In this document: piece after piece, positions 1-64,000 of the stretch
Numbering within the stretch: the stretch's first letter is position 1
Layout: every line of letters begins with the position of its first letter
NCBI GenBank assembly: GCA_963796455.1
Contig: CAWCLO010000003.1
Coordinates: 288,001 to 352,000, forward strand
Origin: Candidatus Sulfomarinibacteraceae bacterium
GTDB lineage: Bacteria > Acidobacteriota > Thermoanaerobaculia > Thermoanaerobaculales > Sulfomarinibacteraceae
Direction of reading: 5' to 3'
DNA length: 64,000 bases
Position numbers and translations under genes: made by a program
The notes under the pieces: generated by a model
Told to the model about the DNA's origin: nothing
The model's input: the letters and a program-made list of their open reading frames with translations, nothing else
The model's database searches: none

Positions 1-886
<886 letters not shown>

Positions 887-913
887 TTTTCCTGGTTCGG
901 GGCCCAGAAACTC

Positions 914-2314
914 TCAGGCTTTGGCGGCGAAGAAGGCGAGGCGAAGGGTCCGCCACAGAATCTTGATATCGAGCCCGAGGCTCCAGTTCTCGATGTAGTA
1001 GAGATCGTGCACGATGCGTTGCCGGATCGAGGTATCGCCACGGAGGCCGTTGACCTGGGCCCACCCCGTCAGACCTGCCCGAACCCGGTGGCGGACGTTG
1101 TACGCGGGATATCGGTTGCGAAAACGCTCGACGAATTTCGGCTGCTCGGGGCGCGGACCAACCAGCGACATATCGCCACGCAATACGTTGTAGAGCTGCG
1201 GCAGCTCATCCAGATTAGTGCGCCGCAGGAAGGCCCCGATCGACGTGACTCGCGAATCCTGATTGCGGGTCCATTGCGACTCGTCTTCGGCGTCGCTTCT
1301 CATCGACCGGAACTTGTAGAGCTCGAACGAACGGCCATCCATACCCGTCCTCACCTGCGAGAAAAAGATCGGCCCACCATCCTCGCGTTTGATCAGGAGG
1401 GCGACGATGGGAAAGAGCCAGGAGGTCACGAGCAGAAGAGTCGCCGAACCGAAGATGTCGAAGGCGCGTTTGACGATCTGATTCCAACCCTGGAGCGGTA
1501 TCTGGGTGAGGTTGATCAACGGCAGACCGTCGAGATCCTCGATTCCGGCCCGCATGACGTAGTACTGCAGGACATCCGGAACGACCTTGATGTCCATCAG
1601 CATCTGTCCCGCCCGCCGGACCAGCTGCACCGTTCGATAGTGGGCGGCCAGGGGCAGGGCGATCATGACCTGATCGACCCGTTTCTCCTCGACGATTTTT
1701 TCCAGATCCCGGGTGGTTCCGAGCACCGGAACGTTTTGGATGTCCCGTTGCTGTCGTCCCGGGTCATCATCGAGAAAGCCGACGATCTCGAAACCATATT
1801 CTTCGTGCGCTTCAAGTCGTTCCACCACCAGTCGACCGAGATCTCCGGCGCCGATGACGAGGACCCTGTGGAGATTGCCGCCGGATCGGCGGATCCTGGC
1901 CAGCGCCGCACCGAGGGTGTAGCGGAAGAAGCTGACGGTCAGTGTCTCGGCAACCGCAAAGATGGCAATAAAGAGACGCGAGTAGGTGAAGTTTTCGGGG
2001 CGATAGAAGGTCAGACCCGCGGTGAGGAGGACCGTCGCCAGGAACACGGCCACCGTGACCCGCATCGACTCGTCGAAGCGGGAGCGTATTCGCCGCCGGT
2101 GATACAGACCTTGAAAATAGAAGACCGTCGGAAAGAGGACCAGGACCACCGGCAGGAGTTGGAGGTACTTCTGGAACGGCGGCATGCCTTTGGTGACAGG
2201 TTGGATTTCGACCACGAAGCGCAGCCAGTAGGCAAACAGAAAGGCGACCCCGGTGGCCAGCACATCGCCGACGAGCTTCACCACACCCTCGATCTGGCGA
2301 CGACGTTCAATCAC
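914..2314 (-). CDS. Undecaprenyl-phosphate glucose phosphotransferase (WcaJ-like priming glycosyltransferase)
   Basis: N-terminal TM helices, Rossmann-like VLVIGAG, C-terminal sugar transferase motifs KRAFD, YKFRSM, LDELPQLYNVLRGDMSLVGPRPE, GLTGWAQVNG; GTGA overlap with upstream gene. Confidence 0.93.
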   Translation of the reverse strand: MIERRRQIEGVVKLVGDVLATGVAFLFAYWLRFVVEIQPVTKGMPPFQKYLQLLPVVLVLFPTVFYFQGLYHRRRIRSRFDESMRVTVAVFLATVLLTAGLTFYRPENFTYSRLFIAIFAVAETLTVSFFRYTLGAALARIRRSGGNLHRVLVIGAGDLGRLVVERLEAHEEYGFEIVGFLDDDPGRQQRDIQNVPVLGTTRDLEKIVEEKRVDQVMIALPLAAHYRTVQLVRRAGQMLMDIKVVPDVLQYYVMRAGIEDLDGLPLINLTQIPLQGWNQIVKRAFDIFGSATLLLVTSWLFPIVALLIKREDGGPIFFSQVRTGMDGRSFELYKFRSMRSDAEDESQWTRNQDSRVTSIGAFLRRTNLDELPQLYNVLRGDMSLVGPRPEQPKFVERFRNRYPAYNVRHRVRAGLTGWAQVNGLRGDTSIRQRIVHDLYYIENWSLGLDIKILWRTLRLAFFAAKA

Positions 2315-3405
2315 TTACGAGCTTCTCCAAACCCGAGCCGATCGAGGAGAAATCCAAAACGTGTACGGAAGCGTTCACGGGAAAAGAGATCGGCTCGCTG
2401 CTGCAAAAGCCTGGCGTCCCAGGAGCGATCGAGAACCCGCGCGGTGGCGTCGGCAAGGGCCTCCACCGACTCGCCCTCCGCCAGATCGCCCTCGATCCCG
2501 GCGCGCACGATGTCCGCCGTCCCCGAATGTGCGAGACCGACCACCGGCGTGCCGCAGGCCAGGGCCTCGACCGACGCCATTCCAAAGTCCTCGATATTGG
2601 GTACGAGCAGAGCCCCGGCGCGCCGGTACGCGTCGCGCAGCTCGTCGCGCCCGAGCCAACCGCAAAAGCGGACATCCGATCCGCCGAGCCGACGCATCGC
2701 CCGCATCCTCGGACCGGTGCCGATGATCTCCAGTTTTCGACCCAGCTTCCGGGCAACCGCAATCGCGACCTCCACCCTCTTGTACGGAACAAGGGCCGCA
2801 ACCGTCAGGAGATGATCGCCGTGCTCACCCCCGGGGGTGAAGTACTCCGTCGCCACCGGCGGCGGGATGACCTCGGCCGTCCGGTTCCAATAGTGCTTGA
2901 TCCGCCAGGCAACGAGACGGGAGTTGGCGACCAGGCGGTCGACCCTGGCCGATGACACCATGTCCCACTGGCGAAGACGCGCAAAGCCCATCTCGAAGAA
3001 GGGGCGCATCAGCCGTGGCAGGGGCTCGAGATACTGCGCCCGCTGATCCCAGATATAACGCATCGGTGTATGGACATAGCTGAGGTGGAAGGCCCCGGGC
3101 GGCGGGATCACGCCTTTGGCGACCGCGTGCGAAGACGAGATCACGAGATCAGCGCCGGAAAATGCGAGGCTTTCCGCTGCCGCCGGCATCAGCGGCAAAA
3201 GGTGGCGCCAACGACGTCCGCCAAAGGACAGGGATTGCAGCCACGAGGTTTTGATCTCATGCTCCTCGAGCAAGGGAGCCACACTTCCGGCACGGTGCAC
3301 GAGGGTGTGAATCGTGGCGTCCGGAAACAGCCGCGCGATGTCATACAAAACCCACTCGCCACCGCGCATCCCGGTCAACCAGTCGTGAACCAACGCAACC
3401 CGCAA
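2311..3405 (-). CDS. Glycosyltransferase family 4
   Basis: MRVALVHDWLTGMRGGE start, HTPMRYIWD, EDFGMASVEALACGTPVV motif. Confidence 0.93.
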   Translation of the reverse strand: MRVALVHDWLTGMRGGEWVLYDIARLFPDATIHTLVHRAGSVAPLLEEHEIKTSWLQSLSFGGRRWRHLLPLMPAAAESLAFSGADLVISSSHAVAKGVIPPPGAFHLSYVHTPMRYIWDQRAQYLEPLPRLMRPFFEMGFARLRQWDMVSSARVDRLVANSRLVAWRIKHYWNRTAEVIPPPVATEYFTPGGEHGDHLLTVAALVPYKRVEVAIAVARKLGRKLEIIGTGPRMRAMRRLGGSDVRFCGWLGRDELRDAYRRAGALLVPNIEDFGMASVEALACGTPVVGLAHSGTADIVRAGIEGDLAEGESVEALADATARVLDRSWDARLLQQRADLFSRERFRTRFGFLLDRLGFGEARK

Positions 3406-4521
3406 TCAGACCTCCCCGAGGGCCAACCTATATACGGCCACCGTTTCCTCCACCGTCCGTTCCCAACTCAGGCTCTCTGCACGTCGCCGGCCGGCCTCGA
3501 CCATGCGTCGACGAAGAGGATCGTCCACCAGCACCTTTTCGATCGCCTCCGCCACCTCGTCGACCTCGAGGGGGTTGACCAGCCGGGCGGAACCCTCTCC
3601 AAGCTCGCGCATCGCACCAAGGTTGGAGGTCACTACCGGGAGACCGGCACACATCGCCTCCAACACCGGCAGACCAAAACCCTCGTAGAGCGACACGTGC
3701 AACAGCATCGCTGCCATATGGTACATCGCCTGCAGATGGGTGCGCGGCACCCGGCCCAACAATCGCACCCGATCGCCAAGACCAAGACGTTCGGCGCGGT
3801 CATGGAGTCGGCTCTGAGCATCGGCCCCACCGAGGAAGACCAACTGCCCCGGCACCCTGTGTTCGCGAACCGCCAGGTGGTAGGCGCGCAGGACGAGATC
3901 GAGGTTTTTGTGCGGCTTGTCGTTGGAAACCACCAGGACGATCGGCGACCTGAGGCCATAGTGGGCCTTGAGAGAATCCAGATCCTCCTTGGACGGACGA
4001 TCGGCCAGCGCGGGATCGACTCCGTTCGGAACGACCACAATCCGTTTTGGATCGGCGGCCAGGAGATTGATGAGATCGCGCCGGGAGGAACGTGAAACCG
4101 TGATGACCCGGCGTGACCGGCGCAGCGCCGAACCCATCATCAATCGAAGATAGAGCCGCGCGAGGTGGGGACGGTCCTTTGGCGGGTAGAACAGCTGGAT
4201 GAGATCGTGAACCGTGACCACCACCGGCTTCGGGATCAACCGCGGCGCCACATAGTGGGGAAAGTGAATGAGATCTACACGCTCTCGCCACAGCATTGCC
4301 GGCAACTGCAGATGTTCGGCGACTCCGTAGCCACGAGCCGAGCTCGTGACCACCCGCGCCCGCGGAGCGAGGTTGGAGACCCGTTCCTCGTGACCCGAAC
4401 GGGCAATCACGGTGAGATCGAGGTCGGTTCGTTGATCGAGTCCACGGAGCAGCGCCCGCAGATAGGTGCCGATCCCGAAATCGGTCAACTTGCGCCCGTC
4501 GAGCGCCAACCTCATTCCCAT
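3406..4521 (-). CDS. Glycosyltransferase family 4 (mannosyltransferase-like)
   Basis: GIGTY, VVTVHDLI, KPHKNL, SLYEGFGLPVLEAMCAGLPVV motifs. Confidence 0.93.
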   Translation of the reverse strand: MGMRLALDGRKLTDFGIGTYLRALLRGLDQRTDLDLTVIARSGHEERVSNLAPRARVVTSSARGYGVAEHLQLPAMLWRERVDLIHFPHYVAPRLIPKPVVVTVHDLIQLFYPPKDRPHLARLYLRLMMGSALRRSRRVITVSRSSRRDLINLLAADPKRIVVVPNGVDPALADRPSKEDLDSLKAHYGLRSPIVLVVSNDKPHKNLDLVLRAYHLAVREHRVPGQLVFLGGADAQSRLHDRAERLGLGDRVRLLGRVPRTHLQAMYHMAAMLLHVSLYEGFGLPVLEAMCAGLPVVTSNLGAMRELGEGSARLVNPLEVDEVAEAIEKVLVDDPLRRRMVEAGRRRAESLSWERTVEETVAVYRLALGEV

Positions 4522-4593
4522 GGGGCCATTGTAGCGTCAACGCTCGGGGCGCACGGATTCGGGTTGCGGGCGGACCGACGCTCGGCCCTCCCG

Positions 4594-5210
4594 GATGATG
4601 CAGGATTCAAGATCACACTCATCCATGACAGCGCCTTGGACAGCGATCAGGGACGGCGACCCGGATCGGCGGACAGCGTCAGCGTCCGGTCATCAGCGAC
4701 AGGAATCGGCGGCAGCGAACAGCAGACCTTCGATGGTGGAAAACACCTTCTATGGATCCTCGCTCTCACGGTGACCCATAGCTGTAGGGATTATTGAGCT
4801 GGTTGAATACACTCAAGATGTCATCCTGAGCGGAGCCCCCACAGGGGCGTAGTCGAAGGATCTATGAGATGAAACGGAAAGAACCTCGCCCGCAGAACCT
4901 GCCCTGAGCGAGCAGCGCGAGTCGAACGGGTCCTTCGACTGCGCGCCGAAGGCGCTGCGCTCAGGATGACATCGGGAGGCGACATTCGTTTGCGTGCGGA
5001 ATCCGTGACGGGTGGCTCTCGCTGAAGACGGCCGCTGTTGACTGAACGCTGAACACTGACCGCTGCCCCTGTTCGCTGTTACCTGACGCTGGACACTGCC
5101 GCTGGCGACTGTTCGCTGCCGCTGCCCCTGATCGCCGTCCGAGACTCTGTCTTGGACAAGTATGATCCAGCATCCAGCATCCAGCATCGAGTATCGAGTA
5201 TCGAGCATCT
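4594..5210. repeat. Gene-less composite palindromic element (heptamer ends, CAGCGA-like arms, internal GTCATCCTGAGC...GCTCAGGATGAC cassette)
   Basis: Left GATGCAGGAT..GATCAC..GACAGCG arm; right CGCTG-rich arm ending GAGACTCTGTCTTGGACAAG + (ATCCAGC)n; inverted cassette 4817-4973. Confidence 0.75.
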
Positions 5211-5251
5211 TGCGCCCTGCATCCCGGCCGTCCGCCGCTATACTGACCCCA

Positions 5252-6175
5252 ATGCGAACTGCCGTGGTCATCCCGTCGATCGGCGCTCGATCGCTTTCCG
5301 AGTGTCTCGAGTCGGTTCGGAGACTCGATCCCGCGCCCACCGAGGTGCTGGTGGTCTTTTCGGGAAACCGAGACCTTCCAGAACTCGATCCGGACATCCA
5401 GGTTCTTCAATTCGACCATCGGCTCGGATTCGCCGAAGCCTGTAACGCCGGGATCAATGCTGTCTGGGAGCGTGTCGATGCGGTGGCCCTGATCAATGAC
5501 GATGCCTTTGTCAGCCCCCAATGGCTCGGCCGGCTGGTTGAATTCCTCGGAATCGACCCGAAGTTGGCGGCCGTTCAAGGGACGGTCATCGACGCCGCTG
5601 GAAATCGGATCGATGGCCGCGGCGTCGAGATCAGCCGCTGGGGTCTCGCCTTTCAGGTGGATCGCGGTCTCGTTGCCGAACCCGAACCGGAGCGACCCAT
5701 CCCGAGAATCGCGGTCTCCGCCACTGCCGCCCTCTACCGATCTGTTGCCCTCCGCGAAGTTTCATTCAAAACCGCGACGGTTTTTGATCCTCGATTCGAC
5801 AGCTACCACGAGGACGTCGACCTCGGCCTCCGTCTGACTCGCCTCGCGTGGCGCTCGTGTTGGGTCCCGGGCGCCGAGTGCCGCCACCTTGGTTCCTCGT
5901 CGGGCGCCCGGCTCGGTTGGCGCCATCCCTGGTGGCTGCTCGCCAACCCATGGCGGGTGATCTCCGGCAATCTTGGACGATGGCCCACCATCAAAACGAT
6001 TCCCAAGACCTGTTGGGGCGAGGCCCGGGCGACCCTGCGGATGGCTCGGAACAATCCACGCGCCGTAGCCGCGGCCGGTCTGGTCGCCGCGGCACTTCCA
6101 TTTCTCATCCTCTCGGGTTGGAGGAGGACGACCCCGGGCGACCGGTTCACTCGTCTTCCGGAGAAGTACTCATGA
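5252..6175 (+). CDS. Glycosyltransferase family 2
   Basis: MRTAVVIPS, GFAEACNAG, LINDDA, YHEDVDLGLR; start reassigned to ATG 5252 because the upstream part of the ORF is heptamer repeat. Confidence 0.88.
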   Translation: MRTAVVIPSIGARSLSECLESVRRLDPAPTEVLVVFSGNRDLPELDPDIQVLQFDHRLGFAEACNAGINAVWERVDAVALINDDAFVSPQWLGRLVEFLGIDPKLAAVQGTVIDAAGNRIDGRGVEISRWGLAFQVDRGLVAEPEPERPIPRIAVSATAALYRSVALREVSFKTATVFDPRFDSYHEDVDLGLRLTRLAWRSCWVPGAECRHLGSSSGARLGWRHPWWLLANPWRVISGNLGRWPTIKTIPKTCWGEARATLRMARNNPRAVAAAGLVAAALPFLILSGWRRTTPGDRFTRLPEKYS

Positions 6176-7047
6176 CCTCGGTCGCCGCAGTGGTCGTCCG
6201 TTGGAAAAATGGCGACGAAATCCGCCGCTGTCTGCAATCCTTGATCGATCTGGGAGGTGACTGCCTGCAACGGATCATCCTGGTGGACTCGGGCTCGGGC
6301 GACGGCGGCGCCGAGCGCCTCCGGACCGACTTCCCTGATGTGGATGTCGTTGCCCTCGAGGAAAACCTCGGCTTTGCCCATGCCGTCAATCGAGGCGCTG
6401 CTAACGCCGATGAACCCCTCCTGATGGTGCTCAACCCCGACACCGAGGTCCGCGCCAATGCAATCGACTCTCTGGCCGGCGTCCTCGACGAACGTCCGGC
6501 CACCGCTGCTTCGGTGCCGCTGCTCGAGTCGGTCGACGGCAGCAGCCAGCACGAATGGCAGCTCCGGCGCCTCCCGACACCCCTCCAACTCGCTCTCGGT
6601 CGTTCGGGCGCCCCGCAGTTTTCAAACCCGCCGGCCACGATCCTTCCGGTCGAACAACCCGCAGCGGCGGCATGGTTGGTCCGTCGTCAAGTATGGGATG
6701 CAATCGGCGGTCTCGATGCCGGCTATGTGCCTGCCTGGTGGGAGGACGTGGATTTCTGTGCCCGGCTTCAGGGACGCCTCGCCGACCCCGAATTTTCGAG
6801 CACCGAGGGCTTCGTCGTCGAACCAAGGGCCCGATTCACCCACGTCGGCGGTTCCAGCGTCAAGGAGTTGGACGACGCGACTTTTCTCGTTGCGTATTAC
6901 AGGAATCTCTTGCGCTACGCCGCCCAACACCACCCCGATCACTTCAGAACCATTCGGGCAGGTCTTCGACTCAGCCTCAAGACCCGAGGCATCCTCCGTC
7001 CGGGACGGCGGCAAGCTTACGCGACCGTTCTCGACGCTTTGCGCTGA
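6172..7047 (+). CDS. Glycosyltransferase family 2
   Basis: LVDSGSGDG, NLGFAHAVNRG, LNPDT, WWEDVDFCAR; ATGA overlap with previous stop. Confidence 0.9.
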   Translation: MTSVAAVVVRWKNGDEIRRCLQSLIDLGGDCLQRIILVDSGSGDGGAERLRTDFPDVDVVALEENLGFAHAVNRGAANADEPLLMVLNPDTEVRANAIDSLAGVLDERPATAASVPLLESVDGSSQHEWQLRRLPTPLQLALGRSGAPQFSNPPATILPVEQPAAAAWLVRRQVWDAIGGLDAGYVPAWWEDVDFCARLQGRLADPEFSSTEGFVVEPRARFTHVGGSSVKELDDATFLVAYYRNLLRYAAQHHPDHFRTIRAGLRLSLKTRGILRPGRRQAYATVLDALR

Positions 7048-7069
7048 GACCTCAACCTCTTGGCTCCAT

Positions 7070-7342
7070 TCAGGGACAGCAATCAGGTGCGGTGACGAAC
7101 TGACTACATCCGGGTCGTTCAACAGACGGAACAGTCGCTGTGGTGTTGGCGTCTCGCCTGCACACCGTGCGGCCGAGACGGCCGCACCACCAAGATCGGA
7201 GCCCCGAAGAAGTGAGGGCTGTTCGCTGTCCCGGCCGCTGATCGCTGTTTTCGGTCGCTGCTTCCTGTCGCTGGCCGCTGTTCACTGTCCCTGTCGCTGA
7301 AAACTGTCGCTGCCGCTGCAATTCGGACACGGACGCGGCACG
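7070..7342. repeat. Gene-less derivative of the four-helix-bundle element with REP-like doublet
   Basis: Degenerate half-IR (ACATCCGGGTCGTTCA), REP-like doublet 7139-7190, TCGCTG-rich arm ending GCTGCCGCTGCAATTCGGACACGGACGCGG as at 42780-42812 and 61550-61582. Confidence 0.78.
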
Positions 7343-7438
7343 AAGCCGATAGAGCCCGTGATTTCATGTCGAGTCGGAAGCTCTCGGTAGGTTAGCGCGC
7401 ACGGGGCTTTCATCCGCCCGTTCGACCGCAAATTTTTC

Positions 7439-9238
7439 TCAGAAGGGCCACACCCGGGGCGCCAGAAACACCGCCGCCAGAAGCACGAGCAGGCTCAGGG
7501 GCAGTCCGACCCGTCCGAAATCGGTGAAACGATAACCGCCGGGGCCATAGACCATGAGATTTGTCTGATACCCGACCGGAGTCAGAAAACTGGCGGATGC
7601 GATCAGCGCCACCACCATCACGAAGGGACGCGGATCGACCCCGAGACTCCCTGCGGTCGCCACCGCGAGGGGAAACATGAGGGCCGCGGCAGCGGTATTG
7701 GTGACGACCTCGGTGAAGAGCATCGTCAGCAGCGCCATACCGGCCAGCACCGCATAGGGGCCCCATGGACCGAGACCGGTGACGACAGTATCGGCGATGG
7801 CGTGAACCGCGCCCGAGTTCAGGAGCGCTTGCCCGAGGGCGATGGCGCCCGCAATCGCAAAAAGAGTCTGGAGCTCCAGGGACTGACGGGCACTGGGCAC
7901 CGAAATGCAGCGGCCGGCGATCATGGCCCCGGCAATCAAAAACGCAGCCAGGACCGTGGGCAGGATCTGGCTCGTCAACAGCGCCACCAACACACCGAGA
8001 AGCACCAGCGACAGGGCCGCCCGGTCATGACGTGGAGGCCGAGAATCCATCACCCCACTGACCAGAAAGAAATCCCGGTTGTTGCGGTGGGCGTCGGCAA
8101 AATGGGGACCGGTCTGCAACAACAGGGTATCACCCGAGTGGAGCACGATATCTCCAAGACGGCCCATGAGACGGGACCCGCCGCGATGAACCGCGACCAC
8201 CGCCGCGTTGTAGTGGGCGCGAAAATTCGATTCGCTGAGGCTCTGGCCAATCAACGGCGAGGTCGGCGAAACCACCGCTTCGGAGAGCATCTTTTCCCGC
8301 TGTTCGGAAAGCTCGTGCTCGTAGCCCGGATCCGCCACCGGCTTCAAACCCGGGATTTTTTCGAGATCGACGATGGAGTTGAGGACCCCGGTAAAGGTCA
8401 GCACATCTCCGGTTTCGATCACATGATCGGGCTGAACGGGTGCGATGAGCTCACCATCGCGGACGATCTCCACCAAAAAGAGCCCGTGCAGATGGCGCAG
8501 ACCCGCCTCTTCGACGTGCTGCCCCACCAGACGGCAGGTCGGGGTCACTTCCATCTCTACCAGGTATTCACGCGGCGAAGCACCGATCTCCTCGAGCATG
8601 TCGGTTCGTTCGGGCAGGATTCGGCCCGAGAACACGACGAGGTAGACGACGCCGATGATGGCGCAGGGGATGCCCACTGCACCGATTTCGAACAGACCCA
8701 TCGGGCGCAGCGAGTCGGCAAGACCGGGGTCTGAGGCAACCCTGTTGGCCATCATGCCCTGGACAACCAGATTGGTGCTGGTGCCGATCAACGTCGCCAT
8801 GCCGCCGAGGATCGACATGAACGAAAGCGGAATCAGCAGGCGGGATGGAGAGATTCGGTTTTTGGCACACCATCGCGTGAGCATCGGGATGAACATCGCC
8901 ACGACCGGGGTGTTGTTGAGAAAGGCCGAGAGACCCGGTACCGCGAGACCCATCCGCAACAAAACACCCTTGCGGCTGCGGACTTTGCCGAGGAGTCTCC
9001 GACCGACCATGTCGAGGGCGCCTGTTTCGCTCACCCCGGCGGCCACGATATAGAGGGCGGCGATGGTCAGCATGCCCGGATTGACAAACCCCAGGAACAT
9101 TTCCTGGATCGAGAGAATCCCGGCCAGACTGCAGGCCAGCACCGCGCCCCACAGCAGGGCATCGGCGGGAAGATTACGAGCGAGGCCGATGACCGCGGCA
9201 ACGGTCACGGCGATGGCAAACCACGCGGTCCAGGTCAT
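7439..9238 (-). CDS. SLC13/DASS family permease with two TrkA-C domains
   Basis: SAFLNNTPVV, TLIGTSTNLVV, two RCK-C-like repeats, FLTPVGYQTNLMVYGPGGYRFTDF. Confidence 0.92.
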   Translation of the reverse strand: MTWTAWFAIAVTVAAVIGLARNLPADALLWGAVLACSLAGILSIQEMFLGFVNPGMLTIAALYIVAAGVSETGALDMVGRRLLGKVRSRKGVLLRMGLAVPGLSAFLNNTPVVAMFIPMLTRWCAKNRISPSRLLIPLSFMSILGGMATLIGTSTNLVVQGMMANRVASDPGLADSLRPMGLFEIGAVGIPCAIIGVVYLVVFSGRILPERTDMLEEIGASPREYLVEMEVTPTCRLVGQHVEEAGLRHLHGLFLVEIVRDGELIAPVQPDHVIETGDVLTFTGVLNSIVDLEKIPGLKPVADPGYEHELSEQREKMLSEAVVSPTSPLIGQSLSESNFRAHYNAAVVAVHRGGSRLMGRLGDIVLHSGDTLLLQTGPHFADAHRNNRDFFLVSGVMDSRPPRHDRAALSLVLLGVLVALLTSQILPTVLAAFLIAGAMIAGRCISVPSARQSLELQTLFAIAGAIALGQALLNSGAVHAIADTVVTGLGPWGPYAVLAGMALLTMLFTEVVTNTAAAALMFPLAVATAGSLGVDPRPFVMVVALIASASFLTPVGYQTNLMVYGPGGYRFTDFGRVGLPLSLLVLLAAVFLAPRVWPF

Positions 9239-9239
9239 C

Positions 9240-12200
9240 TCAGTCCTCTCCCCGCCCCTCGCCGGCAGAGCTCACAATCACCCGGTCGATCACCCCCGCT
9301 CCGTCGATTGGACCGTGAAGTGTGATCCACAAGCGATGGTGTCCCGCCTCGCGAGGAGTCGGCACGGGCAGCCGCCCGTCCTGGGAATCCCCCACCACAT
9401 CGATCATCACTGCATCTCCTTCGTTCCAGCGGATCCCCAAAGCTGCACCCTCCTGGGCCGCGCCTTCGAGCCATCCCTCCACGGCGACACTGGAATTATC
9501 GCGAAGATGCAGGGGCACTGAAATACCGTCGCCGTCGCCGAGTCTCCGCCCCCCGCGGTGAAGAAACCGCGAAAACGTCCCGGCGGGCGGGACCGACGCG
9601 CCGCCTATTCTCCGGACCTGGGGTGCCTCGGCCTCCACGACCCAATCGTAACGAAGACCGACCGTCAATGCCAGAACGGCTGCCGCCGTCAGCCACAGGC
9701 CAATCCCGGCGCGGCGCAGGACCAGACCGGCGAAGGGCTTCCGGTAGACGAGCCAGACGGCAGCCAGAATCAACACCAGCAAAACGAGCGGCACCACGAT
9801 CGTTGCTGTATTCGGCAGCAAGAATGACGGGAAGAGACTGCGGGCATCCGCTCCGAAGCGGCGGGCCAGGGTATCCGCGAGCCAATAGCCGCCATCTCCG
9901 GGATTGGCGGAGAGGTGGGGACGGGTGACAAGGACCCACCAGGCGATGACCGACGGCGGCAACAGCAGCTCGGCGAGACGTCGGAAACGATATGTCCCGG
10001 CGAGGATCATTCCTCCGCTCAGCGCGAAAGCCGGGATCATCGGGATCAGATAGCGAGCGGGAGGCGAACCGCCCCCGTACCATTCGATGGAGTGCAGTAA
10101 TGCCGCGACGGTCAGACCGCTGCCGAGGATCAATGCGCGCTCGCCCGGCCCACCACGACGCCACAAAGCCACCAGCCCCGCCAGGGCCGCGAGCACCAGA
10201 GGCCCAGTAAACGCGAGCCCACCGGCCGGATCAAAGGCAAGCCCACCGAGGACCCGCGCGACGAGTCCGGGATCTTCGGGCACCAGGTGATAGAGCCGGC
10301 GATGGGCGCCGAAAGGGTGGCCCATGGTCAGCCAGCCAGCGGTCAAGCCCGCCGCCGCGGCCAGACTCAACAACACCAACCCGCGCACGAACACGCCGCG
10401 TCCTTTGCCGATCCATGCGGCAGCCGCCACCGGGAAGGCCACCAGGGCGAGCCGGGTCTTGACCGCGGTGGCCATGACGGCGATCACGAGACTCGCAATC
10501 CGCCCTCCACGTGGTCGTGCCGCGAGAACGAGAATCGCCGCCACCGCCAGCGCCCCAACCAAACCCGGCCAGATCTGTGTCGAGAAGGTGGCCACCGGAT
10601 ATGTCATGACCATCAGCAACACCAGGATGCATACCCGGCTGTGACCCACCGAGAGCTCGCGCGCCCTGCGGGCCAGCAGGGAAACCAGCCAGGCGCCGGC
10701 CAGCGCCATCAGGACCAGCGCTCCGGCACGACCGGCCACGATGTATCCGGGGAGCAGCAACAACGCCAGGAAGGGCGAGTGCACCACCGGTTTGCCAGCG
10801 TCATAAACGGCATCCTGAGGACGTTTCCCGAGATCGATATTGTTCCCGAGTTCGAGATCGCGATCAGCTGCCATGGATTCGGCGGCGATCAGATGATAGG
10901 GCTCATCGCCCCACGAGGGCATCAGATGCGGTGTCGCCAGGGCCAGAGGGATCAGCAGAAAAGCGGCGAGGGTGAAGAACCTGCCCCTGTCGAGCCAGGT
11001 TCGAAGGGCTGCCAACCAGGCCAGTCCAACGGCCAATAGCGCCAGATCCACCGCAGCACGCTCCCCCACGACACGGAGAGGTTCCACCCACGCCCGCGCC
11101 GCCATCGAAGCCAGGACGAGGATCATCCACGGCAGGACGGCGATGGACCGTTTCCTTGCGGAAGAAAGGAGCTGGATCGCCGCAACTGCCAAGGCCGCCG
11201 CGAATATCCACTGCGGAAGCAACCATGAGCGGCGCGGCGGCGGTCGCCCGGGGCCGGCGGTCTCGACCCGGACCACCACCTCGTCGCTGAGATCCGGATG
11301 CCGGACCACTACCGGCCGCTCTCCCACCGGCACCTCGAGCCGGTGCCGCGCTGCCGAGCGCCACAGCGTATTTCGACCAAAGCGCTCCGGCCGCCAGACC
11401 AACGCTTCGGTGCCGGGCTCGTGTCTCTCGCCCGCGCTCCCCAAATCAGCCCATCGAAGCGTCTCCCAACCGGCAGCAAGGGGATGCTCTTCGCCGCCAA
11501 TCCTGACCACCGCCACTGCGCCGTCCACCGGGCCTCCGGTGCCACGCAGGCCGACATCGATCATGTAGGCCCAAGCCTCCCCCGCCGGGAGAACCTTCTC
11601 GGGAGCATCCACGGTCAACGAGAAGGCCGGTCTGTTGGGCGGCGTCTCCACAACCGGGCCCAGCACGAAGGTCGTCGCGAACCACAGAATCCCAGCCACC
11701 ATCGGCCCCACCCGCGGCGCGGCCACCAACACGGCCAGGAAAACCAATGGCGCAAGGGGCAGGAGCTCTGGGTAGATCATCCCGACCCGAGCGCCCGCCC
11801 AAGCCGAAATCGAGGCACCGAGGAGCGCGGCCGCGCCAAGCCCCGGCAGCCAGCGGGAAACCTGGCGGTCGAGCGCCCTGCCCCTCCCGAAAATCCCGAG
11901 GACGAAGAAAAACACCAGAGCGATACCGCAGGCCAGGGGCCATCGTTGCCAGGGGAGGGAAGCCATAGTGACGGCGGTGAGTTCCGCCGCGCGCAGGCCG
12001 TAACGACGGGATACCGCCCACGGGCCCAATGCAGCTAGAGCCAGGGTCAGAGCCACCGGCAGGGCTCCAAAGCCGCTCAGCCCGAGACCCACAGCGGCCC
12101 GCGCCGCGAGACCGAAGAATGCCGCCAAGAGACCGCGGCGCTCCGCTGGTGTGCGATCCCATGCGGCGGAAATCGCGACCCAACCGGCGAGCAACAACAG

Positions 12201-12449
12201 CGGAGCCACCAAACTCCGCCGCATGGCGGTCCCGGCGACGACGGTCAATACAAATGCCGCCGGCAGCAACATGGCCTCGGCCAGCCGTCGGCGTGCACCA
12301 TGGCCGGCCCACCACCCGGTGGGGACAAAGACGAGGGCCACCGCAAGTGACGCCCAGACAGCCTCGTTTGAAGACACCACTTCAAGCCGCGCCAAAACCG
12401 CGGCAAGAAAAACAAACGCAGCCGACGAGGCGCAGGCTAGCAGGCGCAT
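9240..12449 (-). CDS. Large polytopic membrane protein with GT-C-fold glycosyltransferase-like C-terminal half
   Basis: 1069-aa hydrophobic ORF; GDEPYHL..SM..DRDLEL.NN and WYGGGSPPARYL motifs typical of GT-C-like membrane proteins; 1 nt from downstream gene. Confidence 0.65.
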   Translation of the reverse strand: MRLLACASSAAFVFLAAVLARLEVVSSNEAVWASLAVALVFVPTGWWAGHGARRRLAEAMLLPAAFVLTVVAGTAMRRSLVAPLLLLAGWVAISAAWDRTPAERRGLLAAFFGLAARAAVGLGLSGFGALPVALTLALAALGPWAVSRRYGLRAAELTAVTMASLPWQRWPLACGIALVFFFVLGIFGRGRALDRQVSRWLPGLGAAALLGASISAWAGARVGMIYPELLPLAPLVFLAVLVAAPRVGPMVAGILWFATTFVLGPVVETPPNRPAFSLTVDAPEKVLPAGEAWAYMIDVGLRGTGGPVDGAVAVVRIGGEEHPLAAGWETLRWADLGSAGERHEPGTEALVWRPERFGRNTLWRSAARHRLEVPVGERPVVVRHPDLSDEVVVRVETAGPGRPPPRRSWLLPQWIFAAALAVAAIQLLSSARKRSIAVLPWMILVLASMAARAWVEPLRVVGERAAVDLALLAVGLAWLAALRTWLDRGRFFTLAAFLLIPLALATPHLMPSWGDEPYHLIAAESMAADRDLELGNNIDLGKRPQDAVYDAGKPVVHSPFLALLLLPGYIVAGRAGALVLMALAGAWLVSLLARRARELSVGHSRVCILVLLMVMTYPVATFSTQIWPGLVGALAVAAILVLAARPRGGRIASLVIAVMATAVKTRLALVAFPVAAAAWIGKGRGVFVRGLVLLSLAAAAGLTAGWLTMGHPFGAHRRLYHLVPEDPGLVARVLGGLAFDPAGGLAFTGPLVLAALAGLVALWRRGGPGERALILGSGLTVAALLHSIEWYGGGSPPARYLIPMIPAFALSGGMILAGTYRFRRLAELLLPPSVIAWWVLVTRPHLSANPGDGGYWLADTLARRFGADARSLFPSFLLPNTATIVVPLVLLVLILAAVWLVYRKPFAGLVLRRAGIGLWLTAAAVLALTVGLRYDWVVEAEAPQVRRIGGASVPPAGTFSRFLHRGGRRLGDGDGISVPLHLRDNSSVAVEGWLEGAAQEGAALGIRWNEGDAVMIDVVGDSQDGRLPVPTPREAGHHRLWITLHGPIDGAGVIDRVIVSSAGEGRGED

Positions 12450-12558
12450 GGGGCGACTCGACCGGATTCAGAGGGACCGTGTGGCATCCTGCAAAGTATA
12501 GAGGGATCGGGTTGCTCCCGCCCAACCGGACACCGGATCCACCTACCACCGCGAGAGA

Positions 12559-12847
12559 ATTTCGGATTTCGAATTTCGAAATTGGGATTTCGGAATTCGG
12601 ATTTCGGACTATTGGCACGTCAGCCATTTGCGGAGGGTCGCGGGAGAAAAGGGGTTCGGTTCAGACCTTACAAGTCCTCAAATGGCAGAAAGGTGGAGGG
12701 GAAGGCGAAAGTGGGTTGCCATCCATTCACGTTCCGGATCGTCCTCACATCTATTGCGATAGCGATTTCTGAAGTGGCTTTCGCGGAAATCCGAAATCCG
12801 AAATCCGAAATCCGAAATCGACCTCCCTTTCTCCCTTTCTCCCTTTC
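12559..12847. repeat. Inverted pair of heptamer tandem repeats (ATTTCGG)n ... (CCGAAAT)n with CTCCCTTT octamers
   Basis: Direct reading of 12559-12608, 12787-12820 and 12823-12847. Confidence 0.85.
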
Positions 12848-12921
12848 AAAAACCGAGGTGGCCGCCACCATTTTTTGTCGCGGAGTACCGGCCGGGCCTC
12901 AGGTTGTGACAAGATGACGCC

Positions 12922-13947
12922 GTGGTTGAGGCTGAAAAATACGCGGTGGTGGTGATTTCCTACAATCACGCCGAGACCCTTCCCGCCTGTTTCGAGGCGG
13001 TTTCGCGGCTCGATCCACCACCGGAACAACTGGTGGTCGTCGACAACGCGTCGGCTGACGATTCGGCCGCGATCGTTACTGGCTTCGAAGCCCCGTTCCC
13101 GATCGCCCTGATCCGGGAAGACCGCAATACCGGGTTTGCGGCCGCCGCCAATCGTGGCATCCGCTCCACCCGCACTCCCTGGGTTCTGCTGCTCAACCCC
13201 GACTGCGCACCACGCGTCGATTTCGTATTGATGATGATGAAGGCGGCCGCCGCACAGACCGACTTCGAACGCATCGGGTCTGTAACACCCAAGTTGGTGC
13301 GGAGCGAGGGGCTCTCCCTCGAACCGACTTCCGTGATCGATGCGGCGGGGATGATCGTGACCCCTTCAGGCCGCCACCTCGATCGCGGCAGCGGAGAGGC
13401 GGACCAGGGAGCCTACGACCGCGAAGCATGGGTTTTTGGCGGAACCGGCGCCGCTGCCCTCTACCGGCGCCAGGCACTCGAAGACGTTGCCTATGAAGGA
13501 AACGAGTTTTTTGCCGAATCCTTCTTTGCATATCGCGAGGATGCGGAATTGGCATGGCGTCTGCAGACGAGAGGGTGGAGATGTCTCTACGCACCCGGCG
13601 CGGTTGCCGCCCATCGCCGCGGCTTTCGTCCGGAACAGGGCCGCGGAGGCCACGACGCCATCAACCAATGGTCGGTTCGCAACCGATTTCTGCTTCGCTG
13701 GCATTGCGCGGATCTCGGCTGGCACCTGCGGTGTCTGCCCTCGTGGCTGGTCCGGGACCTGCTCGTCATCGGTGCCTGTCTTTCCATCGAACGCGGCTCG
13801 CTACCCGGCCTTGCGCAGGCGTGGGCTCTGCGAAAGGATGCTGCCGGCCGCCGCCGTTGGGTGCTCAGCCGCCAAACAGAGTCATCAAAACGGATCGCCC
13901 GTTGGTTTCGTACACGGGGAAGGGTGGAGGAGGTTTCTACAGGGTGA
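12922..13947 (+). CDS. Glycosyltransferase family 2
   Basis: VVVDNASADDS, NTGFAAAANRG, LLLNPD, FAYREDAELAWR. Confidence 0.92.
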   Translation: MVEAEKYAVVVISYNHAETLPACFEAVSRLDPPPEQLVVVDNASADDSAAIVTGFEAPFPIALIREDRNTGFAAAANRGIRSTRTPWVLLLNPDCAPRVDFVLMMMKAAAAQTDFERIGSVTPKLVRSEGLSLEPTSVIDAAGMIVTPSGRHLDRGSGEADQGAYDREAWVFGGTGAAALYRRQALEDVAYEGNEFFAESFFAYREDAELAWRLQTRGWRCLYAPGAVAAHRRGFRPEQGRGGHDAINQWSVRNRFLLRWHCADLGWHLRCLPSWLVRDLLVIGACLSIERGSLPGLAQAWALRKDAAGRRRWVLSRQTESSKRIARWFRTRGRVEEVSTG

Positions 13948-15035
13948 AGATCGCGATCATCGGCACCCGGGGCATTCCAGCGAATTACGGCGGATTCGAG
14001 ACCTTTGCCGAGGAGCTGGGGGCGCGTCTGGCAGACCGTGGGCACGAGGTCACGGTCTACGGCCGGCGCGGATTCATCGACCCCAAATTGCGCCGCTACC
14101 GGGGCATGCGTCTGGTCGTGCTGCCCTCCTTCCGCAGTAAACATCTCGAAACCGTTTCGAACACATTCATCGCTTCGCTGCACGCGTCACGACAGGATTT
14201 CGATGTGGCGTTGATGTGCAATGCAGCCAATGCGCCCTTCGTTCGGATCCTGCAACTGGCCGGGATCCCTGTCGCGCTCAACGTCGACGGCCTCGAGCGA
14301 AAAAGGCGCAAATGGGGCATCGCCGGCCGCACCTACTACCGTCTCTGCGAGCGCCTCGCGGCCCGGTTCCCGAACGCTCTGGTGACTGACGCCGAAGTGA
14401 TCCGCCGTTACTACCGCCGCGCCTATGGGGTACCGTCGGAAATGATCGTCTACGGCGGCGACCTCGAGCCTCCCGAGTCCGAGGACACCCTGAAGGCTCT
14501 CGGGCTCGAACCAAATGAGTACCTGCTCTATGTCTCGAGATTCGAGCCCGAAAACAACCCTGATCGAGTCGTTGCGGCTTACAACACAGTCGAAGGCGTC
14601 CGCAAGCTGGCCATGGTCGGTGGCGCACCCTATGCCGACGCGCTCACCCGAAAGGTCCACGACATCGCGGATGAGCGGGTGCTCCTGCCCGGACCTGTCT
14701 ACGGCGAGGGATATCGCCAACTGCTCTTCAACTGCCGCCTCTACATCCACGCCACCGAGGTCGGCGGCACCCACCCGGCCCTTGTCGAGGCGATGGGTTC
14801 CGGGCGACCGGTGCTGTACTATGACACGCCGGAAAATCGTGAGGTCGCAGGCGATGCCGGTGTTCGTTTTCGCTTTGAAGGAGATCGGGAGCTCGCTTCG
14901 CTGCTCTCCGAAATCCTCGATGACGACGCCCGCCTCGAGGAGATGTCGAAGCGGTCCCGGCAACGTGCCGAGGAGCGCTACCGCTGGAGCGATGTGGCGG
15001 ACGCCTACGAACGGGTACTGGGGGATCTGTGCTGA
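13944..15035 (+). CDS. Glycosyltransferase family 4 (DUF1972-type N-terminus)
   Basis: KIAIIGTRGIPANYGGFETF, NVDGLE.KR.KW, SRFEPENN, VGGTHPALVEAM; GTG start overlapping the previous TGA. Confidence 0.92.
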   Translation: MKIAIIGTRGIPANYGGFETFAEELGARLADRGHEVTVYGRRGFIDPKLRRYRGMRLVVLPSFRSKHLETVSNTFIASLHASRQDFDVALMCNAANAPFVRILQLAGIPVALNVDGLERKRRKWGIAGRTYYRLCERLAARFPNALVTDAEVIRRYYRRAYGVPSEMIVYGGDLEPPESEDTLKALGLEPNEYLLYVSRFEPENNPDRVVAAYNTVEGVRKLAMVGGAPYADALTRKVHDIADERVLLPGPVYGEGYRQLLFNCRLYIHATEVGGTHPALVEAMGSGRPVLYYDTPENREVAGDAGVRFRFEGDRELASLLSEILDDDARLEEMSKRSRQRAEERYRWSDVADAYERVLGDLC

Positions 15036-16459
15036 AGGAGCGAGCCAAGGTCGTTGCCTATTGGGTGTGGACCACCGACCTGGTCCTCACCTCGCTGGCC
15101 TTCCTCCTCGCCTGGTGGTTGCGATCACACCTCGGCCACACCTTGGCGCCCTCGATCTTTCCGACCGAGCTCTATCCCCTCTCCCGCTATCTCGGTCTGC
15201 TGCCGCTCGTGCTGGCCATTTGGACCGTCCTGCTGGTGACACGGGAGACCTACACCTCGCGCCGCACCGTCGCATTGTCGTCGGAGCTCTGGCAGGTCGT
15301 CCAGGTCGTGGGTGCCGGCACCCTGACCCTTGCGGCTGCGGGATGGCTCCTCCGGCTGGATTTCGTATCGCGGCCGTTTTTGGCCCTTTTTGCCTCCTTG
15401 AACCTCATCTTCCTGGTGGCCGAGAAGCTGGTTTTGCGTCTGCTGGCCCGCCGGATCCGCAAACGCGGGTACAACTACCGATCGCTGCTGATCGTCGGGA
15501 TCAACCCGCGCTCCGAAGAAGTTGCTCAGATCGTCATGGCCCACCCCCATTGGGGTCTGAAGGTGATCGGTTTTGTCGCGCCTAACGGCGGCCACGAAGA
15601 TGACGTGTCAGGGCTACCGGTGCTCGGACGAGCCGACGATCTGCCACAGATATTGCAGGAAAAGGTCGTCGACGAGGTGATCTTCGTGCTGTCGCGGCGA
15701 CAGCTCGAGGAGTTCGAAGAGAGCTTTCTGGTCTGCTCCGAACTCGGTATCCGCGCCCGCGTCGCTCTCTATTTCCCGCACATGAAGGCGCGGGTTGTCC
15801 TGGAAGATCTGGAGGGGATTCCTCTCCTGACCTTCACCAATACACCCGGAGCACCGTTTCCTATGTTCGTCAAACGACTCATGGACATTGGGGCCTCCAC
15901 CGTGGGCATCGCACTGCTGGCTCCGGTGATCCCTCTGATCGCCGTCGCCATCAAGCTGAGTTCGCGCGGTCCGGTGATCTTCAAGCAGGAACGATGCGGA
16001 CTCAACGGCCGTCGATTCAACCTCCGCAAGTTTCGAACCATGTACGAAGGCTCGGATCAGAAGATGGACGAGGTCGCGCACCTCAACGAGGTGGAGGGGC
16101 CCGCGTTCAAAGCCCGCAATGACCCGCGGGTCACACCGGTCGGTAGAGTCCTCCGCAGGCTCTCTCTGGATGAAGTTCCACAGCTCTACAACGTCCTCAA
16201 GGGGGACATGTCATTGGTCGGCCCGCGCCCACCCTTGCCCGAAGAGGTGGCTCACTACGAACGCTGGCAGCGCCGACGCCTATCCATGAAGCCCGGTCTG
16301 ACGGGGCTCTGGCAGGTGTCCGGCAGATCCGATCTGGGTGATTTCAACAGCTGGATCGCCCTCGACCTCACCTACATCGACCAGTGGTCACTGTGGCGGG
16401 ACATCAAGATCCTGCTCAAGACGGTCCCCGCCGTTTTGTCGACTCGCGGCGCCTCCTGA
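15029..16459 (+). CDS. Sugar transferase (second priming glycosyltransferase)
   Basis: N-terminal TMs; KRLMD, KFRTM, DPRVTPVGR, SLDEVPQLYNVLKGDMSLVGPRP, PGLTGLWQVSGRS. Confidence 0.93.
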   Translation: MLKERAKVVAYWVWTTDLVLTSLAFLLAWWLRSHLGHTLAPSIFPTELYPLSRYLGLLPLVLAIWTVLLVTRETYTSRRTVALSSELWQVVQVVGAGTLTLAAAGWLLRLDFVSRPFLALFASLNLIFLVAEKLVLRLLARRIRKRGYNYRSLLIVGINPRSEEVAQIVMAHPHWGLKVIGFVAPNGGHEDDVSGLPVLGRADDLPQILQEKVVDEVIFVLSRRQLEEFEESFLVCSELGIRARVALYFPHMKARVVLEDLEGIPLLTFTNTPGAPFPMFVKRLMDIGASTVGIALLAPVIPLIAVAIKLSSRGPVIFKQERCGLNGRRFNLRKFRTMYEGSDQKMDEVAHLNEVEGPAFKARNDPRVTPVGRVLRRLSLDEVPQLYNVLKGDMSLVGPRPPLPEEVAHYERWQRRRLSMKPGLTGLWQVSGRSDLGDFNSWIALDLTYIDQWSLWRDIKILLKTVPAVLSTRGAS

Positions 16460-16503
16460 GCTTCCTTTCGCGGAGGCTGTGGTTGTCGGCTGGGGGCTGG
16501 ATT

Positions 16504-17307
16504 TCAGTCTTGCTCGAGTGCGTCGAGGGTCGGCGGGCTCAGAAACAGACGCGGCTCCCAAGGGCCATAAACGGTGGGGCTGATCTTCGTCACCCTGGTC
16601 GCGCCGCTCTCCCTGCCTTCGTAATTGATCCCGACCGCAAGAATCTGTGACGGGACTTTGGCGCCGTTGATCTCGTCGTATTTCAGATAGCGATACCGAA
16701 TGCCCACGGGTTGGACGTCGCGGAGATCAGCCGGTGGGATGAAGTCGACCCCGAGGATCGAATAGTCTTCCTTGTCCACCACCACCCGCCAGGTCGTGGT
16801 CAGCACCGGTGAGACAAAAAAGCCCTTGGCAAAGGGTGTCATAAGCGCCCAGGCCTCACGGCCGTCCCACTGGGTTTCCCGGACCTCTTTGACCCACACA
16901 CCATCCATCTTCAGGCTATAGGGCAGGAGCAGGGTGTAGAGCTGCTGGTTGATCGTCCCCTTGGCCATGTAGGAGGTCTGGGGGCGCTCGTCATATTTGC
17001 CCTTGTCGGTGGCCCACCCCTCGTCTCCGCGCCGCGCGATGACGATGTCCCCGGGCAACTCCATTCGAAGATTGCTCAGTTCGGCGGTGTCTACATAGGC
17101 CGAATACTGGCGATTGAAAGATGTCCCGTCATTTCTTATTTCTTCCGCGGTGACATCCAGTTTGAGGACACCGAGTGTCGCGAAGGCATCCCCGCCGACG
17201 GCGGCGATGACACGATCGATGATGACCGAAGCTTCAGGAGTTTCGGCGCTAGCCATCGGAACAGCGGCGATCGCAACGAGCAGACACAAGGTAACGACGC
17301 GAAACAT
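16504..17307 (-). CDS. Secreted hypothetical protein (possibly LolA-like fold)
   Basis: Signal peptide MFRVVTLCLLVAIAAVPMASA after GGGAGA SD; fold guess is inference. Confidence 0.7.
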   Translation of the reverse strand: MFRVVTLCLLVAIAAVPMASAETPEASVIIDRVIAAVGGDAFATLGVLKLDVTAEEIRNDGTSFNRQYSAYVDTAELSNLRMELPGDIVIARRGDEGWATDKGKYDERPQTSYMAKGTINQQLYTLLLPYSLKMDGVWVKEVRETQWDGREAWALMTPFAKGFFVSPVLTTTWRVVVDKEDYSILGVDFIPPADLRDVQPVGIRYRYLKYDEINGAKVPSQILAVGINYEGRESGATRVTKISPTVYGPWEPRLFLSPPTLDALEQD

Positions 17308-17401
17308 ATCTCTTTCTCCCTGGGTTGAATGCCATTTTGGCGGCATATTCGACCGCCGGGCATTATAAAGCAACTGCCGTGCCAACGGTTTCGATGAGTT
17401 C

Positions 17402-17430
17402 AAAAAAGGGGCGGCCGAGCCGCCCCTTTT
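17402..17430. terminator. Intrinsic terminator downstream of the large surface protein gene
   Basis: AAAAAAGGGGCGGC-CGA-GCCGCCCCTTTT. Confidence 0.85.
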
Positions 17431-17450
17431 CAATTATTTTACTTCGGAAA

Positions 17451-20400
17451 TCACGGAGCCAATCCGATGTACCTACGTTGCGCGGGCAGGTAGATCGAAT
17501 CCTGCGTACGGTTGTCGATCTCGGTTCCGAAGATCGCCACCGCTCCACCTTCGATCACCTCGACCTTGATGGTGCCCTCGATGGTCGTGAACTCGAGACC
17601 AAGGGCTTTGAAGATGTCCCACTGGTCGTAGACCCCAGGCCCGATCGTGAGCGTCCACGGCTCGGCGGCGGGGAAGCCACCAAGACCGAAGAGCGTGATC
17701 TTGACCGTTGTCCACAGGCTTTCGTCGGTGTTGACGAGACCGAGATTCGTGCGGAATCCGGTGTTTTTGTCTCCGTTGTTCGAAATCCCGGCGACAAAGC
17801 CTGTCTCTCCAGGTTTCAGGAGATCGTCTTCAGTGAAGGCGAACAGACCGAGTCCGCTGGTGCCGCCGCTCTGATTCTCGTTGTAGGTTCGAGCCGCAAC
17901 CTGCGGCACCGGCAGACCCGGCGCTCCCTCGAGCACCATGTAGCCCCGTTGCCCCTGCAGACCCAATACGGAACCCACCACATCGACGTAGCCCTGACTG
18001 AAGCCAGGAGCCAGGAGCGGCCACACAAAGCCATAGGCGTCACCCGAACTGCCGCTGACGACGAATTTGCCCTGGCCGCCGAGCCATTGTCCGGAATCCG
18101 CCTCATAGGGGTTGTAAAGCCAAACATCGGTGTGCCACTCAGAATCGCCGGCGCCTGCCAAATTTGCGACACCAACCAGCCACACGCGATCAACCTCGCT
18201 GAAGGAGGATCGGTGGAGGACCGAATCGCCGGTCATGTTGTCGATCACCGTCGCAAAGGCATCCAGATCACGTCCTCTGACGTCCGCTTTGACCGAGAAG
18301 AGATCGATGTCGCCATCGTATTTCAGCCAGGCCGCAATATCGTTGATCTGGAAGGTGCTGTGTCCCGGAACGGGTGCGCTCTCGACGGCGCCAACCGGGT
18401 TTCCGTGGTTGTCGTACATGAACAGCCCGACCCAGGCGTCCTCGTCTCCGTAGTTCACCAGCCGGAAATTCGTTCGGTAGTCCTCGTTTTTCACCAATCC
18501 GGCAAAGCCGATCAGGTCAAACTCGGATCTCTTGACCGGCAGCGCCGGAACATTCAATCCGAGGCTCCCATCCGGCGTGTCATTGAAGGTGCGCGAAACT
18601 GTCATCACCTTGCACCCGCTCGCACTTTCCGACTCGATCCGTGCCGAACCGGACAACTCATCACCCGCAAGACCTGGAATGACATCAACGATGTCTGTAA
18701 AGACCCGGGTCTCGTTGGCATTGAGATCGAACTCGCGCGACAGGAGCTGCACATCCGTGTTGTTGGTGCCACCGGGCTCGTAGGAGACCTTGACCGCGAG
18801 CGTTTCATCACACGGGTTGAAGAAGCGGAAATCGGTCTCCCACTGGGTGTTTTCGTCACCGGCCAGGCTGACAGCCGCCCCGACCACATAGTCCTCCACA
18901 GGAGCCTGCAGAACCTCGTAGGTCTGCGAGTAGTTCGCCCCGCCATAACAATTGGATGCCACGAGCGTGACCCGGTAGGTGCCCGGGTCCCTGAAAACAT
19001 AGCTGAAGTGCTGATCCGGGCTGGTCGCCACGACCTCATCGAGGCCACCTTCATCCAAGAGCAGGCTCACCGTCCAGAGCCATGCTGTAGGAGCCGTGTC
19101 CAGCACCGGTTCGACGCCGTTCTGACGCACGGTGTGGGTCTTGTTCTCGATCTTGACCAGACCGGTGCGCGAGTTCTCGGAGGTGTTCTCGACGACGTTG
19201 TAGGTGACGACTCCGCTGCCCGTCCCCGAAGCATTGGTGAGATTGATCCACGAGGAGGTGGTGGTCGCATCCCACGGACATTCGGCGGTAGTTGTCACGT
19301 TGACCGAGCCGACTCCACCGGTTGGATAGAAATTGACCGAAGTCGGCGAGATGGTCCACGAGCACCCGGTGCCGCCGCCTCCTCCACCACCAGTGTCACA
19401 GGAACCGGTGTTGGTGACATCGACCGTCGTCGGGCCGGCACTCACGCTGCCGCCGGCCGAAAGATCCACGTTCACGCTGACATTCTTTGCACCACCTGAG
19501 GCGAAAGCAAAGGTGATCGCATTGCAATCATTGAAGAGGCTTGGAGTGCATTGCGGGTTCTGTACGGCACCGTTGCAACCGGTTTCGCCGAAGTTCCAAT
19601 AGGCCCCGGAAACCTCGCCAGTCAGACCTTCAAGTCGGAATGTCACCGTTTCGCCGATCTCGGGATCCGGGGGTGTCCAACTGAAACCGAGGGCCTTGGC
19701 GTTCTTCGACGATTTTTCCGACGTTTCAGTGAAGCTCACCAACTCACCGGTGTAGATCTCGTCGTTCGAGACGACGAAGGAAGCATCGGGAGCACCATCG
19801 GCAAAACAGCACTCACCCTTGTTCTGAACCACCGGGTGTTTGGTCTGGGTGCGGTCGTCGGCCAGAACCATGGTCACCGATTTCTCGCCTGCGGTCTGGA
19901 AGGCCCATTCGATGGAATTACAGGCTCCCGGTGGGAGGAAGAGACAGTTGATCTGCGGGCTCGATCCTGCGCAGTTCTCCTCGCCGAAATTCCACGATTC
20001 AACCACCAGGATCGGATCTACGGTGAAGGTCACGACCTCGCCGCGTTCGGGGAATGGATTCGACATCGTGAAGTTGGCCGCGACGTATGGCGCCCCCTGA
20101 TCGACCCGAAAACTCCGACCGCCGGCGACGACAAAACCGGTTCGCGCAGGACCGAAATTCTGCTGTATGGCAAAGCGAACGGTGCCTGTTCCGGAGTCCG
20201 TACCGACCGGGTTGAGGATATTGATCCAGCTCGACGTTGAGGTCGCGCTCCACGAACAGCCATAACTCGTAAAGACGGTGAAAGCAAACTCGGCAGCAGC
20301 AGGGCCGGGGGCGATGCCTCCGTCACCACTGTGGGTGTAGGTGCAGGTGGTTCCTCCACCACCGCCGCCGCCACCGGTGGTGCAGCTGCCGCTGGATGCG

Positions 20401-22886
20401 ATCGTGATCGTGCGCTCCTCATCCGGTCGTGTGTCGGTATATCTCGTGCTGCCGATTTCGATCTCGAGCCCGACATCTTGTCTCCACTCGAGGAATATTT
20501 GAATAGCTAGGGCGTCGCAGTCGTGAACAGGCCTCGAGGTGCAGACCTGGGTGGAACTCTCGCCGTCACACCCGCTGCCACCCATGGTCCAGGTGGCCTT
20601 GTCGATCGGAACCCCCACTCCGTCGATGGCGAAGATGAGGTTCGTCGCCCCGCTCCAGCGTGCCGCCCGGGAAATCGATGGTCGGCCGGATTTCGCCGTT
20701 GAGGAATCGAACATTCGGTTTCGGTGTACTCGCTGGTCTCGGATGCCGCCGCCGGTGACTTTCAGGGTGATGTCATAAGCGCCCCAGCCCAGCGCATCAG
20801 CTGGAATCACACAACGTTCTTCATCGAAACAAACATCACGTTCCATGGCGCAGGCACTGTTGTCACCAGGGGGCGCATTATCACAATCGGCGGTACGGTT
20901 TTTGGGGCCGTAGACCGTCCACTCGTAGAGATCGATCGACCCCTTCGAGTCGCCACCGTCGAGGGTGATGGCCGAGTTGTTCAGAAGATCGCCGGTCTGC
21001 GAATCCGAGCTGATGGTGAAGTCGGCCGCAACCGAGGAGACCGGATATTCCCGCGAGCTTTCGTACTCGTAGGTTGTGTCTCCATCGAGATCGCCCCAAC
21101 GGTTGTCATAGGGAAAATCGCTGTCCTGGGAAACGCCGCTCGCGCCATGATCGTAGTTGACGGTCAGCGTGAATTCCCAGTCGCCGGAAATATCGAGATC
21201 CACATCGATGACCGCACCGTATTCGGTCGTGGGCGGGCTCGACGGTGCGTCGATGGTCCAGACATAGGTGTCGGTGTCCGAAGGATTGGCTGCGGCGGTG
21301 GCTGAGAGGGTCACGGACTCTCCGACGACCGCGGTCTCCGGATCCACGGTAAATCCTGCCGTCGGCTCCCGGTCGATGCCGATCGGCTTCGAGGCATCCG
21401 GCACCGCGGGATCGAGACCACTGTTCGAGATCTCGATGTTGGCCGTGAAGACTTCCCCTATGGCAACATTCTTGGGCACGGTAAAGCTCATCTCGGATGG
21501 GTTGGACGGCACCGGCAGGGTCTCACCAGCCTCGAATACACTGTCGCGTTCGACCCACAGGGCCCAGGCATCATAGGACCCTGAGGAGTGGTCGCGGATG
21601 GTGACTGCGTCGCCGGGAAAAACCGAGGCCGGGGTCACCGTCAGATCGGCGACGGCTTCGGTCGGGCCCATGCAGGCTGACAGATCGAAAACCTGGTGCA
21701 TCGCGTAGCGACTCAAATACAGAGCCGAACCATCGGGTGCCAGGGCTCCGTCCATATCGAGGAGACAATCCTGATATTCGTTGTGCGGCTCCGAGAGGTC
21801 GCCCCAGAAATCATTGTCAAAGGCTTGCGGCCCGGCCTCGGGATCGATCAGATAGGTGAGGGATGAATTGAGAAACGACGTCGCGGCCGTCCAGAGCACC
21901 AGCGGGCTCGAGCCGTTCTCTGAACCCAGGGCCACCATGCTGGCGTTGCCGGGGATGGACCATGAGGACTTGAGCTGCGGGTTACCCGGATCATTCGAAA
22001 GGTCCCAGAAACGGACTTCACCAACGTTCCGGTTGGCCGAGACCACCAGGTCGTGGGCCTCGTTGACGGCGAGGTTGTGGTTCTGGCCTTTCATGCCCGA
22101 GGGCGACGAAGTGTGTTCGAGACGGAGCCCAAGACCGGTTCCACTGGTCTTGAACACTGCCGCGTCGCCAAAGAGCCCGGTCCCGAGATAGAGATACGAC
22201 GTCGAGCCCATTTCAACACTCGCGCCTCCGGAGACCGACACCGCCGATCCGCCGACCTCGATACACTGGAGCTCGACCAGGCTATTCACCCCATTGACGG
22301 CGAAAAGAGCGTGTTGGGAGCAGCTTTCGCTGATTCCACCGGCAATCAGATAGACCTGGTTGTCGTGGGAAAAGACCTTCGAACTGAGGGTCAGGCGATT
22401 GTTCCGGCTGTATTCGGTGAAATCGGGCTCGGAGCCCGTCCCAAAATCGAAGACGACCACCCCCGCGACTTTGTGGTCCATGACGCCGTAACGGCAGTTG
22501 TCGCAGACGTCTACGGAGACAACATCGTAGTCCGAATCGCCGGCAGTTCCGAAGTTGAATCTGGAGCCGTCGATCTTATCCGGATTGGTGGCGTTGGTGC
22601 CGCCGATATCGTAGATTTCCAACTCGTTTCCGCGGCTCAGGAGCAGGTACACTCCGCCGTTCCAACTGAATGTTTCCGTGTTGAGGGCGCGATCGCGATT
22701 CGGGCTCGAAACACAGCGCAGATCATCCGCGTAATTCAGGTGCGTGATCAGTGTGTCGGTAAAATCCTGGCAGTAGGCACCCTGGGCTTCGGCCGTGGGC
22801 GCAACGGCAACCGCCGCAAGCATCAGCGCGGAGATTACAACGCACCGAATAAGAGTCGATTTCGTGAGAATCCATGAGCACAACAT
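17451..22886 (-). CDS. Large secreted surface protein: N-terminal beta-propeller-like region, PKD/Ig-like and BACON-like repeats, two C-terminal repeated modules
   Basis: GGAGGT SD before ATG 22886; signal peptide; repeats WNFGE..C..C...C..I.FAF...G.K.V; Gly linkers; CSW.ATSTSSWI..G.GTV BACON-like units; C-terminal W.TD..F.NP and .RTN.(R/G)LVN repeats. Confidence 0.8.
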   Translation of the reverse strand: MLCSWILTKSTLIRCVVISALMLAAVAVAPTAEAQGAYCQDFTDTLITHLNYADDLRCVSSPNRDRALNTETFSWNGGVYLLLSRGNELEIYDIGGTNATNPDKIDGSRFNFGTAGDSDYDVVSVDVCDNCRYGVMDHKVAGVVVFDFGTGSEPDFTEYSRNNRLTLSSKVFSHDNQVYLIAGGISESCSQHALFAVNGVNSLVELQCIEVGGSAVSVSGGASVEMGSTSYLYLGTGLFGDAAVFKTSGTGLGLRLEHTSSPSGMKGQNHNLAVNEAHDLVVSANRNVGEVRFWDLSNDPGNPQLKSSWSIPGNASMVALGSENGSSPLVLWTAATSFLNSSLTYLIDPEAGPQAFDNDFWGDLSEPHNEYQDCLLDMDGALAPDGSALYLSRYAMHQVFDLSACMGPTEAVADLTVTPASVFPGDAVTIRDHSSGSYDAWALWVERDSVFEAGETLPVPSNPSEMSFTVPKNVAIGEVFTANIEISNSGLDPAVPDASKPIGIDREPTAGFTVDPETAVVGESVTLSATAAANPSDTDTYVWTIDAPSSPPTTEYGAVIDVDLDISGDWEFTLTVNYDHGASGVSQDSDFPYDNRWGDLDGDTTYEYESSREYPVSSVAADFTISSDSQTGDLLNNSAITLDGGDSKGSIDLYEWTVYGPKNRTADCDNAPPGDNSACAMERDVCFDEERCVIPADALGWGAYDITLKVTGGGIRDQRVHRNRMFDSSTAKSGRPSISRAARWSGATNLIFAIDGVGVPIDKATWTMGGSGCDGESSTQVCTSRPVHDCDALAIQIFLEWRQDVGLEIEIGSTRYTDTRPDEERTITIASSGSCTTGGGGGGGGTTCTYTHSGDGGIAPGPAAAEFAFTVFTSYGCSWSATSTSSWINILNPVGTDSGTGTVRFAIQQNFGPARTGFVVAGGRSFRVDQGAPYVAANFTMSNPFPERGEVVTFTVDPILVVESWNFGEENCAGSSPQINCLFLPPGACNSIEWAFQTAGEKSVTMVLADDRTQTKHPVVQNKGECCFADGAPDASFVVSNDEIYTGELVSFTETSEKSSKNAKALGFSWTPPDPEIGETVTFRLEGLTGEVSGAYWNFGETGCNGAVQNPQCTPSLFNDCNAITFAFASGGAKNVSVNVDLSAGGSVSAGPTTVDVTNTGSCDTGGGGGGGTGCSWTISPTSVNFYPTGGVGSVNVTTTAECPWDATTTSSWINLTNASGTGSGVVTYNVVENTSENSRTGLVKIENKTHTVRQNGVEPVLDTAPTAWLWTVSLLLDEGGLDEVVATSPDQHFSYVFRDPGTYRVTLVASNCYGGANYSQTYEVLQAPVEDYVVGAAVSLAGDENTQWETDFRFFNPCDETLAVKVSYEPGGTNNTDVQLLSREFDLNANETRVFTDIVDVIPGLAGDELSGSARIESESASGCKVMTVSRTFNDTPDGSLGLNVPALPVKRSEFDLIGFAGLVKNEDYRTNFRLVNYGDEDAWVGLFMYDNHGNPVGAVESAPVPGHSTFQINDIAAWLKYDGDIDLFSVKADVRGRDLDAFATVIDNMTGDSVLHRSSFSEVDRVWLVGVANLAGAGDSEWHTDVWLYNPYEADSGQWLGGQGKFVVSGSSGDAYGFVWPLLAPGFSQGYVDVVGSVLGLQGQRGYMVLEGAPGLPVPQVAARTYNENQSGGTSGLGLFAFTEDDLLKPGETGFVAGISNNGDKNTGFRTNLGLVNTDESLWTTVKITLFGLGGFPAAEPWTLTIGPGVYDQWDIFKALGLEFTTIEGTIKVEVIEGGAVAIFGTEIDNRTQDSIYLPAQRRYIGLAP

Positions 22887-23164
22887 GCTCACCTCCGAGG
22901 ACAAAATTACCGCACGAGCGGCCGGGCTGTCAATCAGCGGGTTCATCATAGACCTTTTATCTTTGAATAATTTACGGGGTTGGCGAGGGATGTGACCACG
23001 GTCACCGGAAAACGTTTCGGTCCATGCCGAGTTGCGGCATTCTAGGGTCTGGTTCACCATATGTCAATGCGTAGATATATGGTGGGCGAAAATCGCGAAA
23101 CCGCATGAGATGGAGCCGGGCTCCCCTAGCCTTTTTTGAGGACGCAGCCGGTGGCTGCGCCCTC

Positions 23165-23192
23165 AAAAAAGAGGCGGCCCGAAGGCCGCCTC
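23165..23192 (-). terminator. Intrinsic terminator after the 514-aa gene
   Basis: Minus strand GAGGCGGCC-TTCG-GGCCGCCTC-TTTTTT. Confidence 0.88.
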
Positions 23193-23217
23193 TTCGCAAC
23201 TGAAGTCAGACTTCAGA

Positions 23218-24762
23218 TTATTCGCTCGCGACGTACATCAGACCGAGGTCCGGAAGAACCTGAGTCTGGTCGCAGTTGTAGTTCGCCATGACGGCGCCGG
23301 TGAGGGCAGCGGTGTAGTCACCGAAGCCGGAGTACTTGGCACCGACCCAGGTCTGGTACCAGTCGTTGACGGCCACATCGGCGCCGTTCGAACCAGGCCA
23401 CACGAAGAGGAGCCAACCGAAGAACTCGTCATCCGCATCTTCGCGGACGATGAAGAACTGGCTGATGTCGACTTCCTGGGTCTCCAGGGGGAGAAGGTTC
23501 GGAACCGGGCGGATGGGATCTTCGGTACCGGACCACGGGTCCTCGTCCGAAGAGACCGTGTTCACGTTCTCGTCCTCATCCCACGCGTAGTAGGTGTAGG
23601 GCACACACGCGGAGGCATAGAGGTTGGCGGGACCGGCGGAGGTGATGTTGCCCCAGTTAGGACCAGTGTCCGAGCTGGCGAGATCCATCACGGTGCGGTT
23701 CAGCGACGAGGCTTTGAACGCACGGATCCAGGTGTTGACACCGGCTTCTTCCTGAAGCTGGTAGCGAATGGCCCACGCGGACGGCAGCGGCTCACGAGCA
23801 TCCGCACCGGCCGAGAAAGCCAGGGTGTAACGGAAGTAGAAGGTCGGAACCTGACCGGCAACCGGGTAACCGGCGGGGCCGACAGACTCGAGGTGAACTG
23901 CCTGGTCCGCCTCGGAGAAGCGGCTGGTGGCATTGAGCCAAATCGTGTCGCCGACGAGCACGTTGTCATCGATGACGCCGTCGGTGTTGGCACGATCAAG
24001 GGCGAAGTAGGTGGAAGCCTGCGCATCGGGAAGGTCCTTGTTGCAGGCGGCAACGACGTCGGCGGTGACATACATCCACACCGGGCCGCTATCGCGCGAG
24101 ATGAACCATGTATCGGCCGGGAAGACCTCGGTGTCGTCATCGCAATTGAGGTAGGACTTCGCAGCGGTCTGGCTGGCTTTGAGGTAACCCTCGAAGACGC
24201 TCAGGGTGCCCGGGGGGATCGCGTCAACATAGTTCTCCGGCGAGGAGATCCAGTCATCGGGATCGCAGTCGAGCGGGTTGGTCGACTCGGGGTCGTCCAG
24301 GTTGTTGATCACGAGGACCGGGTCGTGGAGCTCATTGTGGCTCGACCACGGGCCATCGTCGAACGGCGTGCCGCCGGCGTTGGAGGTGCCGGTACCATCC
24401 CACCAGATGTTCTCTTTGCGGCCGGTGTCGGCGTCCTCGGTCGGCAGCAGGCCGAGGGCGAGGATGTCGCGGATGTTCATCCGCGTCACGTCGTAACCGG
24501 TCATGGTCAAGTTGAAATCGAGGATCGCGACCGAATAGTCCGTCCACACCGTGATGTGAACGATCTGCGCCTCCGAAGAGACGTTGGTGATAGCGATCTG
24601 GGTGGTGTCGCCATCGAAACCACCTTCATAGTCAAAAGCGACAAACGGGAACAGCAGCGTCGCTGCCGGCACCGCGTCAAACGAGCAGTAGTTGGCATTT
24701 GCCACACCGCTCACGCCAAGGACCGCAGCCCCCAGCAGCGCAATTGTAAGAAACCTCTTCAT
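23218..24762 (-). CDS. Secreted acidic protein, S-layer/cell-surface candidate
   Basis: AAGGAAGGAG SD; signal peptide MKRFLTIALLGAAVLGVSGVANA; Asp/Thr/Ala rich; strongly C/G-ending codons; own terminator. Confidence 0.75.
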   Translation of the reverse strand: MKRFLTIALLGAAVLGVSGVANANYCSFDAVPAATLLFPFVAFDYEGGFDGDTTQIAITNVSSEAQIVHITVWTDYSVAILDFNLTMTGYDVTRMNIRDILALGLLPTEDADTGRKENIWWDGTGTSNAGGTPFDDGPWSSHNELHDPVLVINNLDDPESTNPLDCDPDDWISSPENYVDAIPPGTLSVFEGYLKASQTAAKSYLNCDDDTEVFPADTWFISRDSGPVWMYVTADVVAACNKDLPDAQASTYFALDRANTDGVIDDNVLVGDTIWLNATSRFSEADQAVHLESVGPAGYPVAGQVPTFYFRYTLAFSAGADAREPLPSAWAIRYQLQEEAGVNTWIRAFKASSLNRTVMDLASSDTGPNWGNITSAGPANLYASACVPYTYYAWDEDENVNTVSSDEDPWSGTEDPIRPVPNLLPLETQEVDISQFFIVREDADDEFFGWLLFVWPGSNGADVAVNDWYQTWVGAKYSGFGDYTAALTGAVMANYNCDQTQVLPDLGLMYVASE

Positions 24763-25079
24763 TCTCAGCTCCTTCCTTTTCCTCATTAATCGAAATCGAA
24801 TCTCTGGTTTACGTCCGACCGTCGTGGCCGGTGTGCGGTTCTTCGTCTCTCCGATGTTCCGCATCACCTCCCGTAAATAATTTCAATCCACGAACTTAAA
24901 TTTAGAATATGTCATCACAGCATAAAAGGTAGCACCTGATGCTCATCCATGTCAACACCGGGATGCCCGAATCACATCGTCGATGATCCCATCCTTGCCC
25001 CTACAAGTCAAGTTCAAGTACCTGTCCCGGAGTCGATTAAGCCTCGAAAAGGCTGCGGCCTCGGCCGGATCCCGCGCGA

Positions 25080-26723
25080 TCACTCTCCATCCAGTTTCCG
25101 CGTCAACCACACGCCGACGCCGCCCGGCTGGCCCGCCGCCGGCACCAATCCGGCGATGATGTCGTCGCGCCCGTCTCCGTCGAGGTCGCGCAACCGAATG
25201 TCATAAGCCGTCCCGGTCTTATCGAGGTTGTCCGCCACCTCTTTGACAAAGGAGCCGTCTTCGGTCTGCAAATAGACCTCGATCCCGCCAGCCTTGCGGC
25301 CCGCCACCAAATCGACCCGGCCGTCGCCATCGAGATCACCCAGCCCGAGCCGGAAATACACTGCCGCACGCTCGGTGTCCCAGACCACGGGATTGCCGTT
25401 TCGCCAACCCTCCTTTCGGAAGGCAAAGGGGTAGGCGATGATGCCGTTGCGAATCTCGGTTTCGTTTTGCTGGATCTTGAACTGGGCGAAGGTCGAGAAG
25501 ATCTCACCGCCGAGGGCCTCGACGTTGTAGTGGTAAGCGCCGCTGAGGACACCGTTGAATCCGGCGGCCTGCCATCCTTCGTCACCCTTGTTGAGATAGA
25601 CGAGCCGGCGTTCTCCGACAGTGTTCGACGAGACCACCAGATCGATCAGGTCGTCGCCGTCGATGTCGACCGAGCGGATGACATCCGCGATCAGGTTTTG
25701 GGGCAGGCCCTTGGTCACCACCGTCCACGAATCGGCGCCCTTCTCGAGGACCCACACGGTGGTCGTCTTTTCGAGACGTTCGCTGGTCTTGAGGTCGTAG
25801 TCGATTTCGGCGATGAAGGCGAGATCGGTGTCACCGTCGTTATCGAAGTCGGCGGCCGTGACCGCCCGCGAAGTGATCCGGGGATCGGGTGTAGGCAGTC
25901 GCTCGACCCGTTCGAAGCGACCGGCTCCGTCTCCGTAAAGCGCGAACTGACCACCAAAGTGGACCGCCAGCACGATGTCCTGATGACCGTCACCATCGAG
26001 ATCCGCGACATCGAGTCCACCATAGTCCAGGGGCAGCGTGCTCGGCCATCCGAAATCCGACCAGTTCTTGAAGGTCCCGTCGCCCTTGCCGAGGAGGATC
26101 GACATCAGAGGCGGGTAATCCTTGCGTCGCGGCGGGAAGATCAGATCGACGTGGCCGTCCTCGTTCATGTCGGCCATCGCGAAACCCATTTGCCAGCGGC
26201 CGCCTTCCGGGAGGGAGTCGTCCGCAAACTCGAAGCGGAGACTTTTCTGGAACGGCGCCGGTACGACCTCGGCCTCGTAGTCGAGAAAGTAGAGGGCACC
26301 CGGTGTATTGGACGCCGCCTTCTGGTCCATCAACCGGGCTTCGCCAACCTGCTTGTGCGACCAGACGATATACAGAGGTGAGTTCGGGTCCTCCGGCGGG
26401 ATGCCGCGCAGCCACACGTATTGATCATCTTCGCGGACGATCTCCATCTTGATGCTGGCGACGATATGCGGATAGGCATATTTCTCGTCGATCTTGACGA
26501 CATACTTCTTCTCGAAAGGCTTCGGCGTCAGCCAATCCTCGACAAACTGGGACCAGGATTGCTCGGGTTTGTTCTTCCAGTAGTCCATCATCTGCTGTTT
26601 TCGTTCTTCCGTCATCCTTCCACTTTGGGATGGATCGGAAATGGGCGGAACGGATTGCGTCCAGGCCGCCGTCGCCGTCAGGGCGAAAACGGTCATGAGC
26701 ATGGTTATTCTCTTCAAGGTCAT
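25080..26723 (-). CDS. FG-GAP/VCBS repeat secreted protein
   Basis: GGAGG SD before ATG 26723; signal peptide; repeated D(M/L/F/I)(N/D)xDGxxD(L/I) motifs. Confidence 0.88.
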   Translation of the reverse strand: MTLKRITMLMTVFALTATAAWTQSVPPISDPSQSGRMTEERKQQMMDYWKNKPEQSWSQFVEDWLTPKPFEKKYVVKIDEKYAYPHIVASIKMEIVREDDQYVWLRGIPPEDPNSPLYIVWSHKQVGEARLMDQKAASNTPGALYFLDYEAEVVPAPFQKSLRFEFADDSLPEGGRWQMGFAMADMNEDGHVDLIFPPRRKDYPPLMSILLGKGDGTFKNWSDFGWPSTLPLDYGGLDVADLDGDGHQDIVLAVHFGGQFALYGDGAGRFERVERLPTPDPRITSRAVTAADFDNDGDTDLAFIAEIDYDLKTSERLEKTTTVWVLEKGADSWTVVTKGLPQNLIADVIRSVDIDGDDLIDLVVSSNTVGERRLVYLNKGDEGWQAAGFNGVLSGAYHYNVEALGGEIFSTFAQFKIQQNETEIRNGIIAYPFAFRKEGWRNGNPVVWDTERAAVYFRLGLGDLDGDGRVDLVAGRKAGGIEVYLQTEDGSFVKEVADNLDKTGTAYDIRLRDLDGDGRDDIIAGLVPAAGQPGGVGVWLTRKLDGE

Positions 26724-26761
26724 CAGAGGCCTCCAAAAATTTTCAGCACCAGATCGCCACA

Positions 26762-27598
26762 TCACACCAGATCGGCGATCGACGAGCGCCAGCGCTCGAG
26801 CGCCGCCGCACCGATCACCAGGAGCAACAGCCCCCCCACGGCCAGATACGCTATGGCCGCGATCGACGGCGGCGCAGCGCCCAAAAGGCCGGTGCGCATC
26901 ACACCGACCAGGGGAGTGAGCGGATTGAGTTGAATCACGGTGCGCACCAGATCCGATGGCACCAGCGCGAGAGGATACACGATCGGCGCCGCGTAGAAAA
27001 CCACTTGCAGCACCAGACCCATCACCTCGGCGAGATCCGGGAGCAGGGCCCCCACCAGACTGACGGTCAGAGCAATGCCGACGATCCACAGAATCAGCAA
27101 CAAGAGCCCCAGCGCCACCCACGGAACACCCGCCAATGTAAGGTGGCCGCGCCAGATGCAAAACACAACCACCAAAACAAATGAAATTGCATGGTGGAGC
27201 AGAACGCCAAAGGTGTCGCCCAGTACCAGCACTTCCACCGGCATCTTGACCCGCTGGACGAGATTGGCATGAGCGCGAAAAACCCGCGCCGACCGCAACG
27301 TTGCATCGTTGACGGCCAGATAGGGCACCAGGCCCGTGATTAAAAACACACCGAATCCCACGGGAGGCAACCGAGCAAGATCGATGCCAAGACCTTCGAC
27401 CTTGATTTGGAGAATGGCGGAAAAGACGACCATGTAGAGCACGAACTGGACTGCGGTGCTCAACGGGGTCCACAACCAGCCGAGATAGGAGCCCGCATAA
27501 CGGGAAGCAAAGGCCCGCCACGCGAGCTGGCCGAGCAGGAAGCGATGCTGCGCCAAGGTGCGCGGTAGCCGCAGAAACGCAAAAACGTGTGTGTTCAT
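26762..27598 (-). CDS. ABC-2 type polysaccharide export permease (Wzm-like)
   Basis: RYAGSYLGWLW, NLVQRVKMP, FYAAPIVYP, LNPLTPLV motifs. Confidence 0.9.
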   Translation of the reverse strand: MNTHVFAFLRLPRTLAQHRFLLGQLAWRAFASRYAGSYLGWLWTPLSTAVQFVLYMVVFSAILQIKVEGLGIDLARLPPVGFGVFLITGLVPYLAVNDATLRSARVFRAHANLVQRVKMPVEVLVLGDTFGVLLHHAISFVLVVVFCIWRGHLTLAGVPWVALGLLLLILWIVGIALTVSLVGALLPDLAEVMGLVLQVVFYAAPIVYPLALVPSDLVRTVIQLNPLTPLVGVMRTGLLGAAPPSIAAIAYLAVGGLLLLVIGAAALERWRSSIADLV

Positions 27599-27768
27599 GG
27601 TGAATTAGCGTCCACGTGAATACCTGACCCGAAGAATGTTGTGCTGAGGATCACAGGTGCTGCCCATAACGCATCTATTTCCTTGACGGTCTTGCTGCAG
27701 CACCATATTATAAGTAACGTCTGGCCGTACTGTGTCCGCCCGTCGCGGCGAAGAGTACTACAGGCAGA

Positions 27769-28203
27769 ATGCGAAGGGCAATCAGCGTGGCAAAGAAAGC
27801 GCAACTCACGTCACCGCAGGTGGCCGCCATCGGCAGCCGCATGCGAGAGTTGCGCAAGGAGCGCGGCCTGACTCAGGCCGAGCTGGCGCGCCAGATTGGC
27901 ATCCAACAGTCCGACCTGTCGCGAATGGAGAAGGGTGAATACCGGGTCTCGCTGGACAATCTCTTCAGGATCCTCGGGGTATTCAACCTCGATCTTGCGG
28001 ATTTCTTCGGCGACAAACCGAGTGCTACCGAGTCGCTGCAGCAACCTCTCAGCCAGCAGGATATGCAGACCCTGCACATGCTGCGGGAGCTCAGCCCGGC
28101 CGGCCGGGCCGAAGTCCAGGAGTTCCTGGAATTCAAACTGCGCCGGGAACGGCAGGAACGACGCACGATCCCGGCCCGACGCTCCGGAGACCAAAGCTCA
28201 TGA
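27769..28203 (+). CDS. XRE-family HTH transcriptional regulator
   Basis: IGSRMRELRKERGLTQAELARQIGIQQSDLSRMEKGE; true start may be GTG 27787. Confidence 0.92.
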   Translation: MRRAISVAKKAQLTSPQVAAIGSRMRELRKERGLTQAELARQIGIQQSDLSRMEKGEYRVSLDNLFRILGVFNLDLADFFGDKPSATESLQQPLSQQDMQTLHMLRELSPAGRAEVQEFLEFKLRRERQERRTIPARRSGDQSS

Positions 28204-29102
28204 GTGCGCACTACGACGATCTGCTGACGCGCGCGGAGCAGGCCCTCGGGCGTGACGAATTTGAAGAATCCGCGAAGCTTTTCGCCGAGGCCGAGTCCGA
28301 GGCCCGAGCGACCGGCGATTTCGACGGCGCGGACCGCGCGTTCTGCAACCGCTGTTCGGTGCTGGTCGAGCTCGATCAGGGCGCCGATCAGATTCCCAAG
28401 CTGAAGGAAATCCTCCTTCGCTCATCCGATACCCGTAATCGCTTCCTCGCCGCCTATTGCACAGGGGTCGCGTACTACGTCTCAGAAGAATTCGACCGTG
28501 CTCAAAACTATGCTCGCCGCGCCACTTCCCTGGCGCGCGATCTCGAAGACGCCGGCCTCGAGCACAAAAGCCTCAACCTGGTGGGCACACTCGCCGCCCG
28601 CGCTTCAGTTTTTGATGAGGCCGAAGACGCCTTCAGGCGATGCCTCGAGGCCTACCGGGGGGCAGAAGGCTATCAGCGGGTCATGGCAGCGCAGGTCGAG
28701 GACAACCTCGGCTACGTGATGCTCTGCACCGATCGCCTCGAAGAGGGCATCTCCCACTGCGAGCATGCTCGAGAGGTGATGGACCAGATCGGCGCCGATC
28801 ACTTTGTTTACGAAACACTACAAGATCTTTGTTATGGATACGTCCTTGTCGACGAGCTCGATAGAGCCCAGGAGCACGGCGCGAGGGCGCTCGAGCTCGC
28901 GGTCGAGTTCTCCGACGAGCAGATCGCCAAGAACTGTTTGTTCCTGTTGAGTGAAATCGCGGTGCGACGCGGCGACACATTCGGTGCCCGCCGATACCTG
29001 CACGAGCTCACCGCGTACTACCCGGAGGCCGGAGTTTCCGAGGAGATCATCGATGTCTTCCTCGCAACCGATCTGACCTCCGTGGTGAATTTGAGGGGGT
29101 AG
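28200..29102 (+). CDS. TPR-like helical repeat protein
   Basis: Helical A/L/E-rich repeats (NLVG.LA, NLGYV.L, DLCYGY); ATGA overlap with the XRE gene. Confidence 0.75.
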   Translation: MSAHYDDLLTRAEQALGRDEFEESAKLFAEAESEARATGDFDGADRAFCNRCSVLVELDQGADQIPKLKEILLRSSDTRNRFLAAYCTGVAYYVSEEFDRAQNYARRATSLARDLEDAGLEHKSLNLVGTLAARASVFDEAEDAFRRCLEAYRGAEGYQRVMAAQVEDNLGYVMLCTDRLEEGISHCEHAREVMDQIGADHFVYETLQDLCYGYVLVDELDRAQEHGARALELAVEFSDEQIAKNCLFLLSEIAVRRGDTFGARRYLHELTAYYPEAGVSEEIIDVFLATDLTSVVNLRG

Positions 29103-29104
29103 CG

Positions 29105-30124
29105 ATGAAGGGATTCAGATTCATTCTGATCGCCGTCATCGCGCTCGGCCTTGCCGGATCCGCCGGCGCCGCCGGGCCGATGGCGCTGACCCGTGACGGC
29201 GACCTGTATTCGGTCACCGCCCACGAGACCCGACTGGTGGTCACCGCCCGGCTGGCGGACGGCCCGGTCATCGATTTTGTCGTGCCCCAATCGGCAGCCG
29301 CGATCGCCGACTCTCTGCAGGTGGGAGTCGATGAAGCGAGCGGTTCTCTCTACGTTGTCTGGCAGACCCGAACCGGAATCCACGCAAACGTCAAACTCGC
29401 AGCCTACGTCGATGGAACCTGGATCGGTCCGGTGACGATCGGTGGTTTCGACGGCTATGCGGCCTCCAACCCGCAACTGCTGGTTCATCGCGCCACCTCA
29501 GTGGTGACTGAAGAAATGCTTGTCGGTGACCAACCCTCGTACACCGAGGTGGCCACGACCTTCCTCCACCTCGGATGGTGGAGCCAGGCCGGTGATCAGG
29601 ACAAAGGCAAAGCCCGCTATCTGGCGATTCCTCTCGAAGCCGACGGCAGCTTTTATACCGGCGATCTGCAAGCGGTCGATCTGGCTGAGCTCCTGCCCTA
29701 CGGGGTCGCGTGCTTTGACATTGATGCATCGGACAACCTCAACCATCCAAAACTCTTCATCGACCCGCAGAGCAGAAAACCGCATATATTCGTCACCGAT
29801 TATGCCGAGTGTGCGTTCCAGATCATGGAACTGCGGCCGGTCGTGATCGAAGAGATCGACGATGCGGGCGAAAAGAGACGTCGCCAGATCATCATCCTTC
29901 GTCACGGATCAACCATCGCCATGCGTCGCAATCTTCCGCTGGCCACGGCCAAGCTCGAGATCGGCACTGATCTGTCGATCGTGATGCACTGGGACGAGGG
30001 CGTCGATCAGCTGAAGTACATCCTCCTGGACAAGGACGGCACTTCCGAAACCAAGAGCCTCATGATCGACCAGCTTTTGACCCATGAAAACGCGGTCGAA
30101 TTGATCCGGGGCTTGACGAACTGA
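29105..30124 (+). CDS. Secreted hypothetical protein
   Basis: Signal peptide MKGFRFILIAVIALGLAGSAGA; SD GAGGGG; co-transcribed. Confidence 0.75.
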   Translation: MKGFRFILIAVIALGLAGSAGAAGPMALTRDGDLYSVTAHETRLVVTARLADGPVIDFVVPQSAAAIADSLQVGVDEASGSLYVVWQTRTGIHANVKLAAYVDGTWIGPVTIGGFDGYAASNPQLLVHRATSVVTEEMLVGDQPSYTEVATTFLHLGWWSQAGDQDKGKARYLAIPLEADGSFYTGDLQAVDLAELLPYGVACFDIDASDNLNHPKLFIDPQSRKPHIFVTDYAECAFQIMELRPVVIEEIDDAGEKRRRQIIILRHGSTIAMRRNLPLATAKLEIGTDLSIVMHWDEGVDQLKYILLDKDGTSETKSLMIDQLLTHENAVELIRGLTN

Positions 30125-30144
30125 TTCGTTATTCTGAGAAACCC

Positions 30145-30176
30145 AAAGGCCCGCTCTTCGGAGCGGGCCTTTTTTC
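30145..30176 (+). terminator. Intrinsic terminator
   Basis: AAAGGCCCGCTC-TTCG-GAGCGGGCCTTTTTT. Confidence 0.88.
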
Positions 30177-30193
30177 TTGCAGACGCCGGCTGG

Positions 30194-31312
30194 TCAGGGA
30201 ATGACCCGACGAACCAGCCCTTCGAGCGATTCGGCATAGCCGGCCCATGTCGATTTTTCGCGCCCGGCCGTTCCAAGCGTCAACTCGTGCAATCGATTGC
30301 GGTCGAGATCTGTCATTGCGCGAGCAATCGCCGTTGCAGAGCCCGGCTGCACGATGAGTCCATCAACACCGTCCTTCACGACCTCCGGAAGACCCCCGAC
30401 GGAGGTACTCAAGACCGGGACGCCCGCGCCCAGGGCGAGCGGGGCAACCGCCGACTGCGAGCCCGACCGGTAGGGAAGCACCACGAGATCGGCGGCAGCG
30501 AGCAATCCCGCGACTTCCGGTTCGGGAACCCATCCGAATCGCAAACCGACCCGGTCTTCGAGTCCGAGCCTTTGGACCTGGGTTCTGAGTTCCTGACCAA
30601 GTGATCCCCACGGTTCACCAGCGACGACGAGCATCCAGTCACTGTCCGCCGGAAGCTGTGCCATCGCTTCAAGGAGAAGATCGACGCCCTTGTACGGCCG
30701 TAACAGCCCAAGAAAGAGCGCCACCCGTTTTCCTTCGGCGATCCCCAGGGTCGCCCGCGCCTCCTCGGGCGAGGGCATTGGACCGGGATCGATGGACGGC
30801 AAAGGGCACGAATTCGTTGGGAGACCCGGATAAATTTCCTCGAGTTGTTCCTGGAGCGCCGAAGCGTGAGTGAAAAGGGCCTGACATCGGCCGAGGACCG
30901 AACGGGCCGCCAGACGCTGGATTCGTGAGGCGTCGTGGTCGAAGGGGTTATGCACCACTGCGACCGCAGGCGGTCGCCGGCCGGCGAGCATGAAGCGCCA
31001 CAAGCCGGCCCAGGCCCAGGTCCAGTAGGGCAGGATCCACGCCTCACCGCCCAGCGCCAGGGCCCGCTTCCGACTTCCGGCCCACGACAGAGGATTCAAA
31101 GGGTCCAGCTCTGCGGTGGCAAACTCGAGGCGGCGACAGGCCTCCGGATCGCGGTCGTCCCGGCCCGGAAAAAGAAACCGGGGATATTGCCGCTTTGGAG
31201 TCAGAAAACTGACCTCATGACCACGCGCGGAAAGTGCGTCCGCCATCTCGGTGGTCGTGCGTGCGACGCCGCCCCGGTATGGATGCCCCGACCCGAAAAC
31301 GATCAGGCGCAC
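30194..31312 (-). CDS. Glycosyltransferase family 4
   Basis: HPYRGGVA, FLGLLRPYKGVDLL, LPYRSGSQSAV. Confidence 0.9.
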   Translation of the reverse strand: MRLIVFGSGHPYRGGVARTTTEMADALSARGHEVSFLTPKRQYPRFLFPGRDDRDPEACRRLEFATAELDPLNPLSWAGSRKRALALGGEAWILPYWTWAWAGLWRFMLAGRRPPAVAVVHNPFDHDASRIQRLAARSVLGRCQALFTHASALQEQLEEIYPGLPTNSCPLPSIDPGPMPSPEEARATLGIAEGKRVALFLGLLRPYKGVDLLLEAMAQLPADSDWMLVVAGEPWGSLGQELRTQVQRLGLEDRVGLRFGWVPEPEVAGLLAAADLVVLPYRSGSQSAVAPLALGAGVPVLSTSVGGLPEVVKDGVDGLIVQPGSATAIARAMTDLDRNRLHELTLGTAGREKSTWAGYAESLEGLVRRVIP

Positions 31313-31321
31313 GGCACAGCC

Positions 31322-31837
31322 TCAACTGGTCGGGGGATGGGTCACCTTGCGAAATCGTTTCTCGAGCTGCAGGCGAACCGGGTCCGGAACCAGCCCGGTC
31401 ACATCACCACCGAGCACCACCACCTCGCGGACCAGCCTCGAGGAGAGGTAGAGGACCTCCTCCTTGGGGGTCAGAAAGACCGTCTCGATCGTCGGGGAGA
31501 GACGCCGGTTCATCAGCGCCATCTGAAATTCGTACTCGAAATCCGAGACTGCGCGCATACCGCGAATGATGATGGTGGCGTCCATCTCGTCGAGAAAATT
31601 GACCAACAGACCGGAAAAGGACCGGACTTCGACGGCCGGGTCGTCGTGGTAGATCTCTTCAATCATCTCCGCCCGTTCGGACGGCGTGAACATGGCGTCT
31701 TTGCCAGCGTTCTGGAGGACACCGACGATCACCCGCGGAAAAATCCGGGTCGCCCGTTCGACAATCGCCACGTGCCCGACGTGGAATGGGTCGAAAGAAC
31801 CGGGATAGACGGCAAGCGGTTCGTGTTTTTCAGTCAT
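31322..31837 (-). CDS. coaD: Pantetheine-phosphate adenylyltransferase
   Basis: AVYPGSFDPFHVGH, IIRGMRAVSDFEYEFQMALMNR, SSRLVREV. Confidence 0.96.
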   Translation of the reverse strand: MTEKHEPLAVYPGSFDPFHVGHVAIVERATRIFPRVIVGVLQNAGKDAMFTPSERAEMIEEIYHDDPAVEVRSFSGLLVNFLDEMDATIIIRGMRAVSDFEYEFQMALMNRRLSPTIETVFLTPKEEVLYLSSRLVREVVVLGGDVTGLVPDPVRLQLEKRFRKVTHPPTS

Positions 31838-31884
31838 CGCGGGGATTGTAGCACCCGGCTTCACCCTGTGGGCTGCGCCGCTCG

Positions 31885-32340
31885 CTCGATGCTGGATGCT
31901 GGATGCAAGATGCTGGATTTCGAATCACTCTTCTCCAAGACATTGTCCCCGGACGGCATCCAGGGACGCCGACGGGGAACGGCGGACAGCGACAGCGAAC
32001 AGAAATCAGTGTTCAGCGGCAGAGATCAGGTGCATTGACGACGTGGTCACTTCCGGGTCGTTCATCAGAAGGAACAGCCCTTGTGGTGCAGGCGTCTCGC
32101 CTGCACGCCGTGCGGCCGAGACGGCCGCACCACCAAGGCCGGAGCCCCGAACAAGGTTGAGGGTGATCGTGCGGTCACCGTCTGAATCGTCCTCAGGTCG
32201 ATCGCGATCCCGAGAGCGTTTGATTATCTGCGTCCATCTGCGTTATCTGCGGTTTCTCCGTGGGCGAGTGGGCGGGCACTCAACACGAAGAATTGAGTGC
32301 CGTTCGCTGTCGCTGTCGCCCGCGATCCGGACAGCACTGA
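31885..32340. repeat. Gene-less derivative of the four-helix-bundle element with REP-like doublet
   Basis: (GATGCTG)n end, ATCACTCTTCTCCAAGACA motif, CAGCGA arm, half-IR GTGGTCACTTCCGGGTCGTTCA 32043-32064, REP-like doublet 32082-32133. Confidence 0.8.
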
Positions 32341-32400
32341 TCCCCGCTCTCCTGGTGACATTGAGCTATGGGGACTGCTGAGCTGGCTGCAAACATTCAA

Positions 32401-32523
32401 GATGTCATCCTGAGCGAAGCGCCTCTGGCGCGTAGTCGAAGGATCTGCGAACCGAGATCTTTCCTTTTCATCTCATAGATCCTTCGACTACGCCCCTGTG
32501 GGGGCTCCGCTCAGGATGACATC
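32401..32523. repeat. GTCATCCTGAGC...GCTCAGGATGAC palindromic cassette (second copy)
   Basis: Arms GATGTCATCCTGAGCG..GTAGTCGAAGGATCT and AGATCCTTCGACTACG..CGCTCAGGATGACATC. Confidence 0.82.
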
Positions 32524-32569
32524 GGGAGGCGACATTCGCATGAGCGCAGAATCAGTGCCGCGCATCTCT

Positions 32570-32767
32570 ACCTTTCTCCCTTGCCCCTCTGCCCCTCTGC
32601 CCCTCTGCCCTGTGCCCTGCTGCTCCTCTGCTCCTCTGCCCCTCAGCGATGTGGAGGCTCGTTCTCCCTTTCGGGAACGGGACGGGATCGGGAATGGAAA
32701 CGGATAGGCTCTCCCCTTCTCCCCTTCTCCCTTCTCCTTTCTCCCCTTCTTCTCCGCTTCTCCCCCT
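32570..32767. repeat. Pyrimidine-rich octamer tandem repeats (CCCCTCTG)n and (CTCCCCTT)n
   Basis: Direct reading; same families at 12823 and 38570-38800. Confidence 0.75.
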
Positions 32768-32812
32768 GGAAGCGGTGAAAGCAACGGGAAGGTGGGCGGG
32801 AATTCCTGATTC

Positions 32813-34912
32813 CTACTTCTCGACTGCGCCGGCAGTCGAGCGATTGTGTTGCCGATCCACTACCCGAACCACCACAACGTGGTCGCCATCGGCAGCAGGA
32901 AACTCGAAATTCTCCTCGCGTCCATCGAGCACCCCATCCATCGGAGCGAGGCCCTGCCACGCTTCGCCATCGCGCGACCACTCGGCCCGGATGATCGGAC
33001 TCATCGCATCCTTCACGGCAATCAACCATTTTCCACCTGAGCGCTGCAATGTGACTTCCGGCGCAGTGTTGTCGATCGCAAACCACCGGCTGGCACGTTG
33101 CGCCTCGAGGGCCCCGGCCGGGTTCCGCGCTTCGTCAGAAGCGGTCAGGAGGAATCGATAGGTCCCATCCGGCAATGCACTGGTGTCGATCCCGATCTGG
33201 CTGCCGGTGATGCGGTCGCGCACGGGGATACGGTGCTCCCCCCGGTCTTCGATCTCGAGCGAAAACCTCATCGGGTCCTGGTTCGCATCCACGGCCTTCC
33301 ACCTGACGGTGCGAAAACCGGTGCGGTAGTACTTCTTGCCCTTGGCCGATCCTCCGTTTTTGGGAGGCGCACCCTCCTCGATGACGGTGAAGATGCCGTT
33401 GAAATTGGGATGAACAGACTCGATGACCGGCCCGGAAGGAGGCGGGCCCGAGAGGTAGACGACCCCAGGGTCCTCGACCTCGAAACTTTCGATTGACGGT
33501 GGCATGTTGATATCGACAACTGCCACTTCCACTCGATCGATGGCCAGATCCGCGTCGCCGCCGGCCGGAAGCTCGATTTCCCACTGCAGCGCCCGCGCCG
33601 AGGGCAGATCGACCACACCGGTGGTCGCCGACGCCCAATCCGTCCACTCGAGCCACGTGTCGTCGGGATCCGCCGAGACGCCGGAGCGAAAACGAATCCG
33701 GGCGGCTGCTGTCGGTGGGTCGACCCTGAATTCACCAAAATGAACAGGTTGTTTGAATTGTTCGGCCGCCGAGCGATAGCGGCCCGCACGATCATCCACA
33801 TCCCGCCACAGGATCCCACCCGGGCCCTGGGTGAGCAGCGCACGACCGGCGCCGATCACACCGACCACCTGGACCGCATCGATAGTCGCGATCCGCGATC
33901 CGCCGTCGCCGACGAAGCGCCAGACCTCTCCCTCATACCCGGTTCCCACCAGAAGACCCTCACCATCCCAGGCGGCGGCCGATGCCACTTCCTCGAGAAA
34001 ACGGTGGATGCTCAAGATTCCACCGTCCGGGGTCAGTTTGATCACTTCGGAGGTCGCGGTTTTGCCGTTCACCTTCGGGAGTTTCATTTCGCTGCCTACG
34101 GAGATCTCGGTCTCGGCGGACTCCTCGTCGCCGTTGCCGTTGCTCTTGATCGCTTTGGTCTGGCTTACCGGCTCGCCCACCAGGGCCGTCGCCCACACCG
34201 CCCCGCCTCCGACCACGATGGAGGAAATCTCGGTGAAGGGGCTGTCGGCGAGGACGCCAACGGTGCCTTTGCGATCGACGCCGAGAATCAGGCCCTTGTC
34301 CGATGTTCCAACGAGCAGCCGGTCGTCGGTTGCAGCGAGGCAGCTTGCGTGGACATCGGGCAATTCGACCCAACGTTCCAGACCACGGTCGCCGAGGCGA
34401 TAAAGAGTCGCGGGTGGCCCGCCGGCAGCAATCACCGCACCGTCAAAATACGCGAGATCCCAGAGCCCGCCGTCGGCCACCGTCCCGGCCTCCTCGAGCC
34501 GGCCATCCCATCGATACACTACGCCGGGAGCCACTGTTGCGATCACGACCCCACCGGACGGGGTGACCAACAACGCGGTGATCTGTTCGGCTGGGATCTC
34601 GGCGAGCAGCTCGGCCGACGAACCCTTGACCCGATAGAGCCTCGCGGGATGGGAGGTTCCGACGTAAATCGATCCGTCGGACGCCGCCGCACCCGCCATC
34701 ACGACGGGCTCTTCAAATGATGGGCCACTGCTCCAACCGGTGATCGAACGCAACCGGCCTTCCGCGGTGACCGCCACATTGTCGCCGTGGCCGGCGAGCA
34801 GTTCCTGGGTCGTGTCGACGATCCAACGATGGGTCGAGGTGGTCCGTCCCTCCTCGCTGACCGACAGCATCACAAGCACACAGGCGACAACAAACAGACG
34901 CATCGATTTCAT
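32813..34912 (-). CDS. Secreted beta-propeller-like protein with C-terminal Ig/FN3-like domains
   Basis: Signal-like N-terminus at ATG 34912; repeated G..YVGT/LLVGT blades; RW.A.D.N.D, LPDGTYRF..ASD. Confidence 0.72.
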   Translation of the reverse strand: MKSMRLFVVACVLVMLSVSEEGRTTSTHRWIVDTTQELLAGHGDNVAVTAEGRLRSITGWSSGPSFEEPVVMAGAAASDGSIYVGTSHPARLYRVKGSSAELLAEIPAEQITALLVTPSGGVVIATVAPGVVYRWDGRLEEAGTVADGGLWDLAYFDGAVIAAGGPPATLYRLGDRGLERWVELPDVHASCLAATDDRLLVGTSDKGLILGVDRKGTVGVLADSPFTEISSIVVGGGAVWATALVGEPVSQTKAIKSNGNGDEESAETEISVGSEMKLPKVNGKTATSEVIKLTPDGGILSIHRFLEEVASAAAWDGEGLLVGTGYEGEVWRFVGDGGSRIATIDAVQVVGVIGAGRALLTQGPGGILWRDVDDRAGRYRSAAEQFKQPVHFGEFRVDPPTAAARIRFRSGVSADPDDTWLEWTDWASATTGVVDLPSARALQWEIELPAGGDADLAIDRVEVAVVDINMPPSIESFEVEDPGVVYLSGPPPSGPVIESVHPNFNGIFTVIEEGAPPKNGGSAKGKKYYRTGFRTVRWKAVDANQDPMRFSLEIEDRGEHRIPVRDRITGSQIGIDTSALPDGTYRFLLTASDEARNPAGALEAQRASRWFAIDNTAPEVTLQRSGGKWLIAVKDAMSPIIRAEWSRDGEAWQGLAPMDGVLDGREENFEFPAADGDHVVVVRVVDRQHNRSTAGAVEK

Positions 34913-34919
34913 GAACTCA

Positions 34920-36656
34920 TCAATCCTTTCGCACCGTGAGCGAGATCCGCTGTGCGCCACTGACGACAAAGGGCATCTCAACCGTTGTCTTGGCAATCAC
35001 GGAGTAGGCAGTGGTCTCCAGATTTGGTCCGAGGGCGGATCTCAGCTGCATGACGACACTCGGGGGCGCCGAGATGCTGCCACCGGCAACCGTGATCCCC
35101 AGATCCTGGCGCTCGAAGACCGCCACGAGGCTGTTGGCCGCTTCGAGGCGATTGACCAATTCGATTTCGTCTTGGAAATCCGCCGTCAATAACGGTCGCA
35201 TCTGGAGGTCGTAGGCCGTCCAGGCGGCACCATCCGCGCCGACAAGATCGAGACGCCCGGCGGGCGCACTGTCGGGCACTTTCAGTTTGAGCGTCTTGAC
35301 GATTTCGCTCCCGCGGTGGGGCTGCAGGCGAAATCCCACCGCAAGCTCGTCACCGGGCCGCACGACCCGTCGATCGGGAACGATCTCGAGAATCCTCGCG
35401 GACCGCAGCTCCTCATGAACCGAGAGCTCGATGCTGATCTCTTCGACTTCAGGGGTCTCGAAGGCCGAATTTTCGAGATAGGCAACCACGGCTGCGGTGT
35501 AGGCTGCGGCCTGGGAAGGCGCCTGGTTGCCGGCAAAGGAAGCGGAAACCGCCGCACGATCATCGGGATAACGAAGTTCCATTCGAAGATCGATGGATTG
35601 ATCCCCGAGGGCGCGGCCGAAGGCCCCGTGGCTCGACTGGGTCAGATAGGCAGCAAGAAAAGGCAGCAGAGTCGGGTGGCGCGCCACCCGGAACGAATAG
35701 GCTCTTTCATTGACCGTCACCCGAAAGGGAATCATCGGCGCCACCCGATCGAGTTGTCCCACCACCCCGGGGGCCCGGTCGGCCACCATGGCGCCGATGA
35801 TCTCGCCGACCGAAAAAAACTTGAACGAGCTCATCAGGCTCGGCATCACGGCCACCACCCCGGCGCGTGCGAGGGGTAATTCGACGCCCCCGGCGCCAAA
35901 GGAAGAGTGCCCGAAGGCCCACAGCCGGTCACCCTGAACCTCGGTGACGGTCCCGGCCGCCGCGATCGACAGATCACCGTCGACCAGCACCGCCGCGACC
36001 ATCGAACCGGGTTTGATCTCACTGCTGGCGGCGCCGGCCGTTGCGGACCCTCCCGCTGCAGCGAGCCAACCCATCCGGCGCCAACCTTCGTCGAGCCAGG
36101 TCCCACCCGAGAGGCCCGCACCGCCAGCGAACGAAACGGTCAGGGGAAGCGGACGGAGACCCGGCGATGTCCCGGGCAACAACCAGTCCACCAGACGCTC
36201 ACCGAGATCGCCCTCGATAGAGGATGCCAGGAGCTCCACGAACTGCGGACGCCCGGCAGCAGTCGCGGGGAAGGATGCGGCTTCGACCTCGAGCATCCGT
36301 TCGAAGGGAGTCACTCCGCCGATCGGATCCTTCGAGAACGGCCACCCATAAGCGAGCGCTCCCAGAAGGCGACCATCGAGATAGACCGGCGAACCACTCA
36401 TACCAGCGATGATCCCGGTCTTCTCGAAGCGGGGGTCGTCGAGGCGCACGAGCACGATCTCCCCGTTTGGCGTGCCCGAACCGATCGTACCGAGAACGGT
36501 GAGCGGGATCTCGACCCGTTCGCCGCCGTCCATTTCGGTGACACAGATTCCGGTTCGGCCCGGTGTGGCGTCCGCGAGGCTGAGATGCTCGACAGCCCCC
36601 GAACAGACGGGAACCAGGATCACGGCAACGGCAATGAGGATCTTTGCGCTTTTCAT
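34920..36656 (-). CDS. SpoIVB peptidase S55 domain protein
   Basis: GIIAGMSGSPVYLDGRLLGALAYG, GGVTPFERML, AAGTVT...WAFGH. Confidence 0.88.
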   Translation of the reverse strand: MKSAKILIAVAVILVPVCSGAVEHLSLADATPGRTGICVTEMDGGERVEIPLTVLGTIGSGTPNGEIVLVRLDDPRFEKTGIIAGMSGSPVYLDGRLLGALAYGWPFSKDPIGGVTPFERMLEVEAASFPATAAGRPQFVELLASSIEGDLGERLVDWLLPGTSPGLRPLPLTVSFAGGAGLSGGTWLDEGWRRMGWLAAAGGSATAGAASSEIKPGSMVAAVLVDGDLSIAAAGTVTEVQGDRLWAFGHSSFGAGGVELPLARAGVVAVMPSLMSSFKFFSVGEIIGAMVADRAPGVVGQLDRVAPMIPFRVTVNERAYSFRVARHPTLLPFLAAYLTQSSHGAFGRALGDQSIDLRMELRYPDDRAAVSASFAGNQAPSQAAAYTAAVVAYLENSAFETPEVEEISIELSVHEELRSARILEIVPDRRVVRPGDELAVGFRLQPHRGSEIVKTLKLKVPDSAPAGRLDLVGADGAAWTAYDLQMRPLLTADFQDEIELVNRLEAANSLVAVFERQDLGITVAGGSISAPPSVVMQLRSALGPNLETTAYSVIAKTTVEMPFVVSGAQRISLTVRKD

Positions 36657-36782
36657 CGGACGAACATTCTACGTCAGGATCGTCGCCACCACCGGATAAT
36701 GTGATCGGCCGGACAAAGGCCCACCCGAAAAGGGTTTGACCGAGACCTCGGGCAGTCACTACAATGGGTGTTCGGATTTTTT

Positions 36783-38498
36783 ATGAGCAAAAACGTGCTC
36801 CCGCACCCGTCGATGATCGACAAACTGGTCGAGGTTGCACGGCGTCTGCGGTCGCTGCGACGTCCCGCGGAGGCAGCCGAACTCTTCGAGATCGCGGCGG
36901 CCCTGTCGCCTCTTGGGGCCGCCGAACTCCGTGCCGAGGCCGAGCGCCTGCGCGGTGAGGAAGGGATTGACGACTTCGATCGCGAATTCAAGCGGCGCAA
37001 CCTCGAGGCCTCGCACGCCCTCGGGATGGCTCACATCTTCGATACCCGCGGCGAGTTCGGCCGGGCAATCGACATGATCGATCTCGCCAAGCTCCGCACC
37101 CCATTCAACTACCTCGCATTCGCCGCCGCCGGTTATCTCCATATGCGGCACGGCGACGCCGAAACCGCGTTATCGGAGTTCATTCAGGCTCGCCGGCTCA
37201 ACCCGCTGGATTTTCGACTCGCCGTCGAATCCTCTCGGACGGCTCTTGAAAACGAAGATTTCGATGGCGCCCTCGAATCCGCCATCGACGCGATGTTACT
37301 TGCGAGTTGGCGTTCGGAGCGGGAACAACAACAGGAAAGACGACGCGTCGAGTCCCTCGTCCGGCTCAGTCACCGCGAACCGGAAGAAATGGAGCAGTTG
37401 ATCGCCGACAGGATTGCGGTGCTGCAGCGAGCCTGCGATCACGTCGCCTTGAGCCACGCAAAGATCTTTTCCGGGGTTGATATCGCGGCGCGCAAGGAAA
37501 GCGGAAAATCCGAGGTCGGCAGCGATTTGCTTTTGCGCGCCAACGAGCTTCGTGGCATGAGCCTCTTCCGTCATTTCAACGACGAAATGTTGATTCCGCT
37601 GGCCAAGATCCTCGAACCGGTTTCGCTCGAAGCGGAGAAAACGATCTTTGCGGAGGGAGACGAGGATCGCAACCTCAATATCGTGGTCGAGGGGACGGTG
37701 CAGATCACCCGCAGCACCCCCGTCGGAACTCAAATATTGACGACACTCGGGCCCGGTTCCCTGTTTGGCGAAGTGTCTTTCCTCGACCGCCTCCCCCGCT
37801 CGGCCACCGCCTTTGCGGTCAGTGACGGTGCCATCTACAACCTTCCGGCCGACAAATTGGATGCCGTCGTCGGGTCTAACCGGGAGCTCGCTGTCAGCTT
37901 GCTCTGGGGTTTCTGGCAAACGCTGGCATCCAAGGTCCGGGCCGCCAACTCGCAGATGACCGAACTATTCGGAGCCTCGGCTACGGCGCCCGAACCGCAA
38001 AGAGAAGACGGTGGTCTCGGCCTCAGGGTCCACCTCACCGAAGAGACCAAACTCGACATACTGAGAGAACAGGGTCTTTCCTCCCAGGAGATGCGCCTTC
38101 TCGCCAAATACTCCCGCGAGCAGAGCTTCCCCTCGAACGCTCTGATTTTCACCGAGGGGGATCCCGGTGACTGCCTCTACATCGTGGTCGATGGGTCGGT
38201 TCGAATCTCGCGTCACGTGCCCGGGATGGGTGAAGAATGCCTTTCCATCCTCGAACGGGGTGAGGTCTTCGGCGAGTTGGCGTTGATCGACGACCAACCC
38301 CGGTCTGCCGACGCCAGAGCCCACTCCTCCACATGCACTGTGTTTTCGATCAGTAAATCACTGCTCGAGGAGGTCCTGTCGATGGATCCCGATGCCGCGG
38401 TGCAGTTCTTGAACCTCCTCTGCCGCCTGTTGTGCCGCCGCCTCCGAGCCATGAACGAAAGACTCGTGGCCTGGAGAGTGATGGGCTCACACATGTGA
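36783..38498 (+). CDS. TPR-like + tandem cyclic nucleotide-binding domain protein
   Basis: Two CNB cassettes FGEVSFLDRLPRSATA and FGELALIDDQPRSADA; helical N-terminus; no C-terminal HTH. Confidence 0.88.
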   Translation: MSKNVLPHPSMIDKLVEVARRLRSLRRPAEAAELFEIAAALSPLGAAELRAEAERLRGEEGIDDFDREFKRRNLEASHALGMAHIFDTRGEFGRAIDMIDLAKLRTPFNYLAFAAAGYLHMRHGDAETALSEFIQARRLNPLDFRLAVESSRTALENEDFDGALESAIDAMLLASWRSEREQQQERRRVESLVRLSHREPEEMEQLIADRIAVLQRACDHVALSHAKIFSGVDIAARKESGKSEVGSDLLLRANELRGMSLFRHFNDEMLIPLAKILEPVSLEAEKTIFAEGDEDRNLNIVVEGTVQITRSTPVGTQILTTLGPGSLFGEVSFLDRLPRSATAFAVSDGAIYNLPADKLDAVVGSNRELAVSLLWGFWQTLASKVRAANSQMTELFGASATAPEPQREDGGLGLRVHLTEETKLDILREQGLSSQEMRLLAKYSREQSFPSNALIFTEGDPGDCLYIVVDGSVRISRHVPGMGEECLSILERGEVFGELALIDDQPRSADARAHSSTCTVFSISKSLLEEVLSMDPDAAVQFLNLLCRLLCRRLRAMNERLVAWRVMGSHM

Positions 38499-38508
38499 AT
38501 GGAATAAT

Positions 38509-38803
38509 TGGGATTTCGGATTTCGGAGTTCGGAATTTCGAATTCTCCTCGCCAGAAATTCGGATGGCGTCGCTCCCCTGCCCCTCTTTCCCCCATCTTT
38601 CCTGCTCCCTTTCCCCCTTTCCCCCTTTCTCCCTTTCTCCCTTTCTCCCTTTCAGGAACGGTATCCACAGCAGCCGTTCGATAGCGATAGCGATCCCGAT
38701 AGCGATAGCGATGGGACCTCTGCCCCTCTGCTCCTCCGCAATGTGGGCTACGGTTCTCCCTTTCCCCCTTTCTCCCTTTCTCCTCTGCCCCTCAGCCCCT
38801 CCG
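38509..38803. repeat. Stacked short tandem repeats: (ATTTCGG)n, (CTCCCTTT)n, (CGATAG)n, (CCTCTGCC)n
   Basis: Direct reading of the intergenic region. Confidence 0.8.
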
Positions 38804-38863
38804 CAATGTGGATGAAACAATTCACCACCCCCTCCGTGTTGACTGGTATGGAGGCACTCACCC

Positions 38864-39574
38864 ATGCACGGACCCGACCCGAACGACCAGATCGTGACGC
38901 CGCCGCCGGACACGCTCGATGTCCCGGACGTCATACCCATCTTTCCGCTGCCGCGAGTGGTGCTCCTCCAAGGTGAAGTTCTGCCACTCCATGTTTTTGA
39001 GCCGCGATATGTGGAGATGGTCCGCGACGCCATCGCGACCCACCGGGTGATCGGGATCGTGGAAGTCGTGCCCGGACACGAAGCTGATCTCCCCGGCTCA
39101 CCTCCGGTCAGAGATTACGGCTGTGTCGGTTTTATCGCCTCCTACGAAGAGCTGCCGGACGGTAGGTTTCTGATGTGGTTGATCGGGCTCGAGAGGTTTC
39201 AGATCGAAACGGAAATCGAAGCGGAGACCCTTTATCGTCAGGTACGGGTTCATTATCAACCTATAGTCGAATCACCCAAACGACTGGCCGGAATCAGGGC
39301 TCTGCGACAGGAGTTGCGAGAACTCCTGCCGGGACTGGTGGATCTGGAAGACTCCGCCCGCACCCAGTTCGAAAACCACATGGACGAGATCTCGGATTCT
39401 CAGCTCATTGCCCTGGCCACCCAGATCCTCGAGATATCGAGCGATCGGAAACAGGAACTCCTCGAGGCAGAGACTCTCAGCGACCGGTTCTTGATGGTCT
39501 ACGAAGACCTCTACCGCCACCTCGACCTCAACCCGGAGGGAGTTGACGAGGTGCAACCTGAGGAGTTGAACTGA
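38864..39574 (+). CDS. LON peptidase substrate-binding domain protein
   Basis: IPIFPLPRVVLLQGEVLPLHVFEPRYVEMV, LPDGRF..L.G.ERF. Confidence 0.9.
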   Translation: MHGPDPNDQIVTPPPDTLDVPDVIPIFPLPRVVLLQGEVLPLHVFEPRYVEMVRDAIATHRVIGIVEVVPGHEADLPGSPPVRDYGCVGFIASYEELPDGRFLMWLIGLERFQIETEIEAETLYRQVRVHYQPIVESPKRLAGIRALRQELRELLPGLVDLEDSARTQFENHMDEISDSQLIALATQILEISSDRKQELLEAETLSDRFLMVYEDLYRHLDLNPEGVDEVQPEELN

Positions 39575-39578
39575 GGGC

Positions 39579-39729
39579 ATTTCGGATTTCGGATTTCGGA
39601 TTTCGGATTTTTCGGGCGGGCAACTTGTCCCCTCACAGAGAACATATTCGTTTTTGGTGTCGGAACCGCTCTCACTATCGGGGGGAACCGAGACGTGACC
39701 GGCGTTCGATAGCGATCCCGATAGCGATT
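39579..39729. repeat. (ATTTCGG)4 and (CGATAG/CGATCC)n tandem repeats
   Basis: Direct reading 39579-39612 and 39707-39729. Confidence 0.8.
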
Positions 39730-39773
39730 GTTCTGAGGACCACGGTGGTATTCTCACTCCATGGAGGTAGGTC

Positions 39774-41498
39774 ATGAGTGAGGGCGAGGTCAACACAGCT
39801 GCCCGCGAAGATCTCGACCGTTGGCGTGCCGATGCGGCCGCCAACAACTATGCCGGAGACACCTTCGTGCGCCGCCTGCTCCACCGTCACGTCGGCTCGC
39901 GCTGGGCGGAAGTCGACAGTTTGATGCGCGCGGTGGCCGAGCTGTCCGGCCCGAATCTCGACGACCACGTGCGAGTGGCGGCTCTCGACGAGAATCTGCC
40001 GCGTCTGCAGGCGTTCGACGACCTTGGCCGAAGGACCGAAGAAATCGTCTTCCACCCCGCCCATCACGAGGCCGGCCGGATTTTCTGGTCGAGCGGCGTT
40101 CTGGCATCCCTGGCCGAACCCGGCAACGAAGTGGCTGCGGGCGGCGTCAGCTATCTGCTCGATCAAAACGGCGAGGCGGGTCACGCCTGCCCGGTGGCGT
40201 GTACCGCCGGGGCGATCAAGCTCCTGCAACGGGTCGGCACCGAGGAACAGAAGGATCGCTACCTCCACCGTTTGTTGAGCTCCAACTACGACCAGCGGCT
40301 GCACGCCTCCCAGTTCGTCACGGAGCTCCAGGGCGGCTCGGACGTGGGCGCCAACGCGTGCCGTGCGGCGCCGGACCCGGATCACACGGGGTGGTACCGG
40401 ATCACCGGTGAAAAATGGTTCTGCTCGGTGGCGGATGCCGGTCTTTTTGTGGTCAGTGCGCGGATTGACGGCGCGCCGTCGGGAACAACCGGGCTCGGTC
40501 TCTTTCTCGTACCGCGACACATCGACGGCAAGATCAACAACTTCCGATTGCGGCGCCTCAAAGACAAACTCGGGACCCGTTCCATGCCAACCGCCGAGAT
40601 CGAGTTCAATGGAGCCCGCGGCGAGTCCATCGGCCGACTCGATCACGGATTCAAGAACCTGGTGGGCATCGTCCTGGACACTTCGAGAGCCCACAACGCG
40701 GTTGCAGCCTGCGGCATCATGCGCCGCGCCCTGCGTGAGGGACAGGCTTTTGCCCGCAACCGGCGCGCGTTCAGCCAGATCATCGCCGAATACCCCTCCG
40801 CTCAGGAGATCATCGCCCGCATGAGACTCCGCACGATGGCCGCCCTGAGCACCACCTTTCGCATTCTTTCGCTCAGCGATCTCATTGATATGGGGGGCGC
40901 CTCGGCCGAGATGGTCCAGGCCCGCCGCATCTCGGTGATGATGAACAAATACTGGACCTCGACGGCCTGCACCGAGACCGTCCGAGATGCTATCGAGCTT
41001 CTCGGTGGCAACGGGACGATCGAGGACTTCTCGGTCCTACCGCGTCTCTACCGGGACGCCATCGTGATCGAAAGCTGGGAGGGAACGCACAACGCGTTGT
41101 GCGCCCAGATTCTGCGTGATTTCTCGACACGACGATTGCACCTGCCGTGGATCCAGCACATGAGGTCGGAGATCGCTCTCATCGACCACCTCGAGCTCGA
41201 GGAGGATGCCGACCGTGCCCGCCGGCTGCTCAGCGAGGCGGAGGACAGGATCTCGCGTCTGATCTCGGGAAAAGAACTGGCGGCCACCGCTCACATCCGG
41301 CACGTGGTGGATCATCTTTGCCGGCTCACCGACTGGGTGGCCCTTGCCGGACAGCTTCAGTGGGAGAAAACCTGGGGGGTGGAGTCCGACACCGCGGATG
41401 CTCTGGAACTCTACCGGTTGCTCGATCTCGACGGGGCCGACCCCCAGGACACGCCCGCCCTGGTCGAACTCAACCGCAAACTGAGCGAGTCGATCTAG
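39774..41498 (+). CDS. Acyl-CoA dehydrogenase family protein (AidB-like)
   Basis: GHACPVACT, QFVTELQGGSDVG, GEKWFCS, LKDKLGTRSMPTAEI, LGGNGTIED, WEGTHN. Confidence 0.92.
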   Translation: MSEGEVNTAAREDLDRWRADAAANNYAGDTFVRRLLHRHVGSRWAEVDSLMRAVAELSGPNLDDHVRVAALDENLPRLQAFDDLGRRTEEIVFHPAHHEAGRIFWSSGVLASLAEPGNEVAAGGVSYLLDQNGEAGHACPVACTAGAIKLLQRVGTEEQKDRYLHRLLSSNYDQRLHASQFVTELQGGSDVGANACRAAPDPDHTGWYRITGEKWFCSVADAGLFVVSARIDGAPSGTTGLGLFLVPRHIDGKINNFRLRRLKDKLGTRSMPTAEIEFNGARGESIGRLDHGFKNLVGIVLDTSRAHNAVAACGIMRRALREGQAFARNRRAFSQIIAEYPSAQEIIARMRLRTMAALSTTFRILSLSDLIDMGGASAEMVQARRISVMMNKYWTSTACTETVRDAIELLGGNGTIEDFSVLPRLYRDAIVIESWEGTHNALCAQILRDFSTRRLHLPWIQHMRSEIALIDHLELEEDADRARRLLSEAEDRISRLISGKELAATAHIRHVVDHLCRLTDWVALAGQLQWEKTWGVESDTADALELYRLLDLDGADPQDTPALVELNRKLSESI

Positions 41499-41654
41499 GC
41501 CGTACGCGCGCTGGATGCTGGATGCTGGAAGATCATCGATTGGCCCCGACCGATGTCAAGAATATTTCTGAAATCTTGATGATCTGCCGATCGCAGCGGT
41601 TGAGGAAAAAGTCCTGAAGGTGGGCCAAGGCCCACCTTCAGAGTCGTTTCCAAC

Positions 41655-42045
41655 ATCCTGGATCACTCGTGCCCAGGTGCGAGTTTCGGACAACGCTCAG
41701 GGACAGCGACGGGGAACGGCAGACAGCATCAGCAAACAGGAGTCAGCGGCAGCGTTCAGTGTTCAGGTTCAGCGGCCGGGACAGTGAACAGCACTCATTC
41801 CTTCGGGGCTCCGGCCTTGGTGGTGCGGCCGTCTCGGCCGCACGGTGTGCAGGCGAGACGCCTACACCACAACGGCTTTTCCTTATGTTGAAAGACCCCG
41901 AGGTGGCCACATCGTCGCCTGTACTCCTGATCGCTGCCGCTGCTCTCCGTCGCTGTTGTCTGTCGCTGCCGCCGACTCCTGTTCACAGGCGCTGTCCTCG
42001 GTCGCTGTCTGAGACACTGTCCCGGGCAAGAGTGATCCTGCATCC
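41655..42045. repeat. Gene-less derivative (minus orientation) with REP-like doublet, abutting element A
   Basis: GATCACTC left end, CAGCGA arm, REP-like doublet 41819-41871, degenerate half-IR TTGAAAGACCCCGAGGTGGCCAC, right end GAGACACTGTCCCGGGCAAGAGTGATCCTGCATC. Confidence 0.78.
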
Positions 42046-42190
42046 TGCATCACTCTTGTCCAAGACAGGTTCTCGGCTAGCGATCAGGGGCGGCGACAGC
42101 GATCAGCGTCAGGGACAGGGAACAGCAATCAGTGTTCAGCGTCAGCGAACAGGAGTCAGCGTCACGTTAGACTGGCATGGGGCCCTGAAA

Positions 42191-42544
42191 TCAAGACTTC
42201 GGGTTGAGCAATCTCCAAGTCATTGCACGCACCTGATCAAAGGCCTTCATCGCGTCACTGGCTCTGTTCGGGCTGATCGCCCCGGCGTGAGCGAGAAGCT
42301 GCAAGTGGCTGTCGACCTCTTTCGCCGAGGCGTAGGCGATTCTCCAGGGGTTCGACCGGTCTCTACCGACTCGGCCGTGCCCTTCTGCCAGATTCGCAGG
42401 GACCGAACTTGCCGAACGGATCACCTGATCGGCTATCGACTTCAGAGGAGCTGGAACCCTCATCACGAGCTTGATCGCGATTCCTGCGGCTTCGAGTGCT
42501 TTCGAGTGGGCAACGAGGTTGGTGTTCGTGGCGGCTTTGGACAT
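42191..42544 (-). CDS. Four helix bundle protein (TIGR02436/23S rRNA IVP-like), copy A
   Basis: DQVIRSASSVPANLAEGHGR, IAYASAKEVDSHL; GGAGGT SD before ATG 42544. Confidence 0.9.
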   Translation of the reverse strand: MSKAATNTNLVAHSKALEAAGIAIKLVMRVPAPLKSIADQVIRSASSVPANLAEGHGRVGRDRSNPWRIAYASAKEVDSHLQLLAHAGAISPNRASDAMKAFDQVRAMTWRLLNPKS

Positions 42545-42682
42545 GGTCACCTCCGGGTCGTTCATGCCCCTACCCACAAGCCGGTGTGGCGGCCGATGTC
42601 AAGGATGCCCTGCACCCTGCCTGTCCTTGACATCGGCCGCCCACCGGCTACCCCTTCCTTTGAACGACCCGGAGGTGGCCAT
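42543..42682 (-). promoter_or_regulatory. Conserved nested leader hairpin sequestering SD and ATG (copy A)
   Basis: Outer IR 42543-42564/42661-42682; inner GGCCGATGTCAAGGA/TCCTTGACATCGGCC. Confidence 0.7.
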
Positions 42683-42936
42683 TTCGCCACATGAACTCAA
42701 GACTGCTGCCGCTGCCCGCCGTCGCTGACCACTGACCGCTGTCCCTGTTCGCTGTTGCCTGTCGCTGCCAACTGTCGCTGCCGCTGTAATTCGGACGCGG
42801 ACGCGGACACGGGCAGCCGCGAACCGGATATGCCAACAACCAACCCGTAAACCACGTGTTGTCAGGTGGGTAACATCACGTGACAATCTGTTTTGGACAG
42901 CAGTGATCCTGCATCCTGCATCCAGCATCCAGCATC

Positions 42937-42965
42937 AAAAAACGCGGACCGAAGCCCGCGTTTTT
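42937..42965. terminator. Bidirectional-type intrinsic terminator
   Basis: AAAAAACGCGG...CCGCGTTTTT. Confidence 0.7.
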
Positions 42966-42989
42966 CGAGGATTGAGGTCGTTCGATAAA

Positions 42990-43184
42990 CTAAAAAACGC
43001 CGGCCTCGGAGGTCGGCGATGTTTCGTAGGGCGGCTCCGCCTCGGTGGTAAGACTCACGATGGCCAGACCAAATGCGAGGACCAGGGCCGCGGCAACGAT
43101 CGGAATCAGGAACTGGGTCCAACCGGACCCGCTGTCCGTCCCACTTCCCAAACCGCCGGTAGCTTCCGCTTCGATCTCGGTCAT
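42990..43184 (-). CDS. Small single-pass membrane protein (64 aa)
   Basis: AGGAGG upstream, one hydrophobic helix, followed by a terminator. Confidence 0.55.
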   Translation of the reverse strand: MTEIEAEATGGLGSGTDSGSGWTQFLIPIVAAALVLAFGLAIVSLTTEAEPPYETSPTSEAGVF

Positions 43185-43274
43185 TTCAGAGCCCCTTCCT
43201 CCTAAATATATGACGCCGCAGCCCCCTGAAAAGTTGCAGGCGGGCCGAAATTCGGCCCACCTGCGGCGAAAAAC

Positions 43275-43742
43275 CTATTTCGAAGCCATCTTGTACTCGG
43301 GGTGATTGGATTTCATGTGCTTGGCGATCCACTCGGCCTGCATATCCTTGGGGACATTCGAAAGGGTGGCATCGATCTTCATTTTGCCGCCCTGCCGCAG
43401 AACCACGTACTGGACTTCAGATCCCGGTTCGAGCTTTGAATAGACCTTTTTGAGCTCCGCCTTGTTGTCCTTCGAGTACTTGACGCCGTCCATGGCGAGC
43501 ATGACGTCGCCCTTTTCAAAACCGGCTTTCTGGGCCGGGCTTTTGGCGACGACCTTGGAAACCACCCAACGCCCTTTCTCGTCGGTGTCGTATTCGATCC
43601 CGAGCCAGGCCTTCTCTGCGTACTTGGTCTTCATATACTTGGCGCAGTCTTCGGCGTTGCCATCACACTTCTTCTTGTCTCCGGCAACCGCCGGCACGGC
43701 GAAGATCGACACCACCAACAGAATCGCGAGCAGCTTCTTCAT
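43275..43742 (-). CDS. Secreted PDZ domain protein
   Basis: Signal peptide MKKLLAILLVVSIFAVPAVA after GGAGG; WLGIEY, SPAQKAGFEKGDVMLAMDG. Confidence 0.88.
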   Translation of the reverse strand: MKKLLAILLVVSIFAVPAVAGDKKKCDGNAEDCAKYMKTKYAEKAWLGIEYDTDEKGRWVVSKVVAKSPAQKAGFEKGDVMLAMDGVKYSKDNKAELKKVYSKLEPGSEVQYVVLRQGGKMKIDATLSNVPKDMQAEWIAKHMKSNHPEYKMASK

Positions 43743-44019
43743 TCCCTGACCTCCCGGATTTGTGGATCGGCTACCGGCGGCTGCAAACAGCGGCGCGGCA
43801 TCCGATCCGGGTTGATGAGATCCGCAATCGTCGGTTCGATCGACGAACCGCGTCGTGGATGGGGTGGGTATCTGTTCGATCATGGCTACCAAGATGCTCC
43901 TGACAGATGTGAATGTCCTCACCTTTCCGTCAGAAGCTGTGAAAGGTGTTACCGAGTTGCAAAACCCCGCCACGAAAGCCCGTCCGTGCGCTATATTGCA
44001 GGCTGAGAGGAGTTCACGA

Positions 44020-45702
44020 GTGTCCTTCTTCGAGAATCACAACGGACCCGGCAACGGAGTTTCAAACTCCGAACTCAAGGCGGTCGAGCACAACGTGCTC
44101 GGCGGGCGCCGTGTGCTCTGGGCCGGAATTTTGGCGGTGCTGCTTCCCCTGACCATCCTGCTCGGGCTGCAATACCTGTGGCTCACCGATCTCGAACGCA
44201 ATTCGGCCATCGCCCGCAAGGCGACGCTCAACAACTTCCTCGAGGCCATCACCAAGGACATCCACTACTACTACTGGAAGATTTCCGAGCGCGCCCTCAA
44301 CCTGCCGCCCGAGATCTTTGTTGAAAAAAAGATCGACTACGCGGCATCGTATTTCAAGAAAAAGGAGATCAAGGGCGCCAAGCGCTTCTTCGTCGTGAGC
44401 TACACGACCCGGGACGAGATCCTCTTTTACAACCCGAAGAAACAAAAAATGGAAGTGCCGGACCACTCCGATGAAACGCTCGCGGTGTGGGCGGCGGCGG
44501 CGCCATGGCGATATATGCGAAAAAAGAGCGCCAAGCTCGAAACCACCACTTTGAGCGCCGACTTTCACGATCCCAACAACAGGATCATTCTCCTTCCGAT
44601 CACCGATGAGGACTCCAAGCTCGTGGGGTTGGCAGGATTCATCGTCGATCAGGAGTATTTCAAAAAGGTCGTGCTCCCCGAGGCCATCGAAAAATCTCTG
44701 CCCAAGTTCGAAGACGGCGAAAAGGTCAAGCTGCAGGTAATCGTTCGCGACAACCAGAGCCAGCAGGTCCTGCCCAGGGGCATCCCGACCAACCCGAAGA
44801 AAAACCTGACCAAACGTTCCTTTGCTTTTGTCTTCACCGATTGGACCATCAGCCTCCAGGGTGACTTTGCCTCGCCTGAAAAGTGGGCAAAAGCCAACTT
44901 CGCCTACAACATGACGCTCTCTGCAATTCTCGCTGCGGTGCTCCTCGGCGGCATCGCACTCACCGTCCGGACCGCGCTCCGCGAAATGAAGCTCTCAGCG
45001 ATGAAGAACGAGTTTGTTTCGAACGTGTCGCACGAGCTCCGGACTCCCTTGTCGTCCATCCGGGTCTTTGGCGAGTTCATGCGCCGCGGCCGGGTCGAGG
45101 ACCAGGCCAAGGTCCGGGAGTACGGTTCTTACATCGAAACCGAAAGCCGTCGCCTGACCCAGTTGATCAACAATATTCTCGATTTCTCGCGCATCGAATC
45201 AGGTCGCAAGGTCTACACCTTCGAAGCAACCGATATCGAGGAGATTCTGGCCGGCACGCTCGCGACCTATACCATCCGCCTTCGGGACAAGGGCTTCGAG
45301 GTCGAATACACCGGTCCCGACGAGCCGCTGCCCGAGATCTCGGTCGACGGGAACGCCATCGACCGCGCGGTCGCCAATCTACTCGACAACGCTGTGAAAT
45401 ACTCCAACGGCGACCGCTGGATCGGTGTCGAGCTCGCTTCAAGCGGCGACGAGGTGCTGATTTCGGTCGCCGACCATGGAATCGGTATTCCTCGAGACGA
45501 GACCGAGAGAATCTTCGAACGCTTCCACCGCGTCAGCACCGGTCTCGTCCACGACGTCAAGGGGTCGGGGCTCGGTCTTTCGCTGGTCCGGCACATCGCC
45601 GAATCCCACGGCGGATCGGTGACCGTCGACAGCGTTGTGGGCGAGGGAAGCACGTTTACCATCCACCTGCCGATTGAAGGCGCGACTGGAGAGGGCGCAT
45701 GA
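44020..45702 (+). CDS. Sensor histidine kinase
   Basis: Two TMs; [14 protein letters not shown]-box; [25 protein letters not shown] start after GAGGAG. Confidence 0.94.
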
Positions 45703-46382
45703 GCAAGGTCCTGGTTGTCGAAGACGACGAGGCGATGGCAGTCGCCCTCCGCGACGGCTTCACCTATGAAGGTCACGATGTGACCCTGGCGCGTGATGGC
45801 GAGGAGGGGCTGCGGCTCGCGCGTGAGGACGGGCCGGAGATCATGATCCTCGATGTCATGCTGCCGAAAATGACCGGTCTCGAAGTCTGCAAGCTCCTCC
45901 GCGGCGAAGGTTCGAACCTACCGATCATCATGCTCACCGCGCGCGGCCAGGAAATCGACAAGGTCCTGGGGCTCAAACTCGGGGCGGACGATTATGTGAC
46001 CAAGCCTTTCAGCTTCATGGAACTGATGGCCCGGGTCGAAGCCGTGTTGCGGCGCAGCAAACCCGGCGGTGGATGCCAATCCGCAATCCACGAGTTCGGC
46101 GACCTCACCGTCAACCTCGAGTGTCACGAGGCCAGCAAGGCCGGTGAAGCCATCGCTCTCACACCCCGCGAGTTCCGGCTCCTCGGGTTCTTCCTCGCTC
46201 ACCCCGGCGAGGTCGTGTCCCGCGAAGAGTTGTTGGATGCGGTGTGGGGATACGACACCATCCCATTCACCCGCACAGTCGACACTCACATCGCCAAGCT
46301 GCGCAAAAAAATCGAGGATGACCCGTCGGATCCGCAGCACATCATCACCGTGCATCGCCTGGGATATAAGTTCGTAGGCTGA
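45699..46382 (+). CDS. OmpR-family response regulator
   Basis: [39 protein letters not shown]. Confidence 0.95.
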
Positions 46383-46539
46383 CCGGAAACCGCGTCCGCG
46401 TCCGCGTCCGTGCCCGAATTGCAGCGGCAGCGACAGTGTCCAGCGTCAGCGACAGGCAACAGCGTCAGGGATCAGCGGTCGGCGATCAAGGGCTGCGTTC
46501 AGTTTCCAGCGGCAGCGGTCAGGAGTACAGGCGGCGCAG

Positions 46540-46677
46540 TGGTCACCTCCGGGTCGTTCGACAGAAGGGGTAGCCGGTGGGCGGCCGATGTCAAGGACAG
46601 GCAGGGTGCAGGGCATCCTTGACATCGGCCACCACACCGGCTTTTGGGAATGGGCATGAACGACCCGGAGGTGACCA
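46540..46677 (+). promoter_or_regulatory. Conserved nested leader hairpin (copy B)
   Basis: Perfect 20-bp IR 46540-46559/46658-46677; 15-bp stem 46583-46597/46616-46630. Confidence 0.7.
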
Positions 46678-47030
46678 TGTCCTCAGCCGCCACGAACACC
46701 GACCTCGTTGCCCACTCCAAAGCCCTCGAAGCAGCAGGCATCGCGATCAAGCTCGTGATGAGGGTTCCAGCTCCACTGAAGTCCATAGCCGATCAGGTAA
46801 TCCGGTCGGCAAGTTCGGTCCCTGCGAATCTGGCAGAAGGGCACGGCCGAGTTGGTAGAGACCGGTTGAACCACTGGAGAATCGCCTACGCCTCGGCGAA
46901 AGAGGTCGACAGCCACTTGAAGCTCCTCGTCCACGCTGGGGCGGTCAACCGGAATGGAGCCGGTGAAGCGATGAAGGCCTTCGATCAGGTCCGTGCCATG
47001 ACCTGGCGGCTCTTGAATCCGAAGAATTGA
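46677..47030 (+). CDS. Four helix bundle protein, copy B
   Basis: 13 differences in 117 aa vs copy A; same motifs; GGAGGT SD. Confidence 0.9.
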   Translation: MSSAATNTDLVAHSKALEAAGIAIKLVMRVPAPLKSIADQVIRSASSVPANLAEGHGRVGRDRLNHWRIAYASAKEVDSHLKLLVHAGAVNRNGAGEAMKAFDQVRAMTWRLLNPKN

Positions 47031-47261
47031 GCGCTGTTCGCTGTCGCAGACTTCTGTTAGCTGACCCTGTCCGCTGTAGCTGTCACTGTCGCTGCCGCTG
47101 CCGCTGGACGCTGTCTGAGACCCTGTCTTGACCTCGAGCGACCGAAGACGGAGAAACCGCAGATCACGCAGATGAACGCAGAGAGTAGGGCAGGAACGTC
47201 GAGCGCCGTCTATTGAAGCTGGAGGGTCTCGAGCGTTTCGCGGAGCACGGGGCTCCGGCCA

Positions 47262-47316
47262 TTGTGGTGCGGCCGTCCCGGCCGCACGGTGTGCAGGCGA
47301 GACGCCTGCACCACAA
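47262..47316. repeat. REP-like palindrome doublet
   Basis: TTGTGGTGCGGCCGTCCCGGCCGCAC-GGT-GTGCAGGCGAGACGCCTGCACCACAA; same as 7139, 32082, 41819. Confidence 0.82.
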
Positions 47317-47516
47317 ACGCGATGTCCTCCCGAGCGGAGCCGCACAAGGGGCCGCGCAGTTGCACCCACTGGACGGGACGTCTTGAGTCTGAATACTTTG
47401 CTTGAGTGGGTGGGGTTCGATTCCCGGCTTCCGGCTTCGTCTCCGACTACGCCGTGACAGGTCGCATCCGGCTACGCCGCGGCATTTTTTCATTCGGCTA
47501 TTGCCGAACAAAAAAA

Positions 47517-47594
47517 TGGTGACCCCAACGGGATTTGAACCCGTGTTGCCGGCGTGAAAGGCCGGTGTCCTAGACCTAGCTAGACGATGGGGTC
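47517..47594 (-). tRNA. tRNA-Glu (UUC)
   Basis: Cloverleaf: acceptor GACCCCA/TGGGGTC, anticodon stem CCGGC-CTTTCAC-GCCGG, T-arm ACGGG-TTCAAAT-CCCGT, encoded CCA. Confidence 0.97.
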
Positions 47595-47777
47595 ACTTTC
47601 GCAACCATGTGAACGGCTGTTCTGGCCGTCCGGGCGGGTATCCTACCGCAAAACTGCGCGTGGGAAAAGCCCATGTCCAAATTCGCTCTCGCAATCGGGA
47701 TCGTCATCCGGCCCCGTTGACTGTCCGAGGTCATTCGATAGCGATACCGATTGCGAGAGCGATAGCGATGCGGCTGT

Positions 47778-48536
47778 TCAGTACCACTCCAAAACCCGCA
47801 CCTCGATCTCGGAATCGACCGACACAAGGCGTTTGAACTCATCGAGATCGCTCATCCCGCCTTTGCCGCGATAGTGGTAGGGGAAGACAACCTTTGGTTT
47901 GAAATCGAGCACCGCGTCGGCGGCGGGGCCGACATCCATGGTGTAAGGGAGGTTCATGCAGACAAAGGCGGCATCGATGTCTTCGAGGGCCCGCATCTCC
48001 GGGATGTCCTCGGTGTCACCGGCAATGTAGATCCGCGCGCCATCAATCGTCAGCACATACCCGTTGCCCCGGCCTTTGGGGTGGAATCCCTGTTTTTCGG
48101 GATCGAGGTTGTACATAGGAACGGCTTCAATGATCACACCATGCCAGTCGAGAGACTCGCCATTGGCCATAGACGCTAGAACTTCACGATCTCCGGCCGG
48201 AAAACGCTCCACTACCGCCGGCGGCGCGATGATCTTTGTTCCAGCAGCGGTCAACGCGGCTACGGTCTCGAGCGACAGGTGATCACCGTGGATATCGGTG
48301 ATCAGGATCAGATCGACCGTTTGGATCGGCGCAAAGGCCTCCGCTCCACCCACCGGATCGACTGCCACCCGTTGCCCAGCCCACTCGAGGACAAAGGTCG
48401 CGTGCTCGATCGGGCGGATCGTTACCACTCCTCCGTCGGTCGCGATCTGGTTGTCTGCGGCCACCGCGTCCAGCACCTGCAGCGACAGAACCGTACACAT
48501 CAAAAGGCCAACGATCGACGGAGTTTTCTTTGTCAC
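47778..48536 (-). CDS. MBL-fold metallo-hydrolase
   Basis: ITDIHGDHL, YIAGDTED, MNLPYTM, FPYHY. Confidence 0.9.
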   Translation of the reverse strand: MTKKTPSIVGLLMCTVLSLQVLDAVAADNQIATDGGVVTIRPIEHATFVLEWAGQRVAVDPVGGAEAFAPIQTVDLILITDIHGDHLSLETVAALTAAGTKIIAPPAVVERFPAGDREVLASMANGESLDWHGVIIEAVPMYNLDPEKQGFHPKGRGNGYVLTIDGARIYIAGDTEDIPEMRALEDIDAAFVCMNLPYTMDVGPAADAVLDFKPKVVFPYHYRGKGGMSDLDEFKRLVSVDSEIEVRVLEWY

Positions 48537-48674
48537 TTTGCTCTCTCCTTTGAGAATGCGAGGATACCGTAAACGCCCTTCGAAGGAGTTCGCTTTTGCG
48601 GTCGTTTCCTGAGATCATGGACTCGCTGGTTGCGATATCCTCGCGAGTGGTCCAAAACATTGAGAGGTAGGGTC

Positions 48675-49112
48675 ATGGACGATCGAAATCTCCTCGGCGA
48701 TGCGCCGATCGGTAAACTCAGCGGCCACAAGATCCTCGTCGTCGACGACGATGAGGAAATCAGGGTCTTTTTGACGACCCTCCTCTCGGACGAGGGCGCG
48801 GCGGTCTTCGAAGCCGCCGACGGCGATGAGGCGATCGAGAAGGCCGCAAGCACCAAGCCCGATCTGATCACCCTCGATCTTTCGATGCCCGGTAAAAACG
48901 GGATCGAAGCCTTTACCGAATTACGACAGAATTCCGATACCGAGGAGATCGCGATCTGTGTCATCACCGGCCATCCCGAGTTCCGCTCCGTCATCTACGA
49001 TCGACCGGTCGCCGCCCCTGAAGGCTTCATCAACAAGCCCTGTGATCCCGACCACGTGGTGGATACCCTTCGCCGCATCCTCCGAATGAAAAAGCGCAAA
49101 CAGAGGGGCTGA
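48675..49112 (+). CDS. Single-domain response regulator
   Basis: ILVVDDD, ITLDLSMPGKNG, FINKP. Confidence 0.9.
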   Translation: MDDRNLLGDAPIGKLSGHKILVVDDDEEIRVFLTTLLSDEGAAVFEAADGDEAIEKAASTKPDLITLDLSMPGKNGIEAFTELRQNSDTEEIAICVITGHPEFRSVIYDRPVAAPEGFINKPCDPDHVVDTLRRILRMKKRKQRG

Positions 49113-49121
49113 GTCTCCGCG

Positions 49122-50675
49122 TCATTGCCACCGGTAGCCGACGATGAGACCGTTGAACTCGAGATCAAAATCGTTGTGGAGGTCGCTCGAATCAAAGATC
49201 CACTCCACCCGGCGATGGACCAGGGCGAGATCCCAACTGGTGGCAAATCGCCAGCGAAAACCGAGCGCCCAATCAAAATAACGTTTCGATGAGATTGGCG
49301 ATCCGTCGGCCTCGGCATAAAACACCATGCTCGAGGACGGCCTCACACCGAAGTGGACATGAAGCACCGGGGCCACCCGCAGGCCTTCGGCCCGAGAGCT
49401 TTTTCCGGGCGTACCGGCAGAGTCCTCCTGGACCGTGATTTCAAGGCGTTCGGCAAGCAGATCGACCCCGGCGCCCGCCTTGAGAGATAGTGCTCGGGTC
49501 TCGAGCAATCGATAACGCCACCGGGTTCTCCAGTCATAACCCACGAACTGGGTATCAAGGACCTCGCTGGGCTCAAAGGTCGCACCGGCGAAGTCGGTTT
49601 CGACCTGGAATTGTTCCTCCTCACGGACCTCGAAGGGAGCCAGACGGGTTGATATTTCGTGGCGGTCGCCGATTCGCCGATCGATTTCGAGGTTTGCAGT
49701 CACGGCCGGGTTATTGCGCTCGCGGAAGCGAAAATCGATTTCGTCTCCAGCTTCGTCGGGCGCCACGACCTGGTTTTGGAGCACCGTCGATCGGCCGACC
49801 TCCCAGACGTACCGCCACCGCCACGGATCACTGGATTCCTGTGGCCGGGGCTCCGTAGTGGATGAACTGCCGGTTATCTTCAGCGACAGACCCAGTCCAC
49901 GATCCACCAGCATCGGGTTCAGTGTCACCCGATCTTCGATCGGCGAGACAAAGGTCCAGCCGCTGATCAGGGCGATGCTCATCCCCGAGATCACATCGTC
50001 GAGATAGTGGCGCTCGGCACTGACCCTGCTGAGCCCGGTGAAGCTTGCCAGAACATAGGCCGGCACGCCCCACCGCGGACCATAACGCCGATGGAGGAAG
50101 GAGGCACCCGAAAAGGCCGCCTGGGTGTGGGCCGAGGGGAAAGAGTCAAAGTCGGCGGCCGATGGCGTCCGTTTTTCAACCCCGTACTTGAGGCCATAGG
50201 TTGCGGCGGTGCCAACACCGAACTGGATGCCGTACTGCATAGCCCCAGGACCGTCGCCGGCGATCCAGGTCGCGCCCAGGGCCGAGCCCGGCAACAGGTA
50301 TTGCAGGAGATCGCCGAGTTTTTCCTCGTCGTCCGCCGATCCCGTATTGAGGATCACGACGCCGCCGGCCGCAAAGACCCCTGTCAGAATCCAGCTCGTC
50401 GTCGTCATCCCGCCCACCACCCGCCGCCGCCGTTTTTCCAATCCGGTAGCGGGAGGTTCTGCAGCCGGAGCAGGGGCTTGTTGAAGATCCAACATTACCG
50501 GGGCGGCAGTCGGCCGAATCGGAATCAGGACGGTTGATTCGAGCCCGAGAGAAAAGCCGGGCTCAACCGGTTCTCCATCATCCCCATCGGCTCCGCCGGC
50601 CATCGCGACGAGCGTGAGCGCCGCGACAATCCCCACGCGAAACCACCATCGGGCCGAAAGAGGCGATCGATCCAC
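49122..50675 (-). CDS. PAP2 phosphatase domain fused to putative outer-membrane beta-barrel
   Basis: SFPSAH and SRVSAERHYLDD PAP2 motifs; C-terminal amphipathic strands ending GLIVGYRWQ. Confidence 0.72.
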   Translation of the reverse strand: MDRSPLSARWWFRVGIVAALTLVAMAGGADGDDGEPVEPGFSLGLESTVLIPIRPTAAPVMLDLQQAPAPAAEPPATGLEKRRRRVVGGMTTTSWILTGVFAAGGVVILNTGSADDEEKLGDLLQYLLPGSALGATWIAGDGPGAMQYGIQFGVGTAATYGLKYGVEKRTPSAADFDSFPSAHTQAAFSGASFLHRRYGPRWGVPAYVLASFTGLSRVSAERHYLDDVISGMSIALISGWTFVSPIEDRVTLNPMLVDRGLGLSLKITGSSSTTEPRPQESSDPWRWRYVWEVGRSTVLQNQVVAPDEAGDEIDFRFRERNNPAVTANLEIDRRIGDRHEISTRLAPFEVREEEQFQVETDFAGATFEPSEVLDTQFVGYDWRTRWRYRLLETRALSLKAGAGVDLLAERLEITVQEDSAGTPGKSSRAEGLRVAPVLHVHFGVRPSSSMVFYAEADGSPISSKRYFDWALGFRWRFATSWDLALVHRRVEWIFDSSDLHNDFDLEFNGLIVGYRWQ

Positions 50676-50711
50676 TCATACCAGCCTACCGCCGCCCAGG
50701 TGGACTGCAAA

Positions 50712-51506
50712 TCAGGGCGCGATCTTTTGCGAATAGATGAGGTCGAAGGAGGCCTCGCTGTCGGCCGGGTTGTGTATCTCGAAGACGACCCCTGCAGGCA
50801 GGAACGACATCTCTCCGGCTCGCACGATCACCGGTTCACGGTCACGAGCCCGAACGACGACCCGGCCGGTACGACCGATGACCATCCACCGGTTGCCACC
50901 CGTGCTCGGTCGCGGGATGACTTCACCCGGCGCGATCCGTCTGCGGTCGATTCCAAAGCCCCCGGTCTCGAATCCCATCATCTCGAGATCCGTCTTTTCC
51001 GGCGAGGCCGTCCGGATTTTTGCCGGCGCGGGCGGCGCCGTACGGGAGCCCCCGATTTCGGCGCCCAAGACATCCATGCGAAGAGCCAGTGAATAGTCGG
51101 GCACCGCGACTCCGGGTCGAAAGGAATGATGCTGCCAGTGATCGACCCGCGCGTGGGGAAAGACCTTCTGATAGAAACGGCCCTCGATCACGATACCCCG
51201 GCCCGCACAATCGAGGGGGAAGGTGTGGGCGAGACCGGGGAAATTGACCACGATGCCCTCTCCCCCGCCATCCGTCGGCACCACCTCGACAAAACACCCT
51301 TCGTGGGTACAGACCGACGCGATCCGACCTTCGATTCGCAGGTGGCGATCATGGAACGAGTCAGGATCGTCGAGAATCGCCTGAATCGGGGTCGCATCGA
51401 GATCCTGGAGCGGCTCGCCAAGCCGCAGCCATGCCTCTCCCGCAGCCACCGAAAAGCCGTAAATCAGCACCAACGTCGCAATGAGAAATCCGTGCGTTTT
51501 CCCCAT
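50712..51506 (-). CDS. Secreted protein, DUF4920/OB-fold-like N-terminus plus cupin-like C-terminus
   Basis: IEGRIASVCTHEGCFVEV; GEMSFLPAGVVFEIHN. Confidence 0.6.
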   Translation of the reverse strand: MGKTHGFLIATLVLIYGFSVAAGEAWLRLGEPLQDLDATPIQAILDDPDSFHDRHLRIEGRIASVCTHEGCFVEVVPTDGGGEGIVVNFPGLAHTFPLDCAGRGIVIEGRFYQKVFPHARVDHWQHHSFRPGVAVPDYSLALRMDVLGAEIGGSRTAPPAPAKIRTASPEKTDLEMMGFETGGFGIDRRRIAPGEVIPRPSTGGNRWMVIGRTGRVVVRARDREPVIVRAGEMSFLPAGVVFEIHNPADSEASFDLIYSQKIAP

Positions 51507-51622
51507 GAACCATTCCCCCAATCCTGCCGATTCCAGGACAAGATTATAGGGGGGCCGCAGCAATTTTGCGGGCGTAAAAACCTACTTTGTCGCGATACCG
51601 CAATGCTCGATGAAGTTTGAGC

Positions 51623-53017
51623 TCACTGCAGGTATCCAAGCGCCCGGAGTCGTTCCCGCGCAGCATCCGAAACCCGAAGAGCTTCTTCCGCATCAACTCC
51701 CTGCTCGAAGCGGAGACGCCAACGACCGAGCGCCTCTTCGAGATCGGCCACCGCTGCATCACCCTGGCGGAAGAGGTCGTTCTGTTCCAGGGGGTCGTTC
51801 TCGAGGTCGTAGAGTTGCCGCCCATCCGTGGAGAGCTCGGATATGAGCTTGAATCGACCATCATCAACACTTCGCAGATCGTCCTGGAGGCTGAAGACAA
51901 AATCGTGCACCGCCTGATTCTGCTCGATGAGGGACCGGAGCGATCTGCCTTCAAGGCCGATATCTGAATAGTCGATCCCCAGGTAATCCAGAATCGTCGG
52001 TACGATATCGACGTTTTCGACCATCGCCGCGACCGGCCCATCGTTCACCACCCCGGGGATGCTCATCACCAGCGGGGTCTTCGTCGTCGCATCAAAAAGA
52101 GAATGACAGTGTTTGACGTGCCCATGCTCCTGGAGGAAATCCTCACCATGATCCGATGCGAGGACGATGATGGTGTTCTCCATGAGGTGACGGCGGCGAA
52201 GAGCACCAAGCAGCGCGCCGAACTCGGAGTCAAAAAATGAGATCTCCTCGTCGTAGAGATCCACCAGGTGATCGAGATCTGCATCGTTCAAAGGTAGCGG
52301 CGGCCCGCTGCGGTAGACCATCAGCTCCATCGGGTTCGGATTTCCCGCCTGGATAAAGCCAGGGCCCTGATTCTCCCCCGCCCACCGGCGTTTGAAATGC
52401 CGTGGCGGCCGGTAGGGATCGTGCGGATCGAAGTAATGCAGATAGGCCAGAAAAGGCTGTCGAACCCGCGACAGGTACTCGAGGGCCTGTCGGTTGACAC
52501 AGTCCGCCGATCCCCGCATGCACTGCTCATCGAAGAAATCGAAGCCGCGCCCGAAGTCGCCGTGGGGCTCGCTCTCGGTCGCCGGTCGGCGCATGATCGG
52601 ACTGGCCGTCACCGCAAAGGTCGCCATCCCGTTGGCGGCGGCGATTTCCGCAAGCGACAAGGTGTGTTCGGGAATGCCCATCTCCCCGTTCGGCTGATTC
52701 AAAAAGCGATAGGGATAGGTGGAGGTCAAGAGCGAGTTGACCGAAGGAAAGGTGCACGAAGCCTGGCTCCGAACCCTCGAAAACAGCAGATTGTCGTCCG
52801 CAAAACGATCAAGATTGGGGCTGGTGTCCCTCGAATAGCCATAGCAGCCGAGATGATCGGCGCGCAGGGTATCGACGACCACTACAATGACGTTGCGAAT
52901 CTCCGGCTCAGCCGACGGCTCCGACCTGCAGCCGACGAGGATCCCCATAGCGGCCGTCGCGACGATCAACCATTCGAACCCGTATTTTTTCAAGCCAATC
53001 ACATCCACTCCCGGCAT
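51623..53017 (-). CDS. Sulfatase-like hydrolase/transferase (alkaline phosphatase superfamily)
   Basis: NVIVVVVDTLRADHLGCYGY, HYFDPHDPY, YDEEI..D, SDHGE, LYDLENDPLEQ, LRALGYL; start uncertain. Confidence 0.88.
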   Translation of the reverse strand: MPGVDVIGLKKYGFEWLIVATAAMGILVGCRSEPSAEPEIRNVIVVVVDTLRADHLGCYGYSRDTSPNLDRFADDNLLFSRVRSQASCTFPSVNSLLTSTYPYRFLNQPNGEMGIPEHTLSLAEIAAANGMATFAVTASPIMRRPATESEPHGDFGRGFDFFDEQCMRGSADCVNRQALEYLSRVRQPFLAYLHYFDPHDPYRPPRHFKRRWAGENQGPGFIQAGNPNPMELMVYRSGPPLPLNDADLDHLVDLYDEEISFFDSEFGALLGALRRRHLMENTIIVLASDHGEDFLQEHGHVKHCHSLFDATTKTPLVMSIPGVVNDGPVAAMVENVDIVPTILDYLGIDYSDIGLEGRSLRSLIEQNQAVHDFVFSLQDDLRSVDDGRFKLISELSTDGRQLYDLENDPLEQNDLFRQGDAAVADLEEALGRWRLRFEQGVDAEEALRVSDAARERLRALGYLQ

Positions 53018-53126
53018 CGAGAAACTGCATCCACTTTCGATTGTAACGGTGAGCTCTCGGCGATCACGCCAACGGGAGCAGACGCGCCTTGACTCGGAGC
53101 GACCGGATTGAGGAGAATGCCGGGTC

Positions 53127-54272
53127 ATGATCAATACCAATTCTCATTTCGCTCGCCGAGGTGTTCTTCTACCTCTCGTCGTTGTCGTCGGACTGACCGT
53201 TGGATGTGGGAAACCGCCTGCTACGCCAGCCCCTACAGCCCCCGAAGTCGTCGTCTCGACGGCGACCCAGCGCGATGTCACCATCGTCCACGAGTTCGTC
53301 GGGACCACCCAGGCCCGCGAATCGGTGGAGATCCGCGCCCGGGTCCAGGGCTTTCTCGAAGAAATCAACTTCGAACCCAGCTCCTACGTGCGCCGGGGCC
53401 AAAAGCTCTTTCTCATCGAGCCCGGGCCCTACAAGGCACGGCTCGAGCAGGCCGAGGCGAACATGAAATCAGCCGAGGCCGGTCTGCAACGAACCGAGTC
53501 CGACCTCGACCGGCTCGAACTGGCGGTCCAGACCAACGCGGTGAGCGAGCAGGAGGTCACCCGTGCCCGGGCCGAGCGCGATCAGGCATCAGCCGGGCTG
53601 CTCCAGACGCAGGCAGCGCTGACCAACGCCCAGATCGACCTCAGTTATACGACGATCGAATCGCCGCTGAACGGTCTCGTGAGCCGCAACTTCGTCGACC
53701 TCGGCAACCTGGTCGGTGGCAGTGAGGCGACCCTTCTCGCAACAGTGCGACGGATTGACCCGATCTTTGCGTATTTCGAGGTCTCCGAGAGGTTTATGGC
53801 AAAGACTCTCGAACAACGGGGTGGTCACGGTGATCCGGGTAAGGGTGAAGATCTCCCTGCCACCCTGCTCCTCAAGGAGACCGGGTTGGCTATCGAAGGC
53901 AAGGTCGATGCGGTGGACAACACCGTCGATGCGGCCACCGGCACGATTCAACTGCGCGCGATTTTTCCCAACCCCGACAACAAGATCTTTCCGGGTTTCT
54001 TCTGTCACGTGCAACTGCCGGGTGAAGAACTCCCGAACGCCGTGCTGGTCCAGGAGACCGCGCTCGGCACCGACCTGGGCGGCCGCTACGTCATGGTGGT
54101 TGGCGATGGCAATGTGGTCGAGAGGCGGTATATCGAGCCCGGCCCCCTCCAGGAAGACAACACCCGCGTGATCCTCTCTGGTCTCGAGCCCGGCGAGCGC
54201 TATATCTCGGAAGGTCTGCAGCGTGCACGACCGGGGATGCCTGTGACACCAAAAGAAGCAGCAGGGCAGTAG
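53127..54272 (+). CDS. RND efflux periplasmic adaptor (MFP)
   Basis: Lipobox-like TVGC; EIRARVQG, LSYTTIESP..G, VDAATGT. Confidence 0.93.
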   Translation: MINTNSHFARRGVLLPLVVVVGLTVGCGKPPATPAPTAPEVVVSTATQRDVTIVHEFVGTTQARESVEIRARVQGFLEEINFEPSSYVRRGQKLFLIEPGPYKARLEQAEANMKSAEAGLQRTESDLDRLELAVQTNAVSEQEVTRARAERDQASAGLLQTQAALTNAQIDLSYTTIESPLNGLVSRNFVDLGNLVGGSEATLLATVRRIDPIFAYFEVSERFMAKTLEQRGGHGDPGKGEDLPATLLLKETGLAIEGKVDAVDNTVDAATGTIQLRAIFPNPDNKIFPGFFCHVQLPGEELPNAVLVQETALGTDLGGRYVMVVGDGNVVERRYIEPGPLQEDNTRVILSGLEPGERYISEGLQRARPGMPVTPKEAAGQ

Positions 54273-54275
54273 GCC

Positions 54276-57200
54276 ATGTTCAGCCGCTTTTTTATCTACC
54301 GTCCGATCTTTGCATCGGTCATTGCGATCGTCATCGTGCTTGTGGGCGGGCTTTCAATCCCGCTCCTGCCGATCGAAAGCATGCCCGCCATCACGCCGCC
54401 GTCGGTGCAGGTTTCGACCTCCTACCCCGGTGCCGGAGCCGGCGTGGTGGCGGAGAGCGTGACCGCCCCGATGGAAGAGAAGATCAATGGCGTCGAGAAC
54501 ATGCTCTACATGTCGTCGAAATCGGCCTCCGACGGTTCCTGCAACATCACCATCACCTTCGAGGTCGGCACGGATGTGGACATGGCCACTGTCCTGGTCC
54601 AGAACCGGGTCAACGAGGCCACGCCCGTGCTCCCCGAGGAAGTTAAACGCCAGGGCGTCAAGGTCGAAAAACAGTCGACCAACATCACCCTCATGATCAA
54701 CATGTTGTCGCCCGACGGCACCTTTGACGACCTCTATATCTCCAACTACACCACCACCCGAATCAAGGACGTGCTGGCGCGAATCAACGGCGTTTCCAAG
54801 GTCGAGGTCTTCGGCGCCAAGGACTTCGGAATGCGGGTGTGGATCAACCCCGACCGGCTGCGCGCGCGCGGCCTCACGACCATGGATCTCACCAACGCCC
54901 TGCGTGAACAAAACGTTCAGGTGGCCGCGGGACAGATCGGCGGCCAGCCGGCGCCAAAAGATCAGCCCTTCGAGTACTCGATCTCCACCCTCGGCCGGCT
55001 GCAGACCGTGGAACAGTTCGAAAATATCATCGTCAAACGCGGTGAGCAGGGGCAGCTCGTGCGGGTTCGCGACGTGGCCCGCGTCGAACTCGGCGCCCAG
55101 AGCTACAAGTGGTTCGCAAAATTGGACGGAGCGCCGTCGATCGCAGTTGCGGTCTACCCTGCACCCGGAGCCAACGCCCTCAACGTGGCCGAAGGCATCA
55201 AGGCCGAAATGGACCGACTCCGGAAAGACTTCCCCGAGGGCCTCGAGGCCCGCATCCTCTACGACACCACCGAGTACATTCTGCAATCGCTCAAAGAGGT
55301 CGTGACCACTCTGATCATCGCCATCCTGCTGGTGATCTTCACGGTCTACATCTTCCTCCAGGACTTCCGCACCACACTGGTCCCGGCGGTCACCATACCG
55401 GTTTCCCTGCTCGGCACCTTTGCGGTCATGCTCGCCCTCGGTCTGTCCATCAACGGGCTCACCATGTTCGGGTTGATTCTGGTGATCGGCATCGTCGTCG
55501 ACGACGCCATCGTGGTGGTGGAAAACACCATGCGCATCATCGACACCGAGGGCCTCGATGCGAAGGCAGCCACCGCGAAATCGATGCTCGAGATCACCGG
55601 TCCGGTGGTCGCGACGACCCTGGTGCTGTTGGCGGTCTTTGTCCCCACCATCGTCATGCCAGGTATCACCGGCCGGCTTTACCGGCCGTTCGCGATTACC
55701 ATCTCGGTGGCGACTCTCTTTTCATCGCTCAACGCGCTGACTCTCAGCCCGGCGCTGTGTGGCATGCTCCTGCGGCCCTCGGTGGAACGCAAAAAGGGGT
55801 TCTTCGGGCTCTTCAACCGGATATTGGACACGGGCACCACCCGCTACGGATCAATCGTCAAATTGCTGCTCCGCCGCTCGGTCTTCACAGCAATCATCGT
55901 CGGTGGGCTCCTGGTGGCCACGTACTTCGGAATGATCGCCATGCCCGCCGGTTTCGTCCCCTCCGAGGACGAAGGCTACTTCATGGTTGCGGCACAGCTT
56001 CCCGACGCGACCTCCCTCGGGCGAACCGAAGAAGTCCTCGACGAGATCTCAGCCATCCTCGATGAGACCGAAGGCATCCGCGGCGTCATCGCGGTCGGTG
56101 GCTATTCATTGCTCGATACGGTCGTGTCGCCAAACGCGGGCGCCTTCTGGGTAGTGCTCGATCACTGGGACGAACGATCCACTCCGGAGACCCAGATCCA
56201 GGCCATGGTCGATAGCCTGAACCGCCGTTTCTCTCAGGTTCAGGGAGCGGTGGTCTTCGCCACCCGGCCGCCACCGATCCAAGGCCTGGGTGCCACCGGC
56301 GGATTCCAGATGGAGCTTCAGGATGTCGGCGGATCCGGCCTCGAGCTCTTGCAGCAGGTAGCCAATGACCTCGTGGAGCAGGGTCGTGAGAGCCCGGTTC
56401 TCACGAGCATGAACACGACTTTCCGGGCCGGCGTGCCGCAGCTCTTCCTCGAGGTCGACCGCGAAAAGGCCAAGCGTCTCGACGTGCCCCTTTCGGTCAT
56501 CTTCGACACGCTCCAGGCCAACCTCGGATCGGCCTATGTCAACGACTTCAATATTTTCGGCCGGGTCTGGAAGGTCATGATTCAGGCCGACGAGCCCTAC
56601 CGGATCGAACGAGCCGACATCACCAAACTCCAGGTTCGCTCCAACTCGGGCAGAATGGTCCCGTTGGCGACCCTGGTCGACGTTCAGGACACCGTCGGCC
56701 CAACAGTTCAAGCCCGCTACAACCTCTACTCCTCGGCATCGATCACCGGAGATGCCGCCGCCGGCTTCAGCTCCGGTCAGTCGATCGCGACGATGGAGGA
56801 GATCGCCCGCAATTCGATGCCGCCCTCGATGAGCTTCGAGTGGACCGGGGTGACCTACCAGCAACTCGCCGCCGGTGGCGCTGCCGGGTTCATCTTTGCG
56901 CTGGCCATCGTTTTTGTTTATCTCTTCCTGGCCGCCCAGTACGAAAGTTGGACCCTGCCCTTCGGCATCATCTTTTCGGTTCCCATCGCGATCCTGGGTG
57001 CGTCCATCCTGACCCTGGCTCGAGGTCTCGACAACAACGTCTACACCCAGATCGGATTCGTTCTGCTGATCGGTCTCTCGGCCAAGAACGCGATCCTCAT
57101 CGTCGAGTTTGCCAACCAACTTCGGCAGAGTGGGAAAACCGCCTTCGAAGCGGCTCGGGAAGCTTCAAGGCTCCGATTCCGGCCGATTCTCATGACCGCA

Positions 57201-57428
57201 TTGAGCTTCATCCTCGGCGTTCTGCCATTGCTCTTCGCCACAGGTGCCGGGGCTGCTAGCCGCGTCGCTCTCGGGACCGCGGTTTTTGGCGGGATGGCCT
57301 TTGCGACAGTCTTCGGCATCTTTGTCATTCCATGGCTCTACTTCGTGGTTCAGAGCCTGAGTGAAAAAATCGCCGGCACCAAGACACCCACAGATCCGGA
57401 ACCGGCAGCCGCCGCCACCGAGAGCTGA
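54276..57428 (+). CDS. RND efflux permease (AcrB/HAE1 family)
   Basis: FFIYRPIFA, IGIVVDDAIVVVEN, AKNAILIVEFA, RFRPILMT. Confidence 0.96.
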   Translation: MFSRFFIYRPIFASVIAIVIVLVGGLSIPLLPIESMPAITPPSVQVSTSYPGAGAGVVAESVTAPMEEKINGVENMLYMSSKSASDGSCNITITFEVGTDVDMATVLVQNRVNEATPVLPEEVKRQGVKVEKQSTNITLMINMLSPDGTFDDLYISNYTTTRIKDVLARINGVSKVEVFGAKDFGMRVWINPDRLRARGLTTMDLTNALREQNVQVAAGQIGGQPAPKDQPFEYSISTLGRLQTVEQFENIIVKRGEQGQLVRVRDVARVELGAQSYKWFAKLDGAPSIAVAVYPAPGANALNVAEGIKAEMDRLRKDFPEGLEARILYDTTEYILQSLKEVVTTLIIAILLVIFTVYIFLQDFRTTLVPAVTIPVSLLGTFAVMLALGLSINGLTMFGLILVIGIVVDDAIVVVENTMRIIDTEGLDAKAATAKSMLEITGPVVATTLVLLAVFVPTIVMPGITGRLYRPFAITISVATLFSSLNALTLSPALCGMLLRPSVERKKGFFGLFNRILDTGTTRYGSIVKLLLRRSVFTAIIVGGLLVATYFGMIAMPAGFVPSEDEGYFMVAAQLPDATSLGRTEEVLDEISAILDETEGIRGVIAVGGYSLLDTVVSPNAGAFWVVLDHWDERSTPETQIQAMVDSLNRRFSQVQGAVVFATRPPPIQGLGATGGFQMELQDVGGSGLELLQQVANDLVEQGRESPVLTSMNTTFRAGVPQLFLEVDREKAKRLDVPLSVIFDTLQANLGSAYVNDFNIFGRVWKVMIQADEPYRIERADITKLQVRSNSGRMVPLATLVDVQDTVGPTVQARYNLYSSASITGDAAAGFSSGQSIATMEEIARNSMPPSMSFEWTGVTYQQLAAGGAAGFIFALAIVFVYLFLAAQYESWTLPFGIIFSVPIAILGASILTLARGLDNNVYTQIGFVLLIGLSAKNAILIVEFANQLRQSGKTAFEAAREASRLRFRPILMTALSFILGVLPLLFATGAGAASRVALGTAVFGGMAFATVFGIFVIPWLYFVVQSLSEKIAGTKTPTDPEPAAAATES

Positions 57429-57438
57429 GGAACGAGCT

Positions 57439-58950
57439 ATGAAACGAACCCGCTTCATCCCGTTGATCGCCGTGGCCTTCGTCGTCGCATTGAGCGGCTG
57501 CACCGTCGGACCGGATTACGTACAGCCGGAAATCCCCTCGGTTCCGGACACCTGGAACAGCGCCGCCACCGAAGGTCTTGCCGACGGTCAGTCATCCTTG
57601 CAGGCCTGGTGGACGGTCTTTGACGACGAGGTCCTGACATCTCTGATCGAACGCGCACGACTGTCGAATCTGACCCTTCGCGAAGCTGTCTGGCGCGTCG
57701 AGGAAGCTCGCGCGTTGCGCGGTGTCGTCGCCGGGGTGCAAAAACCCCAGGTCGGTCTGAGCGGCGATGCCAGCCGCAACGACCCCTCCAACAATGGTGC
57801 ATTGGGCGCCGTTGCTCCGGAGGGAGGTTTTGAACCCTCAAATCAGTTCGGCCTCGGGGTCGGAGCGACCTGGGAAATTGATCTCTGGGGCCGCATCCGC
57901 CGCCAGGTCGAAGCTGCTGATGCCCAGGTCGACGCCTCGGTGGAGGACTATCGCGATGTCCTGGTGACCCTCTTTGCCGAAGTTGCCTTCAACTATGTCA
58001 ACGTGAGGGAACAGCAGGAAAGGCTCCGTCTGGCGAAAGAAAATGTCAGCGGCCAGGAAGACACCCTCGAACTCACCAACGATCGCTATAGCGCCGGCCT
58101 GGTATCGGCACTCGATGTCGCCCAAGCCGAAAGCAATCTGGCCAACACGAGGTCGTTGATCCCCACTCTCGAGAAGGGCATCGCCCTGGCCTTGAACCGG
58201 CTTGCGGTGCTCCTGGCCACCAGCCCCGGATCGCTGGATGACGAGCTGGCTGACAAGGCCGCCATCCCCACCGAACCGGAAGCCGTAACTACCGGGCTGC
58301 CGGCCGATCTGCTGCGCCAACGTCCCGACATCCGTGCGGCCGAGCGCCTGTTGGCTGCCCAGACCGCCCGCATCGGGGTCGCCACAGCCGATCTCTATCC
58401 CTCTTTTTCCCTCTCCGGTTTCCTGGGGCTGCAATCCACCTCGGCCGGGGACCTCTTCAGTTCGGATAGCGTCAACTGGTCCATCGGTCTGCCCGTTCGC
58501 TGGAAGCTTTTTGCCGGTGGCGCCGTCCGATCACAGATTGCGGCCGAGGAAGCGCGAACCGAACAGCTTCTGGCAAACTATGAACGGGCAGTGCTCCTCG
58601 CCCTCGAAGAGGTGGAGGATGCCATGGTCTCGTATGAAAAAGAGGTGGTTCGAAGGGCCCATCTATTTGATTCGGTGGATGCGACCCAACGCTCCCTCGA
58701 TCTGGTCTTGACCCAATACAGGGCGGGTCTGACGAATTTCCAGAACGTCCTCGACACCCAGCGCTCTCTGCTGCTTCGCCAGGACGATATGGCAGCCAGC
58801 GAGGGAATCGTCATCAAAAACCTCGTCGACCTCTACCGTGCCCTCGGTGGCGGCTGGGATCCGGAGACAGCGCAATCGCCGGCATTACCCGCTCCGTCCA
58901 TTCCGCCGGGCGAGTCGGCATCGTCGGAATCAGAGGTCGCGACGCGATAG
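57439..58950 (+). CDS. Efflux outer-membrane lipoprotein (NodT/OprM family)
   Basis: LSGCTVGPDY lipobox, WEIDLWGR, LLRQRPDIRAAE, LYRALGGGW. Confidence 0.94.
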   Translation: MKRTRFIPLIAVAFVVALSGCTVGPDYVQPEIPSVPDTWNSAATEGLADGQSSLQAWWTVFDDEVLTSLIERARLSNLTLREAVWRVEEARALRGVVAGVQKPQVGLSGDASRNDPSNNGALGAVAPEGGFEPSNQFGLGVGATWEIDLWGRIRRQVEAADAQVDASVEDYRDVLVTLFAEVAFNYVNVREQQERLRLAKENVSGQEDTLELTNDRYSAGLVSALDVAQAESNLANTRSLIPTLEKGIALALNRLAVLLATSPGSLDDELADKAAIPTEPEAVTTGLPADLLRQRPDIRAAERLLAAQTARIGVATADLYPSFSLSGFLGLQSTSAGDLFSSDSVNWSIGLPVRWKLFAGGAVRSQIAAEEARTEQLLANYERAVLLALEEVEDAMVSYEKEVVRRAHLFDSVDATQRSLDLVLTQYRAGLTNFQNVLDTQRSLLLRQDDMAASEGIVIKNLVDLYRALGGGWDPETAQSPALPAPSIPPGESASSESEVATR

Positions 58951-59013
58951 CAGGAGCAACACACAGCCATCCGACCCACCACGGGAGCCGGAGCGCACGA
59001 ACCAGGAGGTGAT

Positions 59014-60942
59014 ATGGCGGTCGGCAACCTGGGAGTATTCGTCGGACCTGATCTCGATCTGTCGGACCAATTGCGGTGGGCCGTTCGCCTGGCCGAGGCC
59101 CGCAATCTGGACATCGTGGTGTTCCAACGGATCGAAGGCAGTGAGCGGCAAACAGTCAACGTGCCCCTGGACGGATCCGCCGAAGGCGAGGCCGCAGTGG
59201 CGGCAGGCGAGGTCTTCCAGGCCATCGAATCCATGCCCATTCTTCGTGCGGGACCTCGACCTGAAACGGCGGAAGATGAAGCCTTAGATGACGATGACTC
59301 GGTCATCCACGTCCAGTTGAAACTGATCCGCTGCGCCAACCTCCCATCTCTCAGGGAGCTGCTCCTGGCCGAGGTTCGCAAATCCAAACTCAAGCTCTTC
59401 ACCGTGGTGCGCAAGGACCTCGGGGGCACCGGCAGCGAGATCACCAGGGAGCGTCGTCAGTTCCTCCGACACGTTCCGTGCGAGGTGGTCCATTGCAGCG
59501 GCTTCAACGAGGACAACGATCTATCTCGGATCCTGGTCACCGTCGCTTCGGGGCCCCATGCAGCGTCGGCATTGAAAATCGGTCGGGATCTCGCTTCTTC
59601 GTCCGGCGCCACCTTGACCGCCCTCCGCGTCAACCCTTCAATCGGCCCCGATGCCGAACAGGTCGGCGCCCGGCGCCTCGACATTCTGATCAAAAAGTCC
59701 CTTGGAAAAGACGAGGGCGAAGTTCTTCGGCGAGTGGTGGTGGACGATCAGATCCCCCGCGGTGTTCGCCGGGTTTGGGATGAGGGGAACTTCGACCTCG
59801 TGATCACCGGTGCGTCGCGGGTCGGTATGCTGGGAAGCCGGGTCGAGGGCAGCATCGGCGCCCGGCTTGCCAGGGATGAATCCGGGCCCACGGTCGCCGT
59901 CGTCAGTTCCGCTTCGCCGGTAAGAAATCGATTTCTCGCCGTGCTGGAAGGGGCGATCGAGCGGCTGGTGCCGCAGATCGATCGCGAGGACAGGGTGGTA
60001 CTGGTCGAACGGGTGCAGTCGAGTTCCCATTCGAATTTCGACTTTTTTGCCCTGATGGTTCTTTCCACCTGCATCGCCGCCATCGGTCTGATTCAGAACT
60101 CGGCCGCCGTCGTCATCGGCGCCATGCTGGTAGCTCCCCTCATGACGCCGCTGCTCGGTCTGGGTCTCGCCCTGGTCCAGGGCAATCCCGTCCTGGCTCG
60201 AATCTCCGTACGCTCGGTCGGTTTCGGTGTCGTGGTCGCGCTCCTGGTTGGATTGACGGTCGGTTTCCTGACCCCCGGCTTCGAAGAACCGACCCGTGAA
60301 ATGCTCGGACGCGGCGGACCCAGCGTGCTCGATCTTTTTGTCGCCTTCGCCTCCGGGCTGGCCGCCGCCTATGCCTCCTCGAGGCCCGGTCTCCTCGCCG
60401 CACTTCCTGGGGTCGCCATCGCGGCCGCCCTGGTTCCGCCGATCGCCACCTCCGGTCTGGCCCTGTCTCTCGGTAACCTGGATCTGGCCTTCAATGCCCT
60501 TCTGCTCTTTGTCATCAACATGGTCACAATCGTCCTGGCGACCGTGGTCAGCCTCTGGTTTGTCGGTCTGCGCAATATCAAGAAAACCTCGCGCTGGGCG
60601 GTTCGAGTGGGCGGCGCGGTCCTCCTTGCAGTGTTGGCGCTTGGCGTCTATCTGAGTATCAAACCCACTCCGATCCCCACCGCGGCAGGTCTCCCGACCG
60701 ATTTCATGGAAGACATCCAGCGCCGGCTCGGTGACGACTATCGCCTCGAGGGAATCGGGGTCGCGTATGACGAGCTCGGCGTGCAACTCAATGTTCGGGT
60801 CGTCGGTAAAACGTTTGCGCCTGAGAACGTGGCGAACGAAGTCCGTGCGGCAGCGCGCGAACATTTCGACAAACCGGTGAGGGTCCGAATGCTCACCCAG
60901 GTGGATGCCGAAGCGGAGGCCTTTGGATCCCAGCTCGACTGA
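59014..60942 (+). CDS. Universal-stress-like domains fused to DUF389 membrane domain
   Basis: ILVTVASGPHA, DLVITGAS; NSAAVVIGAMLVAPLMTP, GVAIAAALVPP. Confidence 0.85.
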   Translation: MAVGNLGVFVGPDLDLSDQLRWAVRLAEARNLDIVVFQRIEGSERQTVNVPLDGSAEGEAAVAAGEVFQAIESMPILRAGPRPETAEDEALDDDDSVIHVQLKLIRCANLPSLRELLLAEVRKSKLKLFTVVRKDLGGTGSEITRERRQFLRHVPCEVVHCSGFNEDNDLSRILVTVASGPHAASALKIGRDLASSSGATLTALRVNPSIGPDAEQVGARRLDILIKKSLGKDEGEVLRRVVVDDQIPRGVRRVWDEGNFDLVITGASRVGMLGSRVEGSIGARLARDESGPTVAVVSSASPVRNRFLAVLEGAIERLVPQIDREDRVVLVERVQSSSHSNFDFFALMVLSTCIAAIGLIQNSAAVVIGAMLVAPLMTPLLGLGLALVQGNPVLARISVRSVGFGVVVALLVGLTVGFLTPGFEEPTREMLGRGGPSVLDLFVAFASGLAAAYASSRPGLLAALPGVAIAAALVPPIATSGLALSLGNLDLAFNALLLFVINMVTIVLATVVSLWFVGLRNIKKTSRWAVRVGGAVLLAVLALGVYLSIKPTPIPTAAGLPTDFMEDIQRRLGDDYRLEGIGVAYDELGVQLNVRVVGKTFAPENVANEVRAAAREHFDKPVRVRMLTQVDAEAEAFGSQLD

Positions 60943-60951
60943 GAACAGCAC

Positions 60952-61305
60952 TCACTTCGTCGGGTGCAACAGTCGCCAGGTCATGGCACGGACCTGATCG
61001 AAAACCTTCATCGCTTCACTGGCTCCGTTTCGGCTGATCGCCCCGGCGTGGGCGAGGAGCTGCAAGTGGCTGTCGACCTCTTTCGCCGAAGCGTATGCGA
61101 TTCTCCAGTGGTTCAACCGGTCTCTACCGAATCGGCCATGCCCTTCCGCCAGGTTCGCCGGGACTGAACTGGCCGACCGGATCGCCTGATCGGCTATCGA
61201 CTTCAGAGGAGCTGGAACCCTCATCACAAGCTTGATCGCGATCCCTGCTGCTTCGAGGGCTTTGGAGTGGGCAACGAGGTTGGTGTTCGTGGCGGCGTTG
61301 GACAT
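60952..61305 (-). CDS. Four helix bundle protein, copy C
   Basis: Near-identical to copies A and B; GGAGGT SD before ATG 61305. Confidence 0.9.
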   Translation of the reverse strand: MSNAATNTNLVAHSKALEAAGIAIKLVMRVPAPLKSIADQAIRSASSVPANLAEGHGRFGRDRLNHWRIAYASAKEVDSHLQLLAHAGAISRNGASEAMKVFDQVRAMTWRLLHPTK

Positions 61306-61585
61306 GGTCACCTCCGGGTCGTTCATGTCCATTCCCACAAGCCGGTGTGGCGGCCGATGTCAAGGATGCCCTGCACCCTGCCTGTCCTTGACATCGGCCG
61401 CCCACCGGCTACTCCTTCCGTTGAACGACCCGGAGGTGGCCACTTCGCCGACTGGACTCCTGATCGCTGCCGCCGCCGCTGTCCTCTGTCGCTGTTCCCG
61501 GTCGCTGGTCACTGTCGCCGCCACTGAACCCTGTCGCTGGACACTGTCGCTGCCGCTGCATTTCGGGCACGGACACGGACTCGGG
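60952..61585 (-). mobile_element. Putative four-helix-bundle repeat element, copy C (no downstream arm)
   Basis: Same left end, CAGCGA arm and hairpin (61305-61442); stop lies 9 nt from the convergent DUF389 stop. Confidence 0.5.
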
Positions 61586-61713
61586 GCAACGGCGAATCGG
61601 AAAGCACCTCCCCAATACGGGGTCGGATGTGTTCTTCCATTTGACAAAAGAACATCACCGGATCATGTTTATTCTCAAAATCAAAGGCCGGGAGGAGACG
61701 ATGCGGCACCTCG

Positions 61714-63063
61714 GTGTCGAGCTGGATCGGGTTCGTGTTCACAGTGGCGGCCGGCACGGCCGCCGCACAGGTGATCGAGCGGGTCAGCGTCAGCAGTGCC
61801 GAGGTCGAGGCAAACGGCGACAGCTTCCTCCCCCTCTATGACGGCGTCAGCGAAGATGGCCGATTCGTGGTCTTCGAATCCGACGCCACCAATCTTGTAC
61901 CGGCTGACGGAAACGGTCTGAGGGATGTCTTCGTCCGCGACCGCCTCCTCGGCACCACCACCCGGGTGAGCGAGGTGCCGGGAGGCGGCGACGCCTCGGG
62001 CGAGTCCCGCTATCCCTCGATCAGCGAGGACGGCCGCTGGATCGCGTTCTCCTCGGATGCCCCTGACCTCGTGACCGACGATACGAACGCGGCCCAGGAT
62101 GTGTTCGTGTACGACCGCGAGACCGGACAGATCGTGCGGGTCAGCATGGCCTGGAACGGCAGCGAGGGCAACGGGAACAGCCGAACACCGTCGATCAGCG
62201 GTGACGGTCGTTTTGTCGCGTTTCGTTCCAACGCGACCAACATTGTTTCCGGATCCAGGGACTCGTCGAAGTTCATTTACGTCTGCGACCTGCAAACCGG
62301 GGACAACGAACTCGCGAGCATGACGTGGGACGACGCCGAAGAAAACGGCGGCAGCTGGTACCCCCACATTTCTGCCAACGGCAGGCACGTTGCCTTTATT
62401 TCGAACTCGACGAACCTCGTATCTTTCGATGCAAATGGGGTGAACGACGTCTATATGCGGGATCTCGACCTCGGTCTGACCTCCATGATCGGCGTCGACA
62501 TCGACGGTCAAGATGGGAACAGTAACAGCGGAGGATTCGGCATCAGCTCAAATGGGCGTTTTGCCGGGTTTTCCTCCAATGCCACGGATCTGCTTCCTCC
62601 CGGCGAGGATGACAACGCAGTTCAGGACGCGTTCGTCCGCGATTTCGACCTCGGAGTCACCGAGCGTGTGAGTGTCAACAGCGAGGAGGAGGAGGCCAAT
62701 GCCGCCAGCGGACCAGCCACGCTCGACGGGACCGGCAGGTACGCGGCGTTCCATTCCGAGGCGACGAATCTCGTCGCCAGCGACGACAACGTCGCCACCG
62801 ATATCTTTGGTCACGACCGTGCGACCGGAATCACGACCCTGTTGACGATCACCGCGGCGGGCTTTCAATCCGACAACAACATCGTCGACCCGATATTGTC
62901 CGGGGACGGATGCATCGTCGCTTTCGACACAGTAGCGACCAACCTGGTACCGGACGACACAAACGGTTACCAGGACGTTTTTGTCGCCTACGGCCCGGCG
63001 ACAATTTTCGCCGACGGATTCGAGACCGGCGGGACCTCACGGTTTTCAGTCACTTTCCCATGA
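61714..63063 (+). CDS. Secreted TolB/PD40-like beta-propeller protein with C-terminal IFADGFE motif
   Basis: Repeats PSIS.DGRFVAF.S.ATNLV..D.N...DVFVRD; 5' end probably frameshifted relative to ATG 61701. Confidence 0.85.
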   Translation: MSSWIGFVFTVAAGTAAAQVIERVSVSSAEVEANGDSFLPLYDGVSEDGRFVVFESDATNLVPADGNGLRDVFVRDRLLGTTTRVSEVPGGGDASGESRYPSISEDGRWIAFSSDAPDLVTDDTNAAQDVFVYDRETGQIVRVSMAWNGSEGNGNSRTPSISGDGRFVAFRSNATNIVSGSRDSSKFIYVCDLQTGDNELASMTWDDAEENGGSWYPHISANGRHVAFISNSTNLVSFDANGVNDVYMRDLDLGLTSMIGVDIDGQDGNSNSGGFGISSNGRFAGFSSNATDLLPPGEDDNAVQDAFVRDFDLGVTERVSVNSEEEEANAASGPATLDGTGRYAAFHSEATNLVASDDNVATDIFGHDRATGITTLLTITAAGFQSDNNIVDPILSGDGCIVAFDTVATNLVPDDTNGYQDVFVAYGPATIFADGFETGGTSRFSVTFP

Positions 63064-63186
63064 GGGGACCCGGTCATCAATTGTCCGTCGGCGCGAGGCG
63101 TTCGAGCTGCGGCACGATGTTGGCCTCGAGGTGTTCGCCCGATTGGGTGTGGGCCAGGAAGTCGAAATATTGTCGGAACCATCGGC

Positions 63187-64000
63187 TCATCGGCCTGAAC
63201 CGCCCTGTTTTTCGACCCCCATCGCTCGACCGCCCCGCCGCCAATCCGCCACTCCCGTCATTGTCCGGCTTTCCCGATCGAACCAGATACTGTGGGCGGA
63301 GCCCTGGCGGCCGCCTCGCCGGGGACTCTCGATCACGGTGTGGCCCTTGGACTGCAGCACCGTGAGAACCTGATCCCAAATAAGCCCGTCCATGTGTTCG
63401 AGCTCGATCACGTCCGGAAACCACTGGTGATGGATGCGGGGCCCTTGGATAGCCTCGTCCAGCGGGCGGCCGAAGAAGAGCGTCTGCACGAGGATGGAGG
63501 ACACGGTGTTGATGATGGTGCGCCCGCCGGGGCTGCCGGTCAGCAGGACGACCTTACCGTCCCGCTTGACGATCGTCGGCGCCGTGGAGCTGAGCATTCG
63601 TTTGCCCGGGGCGAGGAGGTTCGCGTCCGTTCCGATCTTGCCCTCTCGATTGGTATAGCCGGGGTACCAGTTGAAGTCGCCCATTTCGTTGTTCAGCAGA
63701 AAGCCGGCGCCCCTTACCACCACGCGGGATCCAAAGGGCGACTCGATCGTGTAGGTATTGCTCACGGCCATTCCGTCGGCATCGAGGACGGCGAAGTGGG
63801 TCGTGCTTTCGCTCTCGTAGGGCCCTTCCGAAAAGCGGATATCGCCCGCCAATGATTCGCTGGAGGTCGCTTTGTCGAGGCTGATCGACCCCGCAAGCTT
63901 GGCGATGAACTCGTCTTCGTAGAGTTCGTGGGGAATCTTGACGAAGTCCGGGTCGCCGAGGAAGGCGGCCCTCTCCCGAAACGCCCGTTTCATCGCCTCG
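63187..64000 (-). CDS. ggt: Gamma-glutamyltransferase (3' part; runs off the window)
   Basis: ESTTHFAVLD, FGS.VVV...GFLLNNEMGDF, PGKRMLSS, GSPGG, PRIHHQW. Confidence 0.95.
   Translation of the reverse strand, partial: EAMKRAFRERAAFLGDPDFVKIPHELYEDEFIAKLAGSISLDKATSSESLAGDIRFSEGPYESESTTHFAVLDADGMAVSNTYTIESPFGSRVVVRGAGFLLNNEMGDFNWYPGYTNREGKIGTDANLLAPGKRMLSSTAPTIVKRDGKVVLLTGSPGGRTIINTVSSILVQTLFFGRPLDEAIQGPRIHHQWFPDVIELEHMDGLIWDQVLTVLQSKGHTVIESPRRGGRQGSAHSIWFDRESRTMTGVADWRRGGRAMGVEKQGGSGR

Follow-up and report, generated by a model that had tools for sequence, protein, structure and literature searches.

The window, i.e., the whole 64-kb stretch of DNA analyzed, belongs to genome G000, the assembly of which is 90.5% complete. 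It contains three 117-codon ORFs (copies A, B, and C) with 89–90% mutual identity at both the DNA and protein levels, in agreement with the initial annotation, which had placed three approximately 90% identical 117-aa genes at these positions. The upstream series described there was also present in all three copies: hexamers, the sequence CGAAWTRCAGCGGCAGCGACAG, an arm of CAG-phased repeats, a 19-bp inverted repeat, a hairpin, and the closing half of the inverted repeat with the SD motif and ATG. A reverse arm and a GAGA...TGTCTTG end follow A and B and were not found after C, as had been reported. The features are listed below (L016 is an IS4-family element of the congener G017, described further on).

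41660..42034, minus strand: gene-less sister cassette beside A, boundaries approximate
42042..42050, minus strand: downstream copy of the 9-bp target duplication, matching at 9/9 positions
42051..42905, minus strand: copy A, complete 855-bp cassette from terminal repeat to terminal repeat
42051..42068, plus strand: terminal inverted repeat on the downstream side of A, matching the left end of L016 at 15/18 positions
42069..42190, minus strand: right arm of A, with the reverse-complement sequence of the left arm; the two are predicted to pair, enclosing the gene
42191..42544, minus strand: four-helix-bundle gene of A (PF05635/TIGR02436)
42545..42680, minus strand: leader of A, 19-bp inverted repeat around an inner hairpin
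42681..42808, minus strand: run of hexamers and left arm, the latter built of degenerate 6/7-nt repeats in CAG phase
42809..42887, minus strand: subterminal block of most copies, with further occurrences in G006, G053, and G057
42888..42905, minus strand: terminal inverted repeat on the upstream side of A, matching the right end of L016 at 18/18 positions
42906..42914, minus strand: 9-bp target duplication, upstream copy, within a heptamer array
46388..47140, plus strand: copy B, outer boundaries approximate, with right arm and decayed right end
46541–46676, plus strand: leader of B
46677–47030, plus strand: gene of B
47248..47322, minus strand: hairpin remnant of the gene-less class, between B and tRNA-Glu
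60952..61600, minus strand: copy C (left-block remnant, arm, leader, and gene), upstream boundary approximate
61306–61441, minus strand: leader of C
60952–61305, minus strand: gene of C

Copy A is thus bounded by 18-bp terminal inverted repeats and flanked by a 9-bp target duplication. The true terminus was located by aligning the flanks of the copies. It lies approximately 110 bp outside the motif that the initial annotation had taken for the left end, which is internal, and among the three copies it survives only in A. The GAGA motif runs into the right terminal repeat. Copy B is missing the left terminal repeat and the subterminal block, and its right end is decayed. Copy C has lost both ends and nearly all of the right arm, which is severed about 10 bp from the stop codon of a convergent DUF389 gene. 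Gene-less relatives adjoin A and B and occur elsewhere within the window; the one beside A shares the arms and the 5′ inverted repeat with A, carries a different hairpin as cargo, and has one good and one decayed end.

In the leader, the 19-bp stem encloses the inner hairpin, and its 3′ arm holds a GGAGG ribosome-binding motif just before the ATG. The predicted fold of the leader has a z-score of −9.6. Compensatory changes were found in 8 of 47 pairs, nearly all in the inner stem, in an alignment of 8 sequences, three of them from this window. The fold predicted for the whole copy pairs the arms around the gene (z = −9.2). According to the Rfam search, only tRNA passes.

A genome-wide search of G000 returned 100 matches, and the copy number, which the annotation had left to be counted, proved not to be low. 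The census contains 59 full-length copies, 58 of them intact (no internal stop), 33 loci with a partial gene, 69 gene-less sister loci carrying another hairpin, and 22 other loci; 63 single weak matches were set aside. The observation is therefore real and much larger than initially stated. Spacers between convergent genes are enriched for copies (26/59 compared with 351 of 2038 spacers). Dependence on read-through from the upstream gene was considered and rejected, as the copies show no clear co-orientation with that gene (33 same and 26 opposite, according to a crude gene caller). The copies are intergenic, and the single 23S gene of G000 carries no such insert, so they are not rRNA intervening sequences (IVSs) proper. 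Across 30 relatives, the number of matches ranged from 0 to 53.

Two related 18-mer end motifs, read inwards, gave 255 matches. On contig C1 there were 86 matches compared with 1 in a shuffled sequence, which, along with the fold score of the leader, indicates that the observation is not due to chance. Adjacent ends formed 71 pairs, the flanks of which repeat directly over 9 bp: the 9-bp flank identity was 0.78 compared with 0.51 in mismatched pairs, 21 duplications being perfect and 38 lying within one mismatch. For the 29 pairs whose flanks are free of periodicity, the identity was 0.70 at 9 bp and fell to 0.25 at 8 bp and 0.24 at 10 bp. The preferred target, a near-palindrome, matches the heptamer arrays of G000, and such arrays touch an end in 47 of 88 cases. 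Both ends are preserved in 30 of the 59 full-length copies, one end in 22, and neither in 7. In 6 of 81 cases, the core is inverted relative to the ends.

The filled and empty sites that had been proposed as evidence of movement were found for two of the three copies. The site of A, compared downstream of the gene preceding it, is empty in 15/15 congener loci with flank, where gene, core, and ends are all absent (one flankless locus was excluded, as were seven that are fragments or paralogues). The site of B, compared downstream of the preceding regulator, is empty in 16/16 congener loci, of which 13 continue directly to tRNA-Glu (the flank is shorter than 100 bp in two of the loci; two paralogues were excluded). 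For the neighbor gene of C, none of 24 congeners gave a match. The spacers of the congeners have diverged too far to reveal the exact pre-insertion sequence, and the public-run contigs showed no clean empty site of the same species. The empty orthologous sites contradict the reading of the copies as ancient local duplications or as artefacts of assembly. That reading could draw on the use of one assembly and on the fact that no public-run contig spans a whole copy plus both flanks. However, the copies occupy 8 of 10 contigs, with differing flanks and target duplications of their own, their changes are mostly synonymous, independent genomes have their own expansions, and in four public runs the depth over the element is far higher than that over the flanks. 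We regard the duplication or artefact reading as hardly credible.

The ends of the cassette correspond to those of an intact 1411-bp IS4-family element, L016, picked out among 30 DDE loci of the family (18/18 and 15/18). The transposase of L016 (402 aa) has a DUF4372-DDE structure and matches NF033592 with 251 bits (cut-off 115). Of 41 related elements retrieved, 22 were checked for duplications, and 7 of these had perfect 9-bp duplications, several others having no flank; L016 itself lacks an intact duplication (4/9). According to the available text of PMC2266710, IS4 subgroups with CA ends generate duplications of 8–10 bp.

No transposase gene is present inside the cassette proper, which has the passenger gene instead; the initial annotation had rightly seen no mobilizing enzyme there. 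The cognate IS4 transposase was not found in G000 or in the incomplete assembly of G006, the latter despite a young burst of copies, and it is present in 1 of 24 congeners and in 6 of 119 genomes of the order. Several other mobilizers were considered and rejected. PF14706, the mark of an IS50-type transposase, was not found in G000, and the ends of the single PF01609 gene of this genome differ from those of the cassette. The HUH/RAYT partner envisaged by the annotation was not seen either: none of six Y1_Tnp loci of G000 carries the end motif at up to three mismatches, which, with the 9-bp duplications, speaks against a REP/RAYT element.

The IS4-type ends, the 9-bp duplications, and the empty orthologous sites of A and B identify a mobile insertion cassette, which was likely moved in trans. 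Since the IS4 ends and duplications are present but the transposase is missing, the cassette likely jumped with a borrowed enzyme; from the absence of the cognate transposase in G000 and its rarity in relatives we infer mobilization in trans. Overall, with a probability of about 85%, the element is a transposase-less, IS4-ended cassette with 9-bp duplications and a four-helix-bundle passenger, spread by the cognate IS4 transposase acting on its ends in trans. This would be a cut-and-paste reaction by a DUF4372-DDE transposase like P0001, since lost or unassembled. The initial proposal of a dispersed, spreading element mobilized in trans is thus supported by the copy number, the empty sites, the expansions confined to single species, the terminal repeats and their 9-bp duplications, and the autonomous IS4 element that has the same ends, its trans step being the inferred part.

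Relatives differ in the ends that surround the core. In G006, a burst of 28 young copies has junctions at IS4 ends with 9-bp duplications, and two leader types occur on one gene. Outside G006, IS4 ends are absent around the core in 24 loci of G014, G008, G016, G005, G003, and G013. Instead, GG-type (ISL3-type) ends were found on both sides in 14 of these loci, on one side in 5, and on neither side in 5; of the 14 doubly ended loci, 10 have at least 7/8 of an 8-bp duplication. ISL3 elements with similar ends on both sides were identified in G017 and G083, and with such an end on one side in G008, a genome in which identical copies of the gene also occupy separate sites. IS4 ends numbered 71 in G000 and 39 in G006, where ISL3 ends with target were 0 in both; the reverse pattern (ISL3 end with target present, IS4 end 0) was observed in G017, G014, G088, and G004, and G008 has both end types. 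In the unrooted tree of 66 rows, 15 of them from G000 (one of these a duplicate, and all 15 labeled IS4 by family), the IS4-ended copies formed one side of a branch (100/97), and clustering was largely by genome. To judge from these ends, the same core in sister species rides those of an unrelated transposon family, ISL3.

The assignment of the protein to the TIGR02436/23S-rRNA-IVP family was confirmed at curated cut-offs (PF05635, 54 bits compared with 33.8; TIGR02436, 56 compared with 24). The structure 2GSC is, like Avd, a four-helix pentamer; 2GSC and 2RLD gave only weak sequence matches (E 0.01–0.02), and the Atlas search returned PF05635 clusters only. The protein is basic (median pI 10.4), and neither Pfam nor NCBIfam shows a catalytic domain in it.

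The comparison of substitution rates among copies that the annotation had suggested gave a pairwise pN/pS of 0.18, indicating purifying selection. Shared alleles comprised 139 synonymous and 55 non-synonymous changes. Among private changes, 69 non-synonymous and 1 stop were observed compared with approximately 205 and 12 expected in a simulation that allows for saturated synonymous alleles, frameshifted or deleted copies being excluded. Selection acting only at copying was rejected: raw singletons (38 synonymous, 69 non-synonymous) appear near neutral, and the simulation shows depletion. In G006, changes unique to one copy (6 non-synonymous, 2 synonymous) are too few to decide. Linkage decays with distance (p = 0.0005) and reaches background within approximately 60 bp. 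Among the 28 young copies of G006, variants reassort and many private changes coincide with alleles of distant copies, a pattern that short conversion tracts would produce, although assembly can also mix near-identical repeats. The gene is therefore under purifying selection and the copies recombine; gene conversion among them likely helps to keep most frames open.

Fresh duplications were equally common in gene-less and gene-bearing cassettes (14/26 and 15/30, respectively), and gene-less copies bear the same ends and have a similar nearest-neighbor identity. Gene-less copies thus moved equally well, which means that IS4-type movement does not require the protein in cis. The other mechanism that had been suggested, an unknown one in which the small protein binds its own hairpin or arms, is not needed for this spread; the lack of a reverse transcriptase match in G000 and of adenine-biased mutation point the same way. 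The borrowed IS4 machinery alone, however, does not account for selection on the passenger in approximately 60 copies.

It could be argued that the core moves by its own route with the help of the four-helix-bundle protein, the IS ends being a later and partly incidental wrapping. The persistent selection on the gene would fit this, as would the distribution of arms: inverted repeat arms, mostly of 7–9-base units, bracket 24 of 30 PF05635 genes in 30 genomes of the phylum (controls, 9/565 and 0/114) and all four distant family genes of G000, where no IS ends were noticed by eye, and the 5 relative loci with neither end type point the same way. We consider such a route unlikely, because the junctions in G000 and G006 sit at IS4 ends with 9-bp duplications, gene-less copies are equally fresh, and the protein has no recognized catalytic domain. 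According to the trans-mobilization reading, the inner core, from the repeat arm through the leader hairpin and gene to the reverse arm, would be an older module resembling ORF-bearing rRNA IVSs, which may have been loaded once onto IS4 ends and would ride ISL3 ends in sister species.

The family is homologous in fold to Avd of diversity-generating retroelements, according to the accessible part of PMC10053308; the basic protein and a structured RNA beside the gene are further shared traits. In the portion available of 10.1101/2023.10.23.563531, Avd is reported to bind a stem-loop within its own RNA. Retro-mobility, in which a reverse transcriptase and the Avd-like protein would copy the unit by way of RNA, would agree with these reports, with the structured and covarying leader, and with the reverse transcriptases detected in 3 of 5 congeners searched (G006, G014, and G008). 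However, the genome-wide reverse transcriptase that the initial annotation had considered was not found, as RVT_1 has no match in G000 at its 90.5% completeness. In addition, variability at adenines does not exceed that at the other bases (44/83 A columns, 74/113 C columns), and terminal repeats with 9-bp or 8-bp duplications fit DDE elements. We judge RNA-mediated copying to be very improbable. A diversity-generating retroelement itself was rejected on the RVT_1 and adenine results: the cassette has no reverse transcriptase and no adenine mutagenesis, and no template/variable repeat pair was seen. Binding of the protein to its own hairpin or arms, as first proposed, is plausible by analogy. 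The analogy with Avd and the basic charge favor own-RNA binding, and, at somewhat less than even odds, the protein may be a basic Avd-like oligomer that binds the folded RNA of the cassette, with the leader stem restraining translation, and that takes no part in the catalysis of jumps.

MIC231 is a mobile insertion cassette of the IS231 subgroup. It is named in the available text of PMC2266710, and PMC3129680 defines both mobile insertion cassettes (MICs) and the MITEs that derive from insertion sequences. By that definition, the element is a mobile insertion cassette in kind. It shares with MICs and MITEs the IS ends without transposase, the duplication typical of the parent family, a passenger gene, and gene-less derivatives. 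It differs in having approximately 60 intact copies per genome, a self-folding IVS-like passenger module under purifying selection, and one passenger on two unrelated IS families within one genus. With the CA-ended IS4 subgroups, as far as covered by the text of PMC2266710, it has the terminal sequences and the 9-bp duplication in common, whereas the transposase gene is absent; the parent type encodes a DUF4372 and DDE_Tnp_1 transposase (NF033592). No IS-ended or arm-wrapped cassettes of the PF05635 family were found in the literature searched (mostly outside subscription journals, without supplements), and the available sections of PMC5524665 and PMC4679880 hold nothing bearing on them. Relative to this searchable literature, the IVS-like passenger, the dozens of selected copies, and the two unrelated IS vehicles in one genus are new.

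The closest likeness of the core is to the ORF-bearing 23S rRNA IVSs of Coxiella and Leptospira (S23p), in which, according to the accessible part of PMC4990558, a PF05635 gene also lies between complementary arms for which a long stem is predicted; for Coxiella, tandem heptamers preceding the ORF are reported there as well. The cassette differs in being intergenic and multicopy, whereas IVSs lie within rRNA, and in having a conserved gene, decay being reported for the ORF of Coxiella. For the origin and spread of such IVSs, the same text gives the hypotheses of transposition and of an ORF-aided mobile element. The cassette bears on these open questions of origin, spread, and protein function. 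Its definite vehicle, named transposase type, gene-less controls, and hundreds of natural variants make mobility and protein function directly testable. The surprising part is that the passenger is selected in approximately 60 copies yet dispensable for jumping. Tentatively, and with the odds rather against it, arm-wrapped four-helix-bundle genes may be a widespread selfish module, the protein of which would act on its own transcript to make insertions tolerable; having captured the ends of two unrelated insertion sequences in sister species and reached dozens of selected, recombining copies, the module would be the free-living counterpart of the ORF-bearing rRNA IVSs.

The IS4-family ends that bound the cassette of the genome under study (G000) also enclose other cargo, namely, a REP-like palindrome (contig C4, 114700-115252; C5, 1335-2018) and, in related genomes, the unrelated interiors of gene-less MITEs of about 310-360 bp (loci L047 and L055 of G086; L056, L057 and L062 of G008 and G084). 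The following further elements of G000 were recorded:

Window about 7100-7320; 31926-32200; 5164: gene-less or solo-end members of the cassette family
C1:368265, 470291, 661794, 1000025, 1137370; C10:438295; C3:14069, 98137: partial cassette-gene copies
C4:1278094; C1:983149; C9:2726; C10:733004: distant PF05635 (four-helix-bundle) genes
Window 59014-60942: Usp + DUF389 gene beside copy C

The protein match starts at codon 57 in all eight partial copies, and the three inspected share a single deletion junction. In public runs, another short repeat (window 39579-39611 and 47148-47182) is covered at very high depth and shows numerous loose ends.

In the full-length gene, a second in-frame ATG, preceded by a purine-rich unpaired loop, lies seven codons upstream of the start (window 46656-46676 in copy B, with equivalents elsewhere) and may be the real start codon. 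A second leader type in the congener G006 does not contain it.

The Usp + DUF389 gene had no match among 24 congeners. A homologue, about 60% identical, was found in G053 and G057, members of another genus, where it adjoins the remnant of an IS4-ended cassette; transfer between genera is possible.

Each of the four distant PF05635 genes is enclosed by inverted arms with its own repeat unit of 6-8 bases, and free arrays of similar units occupy other spacers. Arrays adjoining IS4-type ends are 7-periodic, in contrast to those at ISL3-type ends (L126-L144, L171), which look mostly 8-periodic, the length of the ISL3-type duplication. Repeated insertion and loss may have left the arrays partly as footprints.
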